NCBI GenBank assembly: GCA_963797095.1
Contig: CAWCNY010000005.1
Location: 615,425 to 679,424, forward strand
From: an uncultured Chloroflexia bacterium
Lineage (GTDB): Bacteria > Chloroflexota > Chloroflexia > QHBQ01 > JADMIH01
Length of the DNA stretch: 64,000 bases
Direction of reading: 5' to 3'
In this document: positions 1 through 64,000 of the stretch, in pieces
How the letters are laid out: every line of letters begins with the position of its first letter
Position numbering within the stretch: position 1 is the first letter of the stretch
Translations under genes and position numbers: made by a program
The notes under the pieces: model-generated
What the model was told of the DNA's origin: nothing
The model's database searches: none
What the model saw: only the letters and a program-made list of their open reading frames with translations

Positions 1-5
1 TACAG

Positions 6-1073
6 GTGATGTCGCTCACGCGTCGCGAGTTCGACAAGGGCAACGAGGATAGATCTGAGATGCCGGTCAGGCATATTTATACGGGCGCGAACTACGGGGC
101 GGTCGGTGACTATGCCAACCTGGGGCGAGTGATCGAGCAGACCAGACGGGTATTGAGCACCAACCGCGTAGCCATCGCCCACCTGATAGGGACGCCGCTG
201 GCACTGGCACCATGGCTGCATTACCGGGGAATCAGGGTAGTCAATCACATCACTTTGTGCGAGCAGGTGTATATGGGGCACGTCGAGAGGATGCGGGCGC
301 AACTTGGGTGGCAGATATACGACAGGTGGATTGATATGTATGCGGTCAGCTCACCGGCACTCGTGGGACCTGTACTTTCGCGTGGGATCAATCCCGCGAA
401 AGTGTGCGTTGTGCCAGCGCCGGTGGACACGGGAATATACAGCCCTGACAACCGCGAACAGACGCGGAGATCGCTTGGCATCGGCATGGAAGACCTGGCT
501 GTGGTGTATGTTGGAACGCTTTCACCAATGCGCTTCCCGGTGGAGACGATACGGAAGGGATTGGAACGTGCCTCGTGGAGGGCAAGGAGAAAGGTGCGGT
601 TCTTCGCGTTCGCACCCAACGCTACTCACAGCTACAATCGCTCGTGGAGCGAGGAGGTACGCCAGGCGCTGGCTGATATACCCGATGTGGAGGTAAACGT
701 TACGCTTGGCGACCTGAGCGACACCGATAAGGCCCGCTGGTTCCGAGCTGCGGACGCGGTGCTTGTGCCTTTTACAGCACCCGTGGCGATCGAGCCGCCG
801 CTCACCATGCTGGAAGCAATGGCTTCAGGGGCTGTGGTAACTGCCACGCCGTTTGCCAACCGGTCGGAGAGCATTACCAGAGGGGTGAACGGTTATATCT
901 ATTCGACGGGCGAAGAGCTTGAGGATACGCTGGTGCACGTGCTTCGTCACACCAACAGCGCACATCTGAAAGAGATGAAGCGACAGGCTCGCGAGACAAT
1001 CGTGCGGCAATATGGTTTTGCTACAGTCGCTGCCAGTGTTGCGAATGTTTGGAGCAGGTTGGAGCGCCAATAA
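6..1073 (+). CDS. Glycosyltransferase family 1 (GT4-like). It may be 5'-truncated by the window edge.
   Basis: The C-terminal GT1 domain shows an E-x7-E-type motif (EPPLTMLEAMASGAVV...GVNGYIY). The ORF runs to the window start with no upstream stop codon. Confidence 0.75.
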   Translation: MMSLTRREFDKGNEDRSEMPVRHIYTGANYGAVGDYANLGRVIEQTRRVLSTNRVAIAHLIGTPLALAPWLHYRGIRVVNHITLCEQVYMGHVERMRAQLGWQIYDRWIDMYAVSSPALVGPVLSRGINPAKVCVVPAPVDTGIYSPDNREQTRRSLGIGMEDLAVVYVGTLSPMRFPVETIRKGLERASWRARRKVRFFAFAPNATHSYNRSWSEEVRQALADIPDVEVNVTLGDLSDTDKARWFRAADAVLVPFTAPVAIEPPLTMLEAMASGAVVTATPFANRSESITRGVNGYIYSTGEELEDTLVHVLRHTNSAHLKEMKRQARETIVRQYGFATVAASVANVWSRLERQ

Positions 1074-1074
1074 T

Positions 1075-2862
1075 ATGGTAAGCATCTCTACGCAGGAGAA
1101 GATTGCTAGCCTGGACGCCGGGAAAAGCGCGAGAGAAATATCGTTTGTTTCGACGCGTGCACTGGCTATGGTGCAGATGGTGTGCCTGGTGGTGCTGGCC
1201 GGGTGCGGCTTTGGCTCGATCCTGGCGCTCCGCGAGGCGGAGTGGCTCTTGCGGCCAGGCGAACTTGACCTTGCGAGCGCCCTGCCGACACCCTACTGGC
1301 TAATGCTGGCAGTCGGAACGTTGGCCGGGATCATCATCCTGTTGAAGTCGGATTCGGACGCGGCACGAACGGCTGCTGTGGCGGGGATCGCGTTTCTGTT
1401 TGGACCTGCTTTCTTGCTCGGTATCTATCCGGGGGTGGCGGGGTGGGATACTTACTTGCATGCCGCTCCAGCGAGCACGCTGCTGGCTGGGCAGGGGATC
1501 CCGGCTAATAACTATTACGCTGGGCAGTACCCAGGCACCGCAAGTCTGCTGGCGATTGTATCAGGTGCGACTGGGCTTAGCCCCGTAGAAGGGGGGATAC
1601 TGGTCACGGCGGGGGCGGGGATAAGTTTGACGCTGCTGTGGATGGGGATTGCCCGCCACTGGCTCGATTCGCGAACTTCAGCATGGGCAGCACTGGGGGT
1701 GCTGGCGCTCACGCCCGCTATCTTGACCAATGACCATATCTCGCCGTGGAATGTCAGCTATGTGCTGGTGTGGGCGATGGTGCTGTTGCTGTTGGTGGGG
1801 GTGGAAAGCCCGCGAGCATGGATGCAGGCGAGCGTAGGCGCGCTGCTCCTCGGAGGGGGCACAGTGGTTGTGCACCCGTTCATGCCGATCGTGGCGACAG
1901 TGCTCGCGGGTGGGTGCGCTTTGCTGGCGTGGAGGCGAGGGTCGATCCAGGGCAGCGCAGCGGGCTGGTTCGCGCTAATGCTAGCGGTGGCGGCAACCGC
2001 CTGGACGATATATGTGGCTACGCAGTACTTCGGGACGGGAGTAGCCTTCCTGAAGAATGTGCTGCTGGGAACGCAGGATGTGGCAGACCAGTGGACAGGG
2101 CTTTCGACATATGAAGTGCTCAAGCGCGCTTCGACGCCCGCTTTGAGCATTATCGCGCTGAGATGGGCTGGGTATGCCGGGGCTGGAGTGCTGGCGCTGA
2201 CCGGGCTGGTGCTGCGCAGGACGCGACGGGACGTAGGCGGAGTGCTTATGATCGTGGCGGCGAGCGTGGCTTCGCCTCTTGTAGGTTTCGCGTCGGAAGC
2301 CCCGTGGGTGCAGCGCTTTCTATATCTCGCTCCGCCACTGCTGGTGATGGCCGCCGCTATTTCGTTGAAGGGGTGGGCAGAGCGACTCAATATGGGTAGG
2401 CGTGCCGGGCTGGTGGGGGCACTCTTGATGGGCGCGTGGCTGGTGGGGAGCACCCTCGTGTGGCACCCTCCTACGCTGGTAAATAGCGTACACCCTGAGG
2501 AGTCGACCTTTGTGGTGTGGCCACAGGAGACGGCTGCCGCACGGTACGTGGCAAATCTCAATGCGAACGGGCCTGTGAGCGTAGGCAGTGATTTGCAGAC
2601 GATGATCATCTACTCTTACTTCAAACCGAATTATTCACCGTTTGATCACGGTATATCGATGGGGTCAAATCTGACGGAGCAACTGGGACAGAACATGTTT
2701 ATGTTCGATGGAGAGTATGTTATCAGGTCGGGCAGGCAGGAAATGGTGAGCTATGGGGCTCAGGATATGGACCCCGGCTTCTGGCAGGGACTCGACCACA
2801 ACTTGAATAGTTATAGCGAGAGGATTTACGACAACGGGTTTGTGCAGGTTTACAGGCGGTGA
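1075..2862 (+). CDS. Large polytopic membrane protein with a C-terminal soluble domain. A GT-C-like or polysaccharide-related function is only a guess.
   Basis: There are many hydrophobic helices (about 12) followed by a roughly 170-aa hydrophilic C-terminus. The ATG at 1075 overlaps the upstream TAA stop. The gene sits between a glycosyltransferase and a nucleotidyltransferase. Confidence 0.65.
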   Translation: MVSISTQEKIASLDAGKSAREISFVSTRALAMVQMVCLVVLAGCGFGSILALREAEWLLRPGELDLASALPTPYWLMLAVGTLAGIIILLKSDSDAARTAAVAGIAFLFGPAFLLGIYPGVAGWDTYLHAAPASTLLAGQGIPANNYYAGQYPGTASLLAIVSGATGLSPVEGGILVTAGAGISLTLLWMGIARHWLDSRTSAWAALGVLALTPAILTNDHISPWNVSYVLVWAMVLLLLVGVESPRAWMQASVGALLLGGGTVVVHPFMPIVATVLAGGCALLAWRRGSIQGSAAGWFALMLAVAATAWTIYVATQYFGTGVAFLKNVLLGTQDVADQWTGLSTYEVLKRASTPALSIIALRWAGYAGAGVLALTGLVLRRTRRDVGGVLMIVAASVASPLVGFASEAPWVQRFLYLAPPLLVMAAAISLKGWAERLNMGRRAGLVGALLMGAWLVGSTLVWHPPTLVNSVHPEESTFVVWPQETAAARYVANLNANGPVSVGSDLQTMIIYSYFKPNYSPFDHGISMGSNLTEQLGQNMFMFDGEYVIRSGRQEMVSYGAQDMDPGFWQGLDHNLNSYSERIYDNGFVQVYRR

Positions 2863-2863
2863 T

Positions 2864-3967
2864 ATGAACACAACAATGCAAACAAGAGGCATAGCGATTA
2901 CAGGAGCGAACAGCAAGTATGACCAAGCGCTTACGCACGGGTACTTCGGCAGCGAGGCGACCGGGCTGAGGCCGGACAGGATGACGATGGCTCAGGCACT
3001 GCAGTTGAAGGCGAACAAGTGGAGCGTGTTGGCCGCAAACGAGGCGGATAGTTATGCGCATCGTGCCGAAAGCGCGGGCAAGGCCAACAGCGTGGCGGAG
3101 TTGATCGGGCAGCAGGGCACGCAGATGAGCGCGTGGGCGGAACTGCTGGCGGACGCGGTGCAGATGTTCGAGTCGGTAGCTGCGAGTTGGACGCTGATGA
3201 AGGCGCTCGCCTCGCCCTTCGCGCTCATGTCAGATATTGACTTCCTGGTGCCGGAGCCTGTGGATATAGCGCGGATAACGCTTGAATTGGAGATACGAGG
3301 TTTCCGGTTGTACAGATTCCGGTTGCTGGCACACCCACTGAAAGTGATGGCAGTGCCTGATAGACAGGACATCAAACAGCCTCCGGCTATAGATATTTAC
3401 CCGGACGGGATGTGGGTCAGGAAACATGTGATCGACGGCCCCGGAGTGGTGGAACGCAGGAACGCGGATGAGGTACGGGGGATCAAGGTATATTCGCCAA
3501 GCCCAGCAGACGATCTTTATCTGGTGGCGACGCATGCTTTTTCTCATGGCGCGATTTCGCTCGCCGAATTGGACCACGGGACACGATTGGCGGCGGAAGG
3601 CGGCAGTTGCTTCGATTGGGACCAGGTGGTTAGGATGGCGGAAGTCTTCGGCTGCCTAAACTCGGTATATGTGTACCTGGGGCTGATAGAGAGGATATGC
3701 GAGGCGCTTGGACAGGATCGGGTTGTGCCTAAGAGCGTAGTGAAGTCGCTGGCACAGCGGGCGGTGAACAGGCCGATAGAGGGTTGGCTGAAGCGGGCGG
3801 GCGAGAGTCTTGAGTTTCCACTGCGAGTACCGTTGTGGATCAGCACGGTTCGTTCGGCGCTCTATCATTTGCCGGCTGTGCTTGGAAAGCTTCGCCCGCG
3901 GGAACTGGTGATGGACGCTGCGGTACATGGGTTCGCGGTGGGCACGCACCTTATGAGGAGGGATTAG
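2864..3967 (+). CDS. Nucleotidyltransferase-family protein (uncharacterised NTase, PF14907-like)
   Basis: There is an MSDIDFLV-type motif and a pol-beta-like NTase core. The ATG at 2864 overlaps the upstream TGA stop, which suggests translational coupling. Confidence 0.65.
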   Translation: MNTTMQTRGIAITGANSKYDQALTHGYFGSEATGLRPDRMTMAQALQLKANKWSVLAANEADSYAHRAESAGKANSVAELIGQQGTQMSAWAELLADAVQMFESVAASWTLMKALASPFALMSDIDFLVPEPVDIARITLELEIRGFRLYRFRLLAHPLKVMAVPDRQDIKQPPAIDIYPDGMWVRKHVIDGPGVVERRNADEVRGIKVYSPSPADDLYLVATHAFSHGAISLAELDHGTRLAAEGGSCFDWDQVVRMAEVFGCLNSVYVYLGLIERICEALGQDRVVPKSVVKSLAQRAVNRPIEGWLKRAGESLEFPLRVPLWISTVRSALYHLPAVLGKLRPRELVMDAAVHGFAVGTHLMRRD

Positions 3968-4014
3968 TGAACGTCAAACGCACAATCGTTGACAAATCGC
4001 TTGGCGTGTTTGGG

Positions 4015-4239
4015 ATGGCCGGGTGTGCCGGATTGGCGCTGGTGGCAGTTCGGAGTTTGGGCACGAAGAGTGTGGTTGGCACGGCTGGGGGCGGAATGTC
4101 GTTGCTGGCTTCGACCGTGATGTTCTACTTCGGATGGCTGCTATTGCGCTATCCCGCTGAGAGGCTGTCGGCGGCAAGGGATATAGCACGTGACGCCGAG
4201 AAGCAGGGCGGACCACTCACACCTCGTTGGAAAGGTTAG
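4015..4239 (+). CDS. Small hydrophobic protein (hypothetical)
   Basis: A short ORF with two predicted transmembrane segments (MAGCAGLALVAV... and LLASTVMFYFGWLLL). The start codon is uncertain and GTG 3967 is an alternative. Confidence 0.25.
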   Translation: MAGCAGLALVAVRSLGTKSVVGTAGGGMSLLASTVMFYFGWLLLRYPAERLSAARDIARDAEKQGGPLTPRWKG

Positions 4240-4247
4240 ATAGAGAA

Positions 4248-4940
4248 ATGCTTGGCGACCGTCTCATTATGATCTCCGGTATAGATGGCAGCGGCAAATC
4301 GAGCCACCTGTCGTGGATTGCCGCTGCGCTGCGCGCCGATGGACAGCCTTACAGATATGTGCGTATGCGCTGGTCTGCGTTTACCAGTTATCCCTTGCTG
4401 GGGGTTGCCCGAATGATGGGGTACGCACCGCGTGAGTACAACAAACGCTCGCAGAGCGTGGTGATCAAGCATCGCTACGATGAGAGTGCGATGATGCACA
4501 AGCTGTGGCCGATGCTGTTCGCCTTCGATACTGCCATCAACGCCTCCAAGAAGGTGATACGGCCTTTGGAGCGTGGCGAGTGGGTGCTGTGCGATAGGTA
4601 TGTGGTGGATGCAATCGTGGATGTGGCAGCTATGCTCAAGGACGAGAACCTGCTACGCGGCAAGTTCGCAGATAAGCTACTTTCACTGGTCCCGCAAGGC
4701 ACGCGCAAGCTGTTTCTGGATACCGACCCTATGGTGGCCTTTGAGCGCAAGCTGGATATACCGGAACCGGAATTTGTGCTGTATCGCAGGCCGCTGTATG
4801 GAAGGCTTTCGGCGCTTACCCAAACTCCTGTGATAGATGGCAACCGATCTTATGAGAAGATACAGGAAGATATAGCCAGGATAGTGGGTTTTGGGCCGCT
4901 CGCCGAGCATAGAGGGGTTATCCCTGAGGGGATAGCATGA
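4248..4940 (+). CDS. Thymidylate-kinase-like P-loop kinase
   Basis: A Walker A motif (ISGIDGSGKSS) sits at the N-terminus and the dTMP-kinase-like fold has a DRY motif. The ORF track starts at TTG 4227; I prefer ATG 4248. Confidence 0.65.
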   Translation: MLGDRLIMISGIDGSGKSSHLSWIAAALRADGQPYRYVRMRWSAFTSYPLLGVARMMGYAPREYNKRSQSVVIKHRYDESAMMHKLWPMLFAFDTAINASKKVIRPLERGEWVLCDRYVVDAIVDVAAMLKDENLLRGKFADKLLSLVPQGTRKLFLDTDPMVAFERKLDIPEPEFVLYRRPLYGRLSALTQTPVIDGNRSYEKIQEDIARIVGFGPLAEHRGVIPEGIA

Positions 4941-6310
4941 AGATGGGGTATCGAGTACCGAGTGCCGAGTACCGAGTGGCGACACCGGTCGGGGGCGCAA
5001 CACCGAGCGTGCATAGCTCGCTGTGGATGCGGCTGCATTCGCGCGCGCCTCTGCTTGTCAGCAGCGGGACGGCCTTCCTGGGTACGACATTGACGGGGAT
5101 ACTGGGGTTTGTGTTCTGGGTGATCGCGGCTCGGCTCTATCCGGCATCGAGTGTTGGGCTCGCCAGCGCGGCAATCTCGGCCATGTTCCTGGTTGGGAAC
5201 CTGGGAAGGCTGGGGATGGATTACGCCCTGGCGCTCCACCTGCCACAGCAGGGCAATAAGGAGCGGAGGCATACGACCGCATTGGTGACGTTGGGCCTGG
5301 TGGGCATCGCAAGCGCGGCGTTTGGGCTGCTGTTCATCTTGCAGGGAGCGTTCAGCAGCGAGGTGCGCAACATGCTGGTCGAAAACGGCTGGCTGGCGGT
5401 GGGGTTTGTGCTGGCGTGCGGGGCGTGGGGGCTTGGGCTGGTGCTCGAACAGTTGCTGCTGGTCGGGAGGTATGGGGGACTGGTGCTGGGGAAGAACGCC
5501 GCCTTCTCGGTTGGACGGATCGTGGCTCTGGTGATCCTGCTGCCGCTCGCAGGCGAACGATACGGTATCGTGGCTGCTACGCTGCTGGGCGTGGGAGCGG
5601 GGGTCGCGGTGGTTTGGGCTGCGTTCAGGACCCGTATGGCCTATTCTTTCGGATCGATGCGGGAGAGCGTAGGCGAGGTGGCAAGGCTAGTTGGAAGCTC
5701 AGGCTTCGGGAACTATGTACCTGCGCTGGTGGCAGGACTGCCCGGCTGGCTCCTCCCCGTGACTGTGCTGGACCGAGCGGATAGCGCCAGCGCCGCCCAT
5801 TTCTATACAGCATGGATGATAGTGACATTGGTGAACTCGGCACCGGCTGCGCTGGCTTCTGGGATGCTGGCCGAAGGGTCGCGTGTACGCGAAAGCAGCC
5901 GAGCGCTCATATTGAAGGCCTATAAATACGCAGCAGTGGTGATGGTGCCAGCTGTGGCCGTCCTGTTTGTGGCGGCGGAGCCGATCCTCAGCATATTTGG
6001 GAGCGGCTATTCGGAGAGTGGAGCGGAACTGCTACACTGGATGGCGCTCGGCAGCATACCTTACGCGCTGGTGCAGGTCAACGCAATCAAGCTGCGTTTG
6101 GACGGCAAACTCGGCGCACTCGTTGTAGCGGCTGCTCTGCTCAGCAGCATCTGCCTGGGCGGCAGCTATTTCGCGATACCGGTATTCGGCCTGGAGTCGG
6201 TTGGAATAGCCTGGATGGCAGGCTCGGTATTGGCTGGCATTGTGAGCATTTGGCCTCTCTTGCCTACAATCTTTACACGCGGAGAAAAGACACAATGGCT
6301 GCAAGCGTAA
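4937..6310 (+). CDS. Polysaccharide biosynthesis protein / Wzx-like flippase (MOP superfamily)
   Basis: There are about 12-14 transmembrane helices with a Wzx-like N-terminus. An ATGA overlap with the upstream kinase suggests coupling. Codons 5-15 are encoded by a heptamer tandem repeat (CGAGT[AG]C), so the start could instead be the internal ATG at 5027. Confidence 0.7.
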   Translation: MKMGYRVPSAEYRVATPVGGATPSVHSSLWMRLHSRAPLLVSSGTAFLGTTLTGILGFVFWVIAARLYPASSVGLASAAISAMFLVGNLGRLGMDYALALHLPQQGNKERRHTTALVTLGLVGIASAAFGLLFILQGAFSSEVRNMLVENGWLAVGFVLACGAWGLGLVLEQLLLVGRYGGLVLGKNAAFSVGRIVALVILLPLAGERYGIVAATLLGVGAGVAVVWAAFRTRMAYSFGSMRESVGEVARLVGSSGFGNYVPALVAGLPGWLLPVTVLDRADSASAAHFYTAWMIVTLVNSAPAALASGMLAEGSRVRESSRALILKAYKYAAVVMVPAVAVLFVAAEPILSIFGSGYSESGAELLHWMALGSIPYALVQVNAIKLRLDGKLGALVVAAALLSSICLGGSYFAIPVFGLESVGIAWMAGSVLAGIVSIWPLLPTIFTRGEKTQWLQA

Positions 6311-7071
6311 AGTCTAAATCGAGATTGGCCGGTCGTAGCGACATCTACTTCTGTGCCCTGGGCGGCTTTTCGCTCGGCCTCTACGCGATACTCACCCATT
6401 TTTGGGTGATCGACAGGGGCCCACTGGGTGAAGTGCCCACAGCTATGCTCGGCGCGGGGTTGCTGGTATTTCCAGGGTATAGCCTATGCCGTGCACTGGG
6501 CCTTGACCAGCATGGGACGGCTGTGTTGGGTGGGCTTTCATTCGCGCTGAGTCTGGCATTGCTGGCCGTGGCAGGCGCGGGCGCGTGGCTCATGGTGCAA
6601 GAGCTTGACATTACAGCTATCGAGACAGCGGTGCTGGCTCTCACTATTAGCTTTTGCGCTGTCGCGGCTTTGCGCAGCACAGAGGTGGATGGTGCCCTGA
6701 AGGGCGCGCCTGAGCGATGGACCGCGTTGGGATTGGTGCTTGTTCCGCTCCTCGTTGGGGCGGTGGCATTCAGCCCCGACCTGCCGGTGACCGCCGCAGC
6801 ACGGCACACCGAGTTCTATTTGAATACGCATACCACGCCACTTACCGTGGATATCTACAATGCGGAAGGCAGGACTGTAACTTATACACTGGTAGCAGAC
6901 GACGGCCACAGGCAGGAGAGCATCGGACCTATTGACCCTGGGGTGGATGGGCGTTGGGAAGGCAAATCACCAATCGCACCACCCGTGGGAGGCACATTGC
7001 ACCTGTACCTGTACCGCTATGGAACACACCAACCCTATCGCTTGCTGGTGATAGCGGGCGACAACCCATGA
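6295..7071 (+). CDS. Membrane protein with a C-terminal extracytoplasmic domain (hypothetical)
   Basis: The N-terminal half has about 5 transmembrane helices and the C-terminal 90 aa are soluble. ATG 6295 overlaps the flippase stop codon. The ORF track starts earlier, at 6250. Confidence 0.55.
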   Translation: MAASVKSKSRLAGRSDIYFCALGGFSLGLYAILTHFWVIDRGPLGEVPTAMLGAGLLVFPGYSLCRALGLDQHGTAVLGGLSFALSLALLAVAGAGAWLMVQELDITAIETAVLALTISFCAVAALRSTEVDGALKGAPERWTALGLVLVPLLVGAVAFSPDLPVTAAARHTEFYLNTHTTPLTVDIYNAEGRTVTYTLVADDGHRQESIGPIDPGVDGRWEGKSPIAPPVGGTLHLYLYRYGTHQPYRLLVIAGDNP

Positions 7072-7108
7072 ATGGGGGCCTAAAGGGAGGCAACGAGAGG
7101 TCACTAAG

Positions 7109-8107
7109 ATGTCTATACTACGCAACAAACCTACACTACCTTATTGGGGCTACTTGCTGGCGGCTACCGCCGGAGAGGTGGCTGCGGTGTATGTGCCACT
7201 GCTTGGGCTGGGTATCTACACGGCGCTCTTGATCGCCATGCTCACGCAAGGTGTGATGTCGCGAGATGATGACAGGTGCAACCTGGCCCTTGCCCTGGTG
7301 CCTGCGCCGTTGATCCGCCTCCTTTCGCTTACTATGCCTCTCCTTGATTTCCCGCGGGTCGCGTGGTACCCAATGGTGGCGGTTCCGCTGATAGTCGCGG
7401 TATGGCTCATAGCGAGACAAGCCGGCTTCAGTCGTGGCGACCTGGGCCTTCGGATCGGTAACCTGCCAGCACAAGTGTTGGTGGCACTTTTCGGACCGGC
7501 TCTTGGAATTATCGAGTTTGTCATCCTGAAACCCGCTCCGCTCACACGCTCGGAGGATATCTATGAGATCGGGTTTTACAGCCTGGTGCTCCTGATCTTC
7601 ACCGGGCTGAACGAGGAGTTGATCTTCCGGGGGCTGATGCAGGCTGCCGCCGGGCGGGTGCTGGGCCGCAGCGCACTTCTGTTTGTGTCAATCTTGTTCG
7701 GGGTGCTGCACATCGGTTATATGTCGGTGCCGGACCTCGTATTTGTGACGGGGGTGGGGCTTGCGTTCGCGTACCTGGTACGCTGGGGAGGCTCTATCCT
7801 GGGCGTCACCCTCGTGCACGGACTTACTAATATTACGCTGTTTATAGTAGCACCCCTTGCCCTGGCTGATATGGGATCGGATGCCGCTACCAGCCTCTTT
7901 GCGGTAGCAGGAGCCGGGGTGTTGTTCGCGAGCATCGGCACATTTTGGATATATCGTTCGGCGCGCCGAGACAACGAGGCAGCTGCGCAACAGGAAAAAC
8001 CCACCTATCTGGAGAAGCCCGGCGACCTACCAATTGCTTATGCAAGGTCGAAGTATGTAACCAAAATACTTACCGACACATTGCTGGCTTCGATTGTTCA
8101 ACAATAA
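7109..8107 (+). CDS. CPBP-family intramembrane metalloprotease (CAAX protease / Abi family)
   Basis: The conserved EELIFRG motif, the FGVLH motif and the HGLTN motif lie within transmembrane helices. Confidence 0.8.
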   Translation: MSILRNKPTLPYWGYLLAATAGEVAAVYVPLLGLGIYTALLIAMLTQGVMSRDDDRCNLALALVPAPLIRLLSLTMPLLDFPRVAWYPMVAVPLIVAVWLIARQAGFSRGDLGLRIGNLPAQVLVALFGPALGIIEFVILKPAPLTRSEDIYEIGFYSLVLLIFTGLNEELIFRGLMQAAAGRVLGRSALLFVSILFGVLHIGYMSVPDLVFVTGVGLAFAYLVRWGGSILGVTLVHGLTNITLFIVAPLALADMGSDAATSLFAVAGAGVLFASIGTFWIYRSARRDNEAAAQQEKPTYLEKPGDLPIAYARSKYVTKILTDTLLASIVQQ

Positions 8108-8128
8108 CCCTGAGAAGGAGGTGATAAG

Positions 8129-8359
8129 GTGACCACAACAGTTACGACAACTACAGTTACTACCCTGGCGCAGGCCGCTGCACTGGGCGTGGTGGCGGTG
8201 ATAATCTTGCTGGCGTTGTTAGCCAACAAGCAATTCATCGCCAACAGCTCGAATGAGCGCCTGCAACGACTGAGCAAAACGCTTAACGTGGCAATAGTGC
8301 CGTTCATGATAGTGTTCGCGGTAATTGCGACCGTCAAGTTTGTTACTGCACTAAGCTAG
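8129..8359 (+). CDS. Small two-transmembrane membrane protein with a Thr/Val repeat N-terminus (hypothetical)
   Basis: A strong RBS (GAAGGAGGTG) lies 6-8 nt upstream of the GTG start. Two hydrophobic helices are present. Confidence 0.45.
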   Translation: MTTTVTTTTVTTLAQAAALGVVAVIILLALLANKQFIANSSNERLQRLSKTLNVAIVPFMIVFAVIATVKFVTALS

Positions 8360-8682
8360 TTATGCATATGGTTCAACATAGCCTGTGATCAAAGCGGTCA
8401 AGACATGCCCTGGCCATGCGAGCGTTTTGGAACGCATGGGAATGTCGCCTGACGGCAGGATAAAATATCGTTTGCACCTTGAGTGTGGGGCGGGGAATGC
8501 CTCGCCCCGTGCAAACGCCAAACCAGCAGATCACCACAGGGGTGTGGTGTTTTGCACAGTTGCAATCTTGCATCTTCTGTGTTAGTATTGTACTGTGCTA
8601 GCTGATGAGGATGGGCTGGCGGAGACTCAGGCGTATAGCTCAAGCAATCAGGCTCGAGTAGCTCGAAAAGGCGAGCAAGAAG

Positions 8683-9318
8683 ATGATCTATGATTTTGGT
8701 CCGCGCGCTCAGTGGGTCTATACGGTACTACGTGAGCGAATAACAAGCGGGGAGTTTACGCCGGGGATGCGCCTGCCATCTCATACTGAGTTGGCGGCGG
8801 AGTTCGGCGTTGCGCCACTCACTGTGCGACAGGTGCTGTCGCGCCTCGAAGAAGAGGGAATCGTATCGCGCCAACAAGGGCGCGGTACTTTCGTTCGCGA
8901 ACAAACCATCCCGGCGGTGCTGATCGCAGAGGACGACCCTGAAATGTCGGCTTTGCTCAGCGCTCACGTCCAGAGGGCAGGATACAGACCACTCACGGCA
9001 TCTAACCCGGCGGATGCGATGCAGATACTACAGAACGATCAGAACATCGCACTTATCTTCAGCGACGTGCGAATGCCTGACCGGGATAGTGGCATCGACT
9101 TCATCCGCACGGTACGAAGGCGCTGGTCTCAACTCCCACTGGCCGCTGTAACCGGTTTTCCGGAGGATCTATCGGAGTTGCATGGCACACCCAAATCACC
9201 GGTGCTGATCCTACCTAAGCCTGTGTGGGCGCACCAGATACAGGAAGCCCTACGACTGGCCCTCCGCACAACCTACAATAACATGAATTTCGAAAGACCT
9301 CACCAGCAGAACCCCTGA
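8683..9318 (+). CDS. Transcriptional regulator with an N-terminal GntR-type winged HTH fused to a C-terminal receiver (REC) domain
   Basis: The GntR HTH is visible (TELAAEFGVAPLTVRQVLSRLEEEGIVSRQQGRGTFV). It is followed by a REC-like domain (VLIAEDDPEMSALL...LIFSDVRMPD...). Confidence 0.8.
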   Translation: MIYDFGPRAQWVYTVLRERITSGEFTPGMRLPSHTELAAEFGVAPLTVRQVLSRLEEEGIVSRQQGRGTFVREQTIPAVLIAEDDPEMSALLSAHVQRAGYRPLTASNPADAMQILQNDQNIALIFSDVRMPDRDSGIDFIRTVRRRWSQLPLAAVTGFPEDLSELHGTPKSPVLILPKPVWAHQIQEALRLALRTTYNNMNFERPHQQNP

Positions 9319-9414
9319 TACGCACACAACACATGCTTGATGAGTAGAAGATAAGCCATCGCGAAGTGTAATGGAATAGATCGTGCTAACCCACTCCTTT
9401 AGATCGGGTCAGTT

Positions 9415-11559
9415 TTGATGTTGCCATCGTCCAACAATATATATCCAGAATCGAACACCTCCCAATCGATGGATATGCTCCAGGCGTTGGTATTGGCGAT
9501 CATGGATGCGCCCGACCGACGCTCTGCTTTAGGGGGCATAGTCAAGGAGACTTGTGTTCGAGCGGGCTGGGACTATGGTGAAGCGTGGGTGGTAGAGGCC
9601 GATCAAGAGGGTAATAAAGACCATCTGCGCCTTGCCACAAGCTGGCATACAGGAACGCTTGAGCTCGAGTCGTTTGCCAGCTATAGCAGGAACCTCACAA
9701 TCGAGAGTGACGGGCCGCTGGCCGGGCGTGCCTGGGCAACCCACGCGCCGGTGTGGATCAAGTCGCTTAAGGACGAACCAAAGTTCCGTCGTGGTGCTCT
9801 GGCAAGCCGTGTAGGCCTGGTTGCGGGATTCGCAATGCCGCTCTTCACCGAACAGAGCATGATCACGGTGCTAACTTTCTTCATGACAGCCAGCGAAGAG
9901 AGAGACGAGGAATTCATCAATGCGCTTTCGCAATCGGGTCCGATGCTCGGTGCGTTGATGGAGCGTAAGCCTGATGGGATGGGGGCAGGCACAGGTCTCA
10001 CGGGGCCGGAACTGATAGATGAGAATCTCAGGTTGAGCCAGGCGCTGCTGTCGAACTTAGTCAATTCGGCTATGGACGCGATCATCTCCATAGACGAATC
10101 ACAACGCATCACCCTGTTTAATCGGGCAGCCGAACAGATGTTCAGATGCTCGGCGGAAGAGGCAATCGGCCAAAGCCTCGACCGTTTCATCCCTGCGCGG
10201 CTTCAAGAGGCGCACCGTGATCTTGTGGCAGAGTTCGGTGAAACAGAGTCGGTAGCGGGGCTACGTCCGCATAGACCTGTTGTGGGGCTGCGGGCCACCG
10301 GCGAAGAGTTCCCGCTCGAATCGTCTGTTTCGCACACTACAGTCGGGGGACGGAAAGTGTTCACTGCCATACTGCGGGACATCACGGAGCGGCAGCGCAC
10401 CGAGGAGGCAAGAAGGGCACAAGTAGCCGCCGAGCAAGCCAATCAGGCAAAGAGCGAGTTCCTATCGCGCATGAGCCATGAACTGCGCACACCTCTCAAC
10501 TCTATTATAGGATTCTCAGATCTGCTCAACATGGAAGGGCTCGCGCCACGCCAGCGCGAGAATGTGGGCTACATTCGGCAGGCCGGGCAGCATCTCCTCC
10601 AGCTTGTCAATGAGGTGCTCGATATCACGAGTATCGAATCGGGCGCGGTCAACTTTTCATTGGAGCCGGTTGAGTTGAACGATGTGATCAATGAGGCGAT
10701 TGACCTGGTGCGCCCTCTGGCTGCCACACGGTTTGTGCAGTTCAGACTTGAGCCGATGCAGCCCGATCTCTACGTGCAAGCTGATCGTCAGCGGCTGAAG
10801 CAGATTCTACTCAACCTCCTGTCAAACGCTGTTAAGTATAATGTGGAGAGCGGCCTGGTCACGCTCACGGTGGATGCAGACGATGATGGTCCAATAGGGG
10901 TCAGTGTTTCGGATACGGGCATGGGAATCGACCCTGGGAAGATGAGCAAGCTGTTCATGCCTTTCGAGCGATTGGGGGCCGAACGGCTCGGCGCGGAAGG
11001 CACAGGACTGGGGTTAGCGCTCGTCAAACACCTGGTTGAGGCCATGAACGGCACTATTGGAGTGGAGAGCACGCCCGGCAAGGGAAGCACCTTTTGGGTT
11101 GAGCTGCCGCGCACGCAGGCGCAAGTAATGCCTCTGCGGAAACTTGGTACTGCGCCTATCGACACGTCCAGTCTTCCTGGTTACACATCGACCATATTGT
11201 ATGTGGAAGATAATCTGTCGAATATCAGATTGGTAGAGCGTATTCTTGAGCACCGGCAAGGTATCAGGTTGTTGAGTTCTATGCAAGGGAGGCTTGCGCT
11301 CGACATTGCTCGCGATCACAAGCCCGATGTGATTCTGCTTGACCTGCATTTACCCGATATTACGGGCCAGGATGTACTGCAAGCTCTCAAGAGCGACGCT
11401 ACAACACATGACATCCCGGTCGTGATTATAAGCGCCGACGCCACACAGGGCACACTCGAACGCCTTATTGCAGCGGGAGCGCACAGTTATCTCACAAAAC
11501 CTCTGGAAGTCAGACGCTTCCTGCGTGTTCTTGACGAGACGCTAACCTCCACGCGATAG
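9415..11559 (+). CDS. Hybrid sensor histidine kinase (GAF-PAS-HisKA-HATPase-REC), cytoplasmic
   Basis: The H-box is SHELRTPLNSIIGF. The G-box is GTGLGLALVKHL...GKGSTFWVELPR. The C-terminal REC has DLHLPD. No transmembrane segments are evident. Confidence 0.9.
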   Translation: MMLPSSNNIYPESNTSQSMDMLQALVLAIMDAPDRRSALGGIVKETCVRAGWDYGEAWVVEADQEGNKDHLRLATSWHTGTLELESFASYSRNLTIESDGPLAGRAWATHAPVWIKSLKDEPKFRRGALASRVGLVAGFAMPLFTEQSMITVLTFFMTASEERDEEFINALSQSGPMLGALMERKPDGMGAGTGLTGPELIDENLRLSQALLSNLVNSAMDAIISIDESQRITLFNRAAEQMFRCSAEEAIGQSLDRFIPARLQEAHRDLVAEFGETESVAGLRPHRPVVGLRATGEEFPLESSVSHTTVGGRKVFTAILRDITERQRTEEARRAQVAAEQANQAKSEFLSRMSHELRTPLNSIIGFSDLLNMEGLAPRQRENVGYIRQAGQHLLQLVNEVLDITSIESGAVNFSLEPVELNDVINEAIDLVRPLAATRFVQFRLEPMQPDLYVQADRQRLKQILLNLLSNAVKYNVESGLVTLTVDADDDGPIGVSVSDTGMGIDPGKMSKLFMPFERLGAERLGAEGTGLGLALVKHLVEAMNGTIGVESTPGKGSTFWVELPRTQAQVMPLRKLGTAPIDTSSLPGYTSTILYVEDNLSNIRLVERILEHRQGIRLLSSMQGRLALDIARDHKPDVILLDLHLPDITGQDVLQALKSDATTHDIPVVIISADATQGTLERLIAAGAHSYLTKPLEVRRFLRVLDETLTSTR

Positions 11560-11716
11560 CCATCCGAATCCCAGAAAAGTAAGGCGAACCTCTAAGCTGG
11601 CAGCGAACCGTTAATCAGCATTTCAGATTATGAGACGCTTATAGCTTTACATTTCATTAAGAATTGGGTATGATTAGGACCGGGTACTATTGAAGGTATC
11701 AAGGTGAGCATGTCCA

Positions 11717-14371
11717 ATGCGCAGGTCCTTATCGCTCAACAAGCTGTTACTCATCTTCTCTCTACTTCTTGCATTTCCCATAGTGGCCGCACTCGCCTAC
11801 TCTTCCTATGTCGATTGGCAGAATAGTGAGCAAGCAGTTCGCAACGCGAACACGCAGACAGCTAAGATAATCGCCGCTCAGGTTGACGGGTATATTTCAG
11901 ATGCGCGCTTCATGTTGGAGCAGATGGCCGCGCGCCCATCAGTACGCAACCTTGACCCTGGTGAGTGCGACCCCGCGCTGGACGATTTTCTTGCTTTGCA
12001 TACTCAATTCACCACAGTCTTTACGGTTGGCCCGGATGGGCAACTGGTGTGCTCGACGACGCCGCCTGCAAACCGCCCAAGCACCGCTTTCGGGGACAGG
12101 GCATGGTTTCAGGACCTTGTGGCGAATAACGAGTTCGTAATCAGCGAACCCCAGATCGGGAAACTCAGCGGTAAGTGGGTGGCGGTACTGGCAGTGCCCG
12201 TGCATGGGGCAGATAATCGGACGGCAGGCGTAATAGCTTTCTCATTGGATCTTATCCGCTTCCAGGAGCCTTTCGCTACGTCTGTGAGCCTGGAGGACAC
12301 AGTAGTCCGAATCATCAACAACGACGGGACGATTGTTGCATCGAGCGACGCCCCCGAACAATGGGTGGGCAGGAACTTCGCGGATAACACCACGGTGCAA
12401 AGTGTCCTTTCCAGTTTTTCGGGCCAGGATCAGAGCACCGGACTGGACGGTATCGAGCGACTCCAGTCTTACACAACCATAGGGTCGGCAAACTGGCATG
12501 TGTGGGTAGGTGAGCCGGTTGAGACGGCATTTGTGGCAGCGCGAGACAACTCCATCCGAAATGGGGTTATCGCCTTGCTGCTATTGGTGGCGGCGGGGGC
12601 TTTCGCATTTATGGCTGGGCAGGGGATCGTTGGGCCCGTAAACAGGCTGGCGCAGGCAGCGCGTGCTGTTGGGCAAGGCAATCGCGATGTCAGAGCACCG
12701 GTGGAAGGCCCGGCGGAGATAGCGGATATGGCCTTGGCGTTCAATGCAATGCTGGCGGCGCGCAACAGGGTTGAGGAAGACCTGCAGCAGTCTGAAGAGG
12801 TATTCAAGAAGGCATTCCAGGCCAGCCCTGAAGCGCTATTGATCAGGCGGCTCAGCGACAATGCTGTGCTTGATGTGAACCCGGCCTTCGAGGAGGTAAC
12901 AGGCTTTAGCCGAAAGGAAGTGTACGACGAACCCAACGTCTTCTTCGAATTGCTGGCCGGCCCTGACTACCTGGGTGTAGTTCCCAATATGCTGGCATCG
13001 GGCCAGCCTGTTGTGAACTACGAAGTGCAGTTTCGGCATAAATCGGGTGAGATGCGGGATGCCCTGATCACAGCCGAGAATGTGGAGATCAGGGGCGAGC
13101 GCTGCCTGTTGGTGATAGGGCGCGACATCACGGAAATCCGCCAGGCCGAGCGCGCCCGGTTGGCAGTGGAAGCTGCCGAGAGCGCCAACAAAGCCAAGAG
13201 CGAGTTTCTATCGAGTATGAGCCATGAACTGCGCACTCCGCTCAACGCTGTGCTGGGCTTCACCGAGCTTTTGGAGATGGAGAACCCTACGCAAAGGCAG
13301 TACGAGAATCTAGAGCATATACGCAATGCGGGGCAGCACCTTCTAAAGCTGGTTAACGAAGTGCTCGATATGGCACGTATCGAAGCGCAGCAGATCAACC
13401 TCGCTCCCGAACCTGTGCCGGTTAGCGACATTCTCAAGGAATGCGTTGACCTGATCGCCCCAAGCGCCCAAAGAGACAACATAGAGATCAGGGTAGCGTC
13501 GAACGGGCCAGCGAACGACGGAAGTTGGAATGAAGCGGCAGGCAAAGGTAAGGGCCAATCAGCCGAGCAGTGGGTGCTCGCCGACAGGCAGAAGTTGCGG
13601 CAAACGCTACTCAATCTGCTCTCCAACGCGATCAAGTACAACCACGAAGGAGGCTCGGTAACGGTGGGGTCCTCACACGACGGCAACGGATACATCCGCA
13701 TCAGTGTAGCGGACACGGGTGAGGGCATATCGCCGGAGCAGATGAAGAGGTTGTTTGTGCCTTTCGAGCGACTTGAGGCAGGCAGGCGCAACATAGAGGG
13801 TACGGGCCTGGGCCTGGCGCTGTCCAAGCTGTTAGTGGAGGCGATGGCAGGACGTATCGGGGTGGAAAGCGAGCAGGGGAGTGGCTCTACCTTCTGGGTT
13901 GAGCTTCCCAGGGTGGTCCTGCGTGCTCATGATCAGGACAGACCGAGGGATGAAATAGAAGGAAGCAGCATGGACGAGGTAACCCATGAAACTACGACAG
14001 GGAATGTGCTCTATATTGAGGACAATCTATCCAACCTCAAGCTCGTGGAGGGGATATTGCGGCACCGGCCGGGGGTGAAGCTGGCGGCTGCTGTCACAGG
14101 GGGTGAGGGGCTGGAAGCGGCCCGGCAAAGCAAGCCTGACGTGATCCTGCTCGATCTCAATTTGCCGGATATGCATGGTGAAGAGGTATTCAGGCAGTTG
14201 CGGGATGGGGAGACGACAGCGCAGATCCCTGTAGTGATAGTGAGTGCGGATGCCAGCCCTGACCAGATCCGGCACTTAGAATCGCTTGGCGCTTATTCGT
14301 ATGTCACTAAGCCCGTGGATATCCATCGCCTGCTTGGACTGATCGATGATTTGTTGGGAAAGCAATCTTAA
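11717..14371 (+). CDS. Hybrid sensor histidine kinase with a periplasmic Cache-like sensor (TM-Cache-TM-HAMP-PAS-HisKA-HATPase-REC)
   Basis: A signal/transmembrane segment precedes an extracytoplasmic domain of about 250 aa. This is followed by a second transmembrane segment, a HAMP domain, a PAS domain, the H-box SHELRTPLNAVLGF, the ATPase G-boxes, and a C-terminal REC (DLNLPD). The kinase core is paralogous to the upstream kinase. Confidence 0.9.
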   Translation: MRRSLSLNKLLLIFSLLLAFPIVAALAYSSYVDWQNSEQAVRNANTQTAKIIAAQVDGYISDARFMLEQMAARPSVRNLDPGECDPALDDFLALHTQFTTVFTVGPDGQLVCSTTPPANRPSTAFGDRAWFQDLVANNEFVISEPQIGKLSGKWVAVLAVPVHGADNRTAGVIAFSLDLIRFQEPFATSVSLEDTVVRIINNDGTIVASSDAPEQWVGRNFADNTTVQSVLSSFSGQDQSTGLDGIERLQSYTTIGSANWHVWVGEPVETAFVAARDNSIRNGVIALLLLVAAGAFAFMAGQGIVGPVNRLAQAARAVGQGNRDVRAPVEGPAEIADMALAFNAMLAARNRVEEDLQQSEEVFKKAFQASPEALLIRRLSDNAVLDVNPAFEEVTGFSRKEVYDEPNVFFELLAGPDYLGVVPNMLASGQPVVNYEVQFRHKSGEMRDALITAENVEIRGERCLLVIGRDITEIRQAERARLAVEAAESANKAKSEFLSSMSHELRTPLNAVLGFTELLEMENPTQRQYENLEHIRNAGQHLLKLVNEVLDMARIEAQQINLAPEPVPVSDILKECVDLIAPSAQRDNIEIRVASNGPANDGSWNEAAGKGKGQSAEQWVLADRQKLRQTLLNLLSNAIKYNHEGGSVTVGSSHDGNGYIRISVADTGEGISPEQMKRLFVPFERLEAGRRNIEGTGLGLALSKLLVEAMAGRIGVESEQGSGSTFWVELPRVVLRAHDQDRPRDEIEGSSMDEVTHETTTGNVLYIEDNLSNLKLVEGILRHRPGVKLAAAVTGGEGLEAARQSKPDVILLDLNLPDMHGEEVFRQLRDGETTAQIPVVIVSADASPDQIRHLESLGAYSYVTKPVDIHRLLGLIDDLLGKQS

Positions 14372-14514
14372 GTGCCAGGTTAAGCGTTAATGATCTACAC
14401 AAAGAGTAAAGCTCAAAACTACACAGGTACCTACTTCCCAGGGTTAGTGCCAAAGGAAACCGCAGATGGGGATGATATGGAAATGGCACCTGGGTGCGAG
14501 AGGAGTGATGCGCC

Positions 14515-15564
14515 ATGACAACAGCTACCCTCACGACGACGTGGCCGAATGCGCGTATCCTGGTGGTTGATGACCAGCCGGTGAACACTCTCCTCCTTGA
14601 GAATATCTTGAACAGGTATGGGTTCAGGAATGTGCATTCGATCACGGATGCGCGGGACGTGGTGCCTTTGGTGCGTGATCTGAAGCCTGACCTGATATTG
14701 CTCGATCTGTGGATGCCGTACCTGGATGGGTTTGAGGTGCTGGAGAATCTGAGCGATGTGATCGACGGGAGCGAGTTCTTGCCTGTGCTGGTGCTGACGG
14801 CGGATGTGAACCCGGATAGTAAGAGGCGCGCCCTATCGAGCGGTGCGAAGGACTTTTTGAACAAGCCGTTCGACAGCCAGGAAGTGATCCTGCGGGTTAC
14901 GAATTTGCTTGAGACGAGGTGGTTGTATTTGCAGTTGCAGGACCGGAACCGCAATCTGGACGAGCAGGTGCGGAAGCGCACTTATGAGCTGGAAGCGGCG
15001 CAGGTTGAGATGCTGGAGAGGCTGGCGTGGGCGGCTGAGTACCGGGACGACGATACGGGCCGCCATATCCAGCGGGTGGGGAATAATGCGACGATTGTGG
15101 CGGAGGCGCTTGGGCTGGGGGAGCAGTTGACCACGCTTATACAACGGGCTGCGCCTCTGCATGATGTGGGGAAGATCGGGGTGCCGGACAGTATTCTTCT
15201 TAAGCCGGGCAGGCTGACGGCTGAGGAGTTTGATGTGATCAAGAGGCATACGAATATCGGTGCTCGGATCCTGGCGGAGGGGCATTCGGCCCTGGTACGG
15301 ACGGCTGCGAGTATTGCTTTTTCGCACCACGAGCGATGGGACGGGTCGGGGTATCCGGCGCGCGTGACGGCGGAGAGGATTCCGATTGAGGGGCGTATTG
15401 TGGCGGTGGTGGATGCTTTTGATGCTCTTACTCATAAACGTCCTTATAAGGAGCCGTGGCCTATTGAGGATGCCCTTGCGGAGATACGCAGGAATACGGG
15501 GACGCAATTCGATCCTATGATTGCTGAGGCGTTTTTGGATTGTCAGAGGTGTCTTGAGTTGTGA
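14515..15564 (+). CDS. Response regulator with REC plus an HD-GYP phosphodiesterase domain (RpfG-like; c-di-GMP hydrolysis)
   Basis: The REC domain is present (ILVVDDQ...LLDLWMP). The HD domain is present ([11 protein letters not shown]). The [11 protein letters not shown] motif is the HD-GYP signature. Confidence 0.9.
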
Positions 15565-15625
15565 CGAGTGACGAGTAGCGAGTAGCGAGTGGCGAGTGGC
15601 GAGTGACGAGTGGTGAGGTAGGACT
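15563..15625. repeat. Heptanucleotide tandem repeat array (GAGTGAC/GAGTAGC/GAGTGGC, ~8 units)
   Basis: The run is cgagtgacgagtgacgagtagcgagtagcgagtggcgagtggcgagtgacgagtgg. It begins directly at the stop codon of the HD-GYP gene. Confidence 0.9.
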
Positions 15626-15729
15626 ATGTTCTGGGCTTGACGGCACTTTTGGGCCATTGATGATATCGATCCTCGGCGACTATGATGGTTGTCGGGGATT
15701 TCTTTTGGCTTGCGATTTGGAAGGATGGT

Positions 15730-16398
15730 ATGCAGCCACTGAAACAGCAAGCACCGTTTCGACTTGGACACAGGCCCGCGCTGGATGGGTTGCGCGGGAT
15801 ATTTGTGCTTACAGTGGTGGCTCTGCACGCCGGGATACCGTTCATGCAGGGTGGGGGCCTTGGGGTAGATGGCTTCTTTGTGCTGTCGGGGTTCTTGATT
15901 ACCTGTTTGCTTTTGCAGGAATGGCAACGCCACGGGGTGATCAGTCTTAATGGTTTCTACGTAAGACGGGCACTTCGGCTGCTGCCTGCCTTTTACAGCG
16001 TACTGGCCGTGATAGGGATAATCACTATGGTGTGCTTGACGGGAGACCTGGCGGTTGATACACAACGGGGATTGCTCCTTTCGTTCTTGTATTGCAGCAA
16101 CTGGTTCACGGTGTTTTTCGGGGAAAATCATGTTGGCCTGGGATTATTACTGCATACATGGTCACTTGGTATTGAGGAGCAGTTCTACCTGGTGTGGCCG
16201 GTGTTGCTGATAGGGTTGCTGAGGCTTCGTCTTCGGGAGATGAGGCTTGTGGCCGTGATTGGGACGCTGGCTGTGGTTGCGTCATTGCGGCGGGTATGGC
16301 TTGTGATGATTGGGACCTCCTTTGCGAGGATGTCGTTTGGGACGGATACGCGAGTGGATGCGTTACTGATTGGGTGTACATGGGGATTGGATGCGTGA
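15730..16398 (+). CDS. Acyltransferase family 3 (OafA/YrhL-like) membrane protein, C-terminally short relative to the family. It may be a pseudogene.
   Basis: The N-terminus is typical of acyltransferase-3 proteins (PALDGLRGIFVLTVVALH...GVDGFFVLSGFLIT...). The ORF ends after about 220 aa and is followed by about 370 bp without a convincing ORF. Confidence 0.45.
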   Translation: MQPLKQQAPFRLGHRPALDGLRGIFVLTVVALHAGIPFMQGGGLGVDGFFVLSGFLITCLLLQEWQRHGVISLNGFYVRRALRLLPAFYSVLAVIGIITMVCLTGDLAVDTQRGLLLSFLYCSNWFTVFFGENHVGLGLLLHTWSLGIEEQFYLVWPVLLIGLLRLRLREMRLVAVIGTLAVVASLRRVWLVMIGTSFARMSFGTDTRVDALLIGCTWGLDA

Positions 16399-16765
16399 TA
16401 TGCACTCGCTGATGTGCAGCAGGTAGAGCCTGGCATCTTTCATAGGGGGATAGCTTCCTGCAATACTCTATCTCGGATGTACCAATGCAGGGCTTTCTCG
16501 GTGACAACATCAACCTTACACCCTGGAAGGTCCTGGAGGTCGAGGAGGAGGCCACTCAGGTCGAGGAGATTGCGGCCAGGGTCAAGTTCTACCAGGATAT
16601 CAACGTCACTTTCGTGGGTGGCGTCGCCCCTGGCAACAGAGCCAAACAGCCGTACATTCGTACATTGCGCGCCCCCTGTTCGTTGGCGAGGCGCAATATG
16701 TCTATCCGTTTGGCTCTGACTTGCTCGGTGATATTCAATTGCTCATCCAGATGATATTCGACGAA

Positions 16766-18700
<1,935 letters not shown>

Positions 18701-18852
18701 TTATCCACAATTTGATGCTAATATCGCTATCAGTAATTATACCATATTTTGGGGGGATTTGCACGTGAATGTAGCACGTGCGTTCTGTTGGCGGTGCCTG
18801 AGGAAGAGCTTGTAGGGGGTGCTTCTTGGTTGGATGGGCATGGTGGAGGCAA

Positions 18853-19035
18853 AGACCCCTCACCCCCGACCCTTCTCCCCGTTCGAACGGGGAGAGGGGA
18901 GAGTAAAAAGAGGAAGTAGAGTTGGGGGACACCCCCCAAACCCCCTGTCAGGGGAGTACCCCTGCACCCCTTTTGGTATGTGGCGGGAATATGATACCTT
19001 ACCCTGGCAGGGAAGTGCCTCTGCACCCACTCTGT
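18853..19035. repeat. Mosaic intergenic repeat element, copy R1 (module A hairpin + module B + a degenerate B)
   Basis: Begins AGACCCCTCACCCCCGACCCTTCTCCCC...GGGGAGAGGGG. This is followed by GAGTTGGGGGACACCCCCCAAACCCCCTGTCAGGGGAGTACCCCTGCACCCC. It lies upstream of gyrB. Confidence 0.85.
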
Positions 19036-19122
19036 GGGTGGAGATAGTAAATCCGCCTTCGGGACGGCCTTGTTGGGGCCGGGGAAGGCGGATTTTGTTG
19101 GGGCTGGTAGTGGGTCAGGGGT

Positions 19123-19899
19123 TTATTGGATTGTGAAGACTAGCACCTGCTCGAGGCCGGTGGAGAGGCCGTGGGCTACGAGGGAGTAGGTGCCATTGGG
19201 TAGGCCGGTGGTGTCGAGGGTGTAGGAGAAGGCACCGGAGTCGTCGGCGGAGGCCATAGCGTTGAGACCGACGACACCGTCTACTGTATCGGAGTTATCC
19301 TGTCCGAGGGAGTTACGGGGGACTGTGACGCCTGAGGGGACGTTAACCCAGAAGCTGATCCATTCGTCAGCTTCGTAGGAAGCGCCTGAGATGGTGATGG
19401 GTGTGCCAGCGGGAACGGCGCTGCTGGAAGCAGAGAGCTGAGTGGCCGGACCGTCCATAATTGTGAAGGTGAGCACCTGATCTTTACCGCTGGTGAGGCC
19501 GTGGGCTACGAGGGAGTAGGTGCCATTGGGTAGGCCGGTGGTGTCGAGGGTGTAGGAGAAGTTGCCATCATCATCGGCTGTGCCCATATCGTTGAGGCCG
19601 ATGACGCCGTCCACTATCTCGGTATTGGATTGGCCGAGGGAGTCGGGGGAGATTATAGTGCCTGAGGGCACGTTGACCCAGACGCCGACCCACTCATCGG
19701 CATCGAAGGAAGAGCCTGAGATGGTGAGAGGGGTGCCAGCGGCAACGGTGGAACCGCTAGCTGATGTTAGCGCTAATGGGGAGAGGAGGGAAGCAGTCAG
19801 GGTTTGCGCAGAGGCTCTTGTACTGCCGAGGAGGGTGGCAGCGAGGGCCAGAGTGAGACCAGGGGCCGCCATCCATTTGAAGTTGATCCTGGTAAACAT
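19123..19899 (-). CDS. Secreted protein made of two tandem ~110-aa repeat domains (hypothetical)
   Basis: An N-terminal signal peptide is present (MFTRINFKWMAAPGLTLALAATLLGSTRASA). Two near-identical domains correspond to a ~330-bp tandem DNA duplication. The upstream in-frame ATG at 19929 is an alternative start. Confidence 0.7.
   Translation of the reverse strand: MFTRINFKWMAAPGLTLALAATLLGSTRASAQTLTASLLSPLALTSASGSTVAAGTPLTISGSSFDADEWVGVWVNVPSGTIISPDSLGQSNTEIVDGVIGLNDMGTADDDGNFSYTLDTTGLPNGTYSLVAHGLTSGKDQVLTFTIMDGPATQLSASSSAVPAGTPITISGASYEADEWISFWVNVPSGVTVPRNSLGQDNSDTVDGVVGLNAMASADDSGAFSYTLDTTGLPNGTYSLVAHGLSTGLEQVLVFTIQ
19165..19825. repeat. Intragenic ~330-bp direct tandem duplication (two copies) within the secreted-protein gene
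   Basis: A 65-bp stretch (gaggccgtgggctacgagggagtaggtgccattgggtaggccggtggtgtcgagggtgtaggagaag) occurs identically at 19165 and 19495. The flanking sequence is also highly similar. Confidence 0.9.
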
Positions 19900-20047
19900 T
19901 TGTGTCTCCTGAAAGTGAAGGTTGACCATAAGGGTCCAGTCGGGTCGTTTCTTGTGTCAACTCCACTTTAATACGCGCACATTAATGACGGGCAGGAGAA
20001 GAATTAAGAGTTGATGAAAGGTTAGCCACCGCATGGCTTGATGGAGT

Positions 20048-21211
20048 CTACTTGTATGAGATCCTGGGATCAACGAGAGTGTAGAGGATATCAACAAGCA
20101 TGTTGGCGAGAGCTACGGCTACGATTAGCATGAGAGTGATGGCGAGAGTGAGAGGAAAGTCGAGGGGGAGGAGGGTCTGGCCGGGAGGGCAGGCAAACTC
20201 TCCTACCAGACTGGTGACGAGACAGCCGCCAAGGGCCTTGTAATAAAGTTGGCCCATGCCGGGATAGCCGAAGACCGATTCGACCATGATAGCTCCGGAG
20301 AGCACGACGGGCATCATGAGGCCAACGGTGGTGATTATGGGGATGAGAGCGTTGCGAAAGATGTGCTTGAGAACGACCCGCTGAAGGCTCAGACCCTTGG
20401 CCCAGGCGGTGCGTATGTAGTCGTGACCCAGCACTTCAAGCATCGAGAAGCGGAGCTGCCTGGAGAGGAGGGCGATCTGGGGTAGGGCAAGAGTAGTGAC
20501 AGGCAGGATGAGATGGTAGAGACGGTCGAAGACATTATTGACGGAGTCGCTGCTAGTGGAGGCGAGAGCGCCGGGGAGGTAGGGGAGCCAATCCCAGCCG
20601 AAGCAATTCCTGAACTGGTAGGGGAGTATGCCGAAGAGGACAGCGAGTATTAGGCCGAGCATAAACGGAGGGATGGAGAAGCCGGTAAAGGTAACGAGGG
20701 TGAGGATATGGTCAAGCCTGGAACCCTGCTTGATCGCAGCGATTATGCCGATAGGAATGGCGACAAGTACGGCAAGAACAAGGGCGAACCCGACCATCAG
20801 GAGTGAATTGAGCCAACGCGAGCCAATTACATCGTTTATGGGTTGAGATGGGATGAAGCGCGCACCAAGAACGCGTTCGGTGACGCCAAAATCGCCCGTG
20901 AGGATGCCGGAGCCTCGAATGTGGAGAGGGCCGATTGTAAAGTCAACGCCTTTGGGGATATTAGTCTGAACGTTGTCATCGTCGAAAACGGTGGAGAACA
21001 TATCGTCGGGGTCGAAGAGCCAGGCGAAAAAGCTGGCGGGCCAGGGTTTGCCGAGACCGTATTGTTGGTTGAGGGCCTGCTTTTCGACTGGGAAGCTCCT
21101 ATTGTACATAGCGGCGGGGCTGCCTGGCATCACATATACAAGGAGCGTGTGATGACTCCGCATGGCGTAAACGCCAGCAGCTTCTACGGTTTTGCACCGA
21201 TGCATACTCAT
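20048..21211 (-). CDS. ABC transporter permease, OppB/DppB-like. The canonical first transmembrane helix is not encoded in frame upstream, so the gene may be disrupted.
   Basis: Conserved OppB regions are present: the periplasmic loop with ...GDFGVT... and the EAA-like loop. The frame opens immediately after a stop codon with no hydrophobic TM1. Confidence 0.65.
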   Translation of the reverse strand: MSMHRCKTVEAAGVYAMRSHHTLLVYVMPGSPAAMYNRSFPVEKQALNQQYGLGKPWPASFFAWLFDPDDMFSTVFDDDNVQTNIPKGVDFTIGPLHIRGSGILTGDFGVTERVLGARFIPSQPINDVIGSRWLNSLLMVGFALVLAVLVAIPIGIIAAIKQGSRLDHILTLVTFTGFSIPPFMLGLILAVLFGILPYQFRNCFGWDWLPYLPGALASTSSDSVNNVFDRLYHLILPVTTLALPQIALLSRQLRFSMLEVLGHDYIRTAWAKGLSLQRVVLKHIFRNALIPIITTVGLMMPVVLSGAIMVESVFGYPGMGQLYYKALGGCLVTSLVGEFACPPGQTLLPLDFPLTLAITLMLIVAVALANMLVDILYTLVDPRISYK

Positions 21212-22233
21212 CCATATGCCATTAAGGTTGCACTATAGGAGACACCTAAGATGCTTTTACGCTGCACAAGGGTTTCGTGCAACAACCCGCTAACATCTTG
21301 CATTATCAAAGTGCGGACTACTACCCGAAGGCAATAGTGGCGTGTAGCATTGGTTAGCTTCCACGTAATACTGTAGGAAAGGCTTACCGTAGATGCGAGG
21401 AGATTGCCCCAGGAGACCAGGGGCGGGTCGTAGATGCCCTGATTGAAGTAGGCAAGGACGGCTTCCAGGATTATGAAGTCGCCAACGGCGAAGGTGGCGG
21501 CTACCAGGATGGGGGCAATTGTGTTGGGGAGGAGATGGCGGAAGATGACGCGCCGCCTTCGAGCGCCAAGAGCGCGGGCGGCCTCGATGAAGGGCTGGGT
21601 GCGGAGGGAGAGGATGGAGCCGCGTACGAGGCGAGCAAGGCCCATCCAGCCGAAGAGGGTGAAGACGAGGCTGATCACGCCAAGGGTCATGTAGACGCTG
21701 GTAGAGGGACTTTGCCAGAGGGGCATGAAGACCATGAGCTGGCGCAGGAGACGAAGGGTAAGCAGGAAGAGCGGGAGGAGTGGAAGGGCGAGCAGGAGAT
21801 CGGTAAAGCGCATGATGACGGTATCAATCAGGCCTCCGAAGTAGCCTGCGACGCCGTCCACCAGGGAGCCGATGAGGACCATGAGTAAGGTGGAGGCGAG
21901 GGCCACGAAGAGGGAGGTGCGCCCGCCGACGAGGAGGCGTGTCAGGTAGTCGCGACCAAGCCAGTCGGTGCCAAGCCAGTGGGTGCCGCCTTTGAGAAGG
22001 TCGGCTTCTCCGAAGTGAGCATAGCCCTGGACCGGATTCACCTCATCTACTTTGAACGAGGTGAACATGGGGACGAAAATGCAGGCCAGAGCGAGAAGGG
22101 CTAATGCGATAGCACCAGCGAGGGCACTCTTTTGCCTGCGAAAGCGCCGCCAGACAAGCGCAAATTGAGTTTCTGTACGTTTTGGTACAGCACTGAGTGT
22201 TTGCCCACCAGAGGTTAGGATTGCATCGGCCAT
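21208..22233 (-). CDS. ABC transporter permease, OppC/DppC-like
   Basis: The N-terminal transmembrane segment is followed by the HWLGTDWLGRDYLTRL motif and later the LSFLG...PPxxSWGN motif. The last ~60 aa do not resemble the canonical TM6 tail. Confidence 0.7.
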   Translation of the reverse strand: MADAILTSGGQTLSAVPKRTETQFALVWRRFRRQKSALAGAIALALLALACIFVPMFTSFKVDEVNPVQGYAHFGEADLLKGGTHWLGTDWLGRDYLTRLLVGGRTSLFVALASTLLMVLIGSLVDGVAGYFGGLIDTVIMRFTDLLLALPLLPLFLLTLRLLRQLMVFMPLWQSPSTSVYMTLGVISLVFTLFGWMGLARLVRGSILSLRTQPFIEAARALGARRRRVIFRHLLPNTIAPILVAATFAVGDFIILEAVLAYFNQGIYDPPLVSWGNLLASTVSLSYSITWKLTNATRHYCLRVVVRTLIMQDVSGLLHETLVQRKSILGVSYSATLMAYG

Positions 22234-22304
22234 GAGATTGTCCTGATGCTAAATGATAGGCTGTCCAGGATCATATCCTTTACTCTGGCCGGATGTTTGA
22301 GCTA

Positions 22305-23333
22305 TTACTCTAGTTCTGAGAGGAGTTGATCCTCTTCATCGTAGTTGGGGAGGGGGTATTGGGCAGGGTCGGGTGGGTTGGCGCGCTCCCAGGCTATTGT
22401 GTTTTGGAGGGATTGGGTGGGAGAGGTGGGTTCGATGTAGTTTAGCTCCTGGCGGATGCGGTCGCTGCTTACGGTCAGGTGCTGGGAGGTGTCGAGGGGG
22501 AGGTCGGTGCGGCCTTTGGGGACGAGGACAACACGGCCTTGCCAGCCTGTGATGTCGGCTATGAGGCGAACCCATTCGGCTTCGGGGTGGGAGGGGGATT
22601 CGGCTACGTTGTAGATGCGATTGGAGGCAGGGGGGTTGGTGGCGGCGAGGGTGATGGCCCAGGCTACGTTTTCTACGTAGCCGCGTGGAGAGTGCCAGGA
22701 GGCGAGGGTTTCGTCGAGGGGGATGGCGGGGCGGGCGTCGTCCATTGGTTTGATGTAGGAGTAGAGGCGGTGCTGGCTGTCGCCGGGGCCGTAGATCATG
22801 GGGAGGCGGAGGACGGTGCCGGGGAGGTTGGAGGGGTCGGAGAGGACGGCTTGCTCCACGAGGATTTTGTCGTAGTGGTCGAAGGGTTTGCGGGGGTGGT
22901 CGTTGGGGAGGGGTGGGTCGGAGCGGTAGGGGTAGAGGCGCTCGCGGAGAGGGGAATCTTCGGTGAGAGGGACGGGGTCGGGCGGGCCGGGCTCGATCTT
23001 GTTGAGGCGGGCGAAGGCGCGGTAGACATCGGCGCTGGAGAGGGCGACGATGCGAGCGGCGTGGCCTTTGAAGGCTTGCATGGCGGCGTTGGCGTCTTCG
23101 GCACCGTTGGCACGCATAAGGATCACTACGTCGGGGTTGAGGGCAGGGAGGTCGGAGGGGATGGTGGTTACGGGGAATTTGCCGTGAGGGCTGTGTATGT
23201 GGCGGACGGTGGGAGGGAGGTCGGGTTCGTGCTCGCCTGTGTGGAAGACGGTGACGGTGTGGCCGAGGTCAAGAAGCTGGCGGACTACGAAAGGGCCGAG
23301 GAAGCCTGTGCCGCCGATGAGGAGGATATGCAA
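22305..23333 (-). CDS. NAD-dependent epimerase/dehydratase (extended SDR family)
   Basis: An N-terminal Rossmann motif is present (ILLIGGTGFLG). A YxxxK-type catalytic region is present. Confidence 0.85.
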   Translation of the reverse strand: MHILLIGGTGFLGPFVVRQLLDLGHTVTVFHTGEHEPDLPPTVRHIHSPHGKFPVTTIPSDLPALNPDVVILMRANGAEDANAAMQAFKGHAARIVALSSADVYRAFARLNKIEPGPPDPVPLTEDSPLRERLYPYRSDPPLPNDHPRKPFDHYDKILVEQAVLSDPSNLPGTVLRLPMIYGPGDSQHRLYSYIKPMDDARPAIPLDETLASWHSPRGYVENVAWAITLAATNPPASNRIYNVAESPSHPEAEWVRLIADITGWQGRVVLVPKGRTDLPLDTSQHLTVSSDRIRQELNYIEPTSPTQSLQNTIAWERANPPDPAQYPLPNYDEEDQLLSELE

Positions 23334-23391
23334 CGCCTTGCTCCTTTCTTTATGGGGAGAAGGGATGGGGAGAAGGGCCCGATGAGACCCC

Positions 23392-23721
23392 TCAGTCTTG
23401 TTGTACTACCTGGCGGGAGATCTTGCCTATCGAGCCCCAGTGCTTGGCGTAGTCGGCCCTCAGGCGGGCGGCGGCTTCGCCGGAGCTGTAGCTCTGATAG
23501 TCGGCGAGGGAGGCGAATTCGTAGACGGTGATGTATTGGGCGGGCCAGTCGGCGGGGGTGGTGTCTTCGAGGACGCGGTATTTCCAGGAGCGGAGAACTT
23601 GAGGCTCGGCGGTGACTTCAGCCACATGGACGTTGGTGTGCCATTCGTTCCATTCGTCGAGTTTGTCTTCCGGGATCCACGTGCGGACTATGTAGAGCAC
23701 ATGTCCTGTGGAGTTGTCCAT
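23392..23721 (-). CDS. Small alpha+beta protein (Dabb/EthD-like or DUF4286-like; hypothetical)
   Basis: A 109-aa ORF in coding-like sequence, situated between two annotated genes. I have no motif-level assignment. Confidence 0.45.
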   Translation of the reverse strand: MDNSTGHVLYIVRTWIPEDKLDEWNEWHTNVHVAEVTAEPQVLRSWKYRVLEDTTPADWPAQYITVYEFASLADYQSYSSGEAAARLRADYAKHWGSIGKISRQVVQQD

Positions 23722-23811
23722 GATGTTTGCCTCCCATTGTACTCAGGTTTTATGGACGAAGATATGAAGAAGAAGGAAGTGCGTGGGCTACTTCAGTGGT
23801 ATTGTACCTGA

Positions 23812-25200
23812 TCAGTGGGCATCTGCTGCCACCTGCTCCAGTGGTTTGGCGTTGCGGACGTAGCTGTTGATGGTTGTGGCGAGGCTCAGGACAACGTAGA
23901 CTGAGCCATAGGCGATGATGGTGCCGGTCGTGCCGAAAACGCCGAGCAGTATGCCGGAGAGGGCGGCACCGATAGGTTGGAAGCCGTATGCCAGTAGGCG
24001 GAAGGTGCTGTTGACACGACCTTGCAGTTTGTCGGGGATGAGGGCAAGGCGGTAGCTGAATTGGACGACGTTGTAGATGGGGCCGGTCATCCAGGATAGA
24101 CCCATGATGATGCCTAGCACCAGGAAGTTGGGAGCGGCAAGGAGCGTAAAGTAGAGGACAACGTTAATCCAGCCGGTGGTGATAATCACCTGGGCGAAGG
24201 AGAAGCGCTTTTGAATCTGGCCGCCTACTACGGCACCGACCACGCCACCGAGAGCGCCAATACTGACGAGGAAACCGATTTCGGTATCGCTTGCTCCGAG
24301 GTCTTTGGCGCGCACTATGAGGATCAGGAAGGTGGCCGCGTTGATGAAGTTGAGGCCGCCGGTGAGGAAGGCCATAAAGCGGATCAGGGGCTGGTTCCAG
24401 AGCCAGGAGAGGCCCTCTCGGATCTCTACGAGAATGTGGCGCTGTTCGGCCGGGCGCTCACCCTGAAACTGAGTTTTGATGAAGAGGAGAGAGACGACAG
24501 AAAAGGCATAGGAAACGGCGTCGAGGATGAAGGGGAAAGCGCGGCTGACGCTCTGGAATAGGAAGGTGCCGATGGGGGGACCGGCGAGGTTGGCGGCGAT
24601 GAAGCCACCCTCGTTCTGGGCGGTGGCCTGGGGAAGCTGCTTTTTGGGCACGACGCGGGGGAGGGCTGCTACTTCGGCTATGTTGAAGAAGACGAAGAAG
24701 ATGCCCTCGATGAAGGCGTTGATGAGAAGCTGCCAGGGGGTGATCTTGTCGAGGGCAAAGGCGAGGGGGATGCTGGCGATGTTGAGGGCGCGGAAAGTAT
24801 CGCAGATGATCATGACGTGCTTGCGGTTCCAGCGGTCGATGAGAGCGCCTACGGGGAGGCTAATGAGGAGGTAGGGGAGGGAGCCAAGAGCGGCGGCAAA
24901 ACCGGCCAGGGCGGTATCGCCGGTGGGATTGGAGGCGCTGACGGTGATCGCCAGGATCAGGAGGGGGAAGACAATGCCCGACATACCGCTGCCTACGGCT
25001 GAGATCACCTGACCGCTCCAGAGGAGCATGTAATCGCGGTTGAAGACTAGAGGGCGGAATTTCTCCTGTTGAGGTTGGGGCTGTTCGGGCCGGGCATTTT
25101 CGGGGGCGGCCATCGCGGTATCGACGGAGACCGAGGAATGGATCGCTATGTCTTCTTGAAGCTGCTGCAAGGCAACCTGTTCTTGTTCGGTGGTGTCCAT
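23812..25200 (-). CDS. MFS transporter (EntS/DUF894-like subfamily), copy 1 of 3
   Basis: Twelve transmembrane helices and MFS signature loops are present. An RBS-like AGAGGAAG sits upstream of ATG 25200. The ORF track has an alternative start at 25269. Confidence 0.8.
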   Translation of the reverse strand: MDTTEQEQVALQQLQEDIAIHSSVSVDTAMAAPENARPEQPQPQQEKFRPLVFNRDYMLLWSGQVISAVGSGMSGIVFPLLILAITVSASNPTGDTALAGFAAALGSLPYLLISLPVGALIDRWNRKHVMIICDTFRALNIASIPLAFALDKITPWQLLINAFIEGIFFVFFNIAEVAALPRVVPKKQLPQATAQNEGGFIAANLAGPPIGTFLFQSVSRAFPFILDAVSYAFSVVSLLFIKTQFQGERPAEQRHILVEIREGLSWLWNQPLIRFMAFLTGGLNFINAATFLILIVRAKDLGASDTEIGFLVSIGALGGVVGAVVGGQIQKRFSFAQVIITTGWINVVLYFTLLAAPNFLVLGIIMGLSWMTGPIYNVVQFSYRLALIPDKLQGRVNSTFRLLAYGFQPIGAALSGILLGVFGTTGTIIAYGSVYVVLSLATTINSYVRNAKPLEQVAADAH

Positions 25201-25282
25201 GTTGGGTATTTCACTTCCTCTTGTGGTGACCGAGCAGGCTAGGCAAACCACCCGGTAATTTCGACTCATGTGTGCGCTTTTT

Positions 25283-25395
25283 GGATTGGTACGCTCCCGA
25301 AGTTTGATCCTGGAGAGCGAGATCCTTCGCTTCGCTCAGGATGACAAGGTCATCATGGGTTTGTTTCCTGACACATTTTCGTTAGCACGGTGATC
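25283..25395. repeat. Second repeat family, copy 1 (~100 bp, GAGCGAGATCCTTCGCTTCGCTCAGGATGACAAGG...CATTTTCGTTAGCA)
   Basis: About 80% identical to the copy at 39625-39740. It lies immediately upstream of MFS copy 1. Confidence 0.8.
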
Positions 25396-25418
25396 AGGAT
25401 GAGAGGGGTAAGCCGGGG

Positions 25419-26882
25419 TCATTTTACGGCTTCCTGGGGGAGCGCCTGGGGCATCTGGGCGTCGGCAAGGATCTTTTCTATGGGTTCGCCACGCTGGATG
25501 GCGACTTCGTCAAGGTACTTCTTGTCTTCCACCTTCAGGAGGTACTGGTTGAAAAGCTGGATGGTGGAGAAAAGAACTACGATGCCGCCCAGGATGGCGA
25601 GGATCAGGCCGGGGTTGAAGGTAGCACCCGCGAGTCCGGCCAGGAGAGTGCCCACGGGAGCGGAGAACTGGGCGATGACGCGCCTGACGGAGAAGACACG
25701 GCCCTGAAGGGCGCGGGGAACCTGGGTTTGCCAGATGGTCTGGGAGTGGGAGTTCATGACAGGGATGAGAGAGACCAGGGCAAAGCTCATGGCGGCGGAG
25801 AGGAGGATGGACGGGGAGAGGCCATAGACGATCTGGATTATCCCCGCCACGAGGATCGGGATTACGACGCCGTAAACGCGCTTGCGCTTGAGGCCACCCC
25901 AGGTGCTCATTAGCACGCCACCGACTACGCCGCCGATGCTGCCGAGAGTGGTGATGAGGGCGAGGGCGGTCTCGAAGGTGAAGCCGAGATGCTGCCAGTC
26001 AGAGGCGAGGTTGAATTTAAGGAGGAGGGGGACGAAAAGCTCGACGGGGGCACTGGCGAAGTTGATCACGGTGAAGGTGGCGAGGAGCCAAAGCAAGGGA
26101 GGGCGACGCCTGATGTACATAGCGCCCTCTTTGATGTCGGCCCAGACGCTCTTTCTGATTTTGGTGCCATCCTCGGCGTGGAGGTCGGTGCGTTTGGGGG
26201 AGGGGATGTAGAGGAAGAGGAGGGTGGCAGCCGCGATGAAGAAGGTGACAGCATCGACGCCGATGGCGAGGGCCGCGCCGTCGGTGAGGGGGGCAAGCCA
26301 ATCGGCGAAAGCGCCGGGTAGGAGGCCCTGCCGGGCCAGGGAAGGGAGGGCGATGATGCTGGCGGCGATGGCGGGGGAGAGAATGCCGGAGAGGGACCAC
26401 ATTGTTTGCATCATGCCGTTGGCGCGTGCCAGTTGTTTTTCGGACACTAGCATGGCGTAGGAGGTATCGAAAGCCGAGTTGTGGAAGACGCTGAAGCCCT
26501 GGAAGGCAGCGACCAGAAGGACAAGCATCCAGACATCGAGGACGCCTGTGAGGAGGAGGGTCATGAGAGTGAAGCTGAGGAGGCCATTGGTGGCGTCCAC
26601 AAGCATCATGGTACGCTTGCGGTCGTGGCGGTCGGCCCAGGCACCCGCGATGGGGGCGAGGACGAGGGTGACGATGTAGGTGAGGGAGATGGCGGTGAGC
26701 GCGAAGGCTAGCTCAGGCTTCTGGGACTCCAGGGGGTATTTGGTCTGGGTGAGCCAGATAGTGACGGCGAACCAGGTGAGGGCGCTGCCGAAGACGGAGA
26801 GCGATTGGGTGATCCACACAATGAGGAAGGTGCGGAAGCCATTCGCAGGGGGCTGGTATTCTGTTGCGATTGGTGTGGACAT
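25419..26882 (-). CDS. MFS transporter (EntS/DUF894-like), copy 2 of 3
   Basis: Twelve transmembrane helices are present. The GAWADRHDRKRTMM loop 2-3 motif is present. Confidence 0.85.
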   Translation of the reverse strand: MSTPIATEYQPPANGFRTFLIVWITQSLSVFGSALTWFAVTIWLTQTKYPLESQKPELAFALTAISLTYIVTLVLAPIAGAWADRHDRKRTMMLVDATNGLLSFTLMTLLLTGVLDVWMLVLLVAAFQGFSVFHNSAFDTSYAMLVSEKQLARANGMMQTMWSLSGILSPAIAASIIALPSLARQGLLPGAFADWLAPLTDGAALAIGVDAVTFFIAAATLLFLYIPSPKRTDLHAEDGTKIRKSVWADIKEGAMYIRRRPPLLWLLATFTVINFASAPVELFVPLLLKFNLASDWQHLGFTFETALALITTLGSIGGVVGGVLMSTWGGLKRKRVYGVVIPILVAGIIQIVYGLSPSILLSAAMSFALVSLIPVMNSHSQTIWQTQVPRALQGRVFSVRRVIAQFSAPVGTLLAGLAGATFNPGLILAILGGIVVLFSTIQLFNQYLLKVEDKKYLDEVAIQRGEPIEKILADAQMPQALPQEAVK

Positions 26883-26996
26883 GCTTTTCCCTGTGAATTA
26901 GATAAGTATCTCAGTGGATCTACTTTAGCAAATCGGTGACGGGATCGCCATCGGTCCTCAGGCGTATTTAGCGATGGGGGTGCCGGGTGCCGGGTG

Positions 26997-27021
26997 CCGG
27001 GGAAGCCGACGGCTTCCCCGG
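26997..27021 (-). terminator. Perfect 11-bp-stem hairpin (CCGGGGAAGCC-gac-GGCTTCCCCGG) downstream of MFS copy 3; possible terminator
   Basis: It lies 13 nt after the MFS stop codon on the minus strand. The downstream tract is not U-rich. Confidence 0.35.
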
Positions 27022-27033
27022 AGAAGGTGCGCG

Positions 27034-28299
27034 TCAGGCGGCGGCTACCTCCTTTTCCTCGCGCATCTGGGATAGTGGCACCTGGCCGGGGTCGCGCAGG
27101 AGGCGCAGGGCCAGGAGACCGGAGATTATCACCAGGAGGCACATGGCTGCCATGAGGAAGACCACGTAGAGGTGGCCGCCGAGCACGGTTGCCAGCACCC
27201 GACCAAAGAGGAGGAGGAGCGCCTGGGTGGTGTTGATGGTGCCGAAGACGCGCCCGCGATAGCGATCCTGGGTGAGGCTCTGGAACATGGTGAGGGCTCC
27301 TACATCGAGGCCGACCAGGGGTATGCCGACTAGGACCAACAGAGCCAGGTTAAGGGGAAGGATGGGAATGGAGAAGATGAGGAGGTCGACCACGCCAAAG
27401 AGGAGCAATCCATAGGAGACAAGCTGCCAGGCCTGGACTTTTTTGGAGACGAGGCCTATAAGGGCACCGCCCAGGAGTCCGCCGATGGCCTGGGCGGTCA
27501 TGAGCCAGCCAAGCTCGACGGAACCGCCTTTGAGGGCGTCGGTGACGTAGACGGCGAAGAGGACGGTGATAGCGCCGTCGGCGAGCCAGACCATGGTGGC
27601 CAGGCTGAGGATGGTGGCGAGGGTGCGGTTGCTGCGTATTACTGTGAGGCCCTCCAGCCACTCGCGGATGAGGTTTCTGTAGTGGAAGGAGGGGGGTGGC
27701 TCATCTTCGGGATGCCCGACGCGGGTTATGTTGCGAGGCGCGCTGATCAGGAGAATCAGGCTTGCGCCTATGACGAAGCTGGCTACATCGAGTACTACGG
27801 AGAGGTGGAAGCCGAAGAAGGCGAAGACTACGCCACCAACGGCGGGGCCGATGAGGCGGGCCAGGTTGTTGTTGAGGGAGTTGAGGGCGTTGGCGGTGAC
27901 GAGATCGCTTTCGCCTACGAGCTTGGGGAGGAGGGCGCTTTCGGCCGGATTGGAAAGCTGCCTGATTATGTTGGCGGTGATGGCAACCACATAGATCACC
28001 CAAACGTCGGCAGGGGTGTTGAAGAGGAAGAGGAGGGAGTAGACGGGGGCAAGCAGGAGGTTGGTTACTACGAGGATCTGCTTGCGGTCCAACCTGTCGA
28101 CGAAGACGCCGCCGAGGGAGCCGAGGAAGATGCCGGGGAGGGCGGCCACCACGAAGTAGAGGCCCATGGCGGCGACGGAGCCTGTGAGGTAGAGGGTGTA
28201 GAGGGGGAGGGCTGTGAACATGACCCAGTCGCCCATGAAGGAGATGAGGCCGCCCCACCAGAGGAGGGCAAAGTTGCGTTGTCTTAGTACTGCGATCAT
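27034..28299 (-). CDS. MFS transporter (EntS/DUF894-like), copy 3 of 3
   Basis: Twelve transmembrane helices are present. The VFVDRLDRKQILV motif is present. I placed the start at ATG 28299 because the longer ORF would run through repeat element R2. Confidence 0.85.
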   Translation of the reverse strand: MIAVLRQRNFALLWWGGLISFMGDWVMFTALPLYTLYLTGSVAAMGLYFVVAALPGIFLGSLGGVFVDRLDRKQILVVTNLLLAPVYSLLFLFNTPADVWVIYVVAITANIIRQLSNPAESALLPKLVGESDLVTANALNSLNNNLARLIGPAVGGVVFAFFGFHLSVVLDVASFVIGASLILLISAPRNITRVGHPEDEPPPSFHYRNLIREWLEGLTVIRSNRTLATILSLATMVWLADGAITVLFAVYVTDALKGGSVELGWLMTAQAIGGLLGGALIGLVSKKVQAWQLVSYGLLLFGVVDLLIFSIPILPLNLALLVLVGIPLVGLDVGALTMFQSLTQDRYRGRVFGTINTTQALLLLFGRVLATVLGGHLYVVFLMAAMCLLVIISGLLALRLLRDPGQVPLSQMREEKEVAAA

Positions 28300-28357
28300 G
28301 GTGTTTCTCCGTGGATGGGGCCGACCCCTCGAATGTTGTTTCACATTGGGTGAGCAA

Positions 28358-28565
28358 AGACCCCTCACCCCCGGCCCCTCTCCCCTTGTAGGGGCGAGGG
28401 GAGTTAATAATTGGTGAGGAGAGTTGTGGGGACACCCCCCAATCCCCCTGTCAGGGGAGGACCCCTGCACCCCCTTTCGTTGACGTGTAAAGGAGGGGTT
28501 GGGGGCACCCCTAATCTCCTGTCAGGGGACGCCGGGGTCTTTCAGGGTAATACCTCTGCACCCCC
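28358..28565. repeat. Mosaic intergenic repeat element, copy R2 (A + B + B)
   Basis: It has the same A and B modules as R1. It lies between the DUF4097 gene stop and the MFS-3 start. Confidence 0.85.
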
Positions 28566-28569
28566 TCGG

Positions 28570-29709
28570 TTAGCGACCGAGGCGGGTGATGGCGTCGAGG
28601 GCTTCCTGGGCTGACATTTCGCCGCGCTCTACCTTCTGGAAGATCTCTAGCTCGGCTTGCTGGCGAGAGACGTAACCTTCGGGCTGGGTGCGGTCGCCGT
28701 AGCTTTCGTCTGAGCGGCTGAGGTCGGTGGTGAGGGAACCGGAGGTGCCATCGCCATCGGCCCTAGGCTGCCTGCGCGGGTTGATGTTGATGTCACCGCT
28801 GACGGTTGATACCTGGATGGTGAGGCCGCCGCCGCCGTTGACTTCGAGGGAGGTCTCGCGCCTGCCATTGGCCTGGTACTTGACCTTGTCGCGGGGGAAG
28901 CCGCAGGTTACGGAGCCGCTGACGGTGCGGGTCTCAAGCTTGAAGCCGGCATCGGCAGGGGTGAAGACGGTGAGGTCGCCACTGACGGTGCGTACCTCGA
29001 AGTCCTTTTCAGGGAGCTTGACCATGTCGAGTTGCAGATCGCCGCTGGAGGTGTGCATGCTCAACTCATCGAGTGAGAGGTCGCGGGTGCGGATGTCGCC
29101 GGAGGCGGTGCGCACGCCCATCTTGCCTTCGAGGCCGGCAACGGTTATGTCGCCGCTGGCGCTGCTGACCAGGAGGTTGCCGCCCACGTTCTTGAGGCCG
29201 AGGTCGCCGGAGCTTGTCTGGCAAAGGAGGGTGCCTGTGACACCTTCGATCTTGATATCGCCGCTGCTTGTGCGAAGGTTGAGGTGGCAATTGTGCGGTA
29301 CTTTGATGTAGTAGTCGCGGCCACCACGCCAGTTGCCGAGGTTGATATCGACGTGGACGCCAAACCTGCTCATCCTGCGCATAGTGCGGTCGATGGCGCG
29401 CTCGATGTTCTTGCGCTCAAGGCTGGTGGCGGCCTTCGCCAGGTCTACGCCGAGGTCTTTCAGTTCCACGTCGCCGGGGTCACGGAAGTTGACTACTTTC
29501 TGACGGCCGGGGTTGTTCTTGATGGTGACGTTGGACCCTTCCTCGATTACATCGAAGTAACCATCGGGGTCGCTGATCGATACTTCGATCTCCTGCTTGT
29601 CCCATGCTTCAACGTAAACGTCGCCGGTGGGCTGTTCGAGGTTGACGCGGGGGGTTTCGTCGAATTCCGCTGTGGAAATCGTCTGTGTGTATCCTTGAGT
29701 TTCTGCCAT
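28570..29709 (-). CDS. DUF4097-family protein (LiaG / putative-adhesin-like beta-helix repeats)
   Basis: Repeated SGD(I/L)xV motifs are present (TSSGDIKIEG, SSGDLGLKNV, ASGDITVAG, ASGDIRTRD, SSGDLQLDMV, VSGDLTVF, VSGDINI). Confidence 0.8.
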   Translation of the reverse strand: MAETQGYTQTISTAEFDETPRVNLEQPTGDVYVEAWDKQEIEVSISDPDGYFDVIEEGSNVTIKNNPGRQKVVNFRDPGDVELKDLGVDLAKAATSLERKNIERAIDRTMRRMSRFGVHVDINLGNWRGGRDYYIKVPHNCHLNLRTSSGDIKIEGVTGTLLCQTSSGDLGLKNVGGNLLVSSASGDITVAGLEGKMGVRTASGDIRTRDLSLDELSMHTSSGDLQLDMVKLPEKDFEVRTVSGDLTVFTPADAGFKLETRTVSGSVTCGFPRDKVKYQANGRRETSLEVNGGGGLTIQVSTVSGDININPRRQPRADGDGTSGSLTTDLSRSDESYGDRTQPEGYVSRQQAELEIFQKVERGEMSAQEALDAITRLGR

Positions 29710-29783
29710 TTTGTTTGCCTCCTAAAGTGATTTTTGTTAGTCAGGTAGATTGGTAATAGGTCGCGGGCGTGTGTGAAGCGCCA

Positions 29784-30794
29784 TCAAAATATACGTAGGG
29801 AGTATGTTCCTGCCGAGGCAAAGAACCTCTCTACCAGCCAGTTTTTCATAAGGGCAAAATAGCCGGGAGCGAAATCGAGATCGCTTCTTTCACGACGCTC
29901 TGCCCGCTCCTTGCGGCTGCCGGTCTCTGAAGTAAATATGCCGTGATCGGCTTCGGCAAATACTTTGAGGGTAAAATCGGGGTTGCCCGCCGCCTGAAGC
30001 TCCTGCCTGAAAGCCTCCACACTGTGCAGGGCGGGGACCAGCTGGTCGGTTTCGCCCCAGATGCCGAGGAAGGGGCAGGTGACCTGGCGGAGCACAGGCC
30101 TGGGATCGTAGTCCATGATCTTGAGCATGAATGCAGCACCTTCGGGCGCAAGGTCGGGCAGATAGGGCATCCAGGGCTGGTCTTTGAGATGCTCGAAGTC
30201 GAGGGCCTGCATAATATCGGCGACGGAGAATCCATCGCGCAGCATGTTGAGGCCGGTGGAATAGAAGTGAACGGCGCGTTCGACATCTTCCTGGGGGAAG
30301 CCGTCGGCCCGAAGCTCGTGCTCGGCTCGGAATATCTCTTGATCGGCGGGGCTTATGGCCGGACCTGAGACGGCGATTACGAAGGCGATATCGGCTGAGC
30401 GTGAGGCGGCGAGGGGTGAGACCCAACCGCCCTGGCTGATGCCCCAGAGGCCGACGGCGTCTTTCTTTATGTCGGAGCGGCTGCGAAGGTAGTGGACGGC
30501 GGCGATAGCTTCGCCGGCGCGGTCGTTGAAGTCCTGGTCGAGCCAATTGCCAGTGGAGTCGCCACAGCCCGGCTTATCCCAGGTGAGGGTGGCGAACCCC
30601 GCACTTTCAAACATCTCGGCGAGGGCCATGAAGTAGGGGTCGGAGCGGACACCTGTGCCCGACCCCTCTACGATGGCTACCGCCGGGTGGGATCCCTCGG
30701 CATCGGGCAAGCAGATCATGCCTGCCAATTGCGTTTCGCCGTTCTCAAACATCACTTCTTCGGTACGCATTGTAGTTGTTCTCCTGGGTTCCAT
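29784..30794 (-). CDS. Alpha/beta-fold hydrolase (dienelactone-hydrolase/peptidase S9-like)
   Basis: A nucleophile elbow is present (GISQGG). Downstream Asp/His catalytic residues are present. Confidence 0.8.
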   Translation of the reverse strand: MEPRRTTTMRTEEVMFENGETQLAGMICLPDAEGSHPAVAIVEGSGTGVRSDPYFMALAEMFESAGFATLTWDKPGCGDSTGNWLDQDFNDRAGEAIAAVHYLRSRSDIKKDAVGLWGISQGGWVSPLAASRSADIAFVIAVSGPAISPADQEIFRAEHELRADGFPQEDVERAVHFYSTGLNMLRDGFSVADIMQALDFEHLKDQPWMPYLPDLAPEGAAFMLKIMDYDPRPVLRQVTCPFLGIWGETDQLVPALHSVEAFRQELQAAGNPDFTLKVFAEADHGIFTSETGSRKERAERRERSDLDFAPGYFALMKNWLVERFFASAGTYSLRIF

Positions 30795-30914
30795 GTAAGG
30801 TGTGATACGTTACTAACTTTGCGGGTTTCAGAGTTGGTGGCTGGTCCGGTTAAGTGGTGGCTTCCAAGTAGGGCGAGGCATGCCTCGCCCCTACAGGGGC
30901 TTTGAAAGGATTAC

Positions 30915-31178
30915 CTAGACCAGAAGGCGCTGGACGCGGTTGATGCCGTACTCTTCCATCCTGTCGGCCAGGCCGCGGGGAGCGGGAGCGAGGGCGACGT
31001 GTGTCGAAGGGCAGGTGTTGTCGTCTTCGACGGTGGGGATGGCGGGAGCGGTTACCAGTTGAACCAGGAGCCATCTGCGCTTCTTGCCGGTGTTGAAGTG
31101 GAATGAGAAGCGCGAGCGGCGTATACCTTTGAGAGCTTCGTTGTTCTGGGCGATGGGGCCAATCAAATTCGTAATCAT
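30915..31178 (-). CDS. Hypothetical small basic protein
   Basis: An 87-aa ORF lies in an otherwise ~440-bp gap between two same-strand genes. Nothing is recognisable in it. Confidence 0.3.
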   Translation of the reverse strand: MITNLIGPIAQNNEALKGIRRSRFSFHFNTGKKRRWLLVQLVTAPAIPTVEDDNTCPSTHVALAPAPRGLADRMEEYGINRVQRLLV

Positions 31179-31241
31179 TGTCTTTCTCCTCTTATTTCCT
31201 CAGGGGTGCGTTCTGCACGGGTTGTGTGTTGCCTGTGACGG

Positions 31242-31748
31242 TTATCCGTAGATTTTCTTCATTGCCTCTGCGGCGCTGATCTTGCCGGCAGCCAGGTCAT
31301 CGAGTATTTTTTGCCTTTGCTCGGCGGACATCCTGGGGGGAGTGGGCGAAGTGGGTGGGATTGCCGGAATGGGCGGGGCGGGAACTGTGGGTGCGGGCGG
31401 AGCCGGCATGCGAGGCATCTGGGGCTTGAGGACCTGGGCCTCATAGTATTCGTACTGATCGACTTCGCTAAGCTCGGAGTCGTTGACGTCGTATCCCATG
31501 GCTTTGACTACTTCGTTGAGGCGAGCGACGACGGTCGGGTACGAGATCTCGAGTTCGTCTTCAACGTCTTTGATCTTGCCTTTGCATTTCATGAAGACTT
31601 CGACGAAGGCGACCTGCTCAGGTGTGAGGGCCTGTAGTCTGCCGAGGCCGAACGCGCCATCGATGCCTGTGCCGCAAGTGCCGCACTGCAACCGGGTGAC
31701 TGTAAGGGTGCTGTTGCAGATCGGGCATTTTCCTGGCATTTGATTCAT
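31242..31748 (-). CDS. DUF2089-family protein (zinc-ribbon + HTH) with a Pro-rich linker and a C-terminal SHOCT-like tail
   Basis: A CPICNSTL...CGTCG zinc ribbon is followed by a helix-turn-helix (LTPEQVAFVEVFMKCKGKIKDVEDELEISYPTVVARL). Confidence 0.75.
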   Translation of the reverse strand: MNQMPGKCPICNSTLTVTRLQCGTCGTGIDGAFGLGRLQALTPEQVAFVEVFMKCKGKIKDVEDELEISYPTVVARLNEVVKAMGYDVNDSELSEVDQYEYYEAQVLKPQMPRMPAPPAPTVPAPPIPAIPPTSPTPPRMSAEQRQKILDDLAAGKISAAEAMKKIYG

Positions 31749-31944
31749 TTTTCACAACCTCCGCATTCAGATTATCAATTTTGGTTTCAATATTCTCAAC
31801 TCTGCGGCCATCATATCACAGGAAATTGAGTTTGTCAAGTGGTAAATTGAGAAATTTAAGATGAATGTCAATAATCTTCATCTATTCTTTGAGTTTGTTC
31901 AAGATTGGTTGCTATTCTTACACTTCCTTGACTTTTGGGGTCCG

Positions 31945-32075
31945 GGGAACCCCTCACGCCAGCCCCTCTCCCCCGGTGGGGGAGAGGGGGTTAATAATTA
32001 GTGAGGGGAGTTGGGAGGACACCCCCAATCCTCCTCTCAGGGGAGTACTCCCTGCACCCCTTTGCAGGGGGTTTG
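31945..32075. repeat. Mosaic intergenic repeat element, copy R3 (A + B)
   Basis: The sequence is CCCCTCACGCCAGCCCCTCTCCCCCGGTGGGGGAGAGGGGG...GGACACCCCCAATCCTCCTCTCAGGGGAGTACTCCCTGCACCCC. It lies in the divergent intergenic region. Confidence 0.85.
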
Positions 32076-32373
32076 GGTGGTGGAGAGAGTAGAGGGTGGT
32101 CTGGTAATTGCTTGGGTGGGGAGGAGAGGAAAGGAGGGGTTTTGTGTGTAAGGTGAGCGCTAGTACTAATTCTATTGGGAATGAATACTTTTGGGCCGTT
32201 GCATTTTATTAGGTTCTGATATAACATATAGACACCGGGGGAGGGCCGGGTGCCACGATGTATCAAGGGCGTGTATATACCTCCGGGAATCCTCGTATTC
32301 GCGCTGGTGGGCGCACCGGCAATATAAATGCGACATAAATTAGGAAATCGGATAGAGAAGAGGAACCGCCAAT

Positions 32374-33183
32374 ATGCCAATTACCAGCACGAGAATGCCG
32401 ATTATCGGTATCTCTACAATTGATGACCATGACGCGGCAGGGATGCATGCCCCGCGCTTCAGCCTGAACCAGAGTTATGTGAAGGCTGTGGAGGCGGCAG
32501 GCGGCATACCGATCCTTATTCCTCAGTTGGAAGATGAAGGGGCGTTGCGCCGCATTTACGATATGCTGGACGGTATTTTGTTTCCGGGCGGGTTGGATAT
32601 TCACCCGAAGTTTTACGGGCAGGAGCCGCACCCGGCGCTTGACCCTACGGATATAGGGCTTGATTTTGTGGAGACTACGATATTGCCGTGGGCACTGGAC
32701 GACGACCTGCCTGTGCTGGGGATTTGCCGGGGCGAGCAGGTGATCAATGTGGTGATGGGCGGGACGCTGATCCAGGATATTTACAGCCAGTACACGACCA
32801 CTATTGACCACAGGGAGTCGTTCAAGAGGCGGATCAGGGATTTCCTGGCGCATGATATTGCTATTGACCCGGATTCGAGGCTGCGGACGCTGGTCGGGGA
32901 GGACCGCATATGGGTGAATACGTCGCATCACCAGGCTATTGATAAGGTCGCGCCCGGGTTGAAGGCAACGGCGTGGTCGCCTGACGGGATTGTGGAGGCG
33001 GTGGAAGCGCCTGACCGCCGTTTCTTGCTGGCGGTGCAGTGTCACCCCGAGGAGATGTGGCGCAAGCACCCGTGGGCGCGCAGGTTATTTAAGACGTTTG
33101 TGGACACGGCGTCGGATAGTATGGTTTCGCAGGGGCCGCACAGGTCGGCACTGCATTCTATGCAGGCTTTGCATTCGGCCTAA
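32374..33183 (+). CDS. Gamma-glutamyl hydrolase, class I glutamine amidotransferase-like (peptidase C26, PuuD-like)
   Basis: The catalytic Cys is in the GICRGEQ context. The HHQ...CHPE motif is also present. Confidence 0.85.
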   Translation: MPITSTRMPIIGISTIDDHDAAGMHAPRFSLNQSYVKAVEAAGGIPILIPQLEDEGALRRIYDMLDGILFPGGLDIHPKFYGQEPHPALDPTDIGLDFVETTILPWALDDDLPVLGICRGEQVINVVMGGTLIQDIYSQYTTTIDHRESFKRRIRDFLAHDIAIDPDSRLRTLVGEDRIWVNTSHHQAIDKVAPGLKATAWSPDGIVEAVEAPDRRFLLAVQCHPEEMWRKHPWARRLFKTFVDTASDSMVSQGPHRSALHSMQALHSA

Positions 33184-33240
33184 TGGGTTAGGCTCACCTT
33201 TTTTTGTTTGGGTATGCCCTAAGTTTGGGGTGCTTGCAAA

Positions 33241-33560
33241 GAGCCCTCACTCCCAGCCCCTCTCCCCTGCTAGGGGAGAGGGGAGTTAGTAATTAGTGAG
33301 GAGAGTTGGGGGACACCCCCGCCGCCCAGAGGGCACCCGCCCGGCAGGCAGTTCCGCCTGCACCCCCTTTAGCAATCGCGCCTGAGAGCTGGGATACGCC
33401 CAAACCGCTCGGCAGACTTTTCTGCCTGCACCCATGTTGGTGGAGTGTAAAGGAAAGGTTGGGGACATTCCAGAAACCCCCTGTCAGGAGGCGAAGTTCC
33501 CTGCATCTCTTTTTTGCCAATTGGGACCGCGAGTTGGGGGAAGTGTCCCAGATTCCCTTT
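33241..33560. repeat. Mosaic intergenic repeat element, copy R4 (A + ~3-4 B-like modules)
   Basis: Starts GAGCCCTCACTCCCAGCCCCTCTCCCCTGCTAGGGGAGAGGGGAGTTAGTAATTAGTGAGGAGAGTTGGGGGACACCCCC... Several variant B modules follow. It lies upstream of hutI. Confidence 0.85.
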
Positions 33561-33604
33561 CTGACCAGGGTGAAAGATGGGGCGGATTGGGGTATATTAG
33601 GGGC

Positions 33605-35014
33605 ATGAAAGAGCCTACTGCTAGCCTGATTATTCATTCGGCCTCCGAGCTTGTTACTTGCGCTTTGCCTTCTGCTAATTTGGAGGAACCTGCGCCTGCT
33701 CGTCCGGTGCCGGAGGTTGGGGGCCGGAAGGCGGAGGATGGAGGGCCGAGGCGAGGGTCTGAGCAGGGGGAGGCCGGGATCATCCATAACGGGGCGGTGG
33801 CGATCAGGCAGGGGCATATCCTGGCGGCCGGGGCGACCGAGGCGATTATGCCGAGGTATCGAGGGGAGGATACGCGCCTGATCGATGCTTCGGGGAAGAC
33901 AGTGACGCCGGGGCTGGTGGACGCGCACACGCATTTGGTGTGGGCGGGGTGGCGTGACGAAGAGTATGAACTGCGATTGAAGGGAGCCACCTACCTTGAG
34001 ATTATGGAGGCTGGGGGCGGGATCATGTCGACGGTGAGGGCGACGCGGCTGGCGGATGAAGACGAGCTAAAGGAGCTTGTGCGAGAGCGGCTGATGAGGA
34101 TGCTCGCGCATGGGACGACTACGGTTGAGATCAAGAGCGGGTATGGGCTGTCGGTTGAGGCAGAGTTGAAATCGCTGTGGGCTATACGGGACCTGAATAT
34201 CGAGTTGCAGGAAGCGGGGACGGGACCGCGCATCGCTGCTACATTTTTGGGAGGGCACGCTGTGCCGGAGGAGTACGCCGACAGTCCGGATGATTATGTC
34301 AACTTGATCGTTGAGAAGATGCTGCCTACTGTGGCACAGGAAGGATTGGCGGAGTGGTGCGATGTGTTCTGCGACGTAGGGGCGTTCAGCGCGGAGCAGA
34401 CGCGGCGGATATTGCAGAGGGCCACGGAGTTGGGCTTGGGGGTGCGGCTGCATGCTAACGAGTTCGAGAGGATCGGGGCGGTGCAGGTGGCGGCGGAGTT
34501 CGGGGCGGTGTCGGCTGACCATTTGCTGGTTATGGAGGAGGAGGATATCAAGGCGCTAAGGGACGCGGGAACGGTAGCGGTGCTGCTGCCGGGCACGCCG
34601 CTTGGGTTGGGGTTGAAGAATTATGCCCCGGCAAGGGCGCTCATTGATGCGGGGGTGCCGGTGGCACTGGCAACGGATTGCAATCCAGGGACGTGCCCAT
34701 CGGAGAACCTGGCGCTGATGATCTCGCTGGCTTGCTCGCAGATGAGGATGACGCCCACCGAGGCGACTGTGGCAGCCACGATCAATAGTGCATATGCGTT
34801 GAACAGGGGGCATATTGTGGGGAGCCTCGAGCCGGGGAAGATGGCCGACCTGGTGATCTGGAACGCGCCCAATCACCGGCATTTGGCGTATCATTTCGGG
34901 GTGAATTTGGCGGAAGCTGTATTTGTGGGTGGGGCGCAGGTCGGGGGTGGTTATTCGGAGACGGAGATCGAGGTCTACGTGGAAGAAGAGGCGATAGAGC
35001 GATTCTTGTCTTGA
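33605..35014 (+). CDS. hutI: Imidazolonepropionase (amidohydrolase)
   Basis: The DAHTHL metal-binding motif and the HutI C-terminal core are present. The start is set at ATG 33605, because the longer track ORF overlaps repeat R4. A low-complexity insertion lies near the N-terminus. Confidence 0.8.
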   Translation: MKEPTASLIIHSASELVTCALPSANLEEPAPARPVPEVGGRKAEDGGPRRGSEQGEAGIIHNGAVAIRQGHILAAGATEAIMPRYRGEDTRLIDASGKTVTPGLVDAHTHLVWAGWRDEEYELRLKGATYLEIMEAGGGIMSTVRATRLADEDELKELVRERLMRMLAHGTTTVEIKSGYGLSVEAELKSLWAIRDLNIELQEAGTGPRIAATFLGGHAVPEEYADSPDDYVNLIVEKMLPTVAQEGLAEWCDVFCDVGAFSAEQTRRILQRATELGLGVRLHANEFERIGAVQVAAEFGAVSADHLLVMEEEDIKALRDAGTVAVLLPGTPLGLGLKNYAPARALIDAGVPVALATDCNPGTCPSENLALMISLACSQMRMTPTEATVAATINSAYALNRGHIVGSLEPGKMADLVIWNAPNHRHLAYHFGVNLAEAVFVGGAQVGGGYSETEIEVYVEEEAIERFLS

Positions 35015-35103
35015 TATATGATTGGTCCACGGCACGCTAATTGCAATGTTATGCAATGAAGATTATGCCGATATATCCCTGACGGGGCTGATATTTCGGG
35101 GCA

Positions 35104-35655
35104 ATGGAGCCTACAATGAGCAAGCGGAAGAAGACAATAGTTGTGGATGGGGCCAATCTCGCTTATGAAGAGATGACGCAAGACCGCAAGCCGAAGGTCT
35201 CGAACATCAAGGCAGTGATGCAAAAGATCCGGGGGATGGGATTGCGTCCGATTGTGATCGTGGATGCGAGCCTGATACACGATGTTGATAAGCCGGACCA
35301 ACTGGATGCAATGATCAACTCAGGGCAGATCAAGCAGGTGCCCGCAGGGACGAACGCCGATTACTTTATTCTGAAGATCGCCAAAGAGCATAACGCGCAG
35401 ATCGTGACCAATGACCAGTACAAGGATTTTGCAAAGCAGTTCCCGAAGATCGATGAGCGCAGAGTGCCCGCTATGATCGTGGATGGTACGGTGGAGATAT
35501 ATGAGCCTGCGCTGAATGTAGCAGACAACGGCAATGGGCAGAACAACCACGACAGGCATGGCAGGGCGAACGCGCACCATAGCAATAAAGATGGTGGTAA
35601 GCGTCAAGGTAAAAGACAGGTGAATAAAAAGGAGAGGGCAAAAAGCTCGCCATAG
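35104..35655 (+). CDS. NYN-domain (PIN-like) putative RNase with a basic low-complexity C-terminal tail
   Basis: The N-terminus has the NYN-domain hallmark (KKTIVVDGANLAY...IVIVDAS...TNDQY). The gene and its flanks look lower in GC than the rest of the window. Confidence 0.7.
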   Translation: MEPTMSKRKKTIVVDGANLAYEEMTQDRKPKVSNIKAVMQKIRGMGLRPIVIVDASLIHDVDKPDQLDAMINSGQIKQVPAGTNADYFILKIAKEHNAQIVTNDQYKDFAKQFPKIDERRVPAMIVDGTVEIYEPALNVADNGNGQNNHDRHGRANAHHSNKDGGKRQGKRQVNKKERAKSSP

Positions 35656-35663
35656 GGAACGTA

Positions 35664-36728
35664 TTACGGCGCGCTGACGCTGAGGGTAAAGGCGGGGCGA
35701 ACCACGCCCACCACATCGCCGGGGCGATTGCGAACCTCTTCCAGCCAGTATCGTTCCAGCTTATTCAGGCTGTCTTCGTCCAGGAAGCCTCCCTGGCGCA
35801 ATCCTTCTATTATGGCGGGATTGCGCGCGCGCTGGGAGGGGTCGCCATCGAGCAGTTTGAGGGCAAAACCGGCGGCGGCCTCGACCGGATCGCCCAATTG
35901 CGCCACGCAGTAGACGCCCTCGGCCCCGGCTTTGGCTACGATGCCATCGGCGGCACGCATGAGGTCGGTGTCGATGCGACCCCTGGTGGCGGCCACCATC
36001 TCAGGATAGGCGCGCATGGCGGCGGTGATCCTGCGGACGGCGGTACGGCGCGGTTCGGGCCAGTATTCGGGCTGGCCGAGGCGGGCGAAAGAGGATGCCA
36101 TGCGATGCACGGAAATGCCGAAGGTGCAGACGCCGCAGCCGTCTACGCCAACGTGAACGTCGTTGGGGTGGAGGCCAGCGAAATCGGCGACGGTCTGGAG
36201 GATGGTTTGTTGAACGGGGTGGCGGGGGGATTCGTAGCCGCCGACGGGCCAGCCGTGGAAGCGGGCCAGGGCGAGCATGCCAGCGTGTTTGCCTGAGCAG
36301 TTGTTGTGGAGGACGGTGGGGGGCTCGCCGCGCTCTTGCAATTCGCGCGAAGCCTCTTTGTCGAGGGGAAAGTGGACGCCACAGGCGAGGGCGTCGGGGG
36401 TGAGGCCTATTTTGGAGAGAATTCTGGATACGACTTCGACATGGATGTCTTCGCCGCCATGGGAGCCGCAGATGATGGCGATCTCCTGTTCGGTGAGGCC
36501 GAAGTGGTCGGCAGCGCCACTTTCGACGAGGGGCACGGCCTGGATGGGCTTGGAGGAGGAGCGGTAGTAGGCAAGGGTGCCGGGGTTGCCCGCCCAGGCG
36601 AGTAGCTCGTTTTCGACGTTACAAATGGCGATGGCTCCAAAGTGGACCGATTCGATCATTGGGCCACGGGTTACTTCTACGAGGATGGCGGGGCTGCGTT
36701 CGGGGTTGTGTTTGGGGTCTGTTGTCAT
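35664..36728 (-). CDS. L-asparaginase II family protein
   Basis: The NCSGKHAGML motif and other asparaginase_II-family conserved blocks are present. Confidence 0.85.
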   Translation of the reverse strand: MTTDPKHNPERSPAILVEVTRGPMIESVHFGAIAICNVENELLAWAGNPGTLAYYRSSSKPIQAVPLVESGAADHFGLTEQEIAIICGSHGGEDIHVEVVSRILSKIGLTPDALACGVHFPLDKEASRELQERGEPPTVLHNNCSGKHAGMLALARFHGWPVGGYESPRHPVQQTILQTVADFAGLHPNDVHVGVDGCGVCTFGISVHRMASSFARLGQPEYWPEPRRTAVRRITAAMRAYPEMVAATRGRIDTDLMRAADGIVAKAGAEGVYCVAQLGDPVEAAAGFALKLLDGDPSQRARNPAIIEGLRQGGFLDEDSLNKLERYWLEEVRNRPGDVVGVVRPAFTLSVSAP

Positions 36729-36767
36729 GGGGGTCTCGTGATACGTGATACGTGGGGTCGTTAGTTG

Positions 36768-36800
36768 CTAGTTCCTGGTTCCTGGTTCCTGGTTGTTGGT
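36768..36800. repeat. Heptanucleotide tandem repeat (GTTCCTG, ~4 units)
   Basis: The run is tagttcctggttcctggttcctggttgttgg, between the asparaginase II start and the O-methyltransferase stop. Confidence 0.85.
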
Positions 36801-37502
36801 AGTCGGAGGTCGGTAGTTGGAGGGATGGGTTGGTTGTTGGGGATTGGGTAGTTTTAGGGTTATTGAGAGGCCGTCGCGCAGGGGGATTATTGTGGTTGTC
36901 AGGCGGGGGTGGTTGGAGACTGCTTTGTTGAAGGCGGCTATGCCCTGGGTGGAGGGGGAGGGGTTCTGGGGGTCCAGGACGCCGCCTGAGCGGATGGCGT
37001 TGTCGGATAGGAGGAGGCCACCAGGGCGGAGACGGCGGAGGCAGCGGTCGAGCATATGGAGGGCGGTGTCGGGTTTGTCGAACTGGGTGAGGATGTCGAG
37101 GAAGATTAGGTCAAAGCTCTCTTCCATGCCGTTCATGAGGACCAGGGCGTCGCCACGGCGGACGGCGCAGGTGCTGGAGAGATCGGCCTGGCGGAAGTAG
37201 GCTTCGGCCCAGGAGGCGCGGGCGTCGTCTTTTTCCAGGGTGACTACGCGGCCTTCGTTTTGGCGGGCGGCGAGGGCTAACCAGAAGGCGGAATAGCCGA
37301 TGGCGGTGCCGACATCGAGGATGTCTTTGGCGCGAGTGGAGAGGGCGAGGGTGTAGAGGAAGTGGCCCTCAATAGGGCCTATGATGGGGACGTTTTCACG
37401 CTCGGCGTGGGCTTCCATGTCGGCCAGGACGCCCTGGCGGGCAGGGATCAATGATAGTAGGTATTCTTCTACTCTGGGGTCTGTTATTCCGAAGTGTTTC
37501 AT
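36768..37502 (-). CDS. Class I SAM-dependent O-methyltransferase (caffeoyl-CoA OMT-like)
   Basis: The SAM-binding motif is present (ILDVGTAIGYSAFWLA) along with downstream family motifs. Confidence 0.85.
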   Translation of the reverse strand: MKHFGITDPRVEEYLLSLIPARQGVLADMEAHAERENVPIIGPIEGHFLYTLALSTRAKDILDVGTAIGYSAFWLALAARQNEGRVVTLEKDDARASWAEAYFRQADLSSTCAVRRGDALVLMNGMEESFDLIFLDILTQFDKPDTALHMLDRCLRRLRPGGLLLSDNAIRSGGVLDPQNPSPSTQGIAAFNKAVSNHPRLTTTIIPLRDGLSITLKLPNPQQPTHPSNYRPPTTNNQEPGTRN

Positions 37503-37544
37503 TTTTTGTGTTCTCTTTTTGTTTCTTACAGGTTGGGGTAGGAG

Positions 37545-37890
37545 AGACCCCTCACCCCCGGCACCTCTCCCCTATCAGGGGAGAGGGGAGTTAATAAAGA
37601 GAAGAAGTAGAGTTGAGGGGACGCCCCCCAAACCCCCTGTCAGGGGAGTACCCCTGCACCCCCTTCTGCTGTGTGTTAGGGAAGAGGCGACACCCCCAAT
37701 CCCCCTGTCAGGGGAGAACCTCTTCGCTCCCACTTTTGCCGGATAAGCGAGGAAAGAATTGGGGGAACACCTCCCGAACAGCCTGACAGGCTGTTTCGCC
37801 TGCACCCCCTTTGTGGTTGGGTGGTAGAGGAAGGGTTGGGGATACCCTAAGCCCCGCAGGCGACTTCATCGCCGCACCCCTTTTGTGCCT
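37545..37890. repeat. Mosaic intergenic repeat element, copy R5 (A + 4 B-like modules)
   Basis: Starts AGACCCCTCACCCCCGGCACCTCTCCCCTATCAGGGGAGAGGGGAGTTAATAAAGAGAAGAAGTAGAGTTGAGGGGACGCCCCCCAAACCCCCTGTCAGGGGAGTACCCCTGCACCCCC... It lies upstream of the O-methyltransferase gene. Confidence 0.85.
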
Positions 37891-37950
37891 GGATAGTGTA
37901 GGGAGATGAAGGCACGCATAACCCTCGGTAAGCGGTTTCGGTTGCGCTCT

Positions 37951-38415
37951 TTATTCTTCATGCTCGTGGCCGAAGACGGCTTTGTAGTCTTGTTGGATTT
38001 CCCAGGCTTCGTTGAAGCGGGGTGTGGGTTTGCCTTCTTGTTGGGTCCATTGATGAAGGCAGCGGGTGCACCGGTAGGTGAAGATGCGGACTGCATGGGT
38101 TTCCCTGGAAACGCGATGGGCAGTCCAGGCAGCGATGATCGTCAGGGATAGTATACCAGCCGTGATAAGTATTAACCATGTTGAATCTGGACCGAAAAGC
38201 CAGGTAACCCCCAGGTAAGACACGAGTACAGATGCGACGAAGATCGTGCCTGTGACCTGTGCATCTAGAGCGCCCATCTGACGATAGGTTTTGCCGGTGC
38301 GGAGGTCACGCCAAAGCATCCCCACGTAGTTTCCGAATGCGCCGCAATTGGGGCATTGGGTGGGCGATAGCTGGCTAGGGTGGGCAGAGGCAGGGGGTTG
38401 AGGCCAGAGTTTCAT
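37951..38415 (-). CDS. Small membrane protein with a Cys4 zinc-ribbon-like N-terminus (hypothetical)
   Basis: Two CxxC pairs flank two transmembrane helices (CPNCG...CTRC). An ATGA overlap with the upstream DUF1786 gene suggests translational coupling. Confidence 0.5.
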   Translation of the reverse strand: MKLWPQPPASAHPSQLSPTQCPNCGAFGNYVGMLWRDLRTGKTYRQMGALDAQVTGTIFVASVLVSYLGVTWLFGPDSTWLILITAGILSLTIIAAWTAHRVSRETHAVRIFTYRCTRCLHQWTQQEGKPTPRFNEAWEIQQDYKAVFGHEHEE

Positions 38416-39581
38416 TTGGGAGCGTCCAACCGGGATTGGATGTCGGGGGCGTGCTGGGGGAAGTGGACGGCGAAGGCGCGGAGGAGGCCATAGCAGCCGG
38501 AGAGCATCATGTCGCCGTGGGGGACGGCCATGTAGACGGGCCAGGGAGTGGGTATGCCTGAGAGCATGGAGCGGCGGGGGCCTGTTACCATGCAGAGGGT
38601 GGGTTCGGATGTTGGGGCGATGGTGTCATCGTGGGGGAGGGTGAGAGCGCCGTGACCGCTGGTGTCGAAGATTTCGGCGTTGGTGAGGCTGCCGGCGGCG
38701 AGGGAGCGGAGGAAGCTGACCAGGCGAGGGGCGTCGATTTCGCCTGTGTGATGCTCGAAGAGGGCGCGAATGCGGTTGCCTACTATGTGGAAGGCGAGGA
38801 CATGGAAGTTGCCTACATTGACGAAGAGGGCGTCGCCCTGCGCGGCTTCGCGGACGATGGGGTCGCCGAGAGCGCCGAGGAGGGCGGCGGGGCCAGTGTC
38901 CATTAGGAGTAGGAGGGGGTGGGCGCGGTCGGATTGGGCGATGGTGGAGGCTACGGCCTGGAGACGGGTGAGGTCGGGGTGGACTTGAGCGGAGGGGGAG
39001 GCGAAGGCGGCGAGAGCCTGGGAGATGGGCTTGTCGCCCCAGGTTTGTAGCTGATGGGATATGTAGTCGAAGCGGAAACGGCGGTCGCTGTAGCCGGGTG
39101 GGGCGTTGCCGTGGTCGAAGACGGCTACGGCGAGGGCATCGTATTGGGTGGGTTCGTGGAAGCCTGATAGGGCAGAGTGGATGGAGTGGAGGGTTACATC
39201 CTCCATTGTTATGAGGGTAGAGCGGCTGGGGCCGAGGTCGTGGTGGAGGGATTGGAGGGCGTCGGGGGGGATTATCTGGATGCCCATTGCTTCCACGCGG
39301 GAGAGGTCGTCGTCGAAGGTGCGGGCGGCGTCGGGGACGGCGTAGACGGGGAGGTTGGCGCGCAGGTGGTCTTCGACGGCCCATGCTCCGGGGCCACCGC
39401 CCATTGTGACGCCGGTGAGAAGGAGGGTGTGGGATCTGGCGGTGGCTTCGCGGACGCGGCGGGCGACGATCTGGGTGGGGGAAGGCATGATCATCTGCAC
39501 GCAGTTTTCGATCTCGGTGGAGGAGTCGAAGAGGAGGATGTCCTGGGTGCCGGTGCCTACGTCAATGGTGAGGATTCGCAT
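38412..39581 (-). CDS. DUF1786-family protein (ASKHA/hydantoinase-like ATPase fold; hypothetical)
   Basis: The N-terminal motif MRILTIDVGTGTQDILLFD is typical of sugar-kinase/Hsp70/actin-like folds. The DUF1786 assignment is from memory only. Confidence 0.6.
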   Translation of the reverse strand: MRILTIDVGTGTQDILLFDSSTEIENCVQMIMPSPTQIVARRVREATARSHTLLLTGVTMGGGPGAWAVEDHLRANLPVYAVPDAARTFDDDLSRVEAMGIQIIPPDALQSLHHDLGPSRSTLITMEDVTLHSIHSALSGFHEPTQYDALAVAVFDHGNAPPGYSDRRFRFDYISHQLQTWGDKPISQALAAFASPSAQVHPDLTRLQAVASTIAQSDRAHPLLLLMDTGPAALLGALGDPIVREAAQGDALFVNVGNFHVLAFHIVGNRIRALFEHHTGEIDAPRLVSFLRSLAAGSLTNAEIFDTSGHGALTLPHDDTIAPTSEPTLCMVTGPRRSMLSGIPTPWPVYMAVPHGDMMLSGCYGLLRAFAVHFPQHAPDIQSRLDAPK

Positions 39582-39624
39582 GGGTAGTGGGTAATAGGAT
39601 CTTTGTTAAGGGTCTGTGCTTTTT

Positions 39625-39740
39625 GGCGTGGTGTGCTTCCAAAGGGTGATCTTAGCGAGCGAGATCCTTCACTTCGTTCAGGATGACAACCTCTTTGTTG
39701 GTTCGTTTCTTGCCACAATTTCGTTAGCGAAGTACTCAGG
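39625..39740. repeat. Second repeat family, copy 2
   Basis: The sequence is GAGCGAGATCCTTCACTTCGTTCAGGATGACAACC...CAATTTCGTTAGCG. It lies immediately upstream of the DUF1786 gene, and a further CAGGATGACA motif follows. Confidence 0.8.
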
Positions 39741-39810
39741 AAGACAAGTTCTGAGTCAGGATGACAGGCCCTGAGGTGGGATGGTTGTAGATTATTCTTG
39801 CCGGATACCG

Positions 39811-40704
39811 TTAGCTGCCGGCGAGGACTTCTACTTGCTCGCCTACCAGACGCCAGACTATGGGGCGCATCTGGTCGGGGTCGGCGCTGGTGTAGACCGT
39901 GAGGGTGCCTTTGCGGTCTTGTGGGTAGAGGAGGCCGCGCGAGGCTAGGACGCGGGCGGTCTGGCGGGAGACGCCTTCTCCGGAGTCGATGAGGAGGATG
40001 GTGTCGCCCACTACTTTGCGAACAAGAGGGGCGAGGAAGGGGTAGTGGGTACAGCCGAAAACGATGGCATCGACGTTGTGTTCGAGCATGGGGGCTAGGA
40101 AGCGGCGAACTGAGGCTTCGGTCTGGGGAGTATCGAGGTCGCCGCGCTCTACGGCCTCTACCCAGCCTTCGGGGGCTACTTTGATCACCTGGACGCCTGC
40201 GGGGTTGGCGAAGCGGTCGATTACGTCGGTGAGGAGGCGGCCACGGATGGCGGCTTTGGTGGCTAGGACGCCTACGACGCCTGTGCGGGTTAGCTCGACG
40301 GCGGGCTTGACGGCGGGGACGAGGCCCACTATGGGGAGGGGGTAGGTGGCGCGTAGGTGTTCGAGGCCGGCTGCGGAGGCAGCGTTGCAGGCGACTACAA
40401 CGGTCTTGGCGGCGCGCTCCATGAGGAAGGCGGTGATCCAGGCGGAACGGTCGCGGAGCCATTCGTCGGGACGACCGCCGTAGGGGCAGTTGCCGCTGTC
40501 GGCATAGTAGACGATGTCTTCGTGGGGGAGGAGCTGGCGCAGCTCATTGATGATGGAGAGGCCGCCCACGCCGGAGTCGAATGCGGCGAGCGGACAGAGC
40601 GCAGCCAGAGAGGCGAATGGGTAGGGGTTATGCTGGGCGGAACCTTCGAGTTCGCCAGGGCCTACGGCGTTTTCGATTGAGTTGGGCATGTATGCCACGG
40701 CCAT
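39811..40704 (-). CDS. murI: Glutamate racemase
   Basis: The AFDSGVGGLS, GNCPYG and VVACNAASA motifs are present. The start is uncertain; the track ORF extends to 40758. Confidence 0.85.
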   Translation of the reverse strand: MAVAYMPNSIENAVGPGELEGSAQHNPYPFASLAALCPLAAFDSGVGGLSIINELRQLLPHEDIVYYADSGNCPYGGRPDEWLRDRSAWITAFLMERAAKTVVVACNAASAAGLEHLRATYPLPIVGLVPAVKPAVELTRTGVVGVLATKAAIRGRLLTDVIDRFANPAGVQVIKVAPEGWVEAVERGDLDTPQTEASVRRFLAPMLEHNVDAIVFGCTHYPFLAPLVRKVVGDTILLIDSGEGVSRQTARVLASRGLLYPQDRKGTLTVYTSADPDQMRPIVWRLVGEQVEVLAGS

Positions 40705-40969
40705 GGGGGATTGTCCTGTGTATGGGGTTAGTATCTTATGGTGGGAGGCGCTTGTCAAGCGCGAGGCTGTCTTTGGGTTGAAGCAAAGATGGCTTCTGAT
40801 ACTTTAGGACTGGTACGCCCACCACGACCCCACCCTAAGTCCCTCCCCAGAGTGGGGAGGGACTTTCAAAATAAAGCAAAAATCGGTCGATCTTTTCTTT
40901 ATTATGATCCAGATTGGGGTTCGCCAGGTGTAGGAGCGGAATGCAGGGCATTGCCGACATCCCCAGTGG

Positions 40970-42265
40970 TTAGGGTAGGAGACGGACACCCTCGAACAGG
41001 CGGCTTACGTCGAAGAAGGTGATTATCGCCATGAGTGCCAGGAGGACCACCATGCCTGCGAAGTGGACCATGCCTTCTTTTTCGGGGGCTATCTTGCGGC
41101 CACCTCTTAGAAGCTCGATGATGATGAAGAGGAGGCGGCCACCGTCGAGGGCGGGGAGGGGAAGCAGGTTGATCATAAAGAGGGAGATGCCGAGGAGGGC
41201 GGTGAGGTTGAGGAGGCCGTTGATGCCTGCTTCCTGGGCTACTTCACCGGTCAATTGGCTGATACCTACTATGGAAGTAACGCCAGGGCCATCGGACTGG
41301 CCTGAGAGGGCCTGGGCTATGCCAGCGGGTATGCTGGCGATGACATCCCAGGTGTTCTGGAGAGCGCGGCCCAGGGCTTCGCCGGGGCTGTAGTATACGG
41401 TGCGGATAGGCTCGTAGGTGCCGAAGTCGTAGCGCCCGCCACTGCTATTCACGGTAATCGTGTGCTGTGCTCCGGCACGCTGGATTATGAGTTGGACAGG
41501 CCCATCGCTGGAAGTGATCAGATATTGGGCTTTGATGTTGTTGTCCACGGGCTGGCCGTTGACAGACAGGATCTCGTCACCGTTCTGCAGACCCGCTTCG
41601 GCGGCTGCGCTGCCATCGCGCACGCTGTCAACTATGGCGGGGGAATACCAGGCGTAAAGGCCAACACCCAGGTAGGGGGAGGTGGTGTTGGGGGTAATGG
41701 TGAGGTTTACTTCCTGGCCGTCGCGCAGGACAGTGTAGACAGTGGGCTTGCCACCATTCTGGTTGCTGAGAGTGCGAATATCGTCGTCGGAGGCGACGGG
41801 CTGACCGGCGATCTTGATGATTTTGTCGCCTACCTGCATACCGGCAACGCCAGCGGGTGCAGTTTCCGTGACAGATACTATACCTGTCAGGGGGGCAAGG
41901 TTGGTGTTTATCTCCTGGGTGCCTGAGATAGCCATGCCCGCGAAGATGACGAGGGCCAGGAGGAGGTTCATGGTGGAACCTGCTGCAAGCACGATGATGC
42001 GCTTCCAGGCGGGGGCCATACCGAACGAGCGGGGATCATCGGAGTCGCCGTTTTCGCCGGTGATCTTGACGAAGCCGCCGATGGGCAGCAGATTCAGGGA
42101 ATAGTCAATGCCCTTACGACGGATGGCGAAGATGCGCGGCGGGAAGCCTATGCCGAATTCCTCGACTTTGATGCCGAGCCATATCGCGGTGAAAAAGTGC
42201 CCCATCTCGTGAACTATGATCAATATACCGAGTACAGGGACTACCCATAGCCAACTGAAATCCAT
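40970..42265 (-). CDS. rseP: RIP zinc metalloprotease RseP (site-2 protease) with PDZ domains
   Basis: The HEMGHFF HExxH motif lies in TM1. Two PDZ-like segments and the C-terminal LDGG motif are present. Confidence 0.85.
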   Translation of the reverse strand: MDFSWLWVVPVLGILIIVHEMGHFFTAIWLGIKVEEFGIGFPPRIFAIRRKGIDYSLNLLPIGGFVKITGENGDSDDPRSFGMAPAWKRIIVLAAGSTMNLLLALVIFAGMAISGTQEINTNLAPLTGIVSVTETAPAGVAGMQVGDKIIKIAGQPVASDDDIRTLSNQNGGKPTVYTVLRDGQEVNLTITPNTTSPYLGVGLYAWYSPAIVDSVRDGSAAAEAGLQNGDEILSVNGQPVDNNIKAQYLITSSDGPVQLIIQRAGAQHTITVNSSGGRYDFGTYEPIRTVYYSPGEALGRALQNTWDVIASIPAGIAQALSGQSDGPGVTSIVGISQLTGEVAQEAGINGLLNLTALLGISLFMINLLPLPALDGGRLLFIIIELLRGGRKIAPEKEGMVHFAGMVVLLALMAIITFFDVSRLFEGVRLLP

Positions 42266-42360
42266 TCTTCTAACTCCGAGGGTGAGGGAAACGTGACTAT
42301 TTCGTACTGCCTACTGCCTACTGCGTATTGCTTACTTCGTACTACTTAACTCGTCACCTG

Positions 42361-43575
42361 TCACGTTTCATTTATCATTTCTTGGGCCTTCTGCCTTGCC
42401 CAGTCGTCGGCCCACTTGATGTCTTGTATGTCGGGATGGGGAATGGCGGTTCCAACATGATTTTCGAGCACTTTCTCTATTATACCAGGAATTTGCCCGA
42501 AGCGGATTTCTTCGCGTAGGAAGGAGGCGACGGCTATTTCGTCGGCGGCAGCCATTACGGTGGGGTAGGTGCCACCTTTGCGCCCGGCCTCGAAGGCGAG
42601 GTCGAGGCAAGGGAAGCGGGGGCGGTCGACCGCTTCGAAGTGGAGCGCGCCGAGCGCGGGCCAATCGGCGCGGGGGTGGGCGGGATTGGGGTAGCGCTGG
42701 GGGTGGGTGAGGGCATACTGGATGGGGACGCGCATATCAGGGATGCCTAGCTGGGCTTTGGCTGAGCCGTCTACGAAGCGCACCATCGAGTGGATAATGC
42801 TTTCGGGGTGGACTATCACCTCTATGTCGTCGAAGGGGACGCCGAAGAGCCAGTGGGCTTCGATCACTTCCAGGCCCTTGTTCATGAGGGTGGCGGAGTC
42901 GATGGTGACTTTAGCGCCCATGTTCCAGGTGGGGTGATTGAGGGCCTGGCGGGGTGTGGCGTTGTAGGTGCTCTGGAGATCCCACTTGCGGAAGGGGCCG
43001 CCCGATGCGGTGAGGACGACTTTCTCGATGCAGTCCCAGGCACCGGAGACGCCACGAGTGTCTTCGCGGCGGGGGGCTTCGGGCTCGCCAACGAGGCACT
43101 GCCAGATGGCGCTGTGCTCGCTGTCGATCGGGCGGATGCGGATGCCTTTCTCGCGGGCGAGGGAGGTGACGATGGTGCCAGCCATCACGAGGGCTTCTTT
43201 GTTGGCGAGGGCGATCTGCTTGCCAGCGCCGAGGGCGGCGAGAGTGGGGGCGAAGCCCGCGTGGCCGGTGGTGGCGACCACCACCATGTCTACTTCGGGG
43301 TGGGTAGCGAGTTCGACCATGCCGGATTCGCCTGAGAGGATGCGAGAGTCGTTGCGGGCGGCTTGTTCTTCGGCGAGGGCGAGGAGGAGGGGAGGTTGTG
43401 GGAGGGAGGCGGCTTGCTTCAGGAGGGCGCCGCGGTCGCGGCCCGCGCCGAGGGCGACCACCTGGAAATGGTCCGGGAGGCGGCTGACTACGTCGAGGGT
43501 CTGGGTGCCGATGGAGCCGGTTGAGCCGAGGATGGCAATACGGATTTTGGATTTTGGATTTTGGATTTTGGACAT
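42361..43575 (-). CDS. dxr: 1-deoxy-D-xylulose 5-phosphate reductoisomerase
   Basis: The N-terminus reads RIAILGSTGSIGTQTLDV and Dxr core motifs are present. Codons 2-10 are encoded by a GGATTTT heptamer tandem repeat, translated as SKIQNPKSK. Confidence 0.9.
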   Translation of the reverse strand: MSKIQNPKSKIRIAILGSTGSIGTQTLDVVSRLPDHFQVVALGAGRDRGALLKQAASLPQPPLLLALAEEQAARNDSRILSGESGMVELATHPEVDMVVVATTGHAGFAPTLAALGAGKQIALANKEALVMAGTIVTSLAREKGIRIRPIDSEHSAIWQCLVGEPEAPRREDTRGVSGAWDCIEKVVLTASGGPFRKWDLQSTYNATPRQALNHPTWNMGAKVTIDSATLMNKGLEVIEAHWLFGVPFDDIEVIVHPESIIHSMVRFVDGSAKAQLGIPDMRVPIQYALTHPQRYPNPAHPRADWPALGALHFEAVDRPRFPCLDLAFEAGRKGGTYPTVMAAADEIAVASFLREEIRFGQIPGIIEKVLENHVGTAIPHPDIQDIKWADDWARQKAQEMINET

Positions 43576-43626
43576 TCGAAGTGTAATTCAGGGAACCACA
43601 GAGGCACTGAGGCACTGAGGTTCTTT
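43535..43626. repeat. Heptanucleotide tandem repeat (GGATTTT, 4-5 units, inside the dxr 5' end) plus an adjacent 8-mer repeat (GAGGCACT, ~2.5 units)
   Basis: The heptamer run is ggattttggattttggattttggattttgga. The 8-mer run is cagaggcactgaggcactgagg. Confidence 0.9.
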
Positions 43627-43632
43627 TGGGTT

Positions 43633-44523
43633 TTAGAGGTTGGGTAGGAGTTTGAGGGGGATGTAGAGGGCTAAGGCGATGAGGATGGGGTCGTGGCTTA
43701 GTTCTACGAGGGTGCGGGCCAGGTTTAGGCCGGGGGCGGTGGAGGCGCGGGAACCTGAGGCGGCAGAGACTAGAGGGCGGGTGAGGAGGCCGATCAGGAG
43801 GGCTGTGCCTATCAGAAGGGCGACCAGGAGGCCGAAGATTACGCGCCACAAAGGTTCGGTGTCGGCGTTGAACATGGTGAAGGAGAAGAGCACCACGGCT
43901 AGGGCTGTTGCGAGGATGAGAGCGATCAGATTGGCGGCGGTGATGTTGGTGCGGCGGCCCAATCGCCTGGTGGCGAGGGAGAGGGCTTCGAAGACGAGGG
44001 GCGGGAGGAGGACCAGGAGGATGAGGGGAGCGAGCCTGTTGGCGAAACTGTTGGCTACGAGCCACATGGCCTGCACACCAACGGAGGAGTAGAGGGCCAC
44101 GCCCATGACGAGCGCCCAGTCGCGGAGGGCGCGGGGAAGGTCGTGGCGGGGGAGTTGGGCGGCGAGGGTGAGGGCGGTGACAGGGCCGAGGGCTTCGACG
44201 GTGCGTTCAGGACCGATCAGGAGGCCGGGGAGGGTGAGCGCTCCATAGGTGGCGACGGTGAGAAGGGACCAGACCAGGCGATTACGCCGGGAGCCTTCGA
44301 AGAGGTTGTGGGAGGCGAACCCGGAGAGGAGGAAGCCCCAAAGAAGAAGGGTGGCGGGGACGGGGTTGAGGAAACCCCAGGCTACAAACCAGGAAAGAGG
44401 GTTGCCAACGGACATGAGGAGCACGATGGCAACCACAAGGAGGATTTTCCAGGTGAGGGTGATCCAGGTTGCGCGGGGCGCGGGCGCGCCGCCCATTCTG
44501 GCTCTACCGGCGGAGGCATCCAT
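43633..44523 (-). CDS. Polytopic membrane protein of unknown function. It occupies the position usually held by cdsA but lacks the CdsA signature.
   Basis: About 8 hydrophobic helices are predicted. No S-x-x-KR...GHGG...DR motif was found. Confidence 0.55.
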   Translation of the reverse strand: MDASAGRARMGGAPAPRATWITLTWKILLVVAIVLLMSVGNPLSWFVAWGFLNPVPATLLLWGFLLSGFASHNLFEGSRRNRLVWSLLTVATYGALTLPGLLIGPERTVEALGPVTALTLAAQLPRHDLPRALRDWALVMGVALYSSVGVQAMWLVANSFANRLAPLILLVLLPPLVFEALSLATRRLGRRTNITAANLIALILATALAVVLFSFTMFNADTEPLWRVIFGLLVALLIGTALLIGLLTRPLVSAASGSRASTAPGLNLARTLVELSHDPILIALALYIPLKLLPNL

Positions 44524-44532
44524 TCGGGACGC

Positions 44533-45360
44533 CTACTTCACGGTAGCGGGATCGAAGGAGACAGAGGCGGCCTGGGCAGAGATGGCGTCGTTCCCGTTGT
44601 ACTCATGTATCTCTTCGGGAAGGATGCCGCCAAACTTGCGGTTGCGCCTGCCGTACTCGGCTATGGCCTCTCGGAAGGAGTCTTTGTCGAAATCGGGCCA
44701 GCAGGTGGGGGTTGAGTAGAACTCGGAATAGGAGGCCTGCCAGACGAGGAAATTGCTGAGACGCATCTCGCCGGCTGTGCGGATGATGAGGTCGGGGTCG
44801 GGGATCTCGCGGGTGTAGAGGTGGCTGGAAATGGCCTCTTCGGTGATGTCTTCAGGCTTGACGCCCTCGGCCACGAGATCGCGGACGGCGCGCACGATGT
44901 CATCGCGACCGCCATAGTTGAAGCAGACGCTGAGGATCAGGCGGTTGTTGTGCCTGGTGGTTTCGAGCGCGTAGGCTATGGCCTTCTGCAAGGAGGGGGG
45001 CACGTTTTCCATGTGGCCCAGGTGGCGGATCTGGACGCCCTCGCGGGACAATTCGGGAGTCTCTTTGTGGATCACCTCGGCCAGGATGCGCATGAGGCCC
45101 TGCACCTCACCGCTCGGCCTGTTCCAGTTTTCGGTGGAGAAGGCGTAGACGGTCAGGTATTTGACATCGTTCTCGACGCAGGCATGGACTATGCGGCGAA
45201 TGTTCTCGGTGCCTGCGCGGTGCCCGGCCAGGCGTGGGAGACCGCGCCTGCGCGCCCATCTGCCGTTGCCGTCCATAATGATGGCGACGTGCTGCGGCCG
45301 AGGATCCAGATGATTTTGGATTTTGGATTTTGGATTTTGGATTTTGGAGATATCGGACAT
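44533..45360 (-). CDS. uppS: Undecaprenyl-diphosphate synthase (isoprenyl transferase)
   Basis: The HVAIIMDGNGRWA and ENWNRP motifs are present. The N-terminal codons are encoded by a GGATTTT heptamer repeat, translated as SKIQNPKSKIQN. Confidence 0.9.
   Translation of the reverse strand: MSDISKIQNPKSKIQNHLDPRPQHVAIIMDGNGRWARRRGLPRLAGHRAGTENIRRIVHACVENDVKYLTVYAFSTENWNRPSGEVQGLMRILAEVIHKETPELSREGVQIRHLGHMENVPPSLQKAIAYALETTRHNNRLILSVCFNYGGRDDIVRAVRDLVAEGVKPEDITEEAISSHLYTREIPDPDLIIRTAGEMRLSNFLVWQASYSEFYSTPTCWPDFDKDSFREAIAEYGRRNRKFGGILPEEIHEYNGNDAISAQAASVSFDPATVK
45305..45352. repeat. Heptanucleotide tandem repeat (GGATTTT, ~5 units) at the uppS 5' end
   Basis: The run is gattttggattttggattttggattttggattttggag. 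Confidence 0.9.
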
Positions 45361-45525
45361 GGGTCGTTCTACTTTTGCTCCAAGTTTAGCCTGCCAGAGG
45401 ATTATATGCGCGTGTCTCTACTGAGATCAACGACTTGAGTGCTTAAAGATTACTCTCTCTACAATTTACGCGGGAGTTGCCAAAATGGGCGCGTCCGGGA
45501 AGACCCAAACCGAAATCCGAAATCG

Positions 45526-46083
45526 CTAGACTTCCATTACCTCGTCTTCTTTGGTCTGACCGACCACCTCGGCTTCGCGGGTGTAGGTATGCACGAGGGT
45601 TTCGAGGCGGTCGTTGGCGCGCTTGTGCTCGTCCTCGGAGATCATCTTTTCGTTCTCCATCTCCTTAAGGTCCTGCATGACATCGCGCCTGATGTTGCGG
45701 ATGGAGACGCGGCCTTCCTCGACCTTGTGCCGGACGGATTTGACCATATCGCGCCTGCGCTCTTCGGTGAGGGCGGGGATGGGGATGCGGATCAGCCTGC
45801 CGTCGTTGGCCGGGTTGAAGCCCTGCTCGGACTTCTGGAGGGCCTTTTCGATTGCGGCCATTGAGCTTTTGTCGTATGGCTGCACGACGAGAAGGCGAGG
45901 CTCAGGCGCGTTGATCTGGGCTAGCTGGTTTAGGGGAGTGGGAGTGCCGTAGTACTCGACCATGAGACGCTCAACGAGAGCGGGGGTGGCGCGCCCTGTG
46001 CGCACCGATTGCATATCGCGCTTGAGGGCCTCGATGGCCTTTTTCATACGGTCTTCAGCGTCTTTCAATAAGTCATCAATCAT
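45526..46083 (-). CDS. frr: Ribosome recycling factor
   Basis: A 185-aa protein typical of RRF (...VRTGRA...IRNIRRD...). Confidence 0.9.
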   Translation of the reverse strand: MIDDLLKDAEDRMKKAIEALKRDMQSVRTGRATPALVERLMVEYYGTPTPLNQLAQINAPEPRLLVVQPYDKSSMAAIEKALQKSEQGFNPANDGRLIRIPIPALTEERRRDMVKSVRHKVEEGRVSIRNIRRDVMQDLKEMENEKMISEDEHKRANDRLETLVHTYTREAEVVGQTKEDEVMEV

Positions 46084-46110
46084 TCTTTACCCCGTTGTAA
46101 TTCTAATTGC

Positions 46111-47624
<1,514 letters not shown>

Positions 47625-47735
47625 GTTTGTTGTTCCTCCTGGGATAATAAAATGCCGGTAGTCAAGTGTCGGTAGTCAGTTGCGGAAGATCCGCTACCGA
47701 CTACTGGCAACTGACTACCGACAACTTGTGTTTTT

Positions 47736-48737
47736 CTATGCTTCTTCGTCGTCGGGCGAGAAGCTGTACTCACCCGGCTCGACTGTGTAATCGAAATCTT
47801 GCTCGGCGCGCATGGTCTCGCGGCGCTGTTGGCCTTCGATGGCGGCGTCCGCAATCTTGGCGGTGATTACACGGACGGCCCTGATGGCGTCGTCGTTGGA
47901 GGGGATCACATAATCCACCTCGTCGGGATCGCAGTTGGTGTCGACCATAGCGACGACTATTATGCCAAGCTTGATGGCCTCTGTGATGGCAATGCGCTCG
48001 CGATGAGGGTCGACTATGAAGACGGCGCTCGGCAGGTCGCGCATGTTTTTGATGCCGCCCAGCAGGTTGTTGAGGCGCACGATCTGCTCTTCGAGCTTGC
48101 TGGCCTCGGCCTTCGGTAGGTCGTTGAACTCGCCACGCTCGCGGCGGAACTCGAGGTCCTGTAGGTAGCGAAGGCGCTCGCGGATGGTGCGGAAGTTGGT
48201 GAGCATACCGCCCATCCAGCGTTTGTTGACAAAGAGTTGCCCTGCGCGCTCGGATTCTTCCTGGATGGCTTCCTGGGCCTGCTTCTTGGTGCCGATGAAG
48301 AGAATTCTGTCGCCGCGCGCCACAAGGTCGCTCACGAAGTTCATGGCTGCCTGCAAGCCGGTGACGGTCTGCTGTAGGTCGATGATGTGGATGCCGTTGC
48401 GCTCGGTGAAGATGTAGGGCTTCATCTTGGGGTTCCAGCGCTTGGTCTGGTGCCCGAAGTGTACGCCCGCTTCGAGGAGGGCCTTCATGCTGATGCCGGT
48501 GGAAGCTGAGCCGGCGCTCACGTTGCCGTCGGCTGAGCCGTTCGCCGAGCGCTGTGGCCTGGCGGGTGCTTCGACCGGTGCTGTTTCGACCGGTGCTGTT
48601 TCGACCGGTGCTGTTTCGACCGGTGCTGTTTCGACCGGTGCGGCTTCCGCCACTGGAGCCTGGGCGACAGGAGCCTCGACGGCGGTGGGCTGTTCTGTAT
48701 CTACCTGCTGTTCGATGTCACTATCCATAGTTACCAA
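47736..48737 (-). CDS. rpsB: 30S ribosomal protein S2 with an ~83-aa acidic Pro/Ala-rich N-terminal extension
   Basis: The S2 core starts at [20 protein letters not shown]. The extended start TTG 48737 has a strong upstream GGAGG at 5-nt spacing. The extension contains 4x APVET from a 15-bp tandem repeat. The alternative short start is ATG 48489. Confidence 0.85.
48575..48640. repeat. 15-bp tandem repeat (cggtgctgtttcgac, ~4 units), encoding (APVET)x4 in the RpsB N-terminal extension
   Basis: The run is ccggtgctgtttcgaccggtgctgtttcgaccggtgctgtttcgaccggtgctgtttcgacc. Confidence 0.9.
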
Positions 48738-49221
48738 AGTTTCCTCCGTTTGTTATGCGTCCGCTGCTTTCATCCCTCAGGCCACGTACCACGGTGGTAC
48801 GCACAGGCCATCAAGTCCGGCAGCGTGCTTGATTTGGATTTGCAGCGCTCTCTAAGTAGCTTCATAAAAGTGGCTTCGTAGAGAATGCCAACAGCCATTA
48901 TACCACAGGTGGGCGTTGGTCGGCAAATTCGGTGGGGCGCGCAACAGTTCAGAGTTAGAGTAGAGAAGATACCGGAGTAGGGCACCCCTTGTGAGTGCCT
49001 GTTTGCGTGCCTAGATCGCTCCCCACTAGGGCATCCATAAAGGGTGCCCCTACTCTTCTTACCCCAAATCTGAACGCTTACTGGGGCGTGTTATATTATG
49101 GGAGTTCTGCCAGCGTTAGCCTTTGTGACGAGTGGACGGGGGATGAGGTAGAGAATAGATACGGACTGTGGTTATTCGGTGGTTAGTTTGAAGTGGAAGT
49201 TAAAGAACAGAGGAGTTGAAG

Positions 49222-49800
49222 GTGAAGAGTGTCAATCCGATTGTCATTGTGGAGTATCGACCGGAATGGGGGGAGGAGTTCGCGAGGATAGACGCACCTG
49301 TGCGGGAGGCGCTTGGGGAGATGGGGCTGAGGGTGGACCACATAGGCTCGACGGCGGTGCCGGGCCTGGCGGCCAAGGATATTATTGATGTGCAGGTGAC
49401 AGTGGGTGATTTCACGCCTGAAATGGATGAGGCCTTTCAGCGTGCGGGCTATGGTCGCCTGGAGTATACACAGGACCACCGGCCACCCAATGCGACGGGA
49501 TCGAACCGCGATTGGGAGAAGCGGATGTACCGGCCTACCGGCGCCGGGAGACCGATCAATTTGCACGTGCGCCGAGCGGGGAGCGCGAATGGGCGCTACG
49601 CCCTGCTGTTTCGCGATTATTTGCGGGCGCACCCTATGGCGGCAGCGGCTTACGGACAGGTAAAGATGGCGCTGGCAGAGCACGGGCCTACCGATTGGGA
49701 CCTCTATTACGATGTAAAGGACCCGGTGTGCGACATTATTATGGCGGGGGCGGAAGACTGGGCGGCGGCGACACTGTGGGGTATCGAGTATTACTCTTGA
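49222..49800 (+). CDS. GrpB-family protein (UPF0157)
   Basis: GrpB blocks are conserved (VEHIGSTAVPGLAAKDIIDV, GYG). The GTG start at 49222 sits 6 nt after AGGAG. The track ORF starts at TTG 49216. Confidence 0.7.
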   Translation: MKSVNPIVIVEYRPEWGEEFARIDAPVREALGEMGLRVDHIGSTAVPGLAAKDIIDVQVTVGDFTPEMDEAFQRAGYGRLEYTQDHRPPNATGSNRDWEKRMYRPTGAGRPINLHVRRAGSANGRYALLFRDYLRAHPMAAAAYGQVKMALAEHGPTDWDLYYDVKDPVCDIIMAGAEDWAAATLWGIEYYS

Positions 49801-51044
49801 AAGGCGGGCCGCCAGGCTTCCGGTATTGTTTCTCCGTAGTCTATTTCTATTGCGCCGAGGAAGGTGGCTAGGTCTTGGATAGCGTTAGCGATGGCTTTGC
49901 CCGTGGGGAGGTCTAGTGGTGCGTTCGGCTCGGCGTAGATGTTGTTGATGTTGAGGCGTTTGGTTTTGCGGTCCATTAAAGGGTCGATGCGACCTATGAG
50001 GCGGTCGTTGTGGAGGATGGGAAGGACATAATAGCCGTATTTGCGCTTGTCTTTGGGGACATAGATCTCGATACGGTACTCGAAGTTCCAGAGTAGCTCG
50101 GTGCGGGCGCGGTCGCAAATGAGGTTGTCGAAGGGGGAGAGGAGGGTGGTGCGGCCCTCCCATTCGCCGCGCTTGATTTGTTCGAGGAGGGGGAGGTCTT
50201 CGCTGTGGACGTACCAGGGGCCTGCCCACTTCTTGCCTTGCGCGCCCTCTCCGGTGATGTCAACCCGGTGAATGAGGCCATCTTTCTCCAATTCGGTAAG
50301 GACATGGGGGAGGTCCCAGTAGCGGTTGCGGGTGAAGTGCTGGAGGATATCGCGTTTGCGGGCGACTCCGAGGGCGCGGATGGCACGCTGAGCGGAGCGG
50401 GATACCGCTTCGTGGCGGGATAGCTCTTCGCGGGGGGTCCAGTCGGGGAGGACACGCTCGGTGAGGTCCCAGTAGCGAAGCTGGCTGCGGCGCTCGGCTA
50501 CCATGATGATGCCCTGCACCCAGAGGAAATCGAGCATACGGTTGATGTTGCGGTCGTTGGTCCAACCACTGGACCACCAACTGACGGTGGCTTTTTCCTC
50601 GAAGTCTTTGGAGGAGAGGGGACCACGCTCTTGAAGGGAAGACATGACGGCATCGAGAAGGGGCTGGTTGTCTTTCATCCATTTACGGATGGAGACGGAC
50701 CATCCCTGTTCGGCGGTTTGGTGATGGCGCATCTGGAAGCTATGAATGGGGTAGTCTTCGGTGGTGACGATGGCGGCGGCGTGGGCGAAGTATTCGAAGG
50801 TGGAGCGGTCTTGCCAGAGGAGTTGGTCCCAGATGGCGGGGTCGTAGGTGCCGAGTTGGCTCCAGGGCACCAGGAGGTTGGTGCGGGCTACAGCACTGAT
50901 GGGATCTAGCTGGACGCATCCGAGGTCGCGGACGAGGTCGAGGAGACCTTCGGCGGTGGGTGCAGGGCGGGAACCTGCGAGGCGCTGGCGGGTGACGGCG
51001 AGGCGGCGAGCGGTGGTGGGGGTGATGGGAAGGGGCTTGTTCAT
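49791..51044 (-). CDS. Winged-helix DNA-binding protein of the YcaQ/AlkZ-like (DUF1006) family (putative crosslink-repair DNA glycosylase)
   Basis: Similarity is family-level across the length (QLDPI...NLxxP...). The start may be at 51086. Confidence 0.7.
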   Translation of the reverse strand: MNKPLPITPTTARRLAVTRQRLAGSRPAPTAEGLLDLVRDLGCVQLDPISAVARTNLLVPWSQLGTYDPAIWDQLLWQDRSTFEYFAHAAAIVTTEDYPIHSFQMRHHQTAEQGWSVSIRKWMKDNQPLLDAVMSSLQERGPLSSKDFEEKATVSWWSSGWTNDRNINRMLDFLWVQGIIMVAERRSQLRYWDLTERVLPDWTPREELSRHEAVSRSAQRAIRALGVARKRDILQHFTRNRYWDLPHVLTELEKDGLIHRVDITGEGAQGKKWAGPWYVHSEDLPLLEQIKRGEWEGRTTLLSPFDNLICDRARTELLWNFEYRIEIYVPKDKRKYGYYVLPILHNDRLIGRIDPLMDRKTKRLNINNIYAEPNAPLDLPTGKAIANAIQDLATFLGAIEIDYGETIPEAWRPAFQE

Positions 51045-51132
51045 GGGGAGATTATAGCATGTATGTTCTATCTTTTCTACGGCCAAATGGGCGTTGGTTC
51101 CAAAGTAAGCTGATCTAGCGGGGTAGGGTGGC

Positions 51133-53340
51133 TTAGCGGGCGCTTTGGCCTGAGGTGGTGCCTCTGTAGATTGTGTAGCGGGGTTGTTGTTCGGCTATTT
51201 TGTAGAGGGATTGGAGGGTTTGGGTGGTGGCGGGGGAGAGGCGGGCGAAGCCACGCTCGTGGACTACTATGAGGGAGACAAGGGTGGAGCGTTCGAGGAA
51301 GTCGGCCTGGGGGATGGGGCTTCGCATTACGGCATAGGGGTCGTCGCCGTGGTCGCCGCGCAGAGAGGAGTCGATGAGGTCGCCCCAATCGCGGGTGTCG
51401 AGGCTGAGGCCGAGGTAGATCATGTGGCCGTAGCTGTCGATCAGGTAGCCGGTGGAGGGGGAATAGCTGGGTGGACGGGCTGAGAGTATGTTGAACTGCT
51501 CGTCGGAGGAGAGGACGGACGAGCCGGGAGGGACGGCGTCGTTGACGTAGCGGGCAACAATCTCGAAGATGTGGTCTTCGCAGTGGGGGCAGTCGCGGGT
51601 GGTCATGCCGGTCCATTGGAGAACGATGAGGGGTGAACCTACCAGGAGGAGAACCACGAGAGGGGTGAAGGTTGTTAGTAGGGAGGTGCGTCGGGCAGAA
51701 GCGGGAGGCCGAGGGTGAGCAGAGGTGCGGGACGTGAGGCGGCGGAGGAGTCCGGGGGTGAGGCTCAGGCCGGCAGCGAGGATGCAGAAGGGGGCGGCTA
51801 GCTGGATGTAGTAGTGCTGGTAGAAGGAGCGGCTGTAGGTGAAGAGGATGAGGCTGAAGAAGGCCCAGAAGATGGCGACGCGCCAGGGGCCGAGGGAGCC
51901 GCGCAGGTTGGCCCACACCCAACAAGAGAGGACTATGAAGCCGAGAGCGGCCAGGAGCGGGGTGAGGGCGTTGGCGAGGCTGGAGGTTAGGTCGCCTATG
52001 CGGGCGGGGGTATCGACCTCGCCGTCGCTGGGGCGGAGCATCTGGAAGAAGAAGACCATGCGGATGAACTGGGAGGGGGCGATGATGAGGAAGGGGCCGA
52101 CGACGACCAGGAAGGAGGCTAGAGCGCCAAGGATGAGGGAGATGAACGAATTCTGGATTTTGGATTCTGGATCTTGGATCTTGGATTTGTTGGTGCCGAG
52201 TTCTGAGTTTGAAGTGGGGAGTGGGGGATCTGGGTCGTCTTGGGTAGGGGTTAGGGTGGAGGGTTGGATGGGGGTGGTGCGGCGGGTTTCTAGCCAGAGC
52301 CAGATCATGTCGGCTAGGATGGCGAGGAGGCAGGCCAGGCCAGCTATTTTGGTGAGGGCACTCAGGGCGGCCAGGACGCCGACGAGGAAGAATCCGAGGC
52401 GCGGGGTGCGGAGTTTGGAGTGCGGAGTGCGGAGTGCGGAGTGCGGAGTGTTTATTCTGTTGTTTGTTAGGGTGGGGCGGACCAAGATGTAGAGGAGAAC
52501 GGCGGCGCATGATAAGAGGACCAGGGGGCCTTCCAGCATTATCTTGCGGTTGATCTCTACTACTCTGCCGTCGATGGCCCAGAGGCCGCCTGCCAAGGCG
52601 CCGCCCCAGAGGCCTGCAAGGAGATAGCCTATGCCGAATAGTAGGGCCAGGGTTATCAGGCTGTAGGCGACGGAGAGGTAGCGCGCGATCATGAAGGAGG
52701 TGGGACTTCCCCATTCGGTGAAGTGGTAGGCCATGGCGGGAGCGTAGGCAATGGCGGCGATGGGAGGGTGGGCGAAGAAGTAGTCGCGATAGGGGAGGAT
52801 GCCTTGCAGGAAAAGCTGGGAAGTGCCTGCATAGACGCCTTCATCGTCGTAGGGATAGCGGCTGATGCCGTAGTTCTGGGGCCATAGCTCGACCATGCGG
52901 CCAATGCCACCAATGAGGATCAGCACCAGGAGCAGGGCAAGCGGAATCCAGCGTGATAGGCGTGGGCGTGTGGCTGGTTGGAGTGGGTGTGGAGGTTGGT
53001 CGTCAGGGGTGGGGAGTTTGTTGGAGATGAAGCGGGTCGAGAGGAGGGCAGCGCCGAGGAGCCATGCGGCCCAGGCCAGCCAGGGGCGGGCGTCGTAGTG
53101 AGCTTCGAGGGGGGAGAGGATGCCGAGTTGGAGGGGGGCGTCCCAGGCGACGCTGCCACCGAGCCAGCCGGAGATGCCTTCAATAAGGAGGGACAGGAGG
53201 CGCAAGTTGATGGCGACGCCTAGAGCGCCATAGGCAATCAGGATCGCTGAGATGTAGGGGACGAAGCGGGCAAAGTAGCCTGTTAGGGGCAGGCTGTACT
53301 TCTGCGATTGCATGGAGGGATTGTCGCAGAAGCACAGCAA
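51133..53340 (-). CDS. Glycosyltransferase family 39 / ArnT-PMT-like membrane glycosyltransferase
   Basis: A multi-transmembrane N-terminus with a PMT_2-like region is present (YPYDDEGVYA...). Two in-frame heptamer-repeat-derived inserts are present (HSALRTPHSKLRTP and KIQDPESKIQN). Confidence 0.75.
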   Translation of the reverse strand: MLCFCDNPSMQSQKYSLPLTGYFARFVPYISAILIAYGALGVAINLRLLSLLIEGISGWLGGSVAWDAPLQLGILSPLEAHYDARPWLAWAAWLLGAALLSTRFISNKLPTPDDQPPHPLQPATRPRLSRWIPLALLLVLILIGGIGRMVELWPQNYGISRYPYDDEGVYAGTSQLFLQGILPYRDYFFAHPPIAAIAYAPAMAYHFTEWGSPTSFMIARYLSVAYSLITLALLFGIGYLLAGLWGGALAGGLWAIDGRVVEINRKIMLEGPLVLLSCAAVLLYILVRPTLTNNRINTPHSALRTPHSKLRTPRLGFFLVGVLAALSALTKIAGLACLLAILADMIWLWLETRRTTPIQPSTLTPTQDDPDPPLPTSNSELGTNKSKIQDPESKIQNSFISLILGALASFLVVVGPFLIIAPSQFIRMVFFFQMLRPSDGEVDTPARIGDLTSSLANALTPLLAALGFIVLSCWVWANLRGSLGPWRVAIFWAFFSLILFTYSRSFYQHYYIQLAAPFCILAAGLSLTPGLLRRLTSRTSAHPRPPASARRTSLLTTFTPLVVLLLVGSPLIVLQWTGMTTRDCPHCEDHIFEIVARYVNDAVPPGSSVLSSDEQFNILSARPPSYSPSTGYLIDSYGHMIYLGLSLDTRDWGDLIDSSLRGDHGDDPYAVMRSPIPQADFLERSTLVSLIVVHERGFARLSPATTQTLQSLYKIAEQQPRYTIYRGTTSGQSAR
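52140..52192. repeat. Heptanucleotide repeat (GGATTTT/GGATCTT variants, ~5 units) inside the GT39 ORF
   Basis: The run is ttctggattttggattctggatcttggatcttggatttg. Confidence 0.85.
52395..52450. repeat. Heptanucleotide repeat (GCGGAGT, ~5 units) inside the GT39 ORF
   Basis: The run is gcggagtttggagtgcggagtgcggagtgcggagtgcggagtg, encoding HSALRTPHSKLRTP on the minus strand. Confidence 0.85.
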
Positions 53341-53354
53341 GCTGTCAAATGCGG

Positions 53355-54446
53355 TTATTTGGAGATGGTTACGCTGCCTAAGCCTGCGTGAACTGTGAGA
53401 TCGAGTTTGTCAGTGGCATCGGAGTAGCCTCTTGTCACCCACTCGCCGTCACCCTGTTTGATGAAGCGATCATCTACGGAGGAGTTGCCTATGCCGGTAT
53501 TGAGGGAGAGGTGGGCTTGCACGCCATCGGGGATGTGAATTTCCAGATTGCCTATGCCGCCGTCAATAGTTGCAGAGAGGTTGCCTTGTGGGTGAGGAAA
53601 TGTGACCGAGGTGTTGCCCGTACCGCTTTGGATAGCGAGATCGGTGAGGTTGAGATTGCCGAGATCGAGGGTGCCGTTGCCAACGCCAAGATCTGCGTGG
53701 AGGGAGGTCGGGAGGTCTGGGCTGAGGTGGATGTTCCAGTGAGGAGACTGGGCAGGGCGGAACCAGCCGAAATTGAACCCGTGCTGGTCAAACTCGCTGA
53801 GCATAAGTGCAATCTGGTCGCCTTTTGTGTTGACATCGGCCTGAGGGGCATCGCTGTTGGCATAGTAATCGAGGGAACCGGAAGCGAGGCTTTCATTGTT
53901 GGCGGAGCCATCAACGTTTAGGTCACCAAGACCGAAGTCGATCTCGACGCTGGCCGAGCGGGCGCTGTTGAGGGGGATATTCAAATTGTAGGCTGTCAGG
54001 TCGCCACGAGTGGCGAAGCCTGCGTAGAGGATGATCGCGCCGCCCACGCCTAGCACGAGCAAGATGAGAAGGAGAGAGAGGAGGGGCCTGCGCCTGCCGA
54101 TGATCAGGTCGAGGCCAACGGCGATGAGCGCGAGGGGCCACAAGCGCCAGAGGTCGGCCCAGATGCCCCAGGGAAGGATGTCGAGATTGTTGAGGAGCAA
54201 GACGACGCCCGCAGCGATCAGGATTACGGGTCCGGCCATTGGGGTGCCCATATGGCGTCGCGGAGGCACGGGCTGCACATAAGAGGGTTGGGGCGGTGGC
54301 AGGGGTTGCGCTCCCTGCGGTTGGTAGGGAGGGATGGGAGGTGGATAATTACCTGTAGGCTGGGTCGGTGCGCCCGTGGGGTTGTAATCGTTTCGGCGGG
54401 CGGACTCCGGCGCGTCGGAAGGTTGGTTTGATGGGGCCTCGTTCAT
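53355..54446 (-). CDS. LiaF-like / DUF2154 envelope-stress protein: Pro-rich N-terminus, transmembrane helices, and a beta-rich toastrack-like C-terminal domain
   Basis: The domain order is Pro/Gln-rich N-terminus, two transmembrane helices, then repeated (D/N)LxV/GxGN beta-strand motifs ending in GLGSVTISK. Confidence 0.65.
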   Translation of the reverse strand: MNEAPSNQPSDAPESARRNDYNPTGAPTQPTGNYPPPIPPYQPQGAQPLPPPQPSYVQPVPPRRHMGTPMAGPVILIAAGVVLLLNNLDILPWGIWADLWRLWPLALIAVGLDLIIGRRRPLLSLLLILLVLGVGGAIILYAGFATRGDLTAYNLNIPLNSARSASVEIDFGLGDLNVDGSANNESLASGSLDYYANSDAPQADVNTKGDQIALMLSEFDQHGFNFGWFRPAQSPHWNIHLSPDLPTSLHADLGVGNGTLDLGNLNLTDLAIQSGTGNTSVTFPHPQGNLSATIDGGIGNLEIHIPDGVQAHLSLNTGIGNSSVDDRFIKQGDGEWVTRGYSDATDKLDLTVHAGLGSVTISK

Positions 54447-54472
54447 AGGTTTGCCTCTACCTAATGAATAAG

Positions 54473-54490
54473 GGCGAGACACGCTCGCCC
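54473..54490 (-). terminator. GC-rich hairpin (GGGCGAG-acacg-CTCGCCC) downstream of the pspC-like gene; possible intrinsic terminator
   Basis: A 7-bp perfect stem is followed, on the minus strand, by TTATTCATT. Confidence 0.4.
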
Positions 54491-54509
54491 CTACCACTAC
54501 AATATCATA

Positions 54510-55067
54510 TTACGCTCTGCGGCGGGTGAGCAAGAGCACGCCCAGGCCGATCAAGAGGAGAGGCCACCAGGCCCAGACGAGCCAATGGAATACGCCGATC
54601 TTCGATAGCAAGAAGAAGCCGCCAACACAGATCAAGATGAGGGGAAGTATCCCGTACCTGGCACTGGACCCTGAGTAGGGATGTGCGCTGGGGCCACCGT
54701 TGGTGACAGGTCCACCGTTAGGGCCACCGTTGGGAGCGCCGTTCGTGGTGGGAGTGGGATTGCCGTTGGTGGGGGTCGCTCCACCGTTGCCGCCGTAGCC
54801 GCCGAAAGTGCCGCGCACTCGCGCACCCATATCATCGAGGTTCTCGCGGACTACATCGCCGGCGCTGGAAGCCGTGCTGCCGGCGGTGGGGATCAAGAGC
54901 CACATGGCGAGATAGGCAAGAATGAAGCCGCCACCTGTGAAGAGGGTCAGGAGCACGAATACGATCCTGATGATGGTGGGGTCGATCTTGAAATAGTTGC
55001 CAAGCCCGGAAGCCACTCCGCCAAATATGGCCTCACTGGTGCTTCGATAGAGCTTATTGCCGTTCAT
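54510..55067 (-). CDS. PspC-domain membrane protein
   Basis: The N-terminal PspC domain is present (LYRS...IFGGVASGLGNYFKIDPTIIRIVFVLLTLFTGG). A Gly/Asn/Pro-rich linker and C-terminal transmembrane helices follow. Confidence 0.8.
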   Translation of the reverse strand: MNGNKLYRSTSEAIFGGVASGLGNYFKIDPTIIRIVFVLLTLFTGGGFILAYLAMWLLIPTAGSTASSAGDVVRENLDDMGARVRGTFGGYGGNGGATPTNGNPTPTTNGAPNGGPNGGPVTNGGPSAHPYSGSSARYGILPLILICVGGFFLLSKIGVFHWLVWAWWPLLLIGLGVLLLTRRRA

Positions 55068-55183
55068 CTAATAACTCCTCCTGAATGTCGCTCACGTGAT
55101 ACGTGATTTCTTGTTGCCCTGGTAAGCGGGAGCCAGGTCTTGTGTTTCGTTCCTCAGTCCTCAAGCCTCAAATGCCTGTTGGT

Positions 55184-55384
55184 TTATACGGTAGGGTTGC
55201 GAGGTATTACTACGCTTAGGATGATGTAGATTATGAATACCGGGAACAGGCCGGTCACAAACGCCAGCAAGATGGTGATCAGGCGCACGATGGTGGGATC
55301 GAGGTTGAAGTACTCGCCCAGACCACCACACACGCCGGAGATCATAGCGTCCCGGTTGCTGCGGTAGAGCCGCTTGTAGTCCAT
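55184..55384 (-). CDS. Small PspC-domain protein
   Basis: The PspC domain is present (LYRSNRDAMISGVCGGLGEYFNLDPTIVRLITILLAFVTG). Confidence 0.7.
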   Translation of the reverse strand: MDYKRLYRSNRDAMISGVCGGLGEYFNLDPTIVRLITILLAFVTGLFPVFIIYIILSVVIPRNPTV

Positions 55385-55477
55385 ATCTCATGCCCTCCTT
55401 TCGAACGATGTTTGCCATTCTGTCTGGTCTTCATTGTTAGTTACGTGGCGGGGTGGGGGAAGGTTTCAGGGTGTTGG

Positions 55478-55548
55478 TAGTTGGGTATAGTTCCTGGTTC
55501 CTGGTTCCTGGTTCTGACTACCGGCTACCGGCTACCGGCTACCTGCTT
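55478..55548. repeat. Compound heptamer array (GTTCCTG x4, then GGCTACC x3) abutting the left end of the IS element
   Basis: The run is agttcctggttcctggttcctggttctgactaccggctaccggctaccggctacctgc. Confidence 0.9.
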
Positions 55549-55554
55549 CTACTC

Positions 55555-57490
55555 CTGTAGTTTGAGATCCACTGATCATTCGCGCAAATGAGAGAGGAAA
55601 TTCGAAGAGGCTGATGGCAATGATGGCAATGTGGTAGCATCCAATCTATGCTACCAGATAGTAACTCTACCACCCTGACCAATGAACAGGTCAACAGCGT
55701 CCCCTTCTTGCTTGGGTTGATCGAGGACCTGGGCATTGGCTCTCTGATTGACGCCCATGTGCGTCCTCACGGCCATTGGCAAGGGGCCAGCGTGGGCACG
55801 CTCGTCACTATCTGGCTGGCCCACATCCTCAGCGAACGCTCCCATCGTCTCGTTGCCGTTCGTGACTGGGCTGCTGCCCGTGCCCATACCATCGAAACCT
55901 TGCTGGGCATAGAATTGCGCCCTACTGATTGCACCGACGACCGCCTGGCCAATGTCCTCTCCATGCTTGGCTCTCCCTCCACCCAATCTATCCTTGATTC
56001 TGCCCTCACCCATCGCTGGATACATGGATCCGCCTCTACCGCTTGCCCTCTGACACCATCCGCCTGGACAGCACCTCGGTCTCCGTCTACCACGACTTTG
56101 ACCCCGCTGAACAGGGTATCTTGCTGCAACGAGGCCACGGCAAAGCCACGGCAAAGCCAAAGCAAGGATAATCGCCCCGACCTCGCTCAGTTCAGAGTGA
56201 TGCTTGCCTCGCCGCCTCCCTCGACCCGCTTGGGCTGCCCCTGTGCTGCCAGACAGTGAGTGGCAACCGCGCCGATGACCCCTTGTACATTCCCGCCTAG
56301 GAAGCGGCAGTTGGGGCTGTAGGCACTCGCGATGTGCTGGTGGTAGGTGATTGTAAGATGGCTGCACTCGAAACGCGAGGATACATGGCCGCGCACAACA
56401 GCCGTTACTTGTGTAGGCTCTACGCTCCATGGGCTGCCCGTGAAATTGCAGGGTGGGTGGAGAGCGCCCTCGAACCTGAGCGTCGAGCCAATTGGGAGTG
56501 GGAGTGGGAGTGGGAATCGCTGGAAGTGGTAGATACGCGCACCGGGGAAATCCGTCTGGTGAGCGAGGTAGATACCCACCAACGAGCGCAGAGTTGGGTC
56601 GATCCATCGAGCGGGCGAAGAGTAGAGTGGAGCGAACGAGTGCTGTTGGTGCGCAATCAAGGGTACTGGCTCAAGGAACGAGCCAATCGGGAGCGTGCCC
56701 TGGACAAACTGGTGGCAGAGTTGGGCAAGTTATGCCTTGTACCAGGTGCGGGGCGAGGCCGACGCCGGTACGGCAGCAAAATGGAGTTGGAAGCAGAAGT
56801 TGTCAAACGGATAGCGGCCGCGGGATTCGAGGGAGCGGGAGTGGTAAGGGCACCTGTGATAGAGGTAGAGACAGAGACAGAGACAGAGACGGTAGCCGGG
56901 CGGCCCTACTGGGTGGTTGAGCAGGTTATGGTGGAGGGAACAGCATGGGAGAGGTATGTGGATCGACTAGGGTGGCAAGTCTGTTTGACAAGCACAACAG
57001 CCGAGCAGTTGAGTACAAGGCAGGTGTTAGAGACATATTATGGGCAGGTAGTGCACGAGCGGGATTTTGCCCGGCTCAAGAGCCGAGCGGTGCATATCCG
57101 ACCGGTGTATGTGCGAGATGAGCAACGGATCGCAGGGTTGGTGTGGCTGCTGATGGTGGCATTGCGGGTGCTGGTGATGACCGAGCAGCGCCTACGAGCA
57201 GAGTTGGCCAGGCGGGGAGAAAGCTTGGGAGGCTTGAATCCGGCAAGCCGCACACAGCGAACGGTGCGACCGACCACAGAACGTGTCCTGGATGCATTTG
57301 CGGAGATAACGCTGACGCGCTGGCAGGGAAAAGGTGGGCGATGTGGAGGACATGTCACATCTCTGAACGGGACGCAGCAGCACATCCTCGCCCTGTTGGG
57401 GTTGCCACCGGACCTGTATGATCGACTGGCTCATTCTCCTCCTTATTTTGCTGTGGGTTTGTGCGAATGATAAGTGGATCTCAGCTGTAG
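55555..57490 (+). mobile_element. IS1634-family (IS4 superfamily) insertion sequence with a frameshifted transposase and ~30-bp imperfect terminal inverted repeats
   Basis: The left end reads CTGTAGTTTGAGATCCACTGATCATTCGCGCAA. The reverse complement of the right end reads CTACAGCTGAGATCCACTTATCATTCGCACAA. Internal ORFs encode a DUF4277-like N-terminus and a DDE C-terminal region. Confidence 0.75.
55648..57470 (+). pseudogene. IS1634-family DDE transposase, split into at least two frames (55648-56259 and 56334-57470)
   Basis: The N-terminal motif VPFLLGLIEDLGIGSLID...W.GASVGTLVTIWLAHILS is recognisable. The C-terminal block is YYGQVVHERDFARLKS...IAGLVWLLMVALRV. The reading frame is lost around 56000-56330. 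Confidence 0.7.
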
Positions 57491-57554
57491 TCCCTTGACA
57501 ATAGGGGCTGATTGGGGTACTAAATATGGGAGTACAATGAAATAGGAAGTAAAG

Positions 57555-57858
57555 GCAACGACGGAGAGAGTAGGTTGGGCGGTCGCGCCCAGGGAGGGTA
57601 TGGCCGGAGACTGTGAGCCAGCCCCGTTGAACCCGACTGAAGTTCACTCCTGAGCCGGCAGGTGAAAGGCTTCTCTGCTGCGTAGCGCGTACTGCTTACT
57701 GCGTAAGGCGGTTGGGAAGTTTGGTAGTTTGCCCCGGTTGCTCGCCGTTATTGAGTTTTGAGCGATCCACCTTCGCTAGGTGAGGGGTTGGATCGAAATC
57801 AGGGTGGTACCACGTGGCCGCGCTTCGTCCCTGGCGAGAGCGCGGTTTTTGTTTGGAC
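57555..57858 (+). promoter_or_regulatory. T-box riboswitch leader (Phe-specific) with an intrinsic terminator, upstream of pheS
   Basis: Stem I has an AGAGA/AGTA motif at ~57563. The specifier loop contains UUC followed by A at 57643-57646. The conserved T-box sequence AATCAGGGTGGTACCACG lies at 57797-57814. A GC-rich stem at 57817-57846 is followed by TTTTTGTTT. Confidence 0.75.
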
Positions 57859-57861
57859 GGA

Positions 57862-57950
57862 AGGTGGCGAGTGGCGAGTGGCGAGTGGCGAGCGGCGAGC
57901 GGCGAGCGACGAGTGACGAGTGACCAGGAACTAGGGACTAGGGACTAGGA
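57862..57950. repeat. Compound heptamer array (GGCGAGT/GGCGAGC ~8 units, then ACTAGGG/AACTAGG ~3 units), between the T-box terminator and the pheS start
   Basis: The run is ggcgagtggcgagtggcgagtggcgagcggcgagcggcgagcgacgagtgacgagtgaccaggaactagggactagggactaggaact. Confidence 0.9.
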
Positions 57951-57988
57951 ACTTTCGTCCTTCGTCCATCGTCGTCAGGGGAGGTGTT

Positions 57989-59065
57989 ATGAGTAGTTTG
58001 CAGGAACAGATTGAGGAAGCCCGGCGGGAGGCGCTTGCTTCGCTTGGTGGCGTGTCGGATAGCGCGGGGCTGGAGGAATGGAACCGCGAATGGCTTGGGA
58101 AGAAGGGGCGGCTGACGGCGCTGTTCAGGGGCGTTGGCGGGCTGCCCGCAGAGGAGCGCGCAGGTGCAGGGCAAGCTATCAATGCCGCCAAGGCCGACCT
58201 TGAGGCGGCTTATCAGGGTGCGCTGGAGACGATCAGCGCGGGGGAGCGCGAGAAGCGGTTGGAGGCCGAGGCGGTAGATATCACGTTGCCGGGACGGCCT
58301 GTGCATGCGGGGCATTTGCATGTGATCACGCAGACTGCGCGCGACATATTGAAGGCTTTTCGAGATATGGGGTTCCAGGTGTACGAGGGGCCGGATATCG
58401 AGCTTGAGGAGTATAACTTCCAGTTGTTGAATATACCGCCGGAGCACCCGGCGCGCTCGATGCAGGATACTTTCTATGTTGACGACCGGTTGCTGGGCAT
58501 GAGGCCACCGGGGGCAAGTATGGACGAATTGCCGCCGGCGGTGTTGAGGACGCATACTTCGCCCAATCAAATACGGATGATGCGCAAGATCGCGCCACCG
58601 CTCAGGTTGATCGTGCCGGGGAAGTGCTATCGCTCGGAGGCGACGGATGCCACGCACGAGGCGTACTTCACGCAGGTGGAGGGGCTAGCGGTCGATAGGA
58701 ACATCACGCTGGCCGATTTGAAGGGAACGTTGGCGGCGTTCGCCCGCGCCATGTTCGGGTCGGACAGGAAGGTGCGGTTCAGGTGCGACTATTTCCCTTA
58801 TGTGGAGCCCGGGGTGGATTTGGCGATCAATTGCATCAATTGCGATGGGTCGGGGTGCAGGTCGTGCAAGTACACGGGCTGGCTGGAGATCATGGGGGCG
58901 GGGATGGTGCACCCGCAAGTGCTTCTGAACGGGGGGATCGACCCGGACGAGTACAGTGGGTTCGCGTTCGGCATGGGGCCGGAGAGGATCTCTATGCTGA
59001 GGCATGGGATTGATGACATCCGGTTGTTCTATTCGAATGATTTGAGGTTTCTGCAGCAATTCTGA
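57989..59065 (+). CDS. pheS: Phenylalanine--tRNA ligase alpha subunit
   Basis: Class II aaRS motifs 1-3 are present (e.g. FRCDYFPYVEPG, GFAFGMGPERI). Confidence 0.95.
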   Translation: MSSLQEQIEEARREALASLGGVSDSAGLEEWNREWLGKKGRLTALFRGVGGLPAEERAGAGQAINAAKADLEAAYQGALETISAGEREKRLEAEAVDITLPGRPVHAGHLHVITQTARDILKAFRDMGFQVYEGPDIELEEYNFQLLNIPPEHPARSMQDTFYVDDRLLGMRPPGASMDELPPAVLRTHTSPNQIRMMRKIAPPLRLIVPGKCYRSEATDATHEAYFTQVEGLAVDRNITLADLKGTLAAFARAMFGSDRKVRFRCDYFPYVEPGVDLAINCINCDGSGCRSCKYTGWLEIMGAGMVHPQVLLNGGIDPDEYSGFAFGMGPERISMLRHGIDDIRLFYSNDLRFLQQF

Positions 59066-59069
59066 TTGG

Positions 59070-59100
59070 AATGGCGAGTGACGAGTGACGAGTGACGAAT
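59070..59100. repeat. Heptanucleotide repeat (GACGAGT, ~3-4 units) in the pheS-pheT spacer
   Basis: The run is ggcgagtgacgagtgacgagtgacgaatg. Confidence 0.85.
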
Positions 59101-59167
59101 GCTGGCACTTGATGCGTGATGTGGGAGTAGGGTTGTTGCTTGCTGATTACTTGTTGGGAGGAAAGAT

Positions 59168-61807
59168 ATGCCATTAAGAGCGCCACTTTCGTGGCTTCGA
59201 GAGTATCTTGAGCTAACGGCTTCGCTTGAGGAGCTTGCGCGGCGGCTTACGCTGGCGGGGCAGGAGGTGGAGCATATCGTGACGGTCGGTGATGAGTGGG
59301 AGAACATCTACACGGGGCAGGTAGTGAAACTGGAGAGGCATCCCAACGCCGACCGGCTGAACCTGGCTACCGTGGAATACGGGGCGGATAGCGCGATCAC
59401 GGTAGTGACGGGAGCGCCGAATATCGAGGAGGGGCAGAAGGTGGTGCTGGGGTTGCTGGGGTCGAGGTATATCGACCAACATCAAGATCCATCAAAGGAT
59501 GCGTTACCACGCAATGGCCTTAAGTGGTCGCGCCTGAAGCCCGCCAAGATACGGGGCGTGCAGACCGAGGGGATGGTGATGTCGGAGGCGGAGCTGGGGT
59601 TGTCGGAGGAGCACGAAGGGATTATCGTGTTGGACCCCGGCACGCCACTTGGCTTACCGGCGCGTGAAGTGCTTGGGGATACAGTGTTGCAGATAGATGT
59701 GACGCCTAATAATGGGCGGGTGCTGAGTATGATCGGGCTGGATAGGGAGATCTCCGCGATATTCGGGGGAAAGGTGCAGTGGCCTTCGAGCGAATGGCAG
59801 GCCGGCGGGCCATCTGTGCATGACGTACTGAAGATAGAGATAGCGGACCCCGATCTGTGCTCTCGGTACTCGGCGGCGGTGATCAAGGGGGTGCGGCTTG
59901 GGCCTTCGCCCCAGTGGATGCAGAAGCGGCTCACGCTGGCGGGGATGAGGCCGATCAGCAACATCGTAGACATTACCAACTATGTGATGCTGGAGATGGG
60001 GCAACCACTGCATGCGTTCGATTACAACACGGTGGAGGGGCACAAGGTGATCGTGAGGCGGGCGCGGCCGGGCGAGAGGCTGGTGACGCTGGACCACGTG
60101 GACCGGGCGCTTGATCCTAATATGCTGGCGATCTGCGACGTTGAAAGACCGGTGGGGTTGGCGGGGGTGATGGGCGGATTGAACAGCGAGATCGAGGGGG
60201 AGGAAGGCGATCGTGTTGATGTGCTGCTGGAATCGGCGCATTTCGACCCCGGCAACACAAGGCGAACGGCGAGGCTGTTGCGTTTACCTTCGGAGGCGTC
60301 ACATAGGTTCGAGCGGTTCGTTGACCCCAATTTGACGGTGCCCGCATTGAAGCGAGCCGCAGAGTTGATGCGGCAGTTGGGCGATGGGACTATAGCGGAG
60401 GGATATATAGATGAATATCCGGTGCCGAGCAAGCCAAAGCGGATGATGTTCTACACGTCGGAGGTGGAGCGGTTGCTGGGGATCAGGGTGGCACCAAGCC
60501 AGGTGGCCGATGTGCTGCGTAGGCTTGAGTTCGGGGTGGATATTCCGGACAACGCCGACGTGGTTGGGCAGGATACCACGCTGATGGTGGACGTTCCTAC
60601 GTACAGGAACGATGTGGTCATACAGGCCGACCTGGTGGAGGAAGTGGCGCGCATCACGGGCTACGACCTGATCCCTGAGACGTTGATCGTGGGGGGCTTG
60701 CCTCCACAGGAAGTGAATGCATCACTGGAGACGGAGGCGGAGATCCGCGATCTGATGGTGGCGTGCGGCATGGACGAGGTGATCAACTACTCGGTGACCT
60801 GGAGCGGTGCGCTTGAGAAGATGGCGGAGATGGGCGAAGGACGAAGGGTGAAGGGCGAAGGACGAGCGGAGTATGACGCCTGGGATACGGCCCGCCTGCT
60901 GGTTACTATCGTGAACCCGGTCAGCAGCCGCCAGGATGTCATGAGGCCGACCCTGCTGCCTAATATGCTGGATACGTTGAGGAACAACTTGAAGATGCAG
61001 GCCGAAACACCGGTGCGTATCTTTGAGTTGGGCAAGGTGTACCTTTCGCCGACCGAGGCAGAGATCGAGGCGCGGCGGGAGGTTATGCGGAAGGAGCGCG
61101 AGAGGTACCCGCGCATGAACCAGTGGCCGCCCGTGGAGAACGAGGACAAGATGCCTATCGAGCCGCGCAGGATGATGGGGATGATGGCGGGGCCGCACAC
61201 GCCCCGTTCTCTGTACGCGCCCGACAGCGAGAAGGCAGAGGAGATGCTCGATTACTTCGATGCCAAGGGCGTGGTGGAGGAGTTGATAGGGCAGATGCAC
61301 ATCGCGGGAGTGGAGTGGGTGCCTGTGGATGCGCCACTGTTCCACCCCGGCAGGGTCGCCATGCTGCGGAAGGATGGCGTGGAATTGGGCGTGGTCGGAG
61401 AGTTGCACCCCAATCTGCTGGCGGAATGGGAGGTGCCCGCGTCGCGGGTGGCTGCCTTCGACCTGGACGTGGAGGCGCTTATAAGCGCGCTGCCTAACAG
61501 GGTGCGGTATAAGACGATCAGCGCGTACCCGCCTGTGAGACAGGATATGGCATTCGTGGTTGATGAAGGGGTGGAGGCGGCGCGAGTGGCGGAAGGGATC
61601 AGGCGAGCAGGAGGCGATGCCGTGACGGGCGTGAGCCTGTTCGATATCTACCGGGGCAAGCCTGTGCCGGAGGGCCGCAAGAGCCTGGCGTTCGCCGTGA
61701 CGCTCAACTCGCCGGAGAAGCCGCTGAGCGAGGAGGAAGTGGCGCGGATACGAAAGAAGATCGAGGGAATGCTGGCGAGGGAGCTGGGAGCGCAGTTGCG
61801 CAGCTAA
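59168..61807 (+). CDS. pheT: Phenylalanine--tRNA ligase beta subunit
   Basis: The domains are present in order: tRNA-binding (OB), B3/B4, the B5 region, and the C-terminal FDX-ACB domain. There are insertions, including a Gly/Glu-rich segment around 60830. Confidence 0.95.
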   Translation: MPLRAPLSWLREYLELTASLEELARRLTLAGQEVEHIVTVGDEWENIYTGQVVKLERHPNADRLNLATVEYGADSAITVVTGAPNIEEGQKVVLGLLGSRYIDQHQDPSKDALPRNGLKWSRLKPAKIRGVQTEGMVMSEAELGLSEEHEGIIVLDPGTPLGLPAREVLGDTVLQIDVTPNNGRVLSMIGLDREISAIFGGKVQWPSSEWQAGGPSVHDVLKIEIADPDLCSRYSAAVIKGVRLGPSPQWMQKRLTLAGMRPISNIVDITNYVMLEMGQPLHAFDYNTVEGHKVIVRRARPGERLVTLDHVDRALDPNMLAICDVERPVGLAGVMGGLNSEIEGEEGDRVDVLLESAHFDPGNTRRTARLLRLPSEASHRFERFVDPNLTVPALKRAAELMRQLGDGTIAEGYIDEYPVPSKPKRMMFYTSEVERLLGIRVAPSQVADVLRRLEFGVDIPDNADVVGQDTTLMVDVPTYRNDVVIQADLVEEVARITGYDLIPETLIVGGLPPQEVNASLETEAEIRDLMVACGMDEVINYSVTWSGALEKMAEMGEGRRVKGEGRAEYDAWDTARLLVTIVNPVSSRQDVMRPTLLPNMLDTLRNNLKMQAETPVRIFELGKVYLSPTEAEIEARREVMRKERERYPRMNQWPPVENEDKMPIEPRRMMGMMAGPHTPRSLYAPDSEKAEEMLDYFDAKGVVEELIGQMHIAGVEWVPVDAPLFHPGRVAMLRKDGVELGVVGELHPNLLAEWEVPASRVAAFDLDVEALISALPNRVRYKTISAYPPVRQDMAFVVDEGVEAARVAEGIRRAGGDAVTGVSLFDIYRGKPVPEGRKSLAFAVTLNSPEKPLSEEEVARIRKKIEGMLARELGAQLRS

Positions 61808-61834
61808 ACTCGACAAAGGAAAGGGAAAGCTGTT

Positions 61835-62560
61835 ATGCGAGTGGCCGCAATCTACGATGTGCATGGGAACCTGCCCGCGCTTGAGGCGGTGCTCGATGAG
61901 GTTCGTCAAGCGAAGGTGGACTTAGTAGTGGTGGGCGGTGATGTGCTTCCAGGCCCAATGTCACGCGAAACAATTGCCTGTTTGCTGGACCTCGAAATAC
62001 CTGTAGAGTTTATACAGGGCAACGGCGAACGCGAGATGCTTGCGCTGATGGCAGGCTCGGATGCGGTCGGCATCCCTGAGAGGTTTCGAGAGGGAGTGCG
62101 TTGGGTAGGCAGGCAGGTTCAGCCTGAATATGAGGGGCTGATAGCAAGCTGGCTCAAGACAGTCTCAGTAGAGATCGATGGGTTGGGGGAGGTGCTGTTT
62201 TGCCATGCGACACCGCGCAACGATACCGAGATATTTACCCGGCTCACGCCCGAAGACCGCCTCTTGCCTGTCTTTGAGGGGGTTAGTGCGCGCCTGGTCG
62301 TGTGCGGGCACACGCATATGCAATTTGACCGAACGATAGGAGGGGTGCGGGTCGTGAATGCCGGGAGCGTGGGAATGCCGTATGGGGAAGCAGGGGCGTA
62401 CTGGCTCTTGTTGGGGCCTGACGTTGAGTTTCGACATACGCGCTATGACCTGGCGGAAGCAGCTGAACGCGTTGGGAGCACTGATTATCCGCAGGCACAA
62501 GATTTCGCGGCAAATAATGTATGCTGCTGCCCGGCAGGGCACCTTACCTTCTGTGCCTCC
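61835..62560 (+). CDS. Metallophosphoesterase (calcineurin-like). Its 3' end runs into IS-derived sequence, so the true stop is uncertain.
   Basis: The DVHGN, GDVLPGP, GNGE and GHTH motifs are present. The ORF continues to 62695 through sequence that encodes a transposase fragment on the other strand. Confidence 0.75.
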
Positions 62561-63570
62561 CAATCCACCGCAAAACAGCCCGCCGCATACCCTTTACCGG
62601 CTTGCGCTTGCCAACTACTGTCATCAGGTAGCGGTCCCACTAATCGCACCTCGTACTGCTCCTTACTGGCTACTAATCGGGCAGAGTTGACGTAGCCAGC
62701 ATCAACCAGGTGTTCAGTTGGTAACAGATCGCGTTCTTTCAGCGCCTGGTGGATCGGTTCTAATGATGCCTCATCCGTGGCGGTGGCCGAGGTGGTTTCT
62801 ACGTGGGTGATCAGATGGGGTGTATCATCATCACAAGTCTCGGTGATATGAACCTTATAGCCAACCCAACGCTTTTCCCGTTTGTTGCCGGTGCGGGCCT
62901 CAACATCATAAGGCGAGACAATCAACAAACCGGCAGGGGGTAGGTCATCCACTTCCCGCCAACGCACGATTCCATCCTTGTCTGGAGCATGGAATTGCTG
63001 CAACCAAACCGCTCGCAAAACCTCTACCTGGGGCAGCCATCGTAAGCCCCTCGGCGCCCCTTCAGCATAGATCGCACTCAGCAAGCGTACCCCATCAGCA
63101 CCGATTATGGTGGCCATCGCTCTTCTGGCTTCTTTGCCTTTTGGTAGGTGATAGTCACTGGCGCGATGGCTGTAGCGCTCGACCCACTCGGGCTCGATAA
63201 GGGGGCCAAGCCAGTGGGGGTCTGCCTCTGCCAACTCATTGAGAGCTGAGCGCATGGTTTCAACACAATTGACCAGACGGCCCACCGATCGTACCGCCGC
63301 TAGTACGTGAGTGGAGTCAGTGCGAGCACGCCCCCTTGCTTTGAGTAATCCTCGATCTTGTAGCGCTTCGAGCAGGGTATCAAGCAAGCGCATTTCGAGG
63401 CCACCAGCGATTAGGCGGGTGCGAAACTCGGACAAAACAGAGCTATCAAAGCCAGGATGGTGCAGCGGAAGGGCAAGAGCATATTTCCAAGCGAGGTGTC
63501 CGCGCACGGCGTCGGCGGCTTGTTCATCGCTCAGCAAATAATGTGCTGAATCCTCCTTCGGAGGAAGAAG
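62485..63570 (-). pseudogene. IS5/IS1182-family transposase fragment lacking both the N-terminus and the C-terminal part of the DDE domain
   Basis: A DUF772-like block is present (HLAWKYALALPL...GFDSSVLSEFRTRL). The first DDE-region signature is present (WVGYKVHITETCDDD). The fragment opens straight after a stop codon and ends about 200 aa short. Confidence 0.6.
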
Positions 63571-63582
63571 CGCTCAAGGTGT

Positions 63583-64000
63583 TTACCCCGGCTGAATTGA
63601 AGTAGACGTTTCGCGCATTGCGATAAGGGGTGAGAAGAGCAGCCAGAGAGCCGCTACGAAGAAGCCGCCCACGGCTACCAGCAAGGTGAAGCGGGCGCTG
63701 GTGGAGGTGGCAAGCACACCGGCTACGATAGCGCCGAGGGGGCCCGCGCCGCCTGTGAGGAACTGGGTGGTGGCGATCACGCGGCCCAGGAGGCGGGATG
63801 AGGTGGTCATCTGGCGCAGGCTGTTCTCGCCTATTTGATAGACCTCCCAGGCTATGTCGCCCAGGAACTGGGCCAGGAACATCATGACAATCACCAGCAC
63901 GACAGGGCCTGCGGCGAGAGGCACAAGTAGCTCGAAGGTGGAAGTTGTAAAGGCGGCCAGCACGAGCAGGCGGCCCAACCCGAAACGCCGCGCGAGCCGC
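63583..64000 (-). CDS. MFS transporter, C-terminal portion. The gene continues beyond the window end.
   Basis: Transmembrane helices and an MFS-like loop are present (RRFGLGRLLVLAA). The ORF stays open to position 64000. Confidence 0.6.
   Translation of the reverse strand, partial: RLARRFGLGRLLVLAAFTTSTFELLVPLAAGPVVLVIVMMFLAQFLGDIAWEVYQIGENSLRQMTTSSRLLGRVIATTQFLTGGAGPLGAIVAGVLATSTSARFTLLVAVGGFFVAALWLLFSPLIAMRETSTSIQPG

What the first reader, a model, noticed from the sequence alone, without database searches (positions are those of the whole stretch)
4950..59100. Pervasive heptanucleotide tandem-repeat arrays (STRR-like), drawn from a small set of unit sequences
At least 14 loci carry 3-9 tandem copies of 7-bp units, and the same units recur at several places.

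- GTTCCTG: 36768, 46990, 55480.
- GGTAGTC: 47030, 47655.
- GGATTTT: 43535, 45305, 52140.
- GAGTGAC / GGCGAGT: 4955, 15563, 57862, 59070.
- GGCTACC: 55515.
- GCGGAGT: 52395.
- GCCGGGT: 26985.

Several loci are compound arrays in which one unit switches to another, or to its reverse complement. Most are intergenic, often directly at a stop codon or just upstream of a start. The units share a period but not a sequence, which is reminiscent of the STRR heptamer repeats of heterocystous cyanobacteria. This genome does not look cyanobacterial, and the function of such a repertoire here would be unknown.
Basis: seen in the sequence. Interest (0 to 1): 0.7.

Follow-up and report, generated by a model that had tools for sequence, protein, structure and literature searches.

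The report
Heptamer repeat arrays between Chloroflexota genes
This stretch of an uncultured Chloroflexota genome is peppered with short runs of 7-base repeats, the same kind of fast-changing "STRR-like" microsatellite long known from cyanobacteria and Xanthomonas, sitting mainly between genes of operons; it is a real but already known kind of feature in a new lineage.

Summary
The window has 12 exact arrays of at least 3 copies with period 7, against 0 in shuffles and 0-2 for every other period from 4 to 15. Units recur between loci (P = 0.0004).

The genome is Chloroflexota, not cyanobacterial. Seven relatives (Dxr 76-82% or PheS 79% identical) carry period-7 arrays at 0.2-0.7 per kb, mostly in the same spacers of the rpsB-tsf-pyrH-frr-uppS-cdsA-dxr-rseP cluster. 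152 more distant loci have 0.008 per kb.

About a third of the arrays lie inside genes, as N- or C-terminal tails or membrane-protein loops. Many abut a stop codon. Opposite-oriented arrays pair into stem-loops: z = -6.0 and -2.7 in the window, and down to -11.5 in relatives.

Near-identical strains differ in copy number and in unit sequence, which is homogenised along each array. An in-gene array differs by exactly three units (21 nt).

In the window, 12 of 13 orientable arrays have their G+T-rich strand on the + strand regardless of gene direction. This points to a replication-level origin.

Best reading: these are slippage-driven STRR-type microsatellites, mostly tolerated passengers. A subset supplies the stems of terminator or attenuator hairpins. 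This is a new member of a known kind, of moderate interest.

The parts
4948..4982 (+). (GAGTACC/GAGTGCC) x ~5. It starts 8 nt after the stop of a thymidylate-kinase-like gene (4248-4940) and lies upstream of ORF 5027-6310.
15561..15617 (+). (GTGACGA/GTAGCGA/GTGGCGA) x 8.1. The first unit supplies the TGA stop (15562-15564) of the response-regulator/HD gene. The array lies 65 nt upstream of an acyltransferase ORF. The RNA is unstructured (z = +1.4).
26978..27001 (-). (GGCACCC in gene sense) x 3.4, in the spacer between two MFS genes, directly 3' of an 11-bp G+C-rich hairpin.
36737..36754 (-). (CACGTAT in sense) x 2.6, in the methyltransferase-asparaginase II spacer, 8 nt before the asparaginase start. 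Relatives have other heptamer arrays in the same spacer.
36771..36820 (-). (CAGGAAC in sense) x 3.4, preceded by degenerate GACTACC-like units. It encodes the C-terminal tail of the methyltransferase and ends at its TAG stop.
42288..42369 (-). dxr-rseP spacer element. A 10-nt inverted repeat, GAAACGTGAC (which contains the dxr TGA stop) and GTCACGTTTC, flanks (CAGTAGG/CAGTACG) x ~6 at 42303-42348. It is orthologous to the (TGAAACG)n/(TCACGTT)n hairpins of relatives.
43542..43572 (-). (AAAATCC in sense) x 4.4, forming codons 2-11 of dxr (MSKIQNPKSKI). The same array sits in the same place in relatives L161 and L166.
43597..43620 (-). Period-8 array (CCTCAGTG in sense) x 3 in the cdsA-dxr spacer. 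It accompanies the heptamer arrays but is not a heptamer.
45312..45348 (-). (AAAATCC in sense) x 5.3, forming codons 5-16 of uppS (SKIQNPKSKIQN).
45510..45524 (-). (GATTTCG in sense) x 2.1, starting 2 nt after the frr stop. It is orthologous to the longer (ATTTTGG), (ATTGCGG) and (AATTTTG) arrays of relatives, and is imperfectly complementary to the uppS array.
46996..47026 (-). (CAGGAAC in sense) x 4.3 in the tsf-pyrH spacer, downstream of the hairpin and upstream of a conserved pyrH promoter-like motif.
47024..47095 (-). Inverted pair. (GGTAGTC in sense) x 2.3, 11 nt after the tsf stop, and (GACTACC) x 5.3 form an 18-bp stem-loop (window 47045-47095; z = -2.7 for the 150-nt stretch folded).
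47649..47727 (-). rpsB-tsf spacer. Degenerate GGTAGTC/GACTACC units form a long hairpin (z = -6.0 for the 132-nt stretch folded). A U-rich run (UUUUAUUAU) begins at its 3' base, just before the tsf ribosome-binding site, which is attenuator-like.
52150..52188 (-). Decayed (AAAATCC/AAGATCC in sense) x 5.6, 84% matches, in frame inside a 735-aa membrane protein with a weak PMT (GT-C-like) match (KSKIQDPESKIQN loop).
52401..52450 (-). (ACTCCGC in sense) x 7.1, 88% matches, in frame in the same membrane protein (TPHSALRTPHSKLRTP loop).
55490..55547 (-). Compound array. In the sense of the downstream PspC-domain gene it reads (GGTAGCC) x 4.3 followed by (AACCAGG) x 3.6, lying 105-163 nt upstream of that gene (55184-55384).
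57864..57973 (+). pheS leader. (GTGGCGA/GCGGCGA/GTGACGA) x 8.4, then CAGGAAC, then (ACTAGGG) x ~3, then (TTCGTCC) x 2.9. It lies between the T-box terminator and the pheS ribosome-binding site. The closest relative has about 25 nt here.
59075..59098 (+). (CGAGTGA) x 3.4, starting 9 nt after the pheS stop in a 102-nt pheS-pheT spacer. This spacer is 13-18 nt in L001, L004 and L005.
60835..60865 (+). Weak (CGAAGGA) x 4.4, 83% matches, inside a variable loop of pheT. It may be a decayed in-gene array.

Best explanation
These are STRR-type heptanucleotide microsatellites of an uncultured Chloroflexota clade.

Shown:
- Arrays of 2-9 copies of 7-nt units occupy the transcribed spacers, leaders and tolerant protein tails or loops of housekeeping operons.
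- They change copy number and are homogenised unit by unit between closely related strains.
- Inside genes the only length change seen is three units (21 nt, 7 aa).
- The same unit families recur at many loci and in several genomes.
- In the window their G+T-rich strand lies almost always on the G-rich DNA strand, whatever the gene direction.

Inferred:
- They arise and resize by slipped-strand mispairing during replication.
- They spread and are homogenised by recombination or gene conversion between arrays, in either orientation.
- They persist wherever length changes are harmless.
- Most are passengers.
- Where two opposite arrays lie together just behind a stop codon, they form long, register-tolerant stem-loops. 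These occupy the place of the terminator or attenuator hairpins that relatives build from ordinary sequence, and probably act as such in the mRNA.
For: - Period-7 excess and unit reuse.
- The trait is clade-limited. Density is 0.2-0.7 arrays per kb in the window and in L002, L003 and L161-L167. It is 0-0.05 per kb in L001, L004-L006 and L081, and 0.008 per kb in 2.1 Mb of more distant loci.
- Arrays occupy the same spacers of the syntenic rpsB...rseP cluster in six genomes, with related but different units.
- Strain pair L161/L166 (93.6% nt identity): (CGCAATC)5.4 versus (GCAATAC)3.0 between identical flanks. (AGTTGTC)4 versus (GGTTGTC)2.6. One extra unit in both arms of the dxr-rseP hairpin. 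The in-gene array is unchanged.
- Within one 90%-identity Dxr cluster, MPQSKIQNPKSKINIALLG versus MPQSKINIALLG, a difference of exactly 3 units.
- The arrays are dispensable. The pheS leader is about 135 nt in the window and about 25 nt in L001. The pheS-pheT spacer is 102 nt versus 13-18 nt. L167 has no dxr-rseP spacer at all.
- 12 of 13 orientable arrays have the G+T-rich strand on the window's + strand, in both + and - genes. That strand carries an extreme G excess at fourfold sites.
- Hairpins: window z = -6.0 (followed by UUUUAUUAU) and -2.7. Relatives z = -4.2 to -11.5, with perfect stems of 25-32 bp.
- Every genome has a hairpin after tsf, and three of four have one after rpsB. These are array-built in the window and L164, and ordinary in L163 and L165. 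Conserved promoter-like motifs follow them.
- Literature: heptamers are the commonest long SSR class, and polymerase slippage was proposed as the cause (PMC4679880, PMC4692102). STRR hairpins between hupS and hupL may affect transcript stability (PMC2670836).
Against: - Slippage alone does not explain why the period is 7, why a few unit families are reused across genomes, or why three L164 loci carry identical 28-nt arms with the same copy number.
- Co-variation of the two arms could mean real selection on pairing rather than passive gene conversion. Examples: L164 ATTTTGG/CCAAAAT versus L163 AATTTTG/CAAAATT; a variant unit mirrored in both arms of L164 7868-7960; one unit gained in both arms in L166; and the arrays flanking frr, AATCCGC/GCGGATT in L162 versus ATTCCGC/GCGGAAT in L167.
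- No read-level or same-species data exist for the window itself. The genome and metagenome scans found nothing closer than 85% and 76% PheS identity.
- The terminator role is not measured, and only one window hairpin has a U-tract.
Confidence: 0.6

Rival explanations
1. The arrays are primarily selected RNA elements. Paired arrays would be terminators, attenuators, 3'-end stabilisers or RNase III-type processing stems. Single arrays would be unstructured spacers that keep start sites open. Slippage would merely tune them.
For: - Arrays sit at orthologous spacers in six genomes.
- About 15 of 53 begin at a stop codon.
- Hairpins are very stable.
- Compensatory unit and copy-number changes occur in both arms.
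- Complementary arrays flanking frr co-vary between L162 and L167.
- Single arrays fold less than shuffles (z = +1.1 to +1.6).
- STRR hairpins have been proposed to stabilise transcripts (PMC2670836).
Against: - Close relatives do without them (L001, L004 and L005 spacers of 13-25 nt; L167 has no dxr-rseP spacer).
- Units and copy numbers differ between strains about 6% apart.
- In the window, array orientation follows the DNA strand and not transcription. Arrays are G/T-rich in the mRNA of + genes and A/C-rich in the mRNA of - genes.
- Only 2 of 12 array-bearing stretches folded in the window are clearly structured.
Confidence: 0.22
2. They are copies of small non-autonomous mobile elements (MITE-like or REP-like hairpin modules). 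A transposase acting in trans would disperse them, and the heptamer periodicity would be a property of their terminal inverted repeats.
For: - L164 has three loci with identical 28-nt inverted arms (TTCTGAAACGTGAAACGTGAAACGTGATG and its complement), the same 3.4 copies and partly similar interiors. One interior carries another palindromic element.
- In the window, a 26-nt block is identical at 36769 and 55488, and the order GACTACC-array then CAGGAAC-array then TA is conserved at three loci.
Against: - No target-site duplications or a defined element boundary were seen.
- Most arrays are single and unpaired, with different lengths at each locus.
- Orthologous arrays diverge in place rather than appearing and disappearing as units.
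- No IS200/IS605- or RAYT-type gene is in the window. The only transposase-like ORF, 56334-57470, is a weak DDE match (E = 0.004).
Confidence: 0.1
3. They are contingency loci. Gain or loss of a 7-nt unit would switch genes on and off (phase variation) through frameshifts or promoter-spacing changes.
For: - The unit length is not a multiple of three.
- Arrays lie at the 5' ends of dxr and uppS and in leaders.
- Copy number does vary between strains.
- Heptamer promoter repeats do drive phase variation in Haemophilus (PMC8262952, PMC12721329).
Against: - The genes involved are essential housekeeping genes (dxr, uppS, pheST, rpsB-tsf), not surface or restriction genes.
- The only in-gene length change seen preserves the frame (3 units).
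- The in-gene array is identical in the strain pair whose non-coding arrays changed.
- In-gene arrays in the membrane protein are decayed (84-88% matches).
Confidence: 0.03
4. They are arrays of binding sites for a sequence- or register-specific protein. Examples would be a cold-shock-type single-strand binder that covers about 7 nt per monomer, or a DNA-binding regulator or nucleoid protein.
For: - The repertoire of units is limited and shared across genomes (8 of 30 unit classes occur in two or more genomes).
- CspB binds heptamer direct repeats, one protein per heptamer (as reviewed in PMC4679880).
Against: - At least 10 unrelated unit families occur in 64 kb.
- Units change between strains.
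- Both orientations occur.
- A 7-bp spacing does not keep sites on one face of duplex DNA.
- Nothing in the window links a binding protein to the arrays.
Confidence: 0.05
5. They are assembly or sequencing artefacts.
For: None specific. L167 comes from an assembly with split genes.
Against: - Arrays are 18-61 bp, well within single reads.
- Arrays lie at orthologous positions in independent assemblies from NCBI, ENA and JGI.
- In-gene arrays keep reading frames open across a 735-aa ORF.
Confidence: 0.01

Closest known systems
STRR (short tandemly repeated repetitive) heptamer sequences of heterocystous cyanobacteria
   Same: - 7-nt units amplified in tandem.
- Several unit families per genome, dispersed over many mostly intergenic loci.
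- They can form hairpins between cistrons such as hupS-hupL.
- Function is unproven; transcript stability or translational coupling has been suggested (PMC2670836, PMC4692102).
   Different: - A different phylum and different unit sequences.
- Here a sizeable fraction lies in frame inside genes.
- Array orientation follows the DNA strand.
- Strain-level turnover and arm co-variation are documented here.
Heptameric GGGAATC repeats of Xanthomonas and GGGGA(T/C)T repeats of Nostoc (Rehm et al. 2015, PMC4692102)
   Same: - About 180 intergenic heptamer arrays per genome, typically about 4 units.
[quoted passage not shown]
- Some occur as inverted pairs able to form stem-loops.
- Polymerase slippage is invoked.
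   Different: Those genomes are dominated by one G-rich unit able to form G-quadruplexes. Here there are at least 10 unit families and no G-tracts of three or more.
TAACTGA direct repeats of marine Beggiatoaceae (MacGregor 2015, PMC4679880)
   Same: Heptamer direct repeats of 2-6 copies, lying in 5' leaders directly upstream of start codons and sometimes inside ORFs. A translational role has been suggested.
   Different: That system has a single unit and a consistent orientation relative to the downstream gene. Here there are many units, and orientation is not tied to transcription.
Long SSRs with 5-11-nt units in prokaryotes (Mrazek et al. 2007, as summarised in PMC4679880 and PMC4692102), and the (GATAGRA)n satellites of Chloroflexus aurantiacus (PMC6749651)
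   Same: A statistically over-long SSR class in which heptamers dominate. It occurs in free-living bacteria, is scattered through the genome, and is species-specific. It is already reported once in the phylum Chloroflexota.
   Different: Those surveys did not describe clade-wide orthologous positions, hairpin pairing, or strain-level concerted evolution. The units here are unrelated to GATAGRA.
REP/BIME-type intergenic palindromic elements of proteobacteria
   Same: Dispersed hairpin-forming elements just behind stop codons inside operons. From my own knowledge, REPs can stabilise upstream mRNA and attenuate transcription.
   Different: REP stems are not built from tandem repeats, and RAYT transposases disperse them. 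No such gene or fixed element length is seen here.

Membership tests
Long SSRs with 5-11-nt units, heptamer-dominated (Mrazek 2007 class) | Tandem repeats much longer than composition predicts, with period 7 as the dominant class | tested here: met
   12 exact arrays of at least 3 copies at period 7, against 0.0 in shuffles. Other periods from 4 to 15 give 0-2. The same spectrum is seen in eight related loci.
Long SSRs with 5-11-nt units, heptamer-dominated (Mrazek 2007 class) | Units whose length is not a multiple of three lie mainly outside coding sequence | tested here: met
   42 intergenic versus 11 in CDS, in sequence that is 79-92% coding. The in-CDS arrays are confined to tails and loops.
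Long SSRs with 5-11-nt units, heptamer-dominated (Mrazek 2007 class) | Copy-number polymorphism between related strains (slippage) | tested here: met
   L161 versus L166 at three loci. L162 versus L167. A 21-nt in-frame difference within one 90%-identity Dxr cluster. Not testable for the window's own species, because no conspecific sequence was found.
Cyanobacterial STRR | Heptanucleotide units amplified in tandem, with several families, dispersed at many loci | tested here: met
   At least 10 unit families at about 20 loci in 64 kb.
Cyanobacterial STRR | Hairpin-forming arrangement in intercistronic spacers | tested here: met
   Window 47045-47095 and 47649-47727. Relatives z = -4.2 to -11.5.
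Cyanobacterial STRR | Occurrence in heterocystous cyanobacteria, with the canonical STRR unit sequences | tested here: not met
   The organism is Chloroflexota. Units such as GTTCCTG, GGATTTT and GTGGCGA are not the STRR units as I recall them. So this works like STRR but is not a member of that family.
Phase-variable contingency loci | SSR placed so that unit gain or loss switches a surface, virulence or restriction gene on and off | tested here: not met
   The genes involved are dxr, uppS, pheS/T, rpsB-tsf and the like. The only in-gene variant preserves the frame.
REP/BIME or MITE-like mobile hairpin elements | Dispersed copies with a conserved palindromic core and defined ends | tested here: inconclusive
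   Three identical-armed copies in L164 and a 26-nt identical block in the window. But lengths are variable and no clear ends or target duplications were found.
REP/BIME or MITE-like mobile hairpin elements | A cognate transposase (RAYT, IS200/IS605 or other) in the genome | not testable with these tools
   Only 64 kb of this genome is available. The one transposase-like ORF in the window is a weak DDE match.
Intrinsic terminators / attenuators | A stable stem-loop followed by a U-tract at the end of a transcription unit | tested here: inconclusive
   The rpsB-tsf hairpin (z = -6.0) runs into UUUUAUUAU. The tsf-pyrH hairpin has no U-tract. Positions lie between a stop codon and conserved promoter-like motifs. 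There are no transcript data.

The most novel reading that the evidence does not exclude
The arrays may be more than slippage debris. They could form a clade-wide, self-homogenising set of complementary heptamer arrays that build register-tolerant stems of up to 32 bp behind stop codons, and even across a whole cistron (frr in L162 and L167). The two arms would be kept matched in unit sequence and in copy number. That would amount to an evolvable RNA termination or processing code (for example RNase III-type or terminator stems), or to a DNA hairpin/cruciform maintained by templated repair.
Probability: 0.15. Interest if true: 0.7.

Novelty: new member of a known kind. Interest (0 to 1): 0.4.

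Why it matters
The function and origin of heptamer STRR-type repeats have been open since about 1990.

This clade offers a useful comparative system. The same operon spacers can be followed through about ten genomes at graded divergence. They show in-place unit turnover, homogenisation along arrays, matched changes in both hairpin arms, and frame-preserving changes inside essential genes.

The strand rule seen in the window, with the G+T-rich strand on the G-rich DNA strand regardless of transcription, is a concrete clue. It suggests that the generating process is replication-linked.

Practically, the arrays matter for annotation, because they fall at starts of dxr and uppS, in spurious N-terminal extensions, and in a T-box leader that scores below threshold. 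They could also serve as strain markers in metagenomes.

Tried and rejected
- Looking up the window's own contig through its PheS and Dxr proteins failed; neither is on record. I could therefore not extend beyond 64 kb or obtain deposited gene calls.
- The genome contigs and metagenome-contig scans with PheS found no conspecific sequence. The best matches were 85% and 76%. Polymorphism had to be tested in relatives, reached through Dxr homologues and their cluster members.
- Rfam at gathering threshold found nothing in the window. None of the arrays matches a known RNA family.
- No tRNA or tmRNA genes were found.
- My first codon-usage gene caller was misled by the extreme strand bias and dropped pheS. 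I redid it with strand-specific models.
- I considered that A/C-rich arrays act generally as unstructured translation leaders. I rejected this as a general rule, because arrays of + strand genes are G/T-rich in the mRNA.
- I considered a replication origin near gyrB as a source of iteron-like repeats. The GC skew does not change sign anywhere in the window.
- I considered G-quadruplex formation, as in Xanthomonas. No unit has a run of three or more G.
- A literature search for heptamer repeats in Chloroflexota returned only the Chloroflexus aurantiacus satellite survey.

Full report

Yes. Tandem Repeats Finder reports 23 rows with period 7, and several of them appear again as period-14 or period-21 rows.

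Counting only exact arrays of at least three copies, period 7 gives 12 arrays (330 bp). Twenty dinucleotide-preserving shuffles give a mean of 0.0. Periods 4, 5, 6 and 8-15 give 0-2 arrays each.

A mismatch-tolerant scan lists 15 arrays with their units.

Units are reused. There are three same-class pairs among the 15 strict arrays, against 0.11 expected from composition (P = 0.0004). The 26-nt block TAGTTCCTGGTTCCTGGTTCCTGGTT is identical at 36769 and 55488. The order GACTACC-type array, then CAGGAAC array, then TA recurs at three loci.

**2. Whose genome, and what surrounds the arrays?**

The window has 59% G+C and no tRNA genes.

Its PheS and Dxr match 'Chloroflexia bacterium' MAGs best, at 85% and 82% identity.

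Pfam identifies the following genes:
- On the minus strand, the classical cluster rpsB (47736-48737), tsf, pyrH, frr, uppS, cdsA, dxr and rseP (40970-42265).
- Further along the minus strand, a methyltransferase and asparaginase II.
- On the plus strand, pheS-pheT and two-component genes.

The arrays fill these positions:
- the rpsB-tsf, tsf-pyrH, frr-uppS, dxr-rseP, methyltransferase-asparaginase and pheS-pheT spacers;
- the pheS leader;
- the region upstream of a PspC-domain gene;
- a spacer between two MFS genes.

The pheS leader contains a T-box (RF00230, 57549-57835, 71.4 bits, E = 1.6e-15, below the gathering score of 93). The arrays at 57864-57973 lie between its terminator and the pheS ribosome-binding site.

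**3. Not all arrays are intergenic.**

- (AAAATCC)n in gene sense forms codons 2-11 of dxr (MSKIQNPKSKI...) and codons 5-16 of uppS.
- Two decayed arrays (84% and 88% matches) lie in frame in loops of a 735-aa membrane protein with a weak PMT (GT-C-like) match.
- The CAGGAAC array at 36771 encodes the C-terminal tail of the methyltransferase, up to its stop codon.
- The first unit of the 15561 array supplies the TGA stop of the response-regulator gene. The dxr stop lies inside the GAAACGTGAC motif.

Across the window and five syntenic relatives, 42 arrays are intergenic and 11 are in CDS, in sequence that is 79-92% coding. About 15 of the 53 begin within a few nt of a stop codon.

**4. A clade-wide trait.**

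Loci around pheS and dxr from relatives show the same period-7 spectrum.
- L002 and L003 (PheS 79%) and L161-L167 (Dxr 76-82%, or members of the Dxr clusters of L161 and L162) have 4-11 arrays per 6-21 kb.
- L001, L004, L005, L006 and L081 have 0-1.
- 152 more distant loci have 16 arrays in 2.12 Mb.

Eight of 30 unit classes occur in two or more genomes. They include AAACGTG, AAAATCC, AACCACT, ACTCGCC, ACGAGTG and AATCCGC.

In the syntenic rpsB...rseP cluster the arrays sit in the same spacers in genome after genome, with related but not identical units.
- After the frr stop: GATTTCG (window), ATTGCGG (L162), AATTTTG (L163), ATTTTGG (L164).
- After the dxr stop: a GTGAAACGTG...CACGTTTC element whose arms have about one unit in the window and up to 3.4 units in L164.
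- The N-terminal SKIQNPKSKI of Dxr is shared with P0002 (82% identical). Other relatives have SAIRNPQSAI from a related unit.

**5. The arrays are dispensable and fast-evolving.**

The closest relative, L001, has about 25 nt between the T-box terminator and the pheS start, against about 135 nt in the window. L001, L004 and L005 have pheS-pheT spacers of 13-18 nt, against 102 nt in the window. L167 has no dxr-rseP spacer at all, whereas L162 (about 89% identical) carries a (GTAGTGC)2.7...(TACGCAC)7.6 hairpin there.

The strain pair L161/L166 is 93.6% identical over 3.8 kb and differs as follows:
- (CGCAATC)5.4 versus (GCAATAC)3.0 between identical flanks;
- (AGTTGTC)4 versus (GGTTGTC)2.6;
- one extra 7-nt unit in each arm of the dxr-rseP hairpin;
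- the in-gene (AATCCAA)4.6 array is unchanged.

Within one 90%-identity Dxr cluster, two members read MPQSKIQNPKSKINIALLG and one reads MPQSKINIALLG. The difference is exactly three units.

It comes with homogenisation of point changes along an array (concerted evolution) and a frame constraint inside genes.

**6. Hairpins.**

In the window, only two of twelve array-bearing stretches fold much better than shuffles.
- The rpsB-tsf spacer scores z = -6.0. Its stem is made of GGTAGTC/GACTACC-type units and it runs into UUUUAUUAU.
- The tsf-pyrH spacer scores z = -2.7, with an 18-bp stem from (GGTAGTC)2.3 and (GACTACC)5.3.
- Most single-orientation arrays fold no better, or worse, than shuffles (z = +0.3 to +1.6).

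In relatives, inverted pairs are the rule. They give perfect stems of 25-32 bp with z = -4.2 to -11.5. One of these has a variant unit mirrored at the symmetric position of the other arm (L164 7868-7960).

Every genome has a hairpin after tsf, and three of four have one after rpsB. These hairpins are built from arrays in the window and L164, and from ordinary sequence in L163 and L165. Conserved promoter-like motifs for pyrH and uppS lie downstream of them.

Unit changes are compensated between arms: L164 ATTTTGG/CCAAAAT versus L163 AATTTTG/CAAAATT. The arrays flanking frr, about 600 nt apart, read AATCCGC/GCGGATT in L162 and ATTCCGC/GCGGAAT in L167.

Three L164 loci share identical 28-nt arms.

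**7. Orientation.**

In the window, 12 of 13 arrays that can be oriented have their G+T-rich strand on the + strand. This holds for all four in + strand genes and eight of nine in - strand genes. Orientation therefore follows the DNA strand and not transcription.

The same strand carries an extraordinary G excess at fourfold-degenerate sites. Skew in gene sense is +0.42 in + genes and -0.76 in - genes, against -0.13 to -0.24 (and near 0 in two small minus-strand samples) in relatives.

In relatives, arrays are only mildly A/C-rich in gene sense (30 versus 18 arrays).

**8. What it most likely is.**

The data fit slippage-driven heptanucleotide microsatellites of the STRR/long-SSR kind.
- They arise and resize during replication.
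- They are homogenised and copied between loci, probably by recombination or gene conversion in either orientation.
- They are retained wherever length change is harmless: spacers, leaders and protein tails or loops.
- Only changes in multiples of three units are tolerated inside genes.

That they are largely passengers is supported by their absence from close relatives and by their strain-level turnover.

A subset, the inverted pairs behind stop codons, occupies the place of terminator or attenuator hairpins and probably functions as such. That step is inferred, not shown.

Three things remain unexplained by slippage alone: why the period is seven, why a limited unit repertoire persists across genomes, and whether arm matching reflects selection for pairing or templated copying.

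**9. Comparison with what is known.**

- Xanthomonas GGGAATC repeats lie between the same genes in related species, with length and sequence variation and occasional inverted pairs (PMC4692102).
- Cyanobacterial STRRs form hairpins between hupS and hupL and are suspected to affect transcript stability (PMC2670836).
- Beggiatoaceae TAACTGA repeats sit in leaders (PMC4679880).
- Chloroflexus aurantiacus has 22 (GATAGRA)n-derived satellites (PMC6749651).

The present case behaves like these but is not a member of the cyanobacterial STRR family, because the phylum and the units differ. It does not meet the definition of contingency loci. Membership of a REP/MITE-type mobile family is inconclusive.

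**10. Verdict.**

- The STRR-like interpretation is supported.
- It is a new member of a known kind.
- Interest is moderate (0.4). The phenomenon itself would not surprise a specialist. The clade does offer an unusually clean comparative series, with orthologous spacers, strain pairs, coding and non-coding arrays, and a strand rule, for attacking the long-standing question of what heptamer repeats are and do.

Noticed in passing
window 1-64000 (all genes): The window shows extreme strand compositional asymmetry. At fourfold-degenerate sites the GC skew in gene sense is +0.42 for + strand genes and -0.76 for - strand genes. The + strand is therefore strongly G-rich whatever the gene direction. 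Bulk skew is +0.13 to +0.29 with no sign change, except one 4-kb bin (8001-12000) at +0.04. Relatives show only -0.13 to -0.24 in the orthologous cluster (near 0 in two small minus-strand samples). About 60% of the genes, including rpsB-tsf and gyrB, lie on the C-rich coding side.
   Followed up: partly
window 18849-19033, 28354-28530, 31959-32082, 33236-33440, 37541-37812: A second, unrelated family of dispersed intergenic repeats. These are G+C-rich clusters of short palindromes, such as CCCCTCTCCCC..GGGGAGAGGGG and CCCCCTGTCAGGGGA, about 120-270 bp long, with 5-8 copies in the window. Similar sequences follow pheS in L081 and L082.
   Followed up: no
window 57549-57835: A T-box leader lies upstream of pheS and scores below Rfam's gathering threshold (71.4 versus 93 bits, E = 1.6e-15). 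It carries an insertion of about 50 nt in a variable stem that contains heptamer-like GCGTACT/GCTTACT units. In L002 and L003 the same variable region holds a hairpin made of inverted GGAATTT-type arrays.
   Followed up: partly
window 48570-48641: A perfect 15-nt repeat x 4.8 encodes (APVET)n in an N-terminal extension of about 85 aa on ribosomal protein S2. The S2 domain starts at residue 87.
   Followed up: no
L164 12830-12970; L162 about 2640-2760: Another palindromic element, ctgtcatcctgagcgtagcgaaggatctc and its complement. In L164 it is inserted in the loop of a heptamer hairpin, and in L162 it lies in the cdsA-dxr spacer. It looks like a widespread MITE-like repeat.
   Followed up: no
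L162 83-106 and 682-715; L167 about 7335-7365 and 7943-7965: Complementary heptamer arrays flank the whole frr gene, about 600 nt apart. Their unit changes in a compensatory way between two genomes about 89% identical: AATCCGC/GCGGATT versus ATTCCGC/GCGGAAT.
   Followed up: partly
window 19130-19418 and 19460-19748: Two tandem copies of a 289-nt segment, 80% identical, lie inside the ORF 19123-19929 (minus strand). This is an internal duplication in a protein I did not identify.
   Followed up: no
window 25270-25402 and 39612-39744: A 133-nt sequence is repeated 14 kb apart at 77% identity, in both cases just upstream of a minus-strand gene.
   Followed up: no
window 56334-57470: An ORF with a weak DDE transposase match (PF01609, E = 0.004) lies between the PspC-domain gene region and the pheS T-box.
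   Followed up: no

Follow-up and report, generated by a model that had tools for sequence, protein, structure and literature searches.

RESULTS

A GntR-receiver regulator heads a signaling gene cluster

We analyzed a 64-kb stretch of DNA from an uncultured Chloroflexia bacterium, referred to below as the window. A gene at positions 8683 to 9318 of the plus strand, with an ATG start, encodes a regulator of 211 amino acids that we call GntR-REC. Downstream of this gene, on the same strand, lie three further signaling genes. The first encodes a hybrid histidine kinase with the domain order GAF-PAS-HisKA-HATPase-REC (hybrid kinase 1, 9415 to 11559), and the second encodes a hybrid histidine kinase with the order dCache-HAMP-PAS-HisKA-HATPase-REC (hybrid kinase 2, 11717 to 14371). 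The third encodes a REC-HD-GYP response regulator, a putative c-di-GMP phosphodiesterase (14515 to 15564). An earlier note on this DNA had placed the regulator gene at the head of a cluster with two hybrid kinases and an HD-GYP regulator, and our domain search confirmed all three neighbors.

The regulator is composed of two domains. In the Pfam search, residues 10 to 71 (8710 to 8895) matched the GntR-type winged helix-turn-helix (wHTH; PF00392) with an E value of 8.3e-22 and a score of 77.1 bits, well above the cutoff of 27. Residues 79 to 190 (8917 to 9252) matched the receiver domain (Response_reg; PF00072) with an E value of 6.1e-14 and a score of 52.6 bits, against a cutoff of 30.2. The second match spans profile positions 1 to 110 of 111, i.e., a full-length receiver. 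The recognition helix of the wHTH comprises residues 45 to 57, the wing comprises residues 58 to 72, and the linker to the receiver is about six residues long. The fusion of an N-terminal GntR wHTH to a C-terminal receiver, as proposed in the earlier note, is therefore borne out by both profiles.

Comparison with the NCBIfam models gave the same division. HutC, PhnF, and MocR-type models cover only the first ~80 residues of the regulator, and PhyR, NtrC, CpdR, and hybrid-kinase receiver models cover only residues 70 to 200. The nearest NCBIfam and PDB relatives of the wHTH are of the HutC type (HutC, NagR/YvoA, and DasR). The HTH_DeoR profile of Pfam scored 21.8 bits on the regulator, compared with 77.1 bits for GntR. 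Neither Pfam nor NCBIfam identified a recognized GntR-subfamily C-terminal domain (FCD, UTRA, aminotransferase-like, etc.), and residues 79 to 190 match a receiver only. There was no Pfam match to Sigma70_r2 or r4 in the regulator.

We then examined an AlphaFold2 model of the regulator, built from a 39-sequence alignment. The model has a mean pLDDT of 82.8 and a pTM of 0.64, and its predicted inter-domain geometry can be taken with moderate confidence. The modeled chain starts with three helices and a β wing, passes through the short linker, and ends in a canonical (βα)5 receiver with a short α4. In a Foldseek search, the modeled receiver superimposed on many solved receivers with an rmsd of about 2 Å. 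We found no PDB entry, by fold or by sequence, that spans both a GntR wHTH and a receiver.

The receiver has a complete active site

We aligned the regulator by BLASTP with the sequence of Escherichia coli CheY. In this alignment, E83/D84 of the regulator correspond to D12/D13 of CheY, D128 to D57, T157 to T87, and K179 to K109. Because D128 (codon 9064 to 9066) aligns with CheY D57, the first Asp of the motif LIFSDVRMPD is the predicted phospho-acceptor, as the earlier note had suggested from the motif. The receiver thus lies within the region of about residues 75 to 200 where it had been expected, and the Asp, Thr, and Lys residues of a receiver are all present. The position of the CheY aromatic switch, Y106, is occupied by I176 in the regulator.

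Conservation of these residues was assessed in the alignment of 39 sequences, comprising the regulator and 38 two-domain relatives. All 39 have D128, T157, and P180; K179 is kept in 38, D84 in 37, and an acidic residue (E/D) at position 83 in 38. The Y106-equivalent residue is Ile or Val in the family alignment, and the receiver may therefore lack the canonical Y-T coupling. The active site formed by E83/D84, D128, T157, and K179 is complete, and the receiver is apparently phospho-competent. We conclude that the regulator is probably a genuine two-component response regulator in reverse order, with a HutC-like GntR wHTH at the N terminus and a phospho-accepting receiver at the C terminus.

GntR-REC proteins form a small family in Chloroflexota

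All of the best 120 relatives, drawn from a search of 5.8 billion proteins, share the GntR and Response_reg domains, with identities of 52 to 92% to the window regulator. Their hosts, where named, are Chloroflexia, Herpetosiphonaceae, Herpetosiphon, or Chloroflexota MAGs. The architecture occurs in hundreds of relatives, mostly from Chloroflexia/Herpetosiphonaceae MAGs. The exact sequence of the window regulator is absent from the collection of 5.8 billion proteins. An exhaustive HMMER search among 1.84 billion representatives at 50% identity yielded 60 proteins at an E value of ≤1e-30. The family thus amounts to about 60 clusters at this identity level, and the architecture is rare but well established. 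Both this count and the literature (PMC4823666, PMC5847659) agree with the earlier note that the HTH-REC order is rare. Beyond what that note described, the regulator belongs to a conserved family and is not a one-off.

Related loci were collected by three routes: exact-protein look-ups, a genome scan, and a degenerate DNA pattern. The scan of genome contigs with the family alignment landed on the generic GntR wing motif, and 4 true members were found among the 80 matches listed. The family-specific degenerate DNA pattern, which lies within the REC-coding region (codons 137 to 173), identified 31 metagenome contigs with a contiguous GntR-REC architecture.

These collections bear on whether the two-domain open reading frame might be an artifact, caused by a frameshift, a mis-assembly, or read-through of two genes. 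We found nothing in favor of this explanation. All of the best 120 relatives, which come from independent assemblies and sources, have the same contiguous architecture with the same short linker and without gaps, as do the 31 metagenome loci; the 39-sequence alignment has no gaps between GntR and REC. On the strength of this conservation we excluded a fusion artifact, the probability of which is negligible, and the regulator is treated below as a single two-domain protein.

We also determined the conservation of each structural element, as the mean frequency of the commonest residue in the 39-sequence alignment. The wing (0.89), β1 (0.85), the recognition helix (0.81), α4 and its loop (0.81), and β5 (0.79) are the most conserved. 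Lower values were obtained for α1, the usual kinase-specificity surface (0.61), for α2 (0.60), and for the linker (0.45). This pattern fits a fixed DNA target, a conserved output or dimerization face, and a variable kinase-docking face. GntR-REC appears to be a small and apparently uncharacterized family of reverse-order response regulators from Chloroflexota. In full-text literature searches, no publication dealing with a bacterial GntR-REC protein came up; the Galperin 2006/2010 censuses or the InterPro architecture tables may list it.

Relatives with PAS or B12-binding modules carry degenerate receivers

Several relatives have additional C-terminal modules. These are a second receiver (REC-REC; P0121, P0122, and P0125), a GGDEF domain (P0128), a PAS domain (P0156, P0158, and P0141), or a B12-binding domain (P0157). 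All four of the PAS/B12-binding relatives retain the receiver fold and the wHTH. The phospho-acceptor Asp is replaced in three of them, by E in P0156, N in P0157, and A in P0158, and is kept in P0141. The Lys and the acidic pocket are lost in all four, and the position of K179 is T, Q, or N. Because these relatives lose the catalytic residues yet keep the receiver scaffold, we suggest that the scaffold itself may couple an input to the winged helix.

The clearly degenerate receivers of these relatives imply that the scaffold can work without phosphorylation. The receiver of the window regulator might likewise be an atypical or pseudo-receiver, acting as a constitutive dimerization or ligand-binding module for a GntR repressor, and the aliphatic residue at the Y106-equivalent position is in keeping with such a role. 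However, the two-domain proteins preserve D128, T157, and P180 without exception and K179, D84, and E/D83 nearly so, and kinase genes are tightly linked to the regulator gene in 13 of 17 loci (see below). We consider a phosphorylation-independent receiver quite improbable here and favor a receiver that is controlled by phosphorylation.

Kinase genes are linked to the regulator gene

A histidine kinase core is encoded within 3 kb of the regulator gene in 13 of the 17 loci with enough flanking sequence, in many cases 17 to 80 nt downstream on the same strand. In the commonest arrangement, a PAS-containing hybrid kinase gene lies 17 to 170 nt downstream on the same strand (L001, L004, L005, and L121). 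In L086, the hybrid kinase in this downstream position is of the CHASE3 type. Some loci have a non-hybrid kinase gene, upstream or divergent (L005, L006, L008, L120, and L122). Hybrid kinase 2 of the window recurs only in L001, which is the 90%-identical orthologue locus. Hybrid kinase 1 is likely to be the cognate kinase of the regulator.

L001 has no REC-HD-GYP gene; the only loci in which such a gene was found again are L121 and, as a more distant case, L008. The gene order in L121 (regulator, kinase, REC-HD-GYP) matches that of the window. The HD-GYP regulator that the earlier note had counted as a cluster partner is thus found again beside the family, although not in the closest orthologue locus. 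It is possible that the REC-HD-GYP protein is a second output of the same kinases. GGDEF genes adjoin the regulator gene in L008 and L120. On the other side of the regulator gene, a CAAX protease is encoded at 7109 to 8107. Conserved synteny with this gene had been suspected from similar C-terminal tails in L093 and L115, and tblastn did not support it.

The earlier note had further proposed that the regulator is the transcriptional output of a phosphorelay formed with the two hybrid kinases. In such a relay, phosphate would pass from the His of a hybrid kinase to the receiver of that kinase, then to an Hpt domain, and finally to D128 as the terminal acceptor, so that the regulator would serve both kinases. 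Because the neighboring kinases are hybrid, each with a C-terminal receiver, a true His-Asp-His-Asp relay is conceivable. Hybrid kinases are also the commonest neighbors in the related loci, and extra stand-alone REC genes are found in L004, L086, L120, and L121. However, we found no Hpt domain (PF01627) in the four cluster proteins (E ≤ 1e-3), in ten other open reading frames of the window, or in the gene tables of the related loci. Moreover, the regulator is paired with non-hybrid kinases in L006, L008, and L005 (the upstream kinase), and the C-terminal receivers of hybrid kinases are in some cases inhibitory or phosphate sinks and not relay steps (PMC4574943, PMC3868531). A phosphorelay is no more likely than a direct transfer in which the kinase core phosphorylates the regulator and the receiver of the kinase acts as a sink or inhibitor. 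The part of the earlier proposal that concerns kinase linkage is supported by the 13 loci; the relay, with no Hpt found and with hybrid kinase 2 confined to the window and L001, is rather unlikely.

A putative promoter precedes the regulator gene

The intergenic region upstream of the regulator gene was aligned with that of L001. Three islands are conserved, and the rest has diverged. The first island contains TTGCAA (8560 to 8565, plus strand), a putative -35 hexamer read from the sequence. The second, 17 nt later, is TAGTAT (8583 to 8588, plus strand; TAACAT in L001), a putative -10 hexamer. The third is TTGTGCTAGCTGAT, which is 100% conserved between the two loci. The same order, a -35 element, a 17-nt spacer, a -10 element, 7 to 8 nt, and a GCTAGC core, can also be read in L097, L109, and L121.

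A sigma-70 scan called no promoter upstream of the regulator gene, with the putative hexamers matching at 8 of 12 positions and the threshold set at 9. The assignment of 8560 to 8588 as the regulator promoter is putative and is based on the orthologue footprint, the hexamers being weak matches to the consensus. Rfam had no match in the window, which means that no known riboswitch or sRNA accounts for the long 5' intergenic region.

A conserved palindrome is a candidate operator

Immediately after the putative -10 hexamer lies a candidate operator, ACTGTGCTAGCTGATG (8592 to 8607), which corresponds to the palindromic family consensus aGTGTGCTAGCACACt of the form GT-N6-AC. We first spotted the motif by eye in the upstream regions of the family and went on to test it. 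Of 30 non-redundant upstream regions, 10 contain GCTAGC, with 11 copies compared with 1.2 expected from its density elsewhere in the same loci (Poisson P of 6e-8). In an unbiased k-mer count, the top enriched 6-, 7-, and 8-mers were all sub-words of GTGCTAGCAC, and GCTAGCA was found in 9 sequences compared with 0.83 expected (P of 7e-8 over 3534 words). The density of GTGCTAGC or its complement is 1.22 per kb at positions -300 to 0 and 0.017 per kb beyond 3 kb, a difference of about 70-fold. GTGCTAGCAC itself is present in 7 copies in 318 kb of family loci and in none in 1.08 Mb of control loci, which contain unrelated GntR genes. Beyond the earlier note, then, the family carries a conserved candidate operator.

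Perfect 16-bp palindromes are found in L109 (AGTGTGCTAGCACACT) and L120 (ATTGTGCTAGCACAAT). Three loci were fetched after the motif had been defined, and two of them (L120 and L121) carry it, 26 nt before the start codon. Further copies of the motif precede neighboring genes: a stand-alone REC gene in L004, a PAS-GGDEF gene in L008, a PAS/kinase/REC-GGDEF operon in L120, and a glycosyltransferase gene in L121. The operators of the GntR family follow the rule NyGTNxACNy (PMC4494728), and the candidate motif fits this rule with x equal to 6. In L117 and L098, the site follows TGGCAC-N5-xxGC, which resembles a sigma-54 promoter.

A weak second site, ATCGTGCTAACCCACT, lies in the region between the regulator and kinase genes (9380 to 9395). 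Among matches to the motif matrix in the window, it ranks second when the window base composition is used and third under a different background, and it is only partly or weakly conserved in L001. Although its position had suggested an operator for the kinase promoter, we regard this site as tentative. The palindrome shows no enrichment across the whole 64-kb window, which therefore does not reveal a regulon.

Alternatively, the palindrome might function in the promoter or leader, or be bound by another factor, with the real targets of the regulator lying elsewhere. Several features would suit this explanation. The half-sites are often asymmetric in their flanks (e.g., TGTGCTAGCWGAT), the site coincides with the expected transcription start, a sigma-54-like element precedes it in two loci, and a clear site is missing from roughly half of the family upstream regions. 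However, a promoter or leader element would not readily account for the perfect palindromes of L109 and L120, nor for the extra copies before neighboring signaling genes, which lie at no fixed distance from the start codon. The motif also obeys the GT-Nx-AC rule of GntR operators, and it accompanies a family in which the recognition helix and the wing hardly vary. We think it unlikely that the palindrome belongs to another factor. From the comparison of genomes, we infer that the conserved palindrome at the family's own promoters is probably the GntR-REC operator.

DISCUSSION

[quoted passage not shown] Judged by architecture, the closest characterized analogues of GntR-REC are archaeal, namely LtrR and FilR1. 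In LtrR of Methanococcoides burtonii, a receiver follows an HTH of the GlpR type, and LtrK phosphorylates the receiver Asp (D98) in vitro (PMC4823666; PMC5847659). FilR1, as cited in PMC5847659, has the order wHTH-DUF1724-REC. From its published description, LtrR resembles GntR-REC in having an N-terminal HTH and a C-terminal receiver, in its size of about 20 kDa, and in the location of its gene next to that of its kinase. However, LtrR is archaeal with an HTH of the GlpR/DeoR type, whereas the hosts of GntR-REC are Chloroflexota bacteria and the HTH is of the GntR type. No operator for LtrR is described in PMC4823666 or PMC5847659.

The recognized GntR subfamilies are FadR, HutC, MocR, YtrA, AraR, and PlmA, and none of them has a receiver (PMC4494728). 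The HutC subfamily (NagR/YvoA, DasR, and HutC) has the winged helix most similar to that of GntR-REC, and the candidate operator is a palindrome of the same NyGTNxACNy type. In contrast, HutC-type proteins have a UTRA effector-binding domain in place of the receiver, their GT-AC spacing is 4 nt and not 6 nt as in the candidate motif, and their input is a small ligand, whereas phosphorylation is predicted for GntR-REC. The CTAG center of the candidate operator presumably recalls the dre site of DasR/NagR.

Like the OmpR/PhoB and NarL/FixJ response regulators, GntR-REC has a complete receiver active site, a linked kinase, and probable autoregulation. However, its domain order is inverted, its linker is very short, and its output domain comes from a one-component family. 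OmpR/PhoB regulators typically bind direct repeats, whereas the candidate operator of GntR-REC is two-fold symmetric. The regulator does not have the order of an N-terminal receiver and a C-terminal Trans_reg_C, GerE, Fis, or LytTR domain. Its domain order and its output domain are both different, which places it outside every classical response-regulator class. Functionally, it should work like a DNA-binding response regulator.

PhyR, the alphaproteobacterial anti-anti-sigma response regulator, also has a C-terminal receiver that follows a helical N-terminal output domain, and it is among the best matches of the GntR-REC receiver in both sequence and fold. However, the N-terminal domain of PhyR is sigma-like and binds NepR, not DNA. 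Superposition of the whole regulator chain on PhyR structures was poor, with an rmsd of 11 to 13 Å. The C-terminal position of the receiver is all that the two proteins share.

We propose the following mechanism for GntR-REC. The adjacent histidine kinase, most likely the hybrid kinase encoded directly downstream, would phosphorylate D128; its gene is linked to that of the regulator. Phosphorylation would then alter the α4-β5-α5 face of the receiver and hence its dimer state, as expected from general receiver biology and from the conservation of this face. A two-fold receiver dimer would set two winged helices on the two-fold symmetric operator tGTGCTAGCACa. Such a dimer could place the winged helices symmetrically because the linker is short. 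The operator-bound regulator may repress its own promoter and, likely, the regulator-kinase operon. The window site covers about 4 to 19 nt past the putative -10 hexamer and spans the expected transcription start; binding there should therefore repress the regulator's own promoter. On balance, the genomic evidence argues for a GntR-type regulator that is controlled by phosphorylation, regulates its own expression, and partners with the adjacent kinase or kinases, and we think this scenario will probably hold.

A broader reading can be put forward tentatively; we see it as a possibility and would not expect every part to hold. GntR-REC would belong to the GntR family and to the response regulators at once, as a subfamily of each that has yet to be described. 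Its C-terminal receivers, rigidly tethered, would dimerize and thereby place the two N-terminal winged helices on a GT-N6-AC palindrome. In degenerate form, as a pseudo-receiver, the scaffold of the receiver would repeatedly have been put to new use, linking this DNA-binding head to PAS, B12-binding, GGDEF, or second-receiver modules. In filamentous Chloroflexia, kinase input may be connected through the family with c-di-GMP turnover and with envelope or exopolysaccharide genes.

No principle is overturned by these findings, as rare response-regulator architectures are to be expected. New in this analysis is the GT-N6-AC palindrome upstream of the family genes, a predicted autoregulatory operator. 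The GntR proteins and the response regulators are among the best-studied classes of bacterial regulators, each with a textbook domain order. A reverse-order family with almost no linker raises the question of how a receiver controls a DNA-binding domain that precedes it in the chain. With an operator and a kinase partner predicted, the system lends itself to direct tests, and the family adds a regulatory part from Chloroflexota, a phylum in which signaling is little characterized. Its phospho-competent, second-receiver, and PAS/B12-binding pseudo-receiver forms provide a natural series, which could show how two-component and one-component regulators interconvert.

The regulator gene and its upstream region

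In the window, the GntR-REC regulator gene (8683-9318) is preceded by a gene for a DUF1616-like membrane protein (6250-7071, forward strand), which has a counterpart at 9305-9796 of L001, the locus of the 90%-identical orthologue. The two copies share 58% identity. The CAAX protease gene that lies between the DUF1616-like gene and the regulator in the window is not common to L001. Between this protease gene and the long leader region of the regulator, there is a small forward-strand ORF (8129-8359) that encodes 76 aa. No Pfam family matches its product, in which two hydrophobic stretches come after a Thr/Val-rich N terminus (MTTTVTTTTVTT). Inside the regulator coding sequence, the region encoding the wing contains a GC-rich hairpin that resembles a terminator and has a T-rich tail (8863-8888, forward strand). 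This hairpin is probably due to chance, because the count of such sites is about that expected from shuffled sequence.

In L117 and L098, TTGGCACAATT..(C/T)GC is found about 40 to 20 nt upstream of the regulator start, directly before the operator-like motif, and it resembles a sigma-54 -24/-12 promoter (TGGCAC-N5-TTGC). At 10570-10660 in L121, a pair of good palindromic sites, AAGTGCTAGCACAAT and AGTCTGCTAGCAGCA, closely precedes a gene for a family-2 glycosyltransferase. Among the genes that precede the regulator in the window are one for a glycosyltransferase and one for a nucleotidyltransferase. In L106 (oriented positions 46-615 and 893-1474) and L114, two GntR-REC paralogues are arranged in tandem on the same contig, and a GTGCTAGCAC palindrome is found downstream of them. 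The family members at L008 and L009 are divergent (48 to 49% identity) and come from metagenome-assembled genomes labeled Deinococcales, which reflects either a binning error or spread beyond the Chloroflexota.

Relatives with rearranged domains

The profile search returned relatives in which the winged helix of the family occurs in other settings. P0163 (1482 aa) has the family GntR winged helix at its N terminus, followed by five PAS domains, HisKA, HATPase, and REC. Either this would be a histidine kinase that carries a DNA-binding domain of its own, or the gene call is a fusion. In the long proteins P0245 and P0270, the match is confined to the N-terminal winged-helix stretch. P0150 has five tandem GntR winged helices, seen as five PF00392 stretches within 406 aa. 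This multi-HTH architecture is unusual and is related to the DNA-binding domain of the GntR-REC family. P0177, P0180, P0182, and others each have five to six stretches that match the query.

Nine relatives (P0121, P0122, P0125, P0128, P0135, P0141, P0156, P0157, and P0158) retain the winged helix-receiver core but are longer, through an added PAS, GGDEF, or B12-binding domain or a second REC. The middle receiver of the PAS and B12-binding forms no longer has the acidic pocket or the Lys, and in three of these four proteins the phospho-Asp is gone as well. Therefore, the middle receiver is a pseudo-receiver. The PAS and B12-binding relatives look like response regulators on the way to becoming one-component sensors.

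Neighboring c-di-GMP enzymes

Genes for c-di-GMP enzymes repeatedly adjoin family genes. A REC-HD-GYP protein is encoded near the regulator in the window (14515-15564) and near the family gene in L121 (9175-10287). On the reverse strand, L008 has a PAS-GGDEF gene (8630-9748), and L120 has REC-GGDEF and dCache-GGDEF genes (70-4000). Furthermore, P0128, itself a family relative, is a GntR-REC-GGDEF fusion. Such neighbors may merely reflect how common these genes are. Alternatively, their recurrence beside family genes may indicate a functional link between the family and c-di-GMP signaling.

Follow-up and report, generated by a model that had tools for sequence, protein, structure and literature searches.

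In enterobacteria, REP/BIME elements consist of palindromic units that are mobilised by RAYT tyrosine transposases. The BOX element of Streptococcus pneumoniae has the organization boxA-boxB(n)-boxC, is intergenic and non-coding, and lies near gene starts; like the element described here, it has a fixed leading module followed by a variable tandem number of hairpin modules of about 45-55 nt. A CGTC-tagged REP superfamily is also described as small palindromes with no dedicated transposase known, having stems of 8-9 bp that start with A-T pairs, loops of 4-5 nt and a CCA tail, and it is reported from Proteobacteria, Chlorobi, Bacteroidetes, Spirochaetes and Thermotogae, the sole Chloroflexi family in that paper being GTAG-23 of Thermomicrobium roseum (Di Nocera et al., 2013; PMC3733652).

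The window analysed here is a stretch of 64,000 nt from an uncultured Chloroflexia bacterium, in which a sequence-only reading had described five intergenic loci sharing two modules, A and B. These loci lie at the coordinates given there and are genuine copies of a repeat family, all on the + strand. Each opens with one A module, after which come one to four B units, as that reading had it, the distal B units being strongly degenerate. A covariance model (R1), built from 125 sequences from outside the window and run on it with filters off, recovered 10 B units (E 3e-16 to 0.014), none of them outside the five loci and all on a single strand, and gave no match with E<0.01 in the rest of the 64 kb. 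Together with the A modules, found by nhmmer, and the weaker remnants, the features are as follows.

18850-18904, + strand: A module of locus 1 (nhmmer E 1.7e-10), CCCTCACCCCC box, then hairpin CCCTTCTCCCCG/CGGGGAGAGGGG with one G.T
18907-18984, + strand: B unit 1 of locus 1 (R1 62.6 bits, E 3.3e-16, the top score of any window copy); the span takes in the purine-rich linker with GTAG
18985-19043, + strand: degenerate B unit 2 of locus 1 (R1 14.5 bits, E 0.014; repeat families D8/D9)
28353-28408, + strand: A module of locus 2 (nhmmer E 5.8e-13)
28410-28487, + strand: B unit 1 of locus 2 (R1 53.2 bits)
28488-28578, + strand: diverged B unit 2 of locus 2, second hairpin enlarged (R1 27.3 bits); its 3' flank extends to the stop codon of a LiaG-like gene
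31947-31996, + strand: A module of locus 3 (nhmmer), its 11-12 bp hairpin perfect; the box CCCCTCAC can pair with GTGAGGGG in the linker
31997-32074, + strand: only B unit of locus 3 (R1 40.2 bits)
33236-33290, + strand: A module of locus 4 (nhmmer), preceded by a distinct terminator-like hairpin (33177-33203)
33291-33380, + strand: B unit 1 of locus 4 (R1 39.1 bits); a further hairpin separates its two B hairpins
33389-33433, + strand: weak B remnant of locus 4 (R1 6.5 bits, E 2.5; repeat family D8), second hairpin only, GGCAGA..TCTGCC then TGCACCC
33443-33523, + strand: diverged B unit of locus 4 (R1 27.3 bits)
33531-33561, + strand: remnant of the B 5' half (GAGTTGGGGGAAGTGTCCC) in locus 4 (repeat family D5), 44 nt ahead of the hutI start codon
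37541-37595, + strand: A module of locus 5 (nhmmer E 2.2e-12)
37599-37676, + strand: B unit 1 of locus 5 (R1 53.5 bits)
37683-37738, + strand: weak B unit 2 of locus 5, 3' end degraded (R1 8.3 bits, E 0.77; nhmmer E 0.0027)
37744-37822, + strand: B unit 3 of locus 5 (R1 29.4 bits); its second hairpin, CAGGC/GCCTG, is a compensatory variant
37823-37894, + strand: B unit 4 of locus 5, second hairpin GGCGA/TCGCC (R1 20.1 bits)
40815-40880, + strand: possible sixth, degenerate A-like module with no B unit, seen by eye only

The candidate sixth module reads GACCCCACCC..GTCCCTCCCC-AGAG-TGGGGAGGGAC-TTTCAAAATAAAG and occupies the syntenic position of an A-B element (L216) in the related genome JBDTQH01; the nhmmer search of the window with the A HMM gave no match to it at E<0.01. 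The distance from each of the five loci to a gene start is roughly 40-200 nt, and the genes next to them (gyrB, an MFS transporter gene, a DUF2089 gene, hutI and an O-methyltransferase gene) are mutually unrelated. The earlier placement upstream of gyrB, MFS, hutI and O-methyltransferase genes stands, and locus 3 is flanked by divergent genes, the DUF2089 gene and one for a glutamine amidotransferase. Two of the loci sit 3' of separate canonical terminators, and thus the window elements are not terminators of the upstream genes.

The density of five loci in 19 kb, with none in the remaining 45 kb of the window, and the lack of any match in the genome collection to a strict pattern made from the window variant could point to a local artefact, i.e., segmental duplication, chance GC-rich similarity or small protein-coding genes. 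We give this explanation practically no credence, since it is refuted by the recurrence of the family in metagenomes and genomes, with hundreds of copies in other genomes, and by the recovery of the window copies with a model that contains no window sequence. In addition, the flanks of the five loci are mutually unrelated, and the protein-coding reading was rejected because the spacing between conserved blocks takes all values modulo 3.

The B unit measures about 50 nt and comprises two GC-rich hairpins, xGGGGG-ACA-CCCCCx' and then CCCCC-G-[GCAGGGG..loop..CCCCTGC]-A-CCCCC, which would fold as single-stranded DNA or as RNA. The closing pairs of the first hairpin (G5-ACA-C5) covary, the imperfect GCAGGGG/CCCCTGC stem of the second ends in a tip that varies, and conserved C5 tracts, unpaired in the two-hairpin model, surround both. 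The conserved secondary structure that the sequence-only reading had proposed to look for was found: compensatory changes occur at 12 of the 15 base pairs and involve both hairpins, 88.8% of the cells are paired in the B alignment against 55-67% in slid controls, and none of 500 shuffles attained the observed values. The 131 copies that had not been chosen by the scan pattern gave an identical consensus. At a single orthologous site, with flanks that are 80-85% identical, the B sequence has hardly changed and the remaining spacer has diverged, suggesting purifying selection or concerted evolution of the unit. The riboswitch and canonical terminator readings were rejected.

The A module consists of the CCCTCACCCCC box and the CCCCTCTCCCC/GGGGAGAGGGG hairpin, and a purine-rich linker joins it to B. 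Loci 1 and 5 share one linker and loci 2-4 another, just as first described; the A hairpin, taken to be perfect throughout, is so in just two or three of the five copies, loci 1, 2 and 5 having one mismatch each. A stands ahead of only 27 of the 307 first-in-array B units, and both modules also occur separately. The A-linker-B composite is present in JBDTQH01, a relative that is syntenic with the window over 8 genes (55-84% amino-acid identity), and in L043, L109, L117, L118, L121 and L200, including other classes.

The B unit was found in more than 120 metagenome contigs (a lower bound) and in at least 116 stretches of genome sequence belonging to about 35 Chloroflexota genomes, several MAGs having at least 10 copies each. 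Among the genome matches listed, 115 of 116 are titled Chloroflexota and include six groups at class or family level, Dehalococcoidia, Chloroflexia, Anaerolineae, Caldilineae, Thermoflexus and Ktedonobacteria; this restriction holds among those matches and does not establish absence from other phyla. The family is spread through the phylum Chloroflexota, with the B core almost unchanged across many classes. The sequence-only reading had named the absence of recurrence elsewhere, or of conserved structure, as what would refute it, and since both recurrence and structure were found, neither refutes it and the reading is supported. The loci probably belong to a modular family of non-coding repeats of the REP/BOX/MITE type, an unusually conserved member of this class that is new in that Rfam has no family for it and it was not found in the literature searched.

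Nearly all B matches are intergenic (353 of 357, about 99%, by the gene calls made in this analysis) and they occur in all four gene configurations, with 42 copies between divergent and 40 between convergent genes. Between co-directional genes, 77 copies are antisense and 28 sense (about 73% antisense). The transcription of the opposite strand that this implies would suit a functional structured RNA, selected for a role in transcripts, with MITEs merely its carriers, and usually read as GGGGGUGCAGGGG..CCCCUGCCGGGGG..GGGGGUGUCCCCC; it could be a hairpin for mRNA 3'-end formation or processing, a module to which a conserved RNA-binding protein binds, or a CU-rich, anti-Shine-Dalgarno-like element that regulates the gene downstream. 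The phylum-wide conservation of the core with compensatory changes, the retention of the orthologous copy, and the location of all five window loci upstream of gene starts would also agree with such an RNA, as would the copies of one Dictyobacter genome, which lie in the same opposite-strand orientation in transcribed 16S-23S spacers. The sole Rfam similarity is on that strand too, a sub-threshold partial match to the candidate sRNA Clostridiales-2 (RF02937); about 25 nt are common with the reverse complement of the second B hairpin and its flank, GGGGGUGCAGGGG-loop-CCCCUGCCG, but its scores of 22-28 bits fall short of the 58.6 gathering score, the remaining model is unmatched, the host phylum is another one, and the window copies gave no match even at E up to 10. 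We consider an RNA of this kind unlikely, although it deserves weighing. The neighbouring genes are unrelated and show no consistent association, and copies also lie between divergent genes. The wobble and mismatch counts (GT+TG 68 vs AC+CA 42; 73 T.C mismatches) give no strand signal, and no copy-specific closing helix was found around B. Moreover, tandem arrays, which reach 8 units in L137, copy decay and insertion polymorphism typify repeats rather than regulators.

GC skew is a better guide to the orientation of the element than is the strand with most of the local genes, which also argues against the RNA. In loci with |GC skew| above 0.05, the C-rich element strand lies on the G-rich DNA strand in 74 of 86 copies (86%), regardless of the majority gene strand, this polarity being stated relative to GC skew only. 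The region of the five window loci has a strong, uniform skew, and all five obey the rule although the orientations of their flanking genes differ. On the + strand of the window, the 13 occurrences of CACCCCC all fall within the loci, whereas the 27 occurrences of GGGGGTG are all outside the elements. Such regularities, together with the C5 tracts left unpaired by the two-hairpin model, could be expected of a strand-polar chromosomal DNA signal, with three CACCCCC (GGGGGTG) boxes and extrudable hairpins, read by a conserved Chloroflexota protein during a replication-oriented process, for instance recombination, segregation or fork handling, or of a G-quadruplex/i-motif former with four G/C tracts per unit. 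The lengths of these tracts correlate weakly, a result confounded by common ancestry and overlapping matches. However, the compensatory changes in the stems favour a folded single strand over a duplex binding site, the copies are clustered and sporadic, unlike dispersed polar signals, and their polarity opposes the genome-wide G-run bias, so that we find a DNA signal quite improbable. For a repeat family, the polarity may arise if insertion at replication forks is strand-specific, as it is in single-strand (HUH-type) transposition, or alternatively if the C-rich, Rho-loading-like version is selected against in mRNAs.

The repeat-family reading also rests on direct observations of copy turnover. 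Contigs L030 and L059 are 99% identical, yet only one of them has a block of about 105 nt that contains B. One soil subfamily represents a clear MITE: at least 12 copies, each about 125-135 nt long, have the terminal inverted repeats TGACATCCACTCATAA...TTATGAGTGGATGTCA (about 16-17 bp), and at least 7 of the 10 copies examined lie between 8-bp direct repeats. These results show that units are gained and lost as whole blocks of about 105-135 nt, and that in one lineage at least this block takes the form of a classical MITE. Arrays also lengthen or shorten as single B units are gained or lost in tandem, the 16S-23S spacers of two rRNA operons in the Dictyobacter genome carrying 1 and 2 units, and copies persist almost only in intergenic DNA, where they decay in place, as the distal B units of the window do. 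The JBDTQH01 copies are flanked by another inverted repeat than that of the soil MITE, and around the five window loci neither terminal inverted repeats nor target duplications were found. No transposase was detected among the proteins scanned around the window loci, none recurred next to B in the fetched loci, and neither a RAYT gene nor an autonomous IS sharing the terminal repeats of the soil MITE was found. The signals of mechanism are mixed, the orientation bias pointing to single-strand transposition and the terminal repeats and target duplications to a DDE transposase. One transposition mechanism might not cover every lineage.

The sequence-only reading had likened the loci to E. coli BIME/REP or to MITEs. 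The resemblance to BIME/REP is one of kind, not of family membership. The Chloroflexota element shares with them short, imperfect GC-rich palindromes in many extragenic copies, mosaics with other short motifs, single, tandem or inverted-pair arrangements (the latter in L204 and L124), an orientation bias compatible with single-strand transposition and, plausibly, an action as RNA stem-loops. However, the sequences are unrelated, the element has neither a conserved GTAG tag nor a RAYT gene that we could find, its window copies are all direct whereas BIME copies alternate, it is about as common between divergent as between convergent genes whereas REPs avoid promoter regions, and it is conserved phylum-wide whereas REPs are conserved within a genus or family. 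It resembles BOX in being intergenic, non-coding and close to gene starts, and differs in that no terminal boxC-like module was recognised, in its host phylum and in the separate occurrence of A and B; the BOX sequence appears to be unrelated. The foot of the second hairpin is CGGC, CGTC or TGTC, bases that are paired in the model used. CGTC or TGTC ahead of a palindrome, a short C-rich tail and the lack of a known link to a transposase recall the CGTC REPs. By their published description (PMC3733652), these differ from the element in stem, loop and tail and in the phyla that host them.

The likeness to MITEs such as Correia/NEMIS and ERIC is direct for the soil subfamily, with its terminal inverted repeats and 8-bp target duplications, and extends to the empty site in the 99%-identical contig; the internal hairpins are similar to those of Correia and ERIC. 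Unlike in MITEs, the conserved part is the internal cargo and not the terminal repeats, the flanking inverted repeats differ between lineages or, as in the window, are undetectable, and no autonomous parent IS was found. The conservation of the B core across classes goes far beyond that of usual REP or MITE families and is one point that speaks against a plain repeat family. The identical core is found within shells having different terminal repeats, and thus a selected cargo fits better than a purely selfish element. If transcribed, its hairpins would behave as REP/BOX-like RNA stem-loops, which would buffer mRNA 3' ends or modulate adjacent genes.

Each of the five intergenic loci found between 18853 and 37890 of the window opens with an A module, in which (G)CAAAGA-CCCCTCACCCCC-NN-CCCCTCTCCCC-loop-GGGGAGAGGGG-AG is followed by an AT-rich TTAATAA-like box, and continues through a purine-rich linker into one to four copies of B, a unit of about 50 nt with a two-hairpin core. 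A sequence-only reading of this DNA had described five loci with this arrangement, and both the reading of the loci and a repeat finder bear it out. The linker exists in two variants, one in loci 1 and 5 and the other in loci 2 to 4, exactly as that reading had divided them into subfamilies, while the A hairpin that it called perfect is so in two or three of the five loci and imperfect in the rest. All the units are direct repeats oriented on the + strand, and the distal B units of these loci are degenerate. A CCCTCAC box is able to pair with GTGAGG of the linker in the copies of loci 2 to 4. Exact-word searches of the 64-kb window did not find any copy beyond the five loci. Gene calls and family scans placed the loci as follows.

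Gene setting of the five repeat loci, from gene calls and family scans
Locus 1: about 156 nt upstream of gyrB (16766-18694, - strand)
Locus 2: about 54 nt upstream of an MFS transporter gene (- strand)
Locus 3: between a DUF2089 gene (- strand) and a glutamine amidotransferase gene (+ strand)
Locus 4: 44 nt upstream of hutI (+ strand)
Locus 5: 39 nt upstream of an O-methyltransferase gene (- strand)

The gyrB, MFS, hutI and O-methyltransferase genes named in the earlier reading are indeed the neighbours, each with an element upstream of it. The longest ORFs of the MFS transporter (27034-28470) and hutI (33434-35014) extend 5' across the repeat elements; their true starts are likely at about 28299 and 33605, respectively, and automatic annotation would over-extend both genes into the repeats. 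A promoter-like site, GTGAAA-17-TATATT (33570-33607), stops 6 nt short of the hutI start codon (ATG at 33605), suggesting that the hutI mRNA may be leaderless or near-leaderless.

The family is far larger than could be visible from the window, comprising a B core present in many Chloroflexota classes, the A module and lineage-specific shells. A strict pattern derived from the window variant of B (..CCTGTCAGGGGAG..) gave no matches in the genome collection and was discarded. A looser pattern in which only the two ends of B were fixed, GGGGACRCCCCC-N18-40-CCTGCACCCC, matched at least 120 metagenome contigs from soil, sediment, groundwater and hot springs, and the unfixed middle of B was identical in nearly all of these metagenome matches. 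The same pattern matched at least 116 stretches of the genome collection, with about 35 genomes among the matches listed; 115 of the 116 genome matches listed are titled Chloroflexota, the remaining one being an "uncultured bacterium". The groups among these listed matches are Dehalococcoidia (including SAR202), Chloroflexia, Anaerolineae, Ardenticatenaceae, Caldilineae, Thermoflexus, Ktedonobacteraceae and two Dictyobacter isolates, and single MAGs carry at least 10 B copies among the matches listed.

The window copies were also recovered from the opposite direction. A covariance model (R1) built from 125 aligned non-window copies of B was run over the whole window with filters off and yielded 10 matches with E <=0.014, all of them on the + strand and all in the five loci (best match 62.6 bits, E 3e-16). 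Since R1 contains no window sequence, this result indicates that the window copies belong to a large, independently defined family. In addition, 131 further copies, taken from the fetched loci and lying outside the scan pattern, have the same consensus, with 70-99% conservation per core position. The proposal that these modules form a recurrent family is therefore confirmed by the metagenome contigs, the genome stretches and the R1 matches. Carriage by phages or plasmids was rejected, since 2.9 million viral contigs contained one match and the plasmid search gave one short match, between a Cupriavidus plasmid and the region of the A module, which appears fortuitous.

The architecture of B is x-GGGGG-ACA-CCCCC-x', where x and x' covary, followed by a spacer of 1-6 nt and by CCCCC-G-[GCAGGGG-variable tip-CCCCTGC]-A-CCCCC. 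In a model-fitted alignment of 150 genome copies, the paired cells amounted to 88.8%, versus 55-67% when the partners were slid by 1-3 columns, and 12 of the 15 pairs had changed on both sides. None of 500 shuffles equalled the observed pairing values, a figure that applies to an alignment fitted to the model and to sequences that are interrelated. These data support the conserved secondary structure postulated from the sequence alone. The fourth pair of the second hairpin is recurrently mismatched (T.C or A.C), so that this hairpin is an imperfect palindrome. The wobble and mismatch counts (GT plus TG, 68; AC plus CA, 42; T.C, 73) do not indicate which strand is transcribed, and the opposite strand folds more stably, as expected from its G-richness alone. 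The predicted folding of the window composites (A-linker-B) is modestly better than that of shuffled sequences (z from -0.7 to -2.8). A closing helix specific to each copy, joining the purine-rich linker to the CACCCCC-UUU tail, was rejected because real pairs (-10.7 kcal/mol) were no more stable than permuted ones (-10.8 kcal/mol), and tract-length covariation of the G-quadruplex/i-motif type was dropped as weak and confounded. A protein-coding role was also rejected, since the distances between conserved blocks take all values modulo 3.

Outside the window, HMMs of the A module located it directly 5' of B and on the same strand in eight fetched loci of JBDTQH01, a Chloroflexota MAG (L130, L132, L144, L149, L155, L184, L216 and L220), as well as in soil (L043), in groundwater and sediment (L109, L117 and L118), in a Dehalococcoidia MAG (L121) and in a Chloroflexota bacterium (L200). 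The A module precedes 27 of the 307 first-in-array B units, and 24 of the 55 A copies occur without B; the two modules are separable, and thus "mosaic", the term first applied to them, is accurate. A U-rich tail 3' of the A hairpin was observed in the JBDTQH01 copies only. The synteny of eight window genes (40970-48737) with L216 of JBDTQH01, at 55-84% amino-acid identity, places the window organism in Chloroflexota as a relative of this MAG. That one element had inserted within the loop of another's A hairpin was considered and is not claimed, L155 being suggestive and L144 and L220 inconsistent with it. In the syntenic place of JBDTQH01 (L216:7590-7722), an intrinsic terminator and, beyond it, a B'-A' element come after the ortholog of the window gene 40970-42265. 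The window has at 40815-40880 an A-like hairpin, GTCCCTCCCC-AGAG-TGGGGAGGGAC, with no recognisable B there, that may be a decayed orthologous copy of the L216 element.

The window contains other repeats of a different kind. About 18 tandem arrays of 7-nt units, recalling the STRR heptamer repeats of cyanobacteria, are located mostly in spacers, with GTGGCGA, GGATTTT, GTTCCTG, GGTAGTC, GCGGAGT, CGTACTG and GACTAGG among their units.

Tandem arrays of 7-nt units in the window
4948-4982
15561-15617
26978-27001
36771-36794
42303-42348
43542-43572
45312-45348
46996-47060
52150-52188
52401-52450
55490-55547
57864-57953
59075-59098
60832-60865

A similar (CGGTACT)n array lies 3' of an A-B element in JBDTQH01 (L149, about 3630-3680, - strand). 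Two 289-nt direct repeats with 80% identity and 330-nt spacing (19130-19748) are found inside the gene of an Ig-like-domain protein (19123-19929) and probably represent an internal domain duplication. Two 133-nt copies with 77% identity (25270-25402 and 39612-39744) are 14.3 kb apart, at or near gene boundaries. Finally, a perfect 15-nt tandem repeat, TTCGACCGGTGCTGT, is present in 4.8 copies at 48570-48641, inside the ORF 47736-48737; being in frame, it would encode a 5-residue peptide repeat.

Concerning the mobility of the elements, a block of about 105 nt containing a small hairpin, the purine-rich linker and B is present in one soil contig (L030:2948-3054) and absent from another that is 99% identical (L059). 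Such a presence/absence polymorphism between near-identical sequences is MITE-like, and so is the variation between one and two units in rRNA spacers: the 16S-23S internal transcribed spacer of Dictyobacter aurantiacus carries B in antisense to the rRNA (L188:3301-3447 and L160:1431-1480), with two units in one rRNA operon and one in another. The full element of the soil lineage spans about 125-135 nt and has terminal inverted repeats, TGACATCCACTCATAA...TTATGAGTGGATGTCA, that are paired in at least 12 soil copies, and 8-bp direct repeats stand on both sides of at least 7 of 10 soil copies; together these are the signature of a MITE. The A-B core of JBDTQH01 has another shell, the inverted repeat TTTCAAGGGTAGGTT...AACCTACCCTTGAAA. 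Around the five window loci we found no convincing terminal repeats or target duplications, the sole candidate being a 7-bp GGTGGAG repeat around locus 1 that could be due to chance, and these loci look old. The 1.35 Mb of fetched loci, a small sample, did not contain a full-length autonomous IS with the ends of the MITE; in every terminal-repeat pair there, the two repeats are separated by about 108 nt (288 nt in L061), with B alone between them. No RAYT (Y1 HUH transposase) was detected among the 20 window proteins scanned or among the recurrent neighbours in 236 loci, nor was a transposase of any other kind found beside the elements in the scanned window proteins or as a recurrent neighbour in the fetched loci. 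Evidence in the other direction comes from this negative result at the ends of the window loci and from three orthologous loci whose flanks are 80-85% identical; in the latter, one B is near-invariant except at the tip of the second hairpin and the rest of the spacer has diverged, a pattern that suggests constraint or concerted evolution.

According to a codon-usage gene finder that was checked on known window genes, 353 of the 357 B copies matched by nhmmer are intergenic. Relative to the C-rich strand of B, which is the + strand in the window, the flanking genes are both antisense (77), both sense (28), divergent (42) or convergent (40). Up to 8 units stand in tandem in L137, where they recur about every 70 nt, and the period of the arrays is 87 nt in L063 and L075. 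A riboswitch or a gene-specific cis-regulatory RNA was rejected because the window neighbours are unrelated, all four gene configurations occur, and no protein family recurs beside the elements among the neighbours in 236 loci. A canonical intrinsic terminator or sigma-70 promoter was rejected as well: the terminator scan flagged no A module and no well-scoring B unit, and consensus scanning called within the loci only two weak terminator-like sites of 5-6 pairs, at 33534-33551 (+) and 37775-37763 (-). Loci 1 and 4 are located downstream of separate terminator-like hairpins (19050-19100 and 33177-33203, respectively), and thus, the elements are not the terminators of the upstream genes.

The coding-strand GC skew averages about zero in these genomes, suggesting that the local skew reflects mostly a strand-wide process that is presumably connected with replication. 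Among the 48 loci whose |skew| is >0.05, the C-rich strand of B lies on the G-rich DNA strand in 74 of 86 copies, and this polarity is seen both where that strand holds most of the local genes (32 versus 7) and where it does not (42 versus 5). The window conforms to it: the + strand skew amounts to +0.17 for + strand genes, +0.22 for - strand genes and +0.14 for spacers, and the five loci all carry their C-rich strand on the + strand despite the differing orientations of the flanking genes. On this strand, every one of the 13 CACCCCC sequences falls within the loci and every one of the 27 GGGGGTG sequences outside them.

As for the window as a whole (1-64000), its + strand GC skew is very strong and uniformly positive, ranging from 0.03 to 0.34 per 2 kb and staying at about +0.2 even over - strand genes and spacers. 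The polarity of G runs is extreme: GGGGG occurs 185 times on the + strand versus 28 for CCCCC, and 23 of these 28 are within the repeat loci. It is also worth mentioning that 27 of the 35 confidently called genes, gyrB included, are on the C-rich strand, the opposite of the usual link between a G-rich leading strand and gene orientation.

The polarity of B could result from single-strand insertion at replication forks, a mode known for IS200/IS605 and proposed for REPs. Alternatively, it might be caused by selection, such as one that keeps C-rich sequences resembling Rho-loading sites out of mRNAs. The strand polarity itself allows single-strand insertion to be tested against selection in complete genomes.

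Small extragenic repeats are well studied in Proteobacteria and Firmicutes, and Chloroflexota is a large phylum that is mostly uncultured. Almost nothing on such repeats in Chloroflexota was found in the literature searched, and no description of the A/B family was found in the searchable literature on Chloroflexi/Chloroflexota repeats, MITEs, Clostridiales-2 and Chloroflexi-1. For Chloroflexota, the sole entry in a survey of tagged REPs from 2013 (PMC3733652) is a GTAG family of Thermomicrobium. B resembles REP/BIME sequences in being a short imperfect palindrome, extragenic and present in many copies, whose hairpins show compensatory changes and a recurrent mismatch. Unlike them, it has no conserved unpaired GTAG tag 5' of the palindrome in the consensus of the 125, 150 or 131 copies; GTAG appears in the window in the linkers of loci 1 and 5 only, and elsewhere in a few other copies. 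The alternating mosaic of BIMEs is not reproduced either, because the window units are all direct and inverted B pairs occur only in some other genomes, such as an Anaerolineae MAG (L124 and L204). With respect to MITEs, terminal inverted repeats characterize the soil subfamily and JBDTQH01 rather than the window loci. The likeness to BIME/REP or MITE elements that had been proposed holds for REP/BOX/MITE-type behaviour, whereas membership of the E. coli REP/BIME class fails on the GTAG tag and the alternation, and no RAYT gene was found among the proteins scanned.

A known Rfam RNA family was rejected too. The window gave no hits at gathering thresholds, and permissive scans of the window and 12 loci returned noise and, on four loci other than the window, RF02937 (Clostridiales-2) at 22-28 bits versus a gathering threshold of 58.6, on the opposite strand and covering the second hairpin only. 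The reverse complement of the second hairpin of B resembles the 5' hairpin of RF02937, GGGGGUGCAGGGG..CCCCUGCCG (L028, L088 and L103), and a related hairpin module may exist in Firmicutes.

On the evidence of recurrence and structure, the original observation and its general reading were right, and we file the family as a new addition to the small, mosaic repeats of extragenic DNA. Its extreme sequence conservation and its polarity relative to strand skew are both unusual, and on their account a functional reading is kept open. According to it, A-linker-B would be a conserved functional nucleic-acid module of Chloroflexota and not just a selfish one, MITEs and tandem duplication merely spreading it, and a lineage-wide factor would read its three hairpins and three CACCCCC boxes, whose polarity is fixed with respect to the strand asymmetry associated with replication, as single-stranded DNA at the fork or as RNA of operon or rRNA spacers. 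We consider this reading unlikely; if true, the module would act across the phylum in the manner of a polar chromosomal signal or of a global element for RNA-protein recognition.

The elements are a source of assembly and annotation artefacts, as exemplified by the over-extended MFS transporter ORF. All the named genome matches listed belong to Chloroflexota, and thus, this near-invariant unit of about 50 nt, found from Dehalococcoidia to Ktedonobacteria, is a ready marker for the annotation and binning of the phylum. The family also provides a test case of how repeats stay conserved over very long times: they may have been inherited vertically along with a domesticated transposase, their hairpins may be under selection, or MITEs may have captured them repeatedly.
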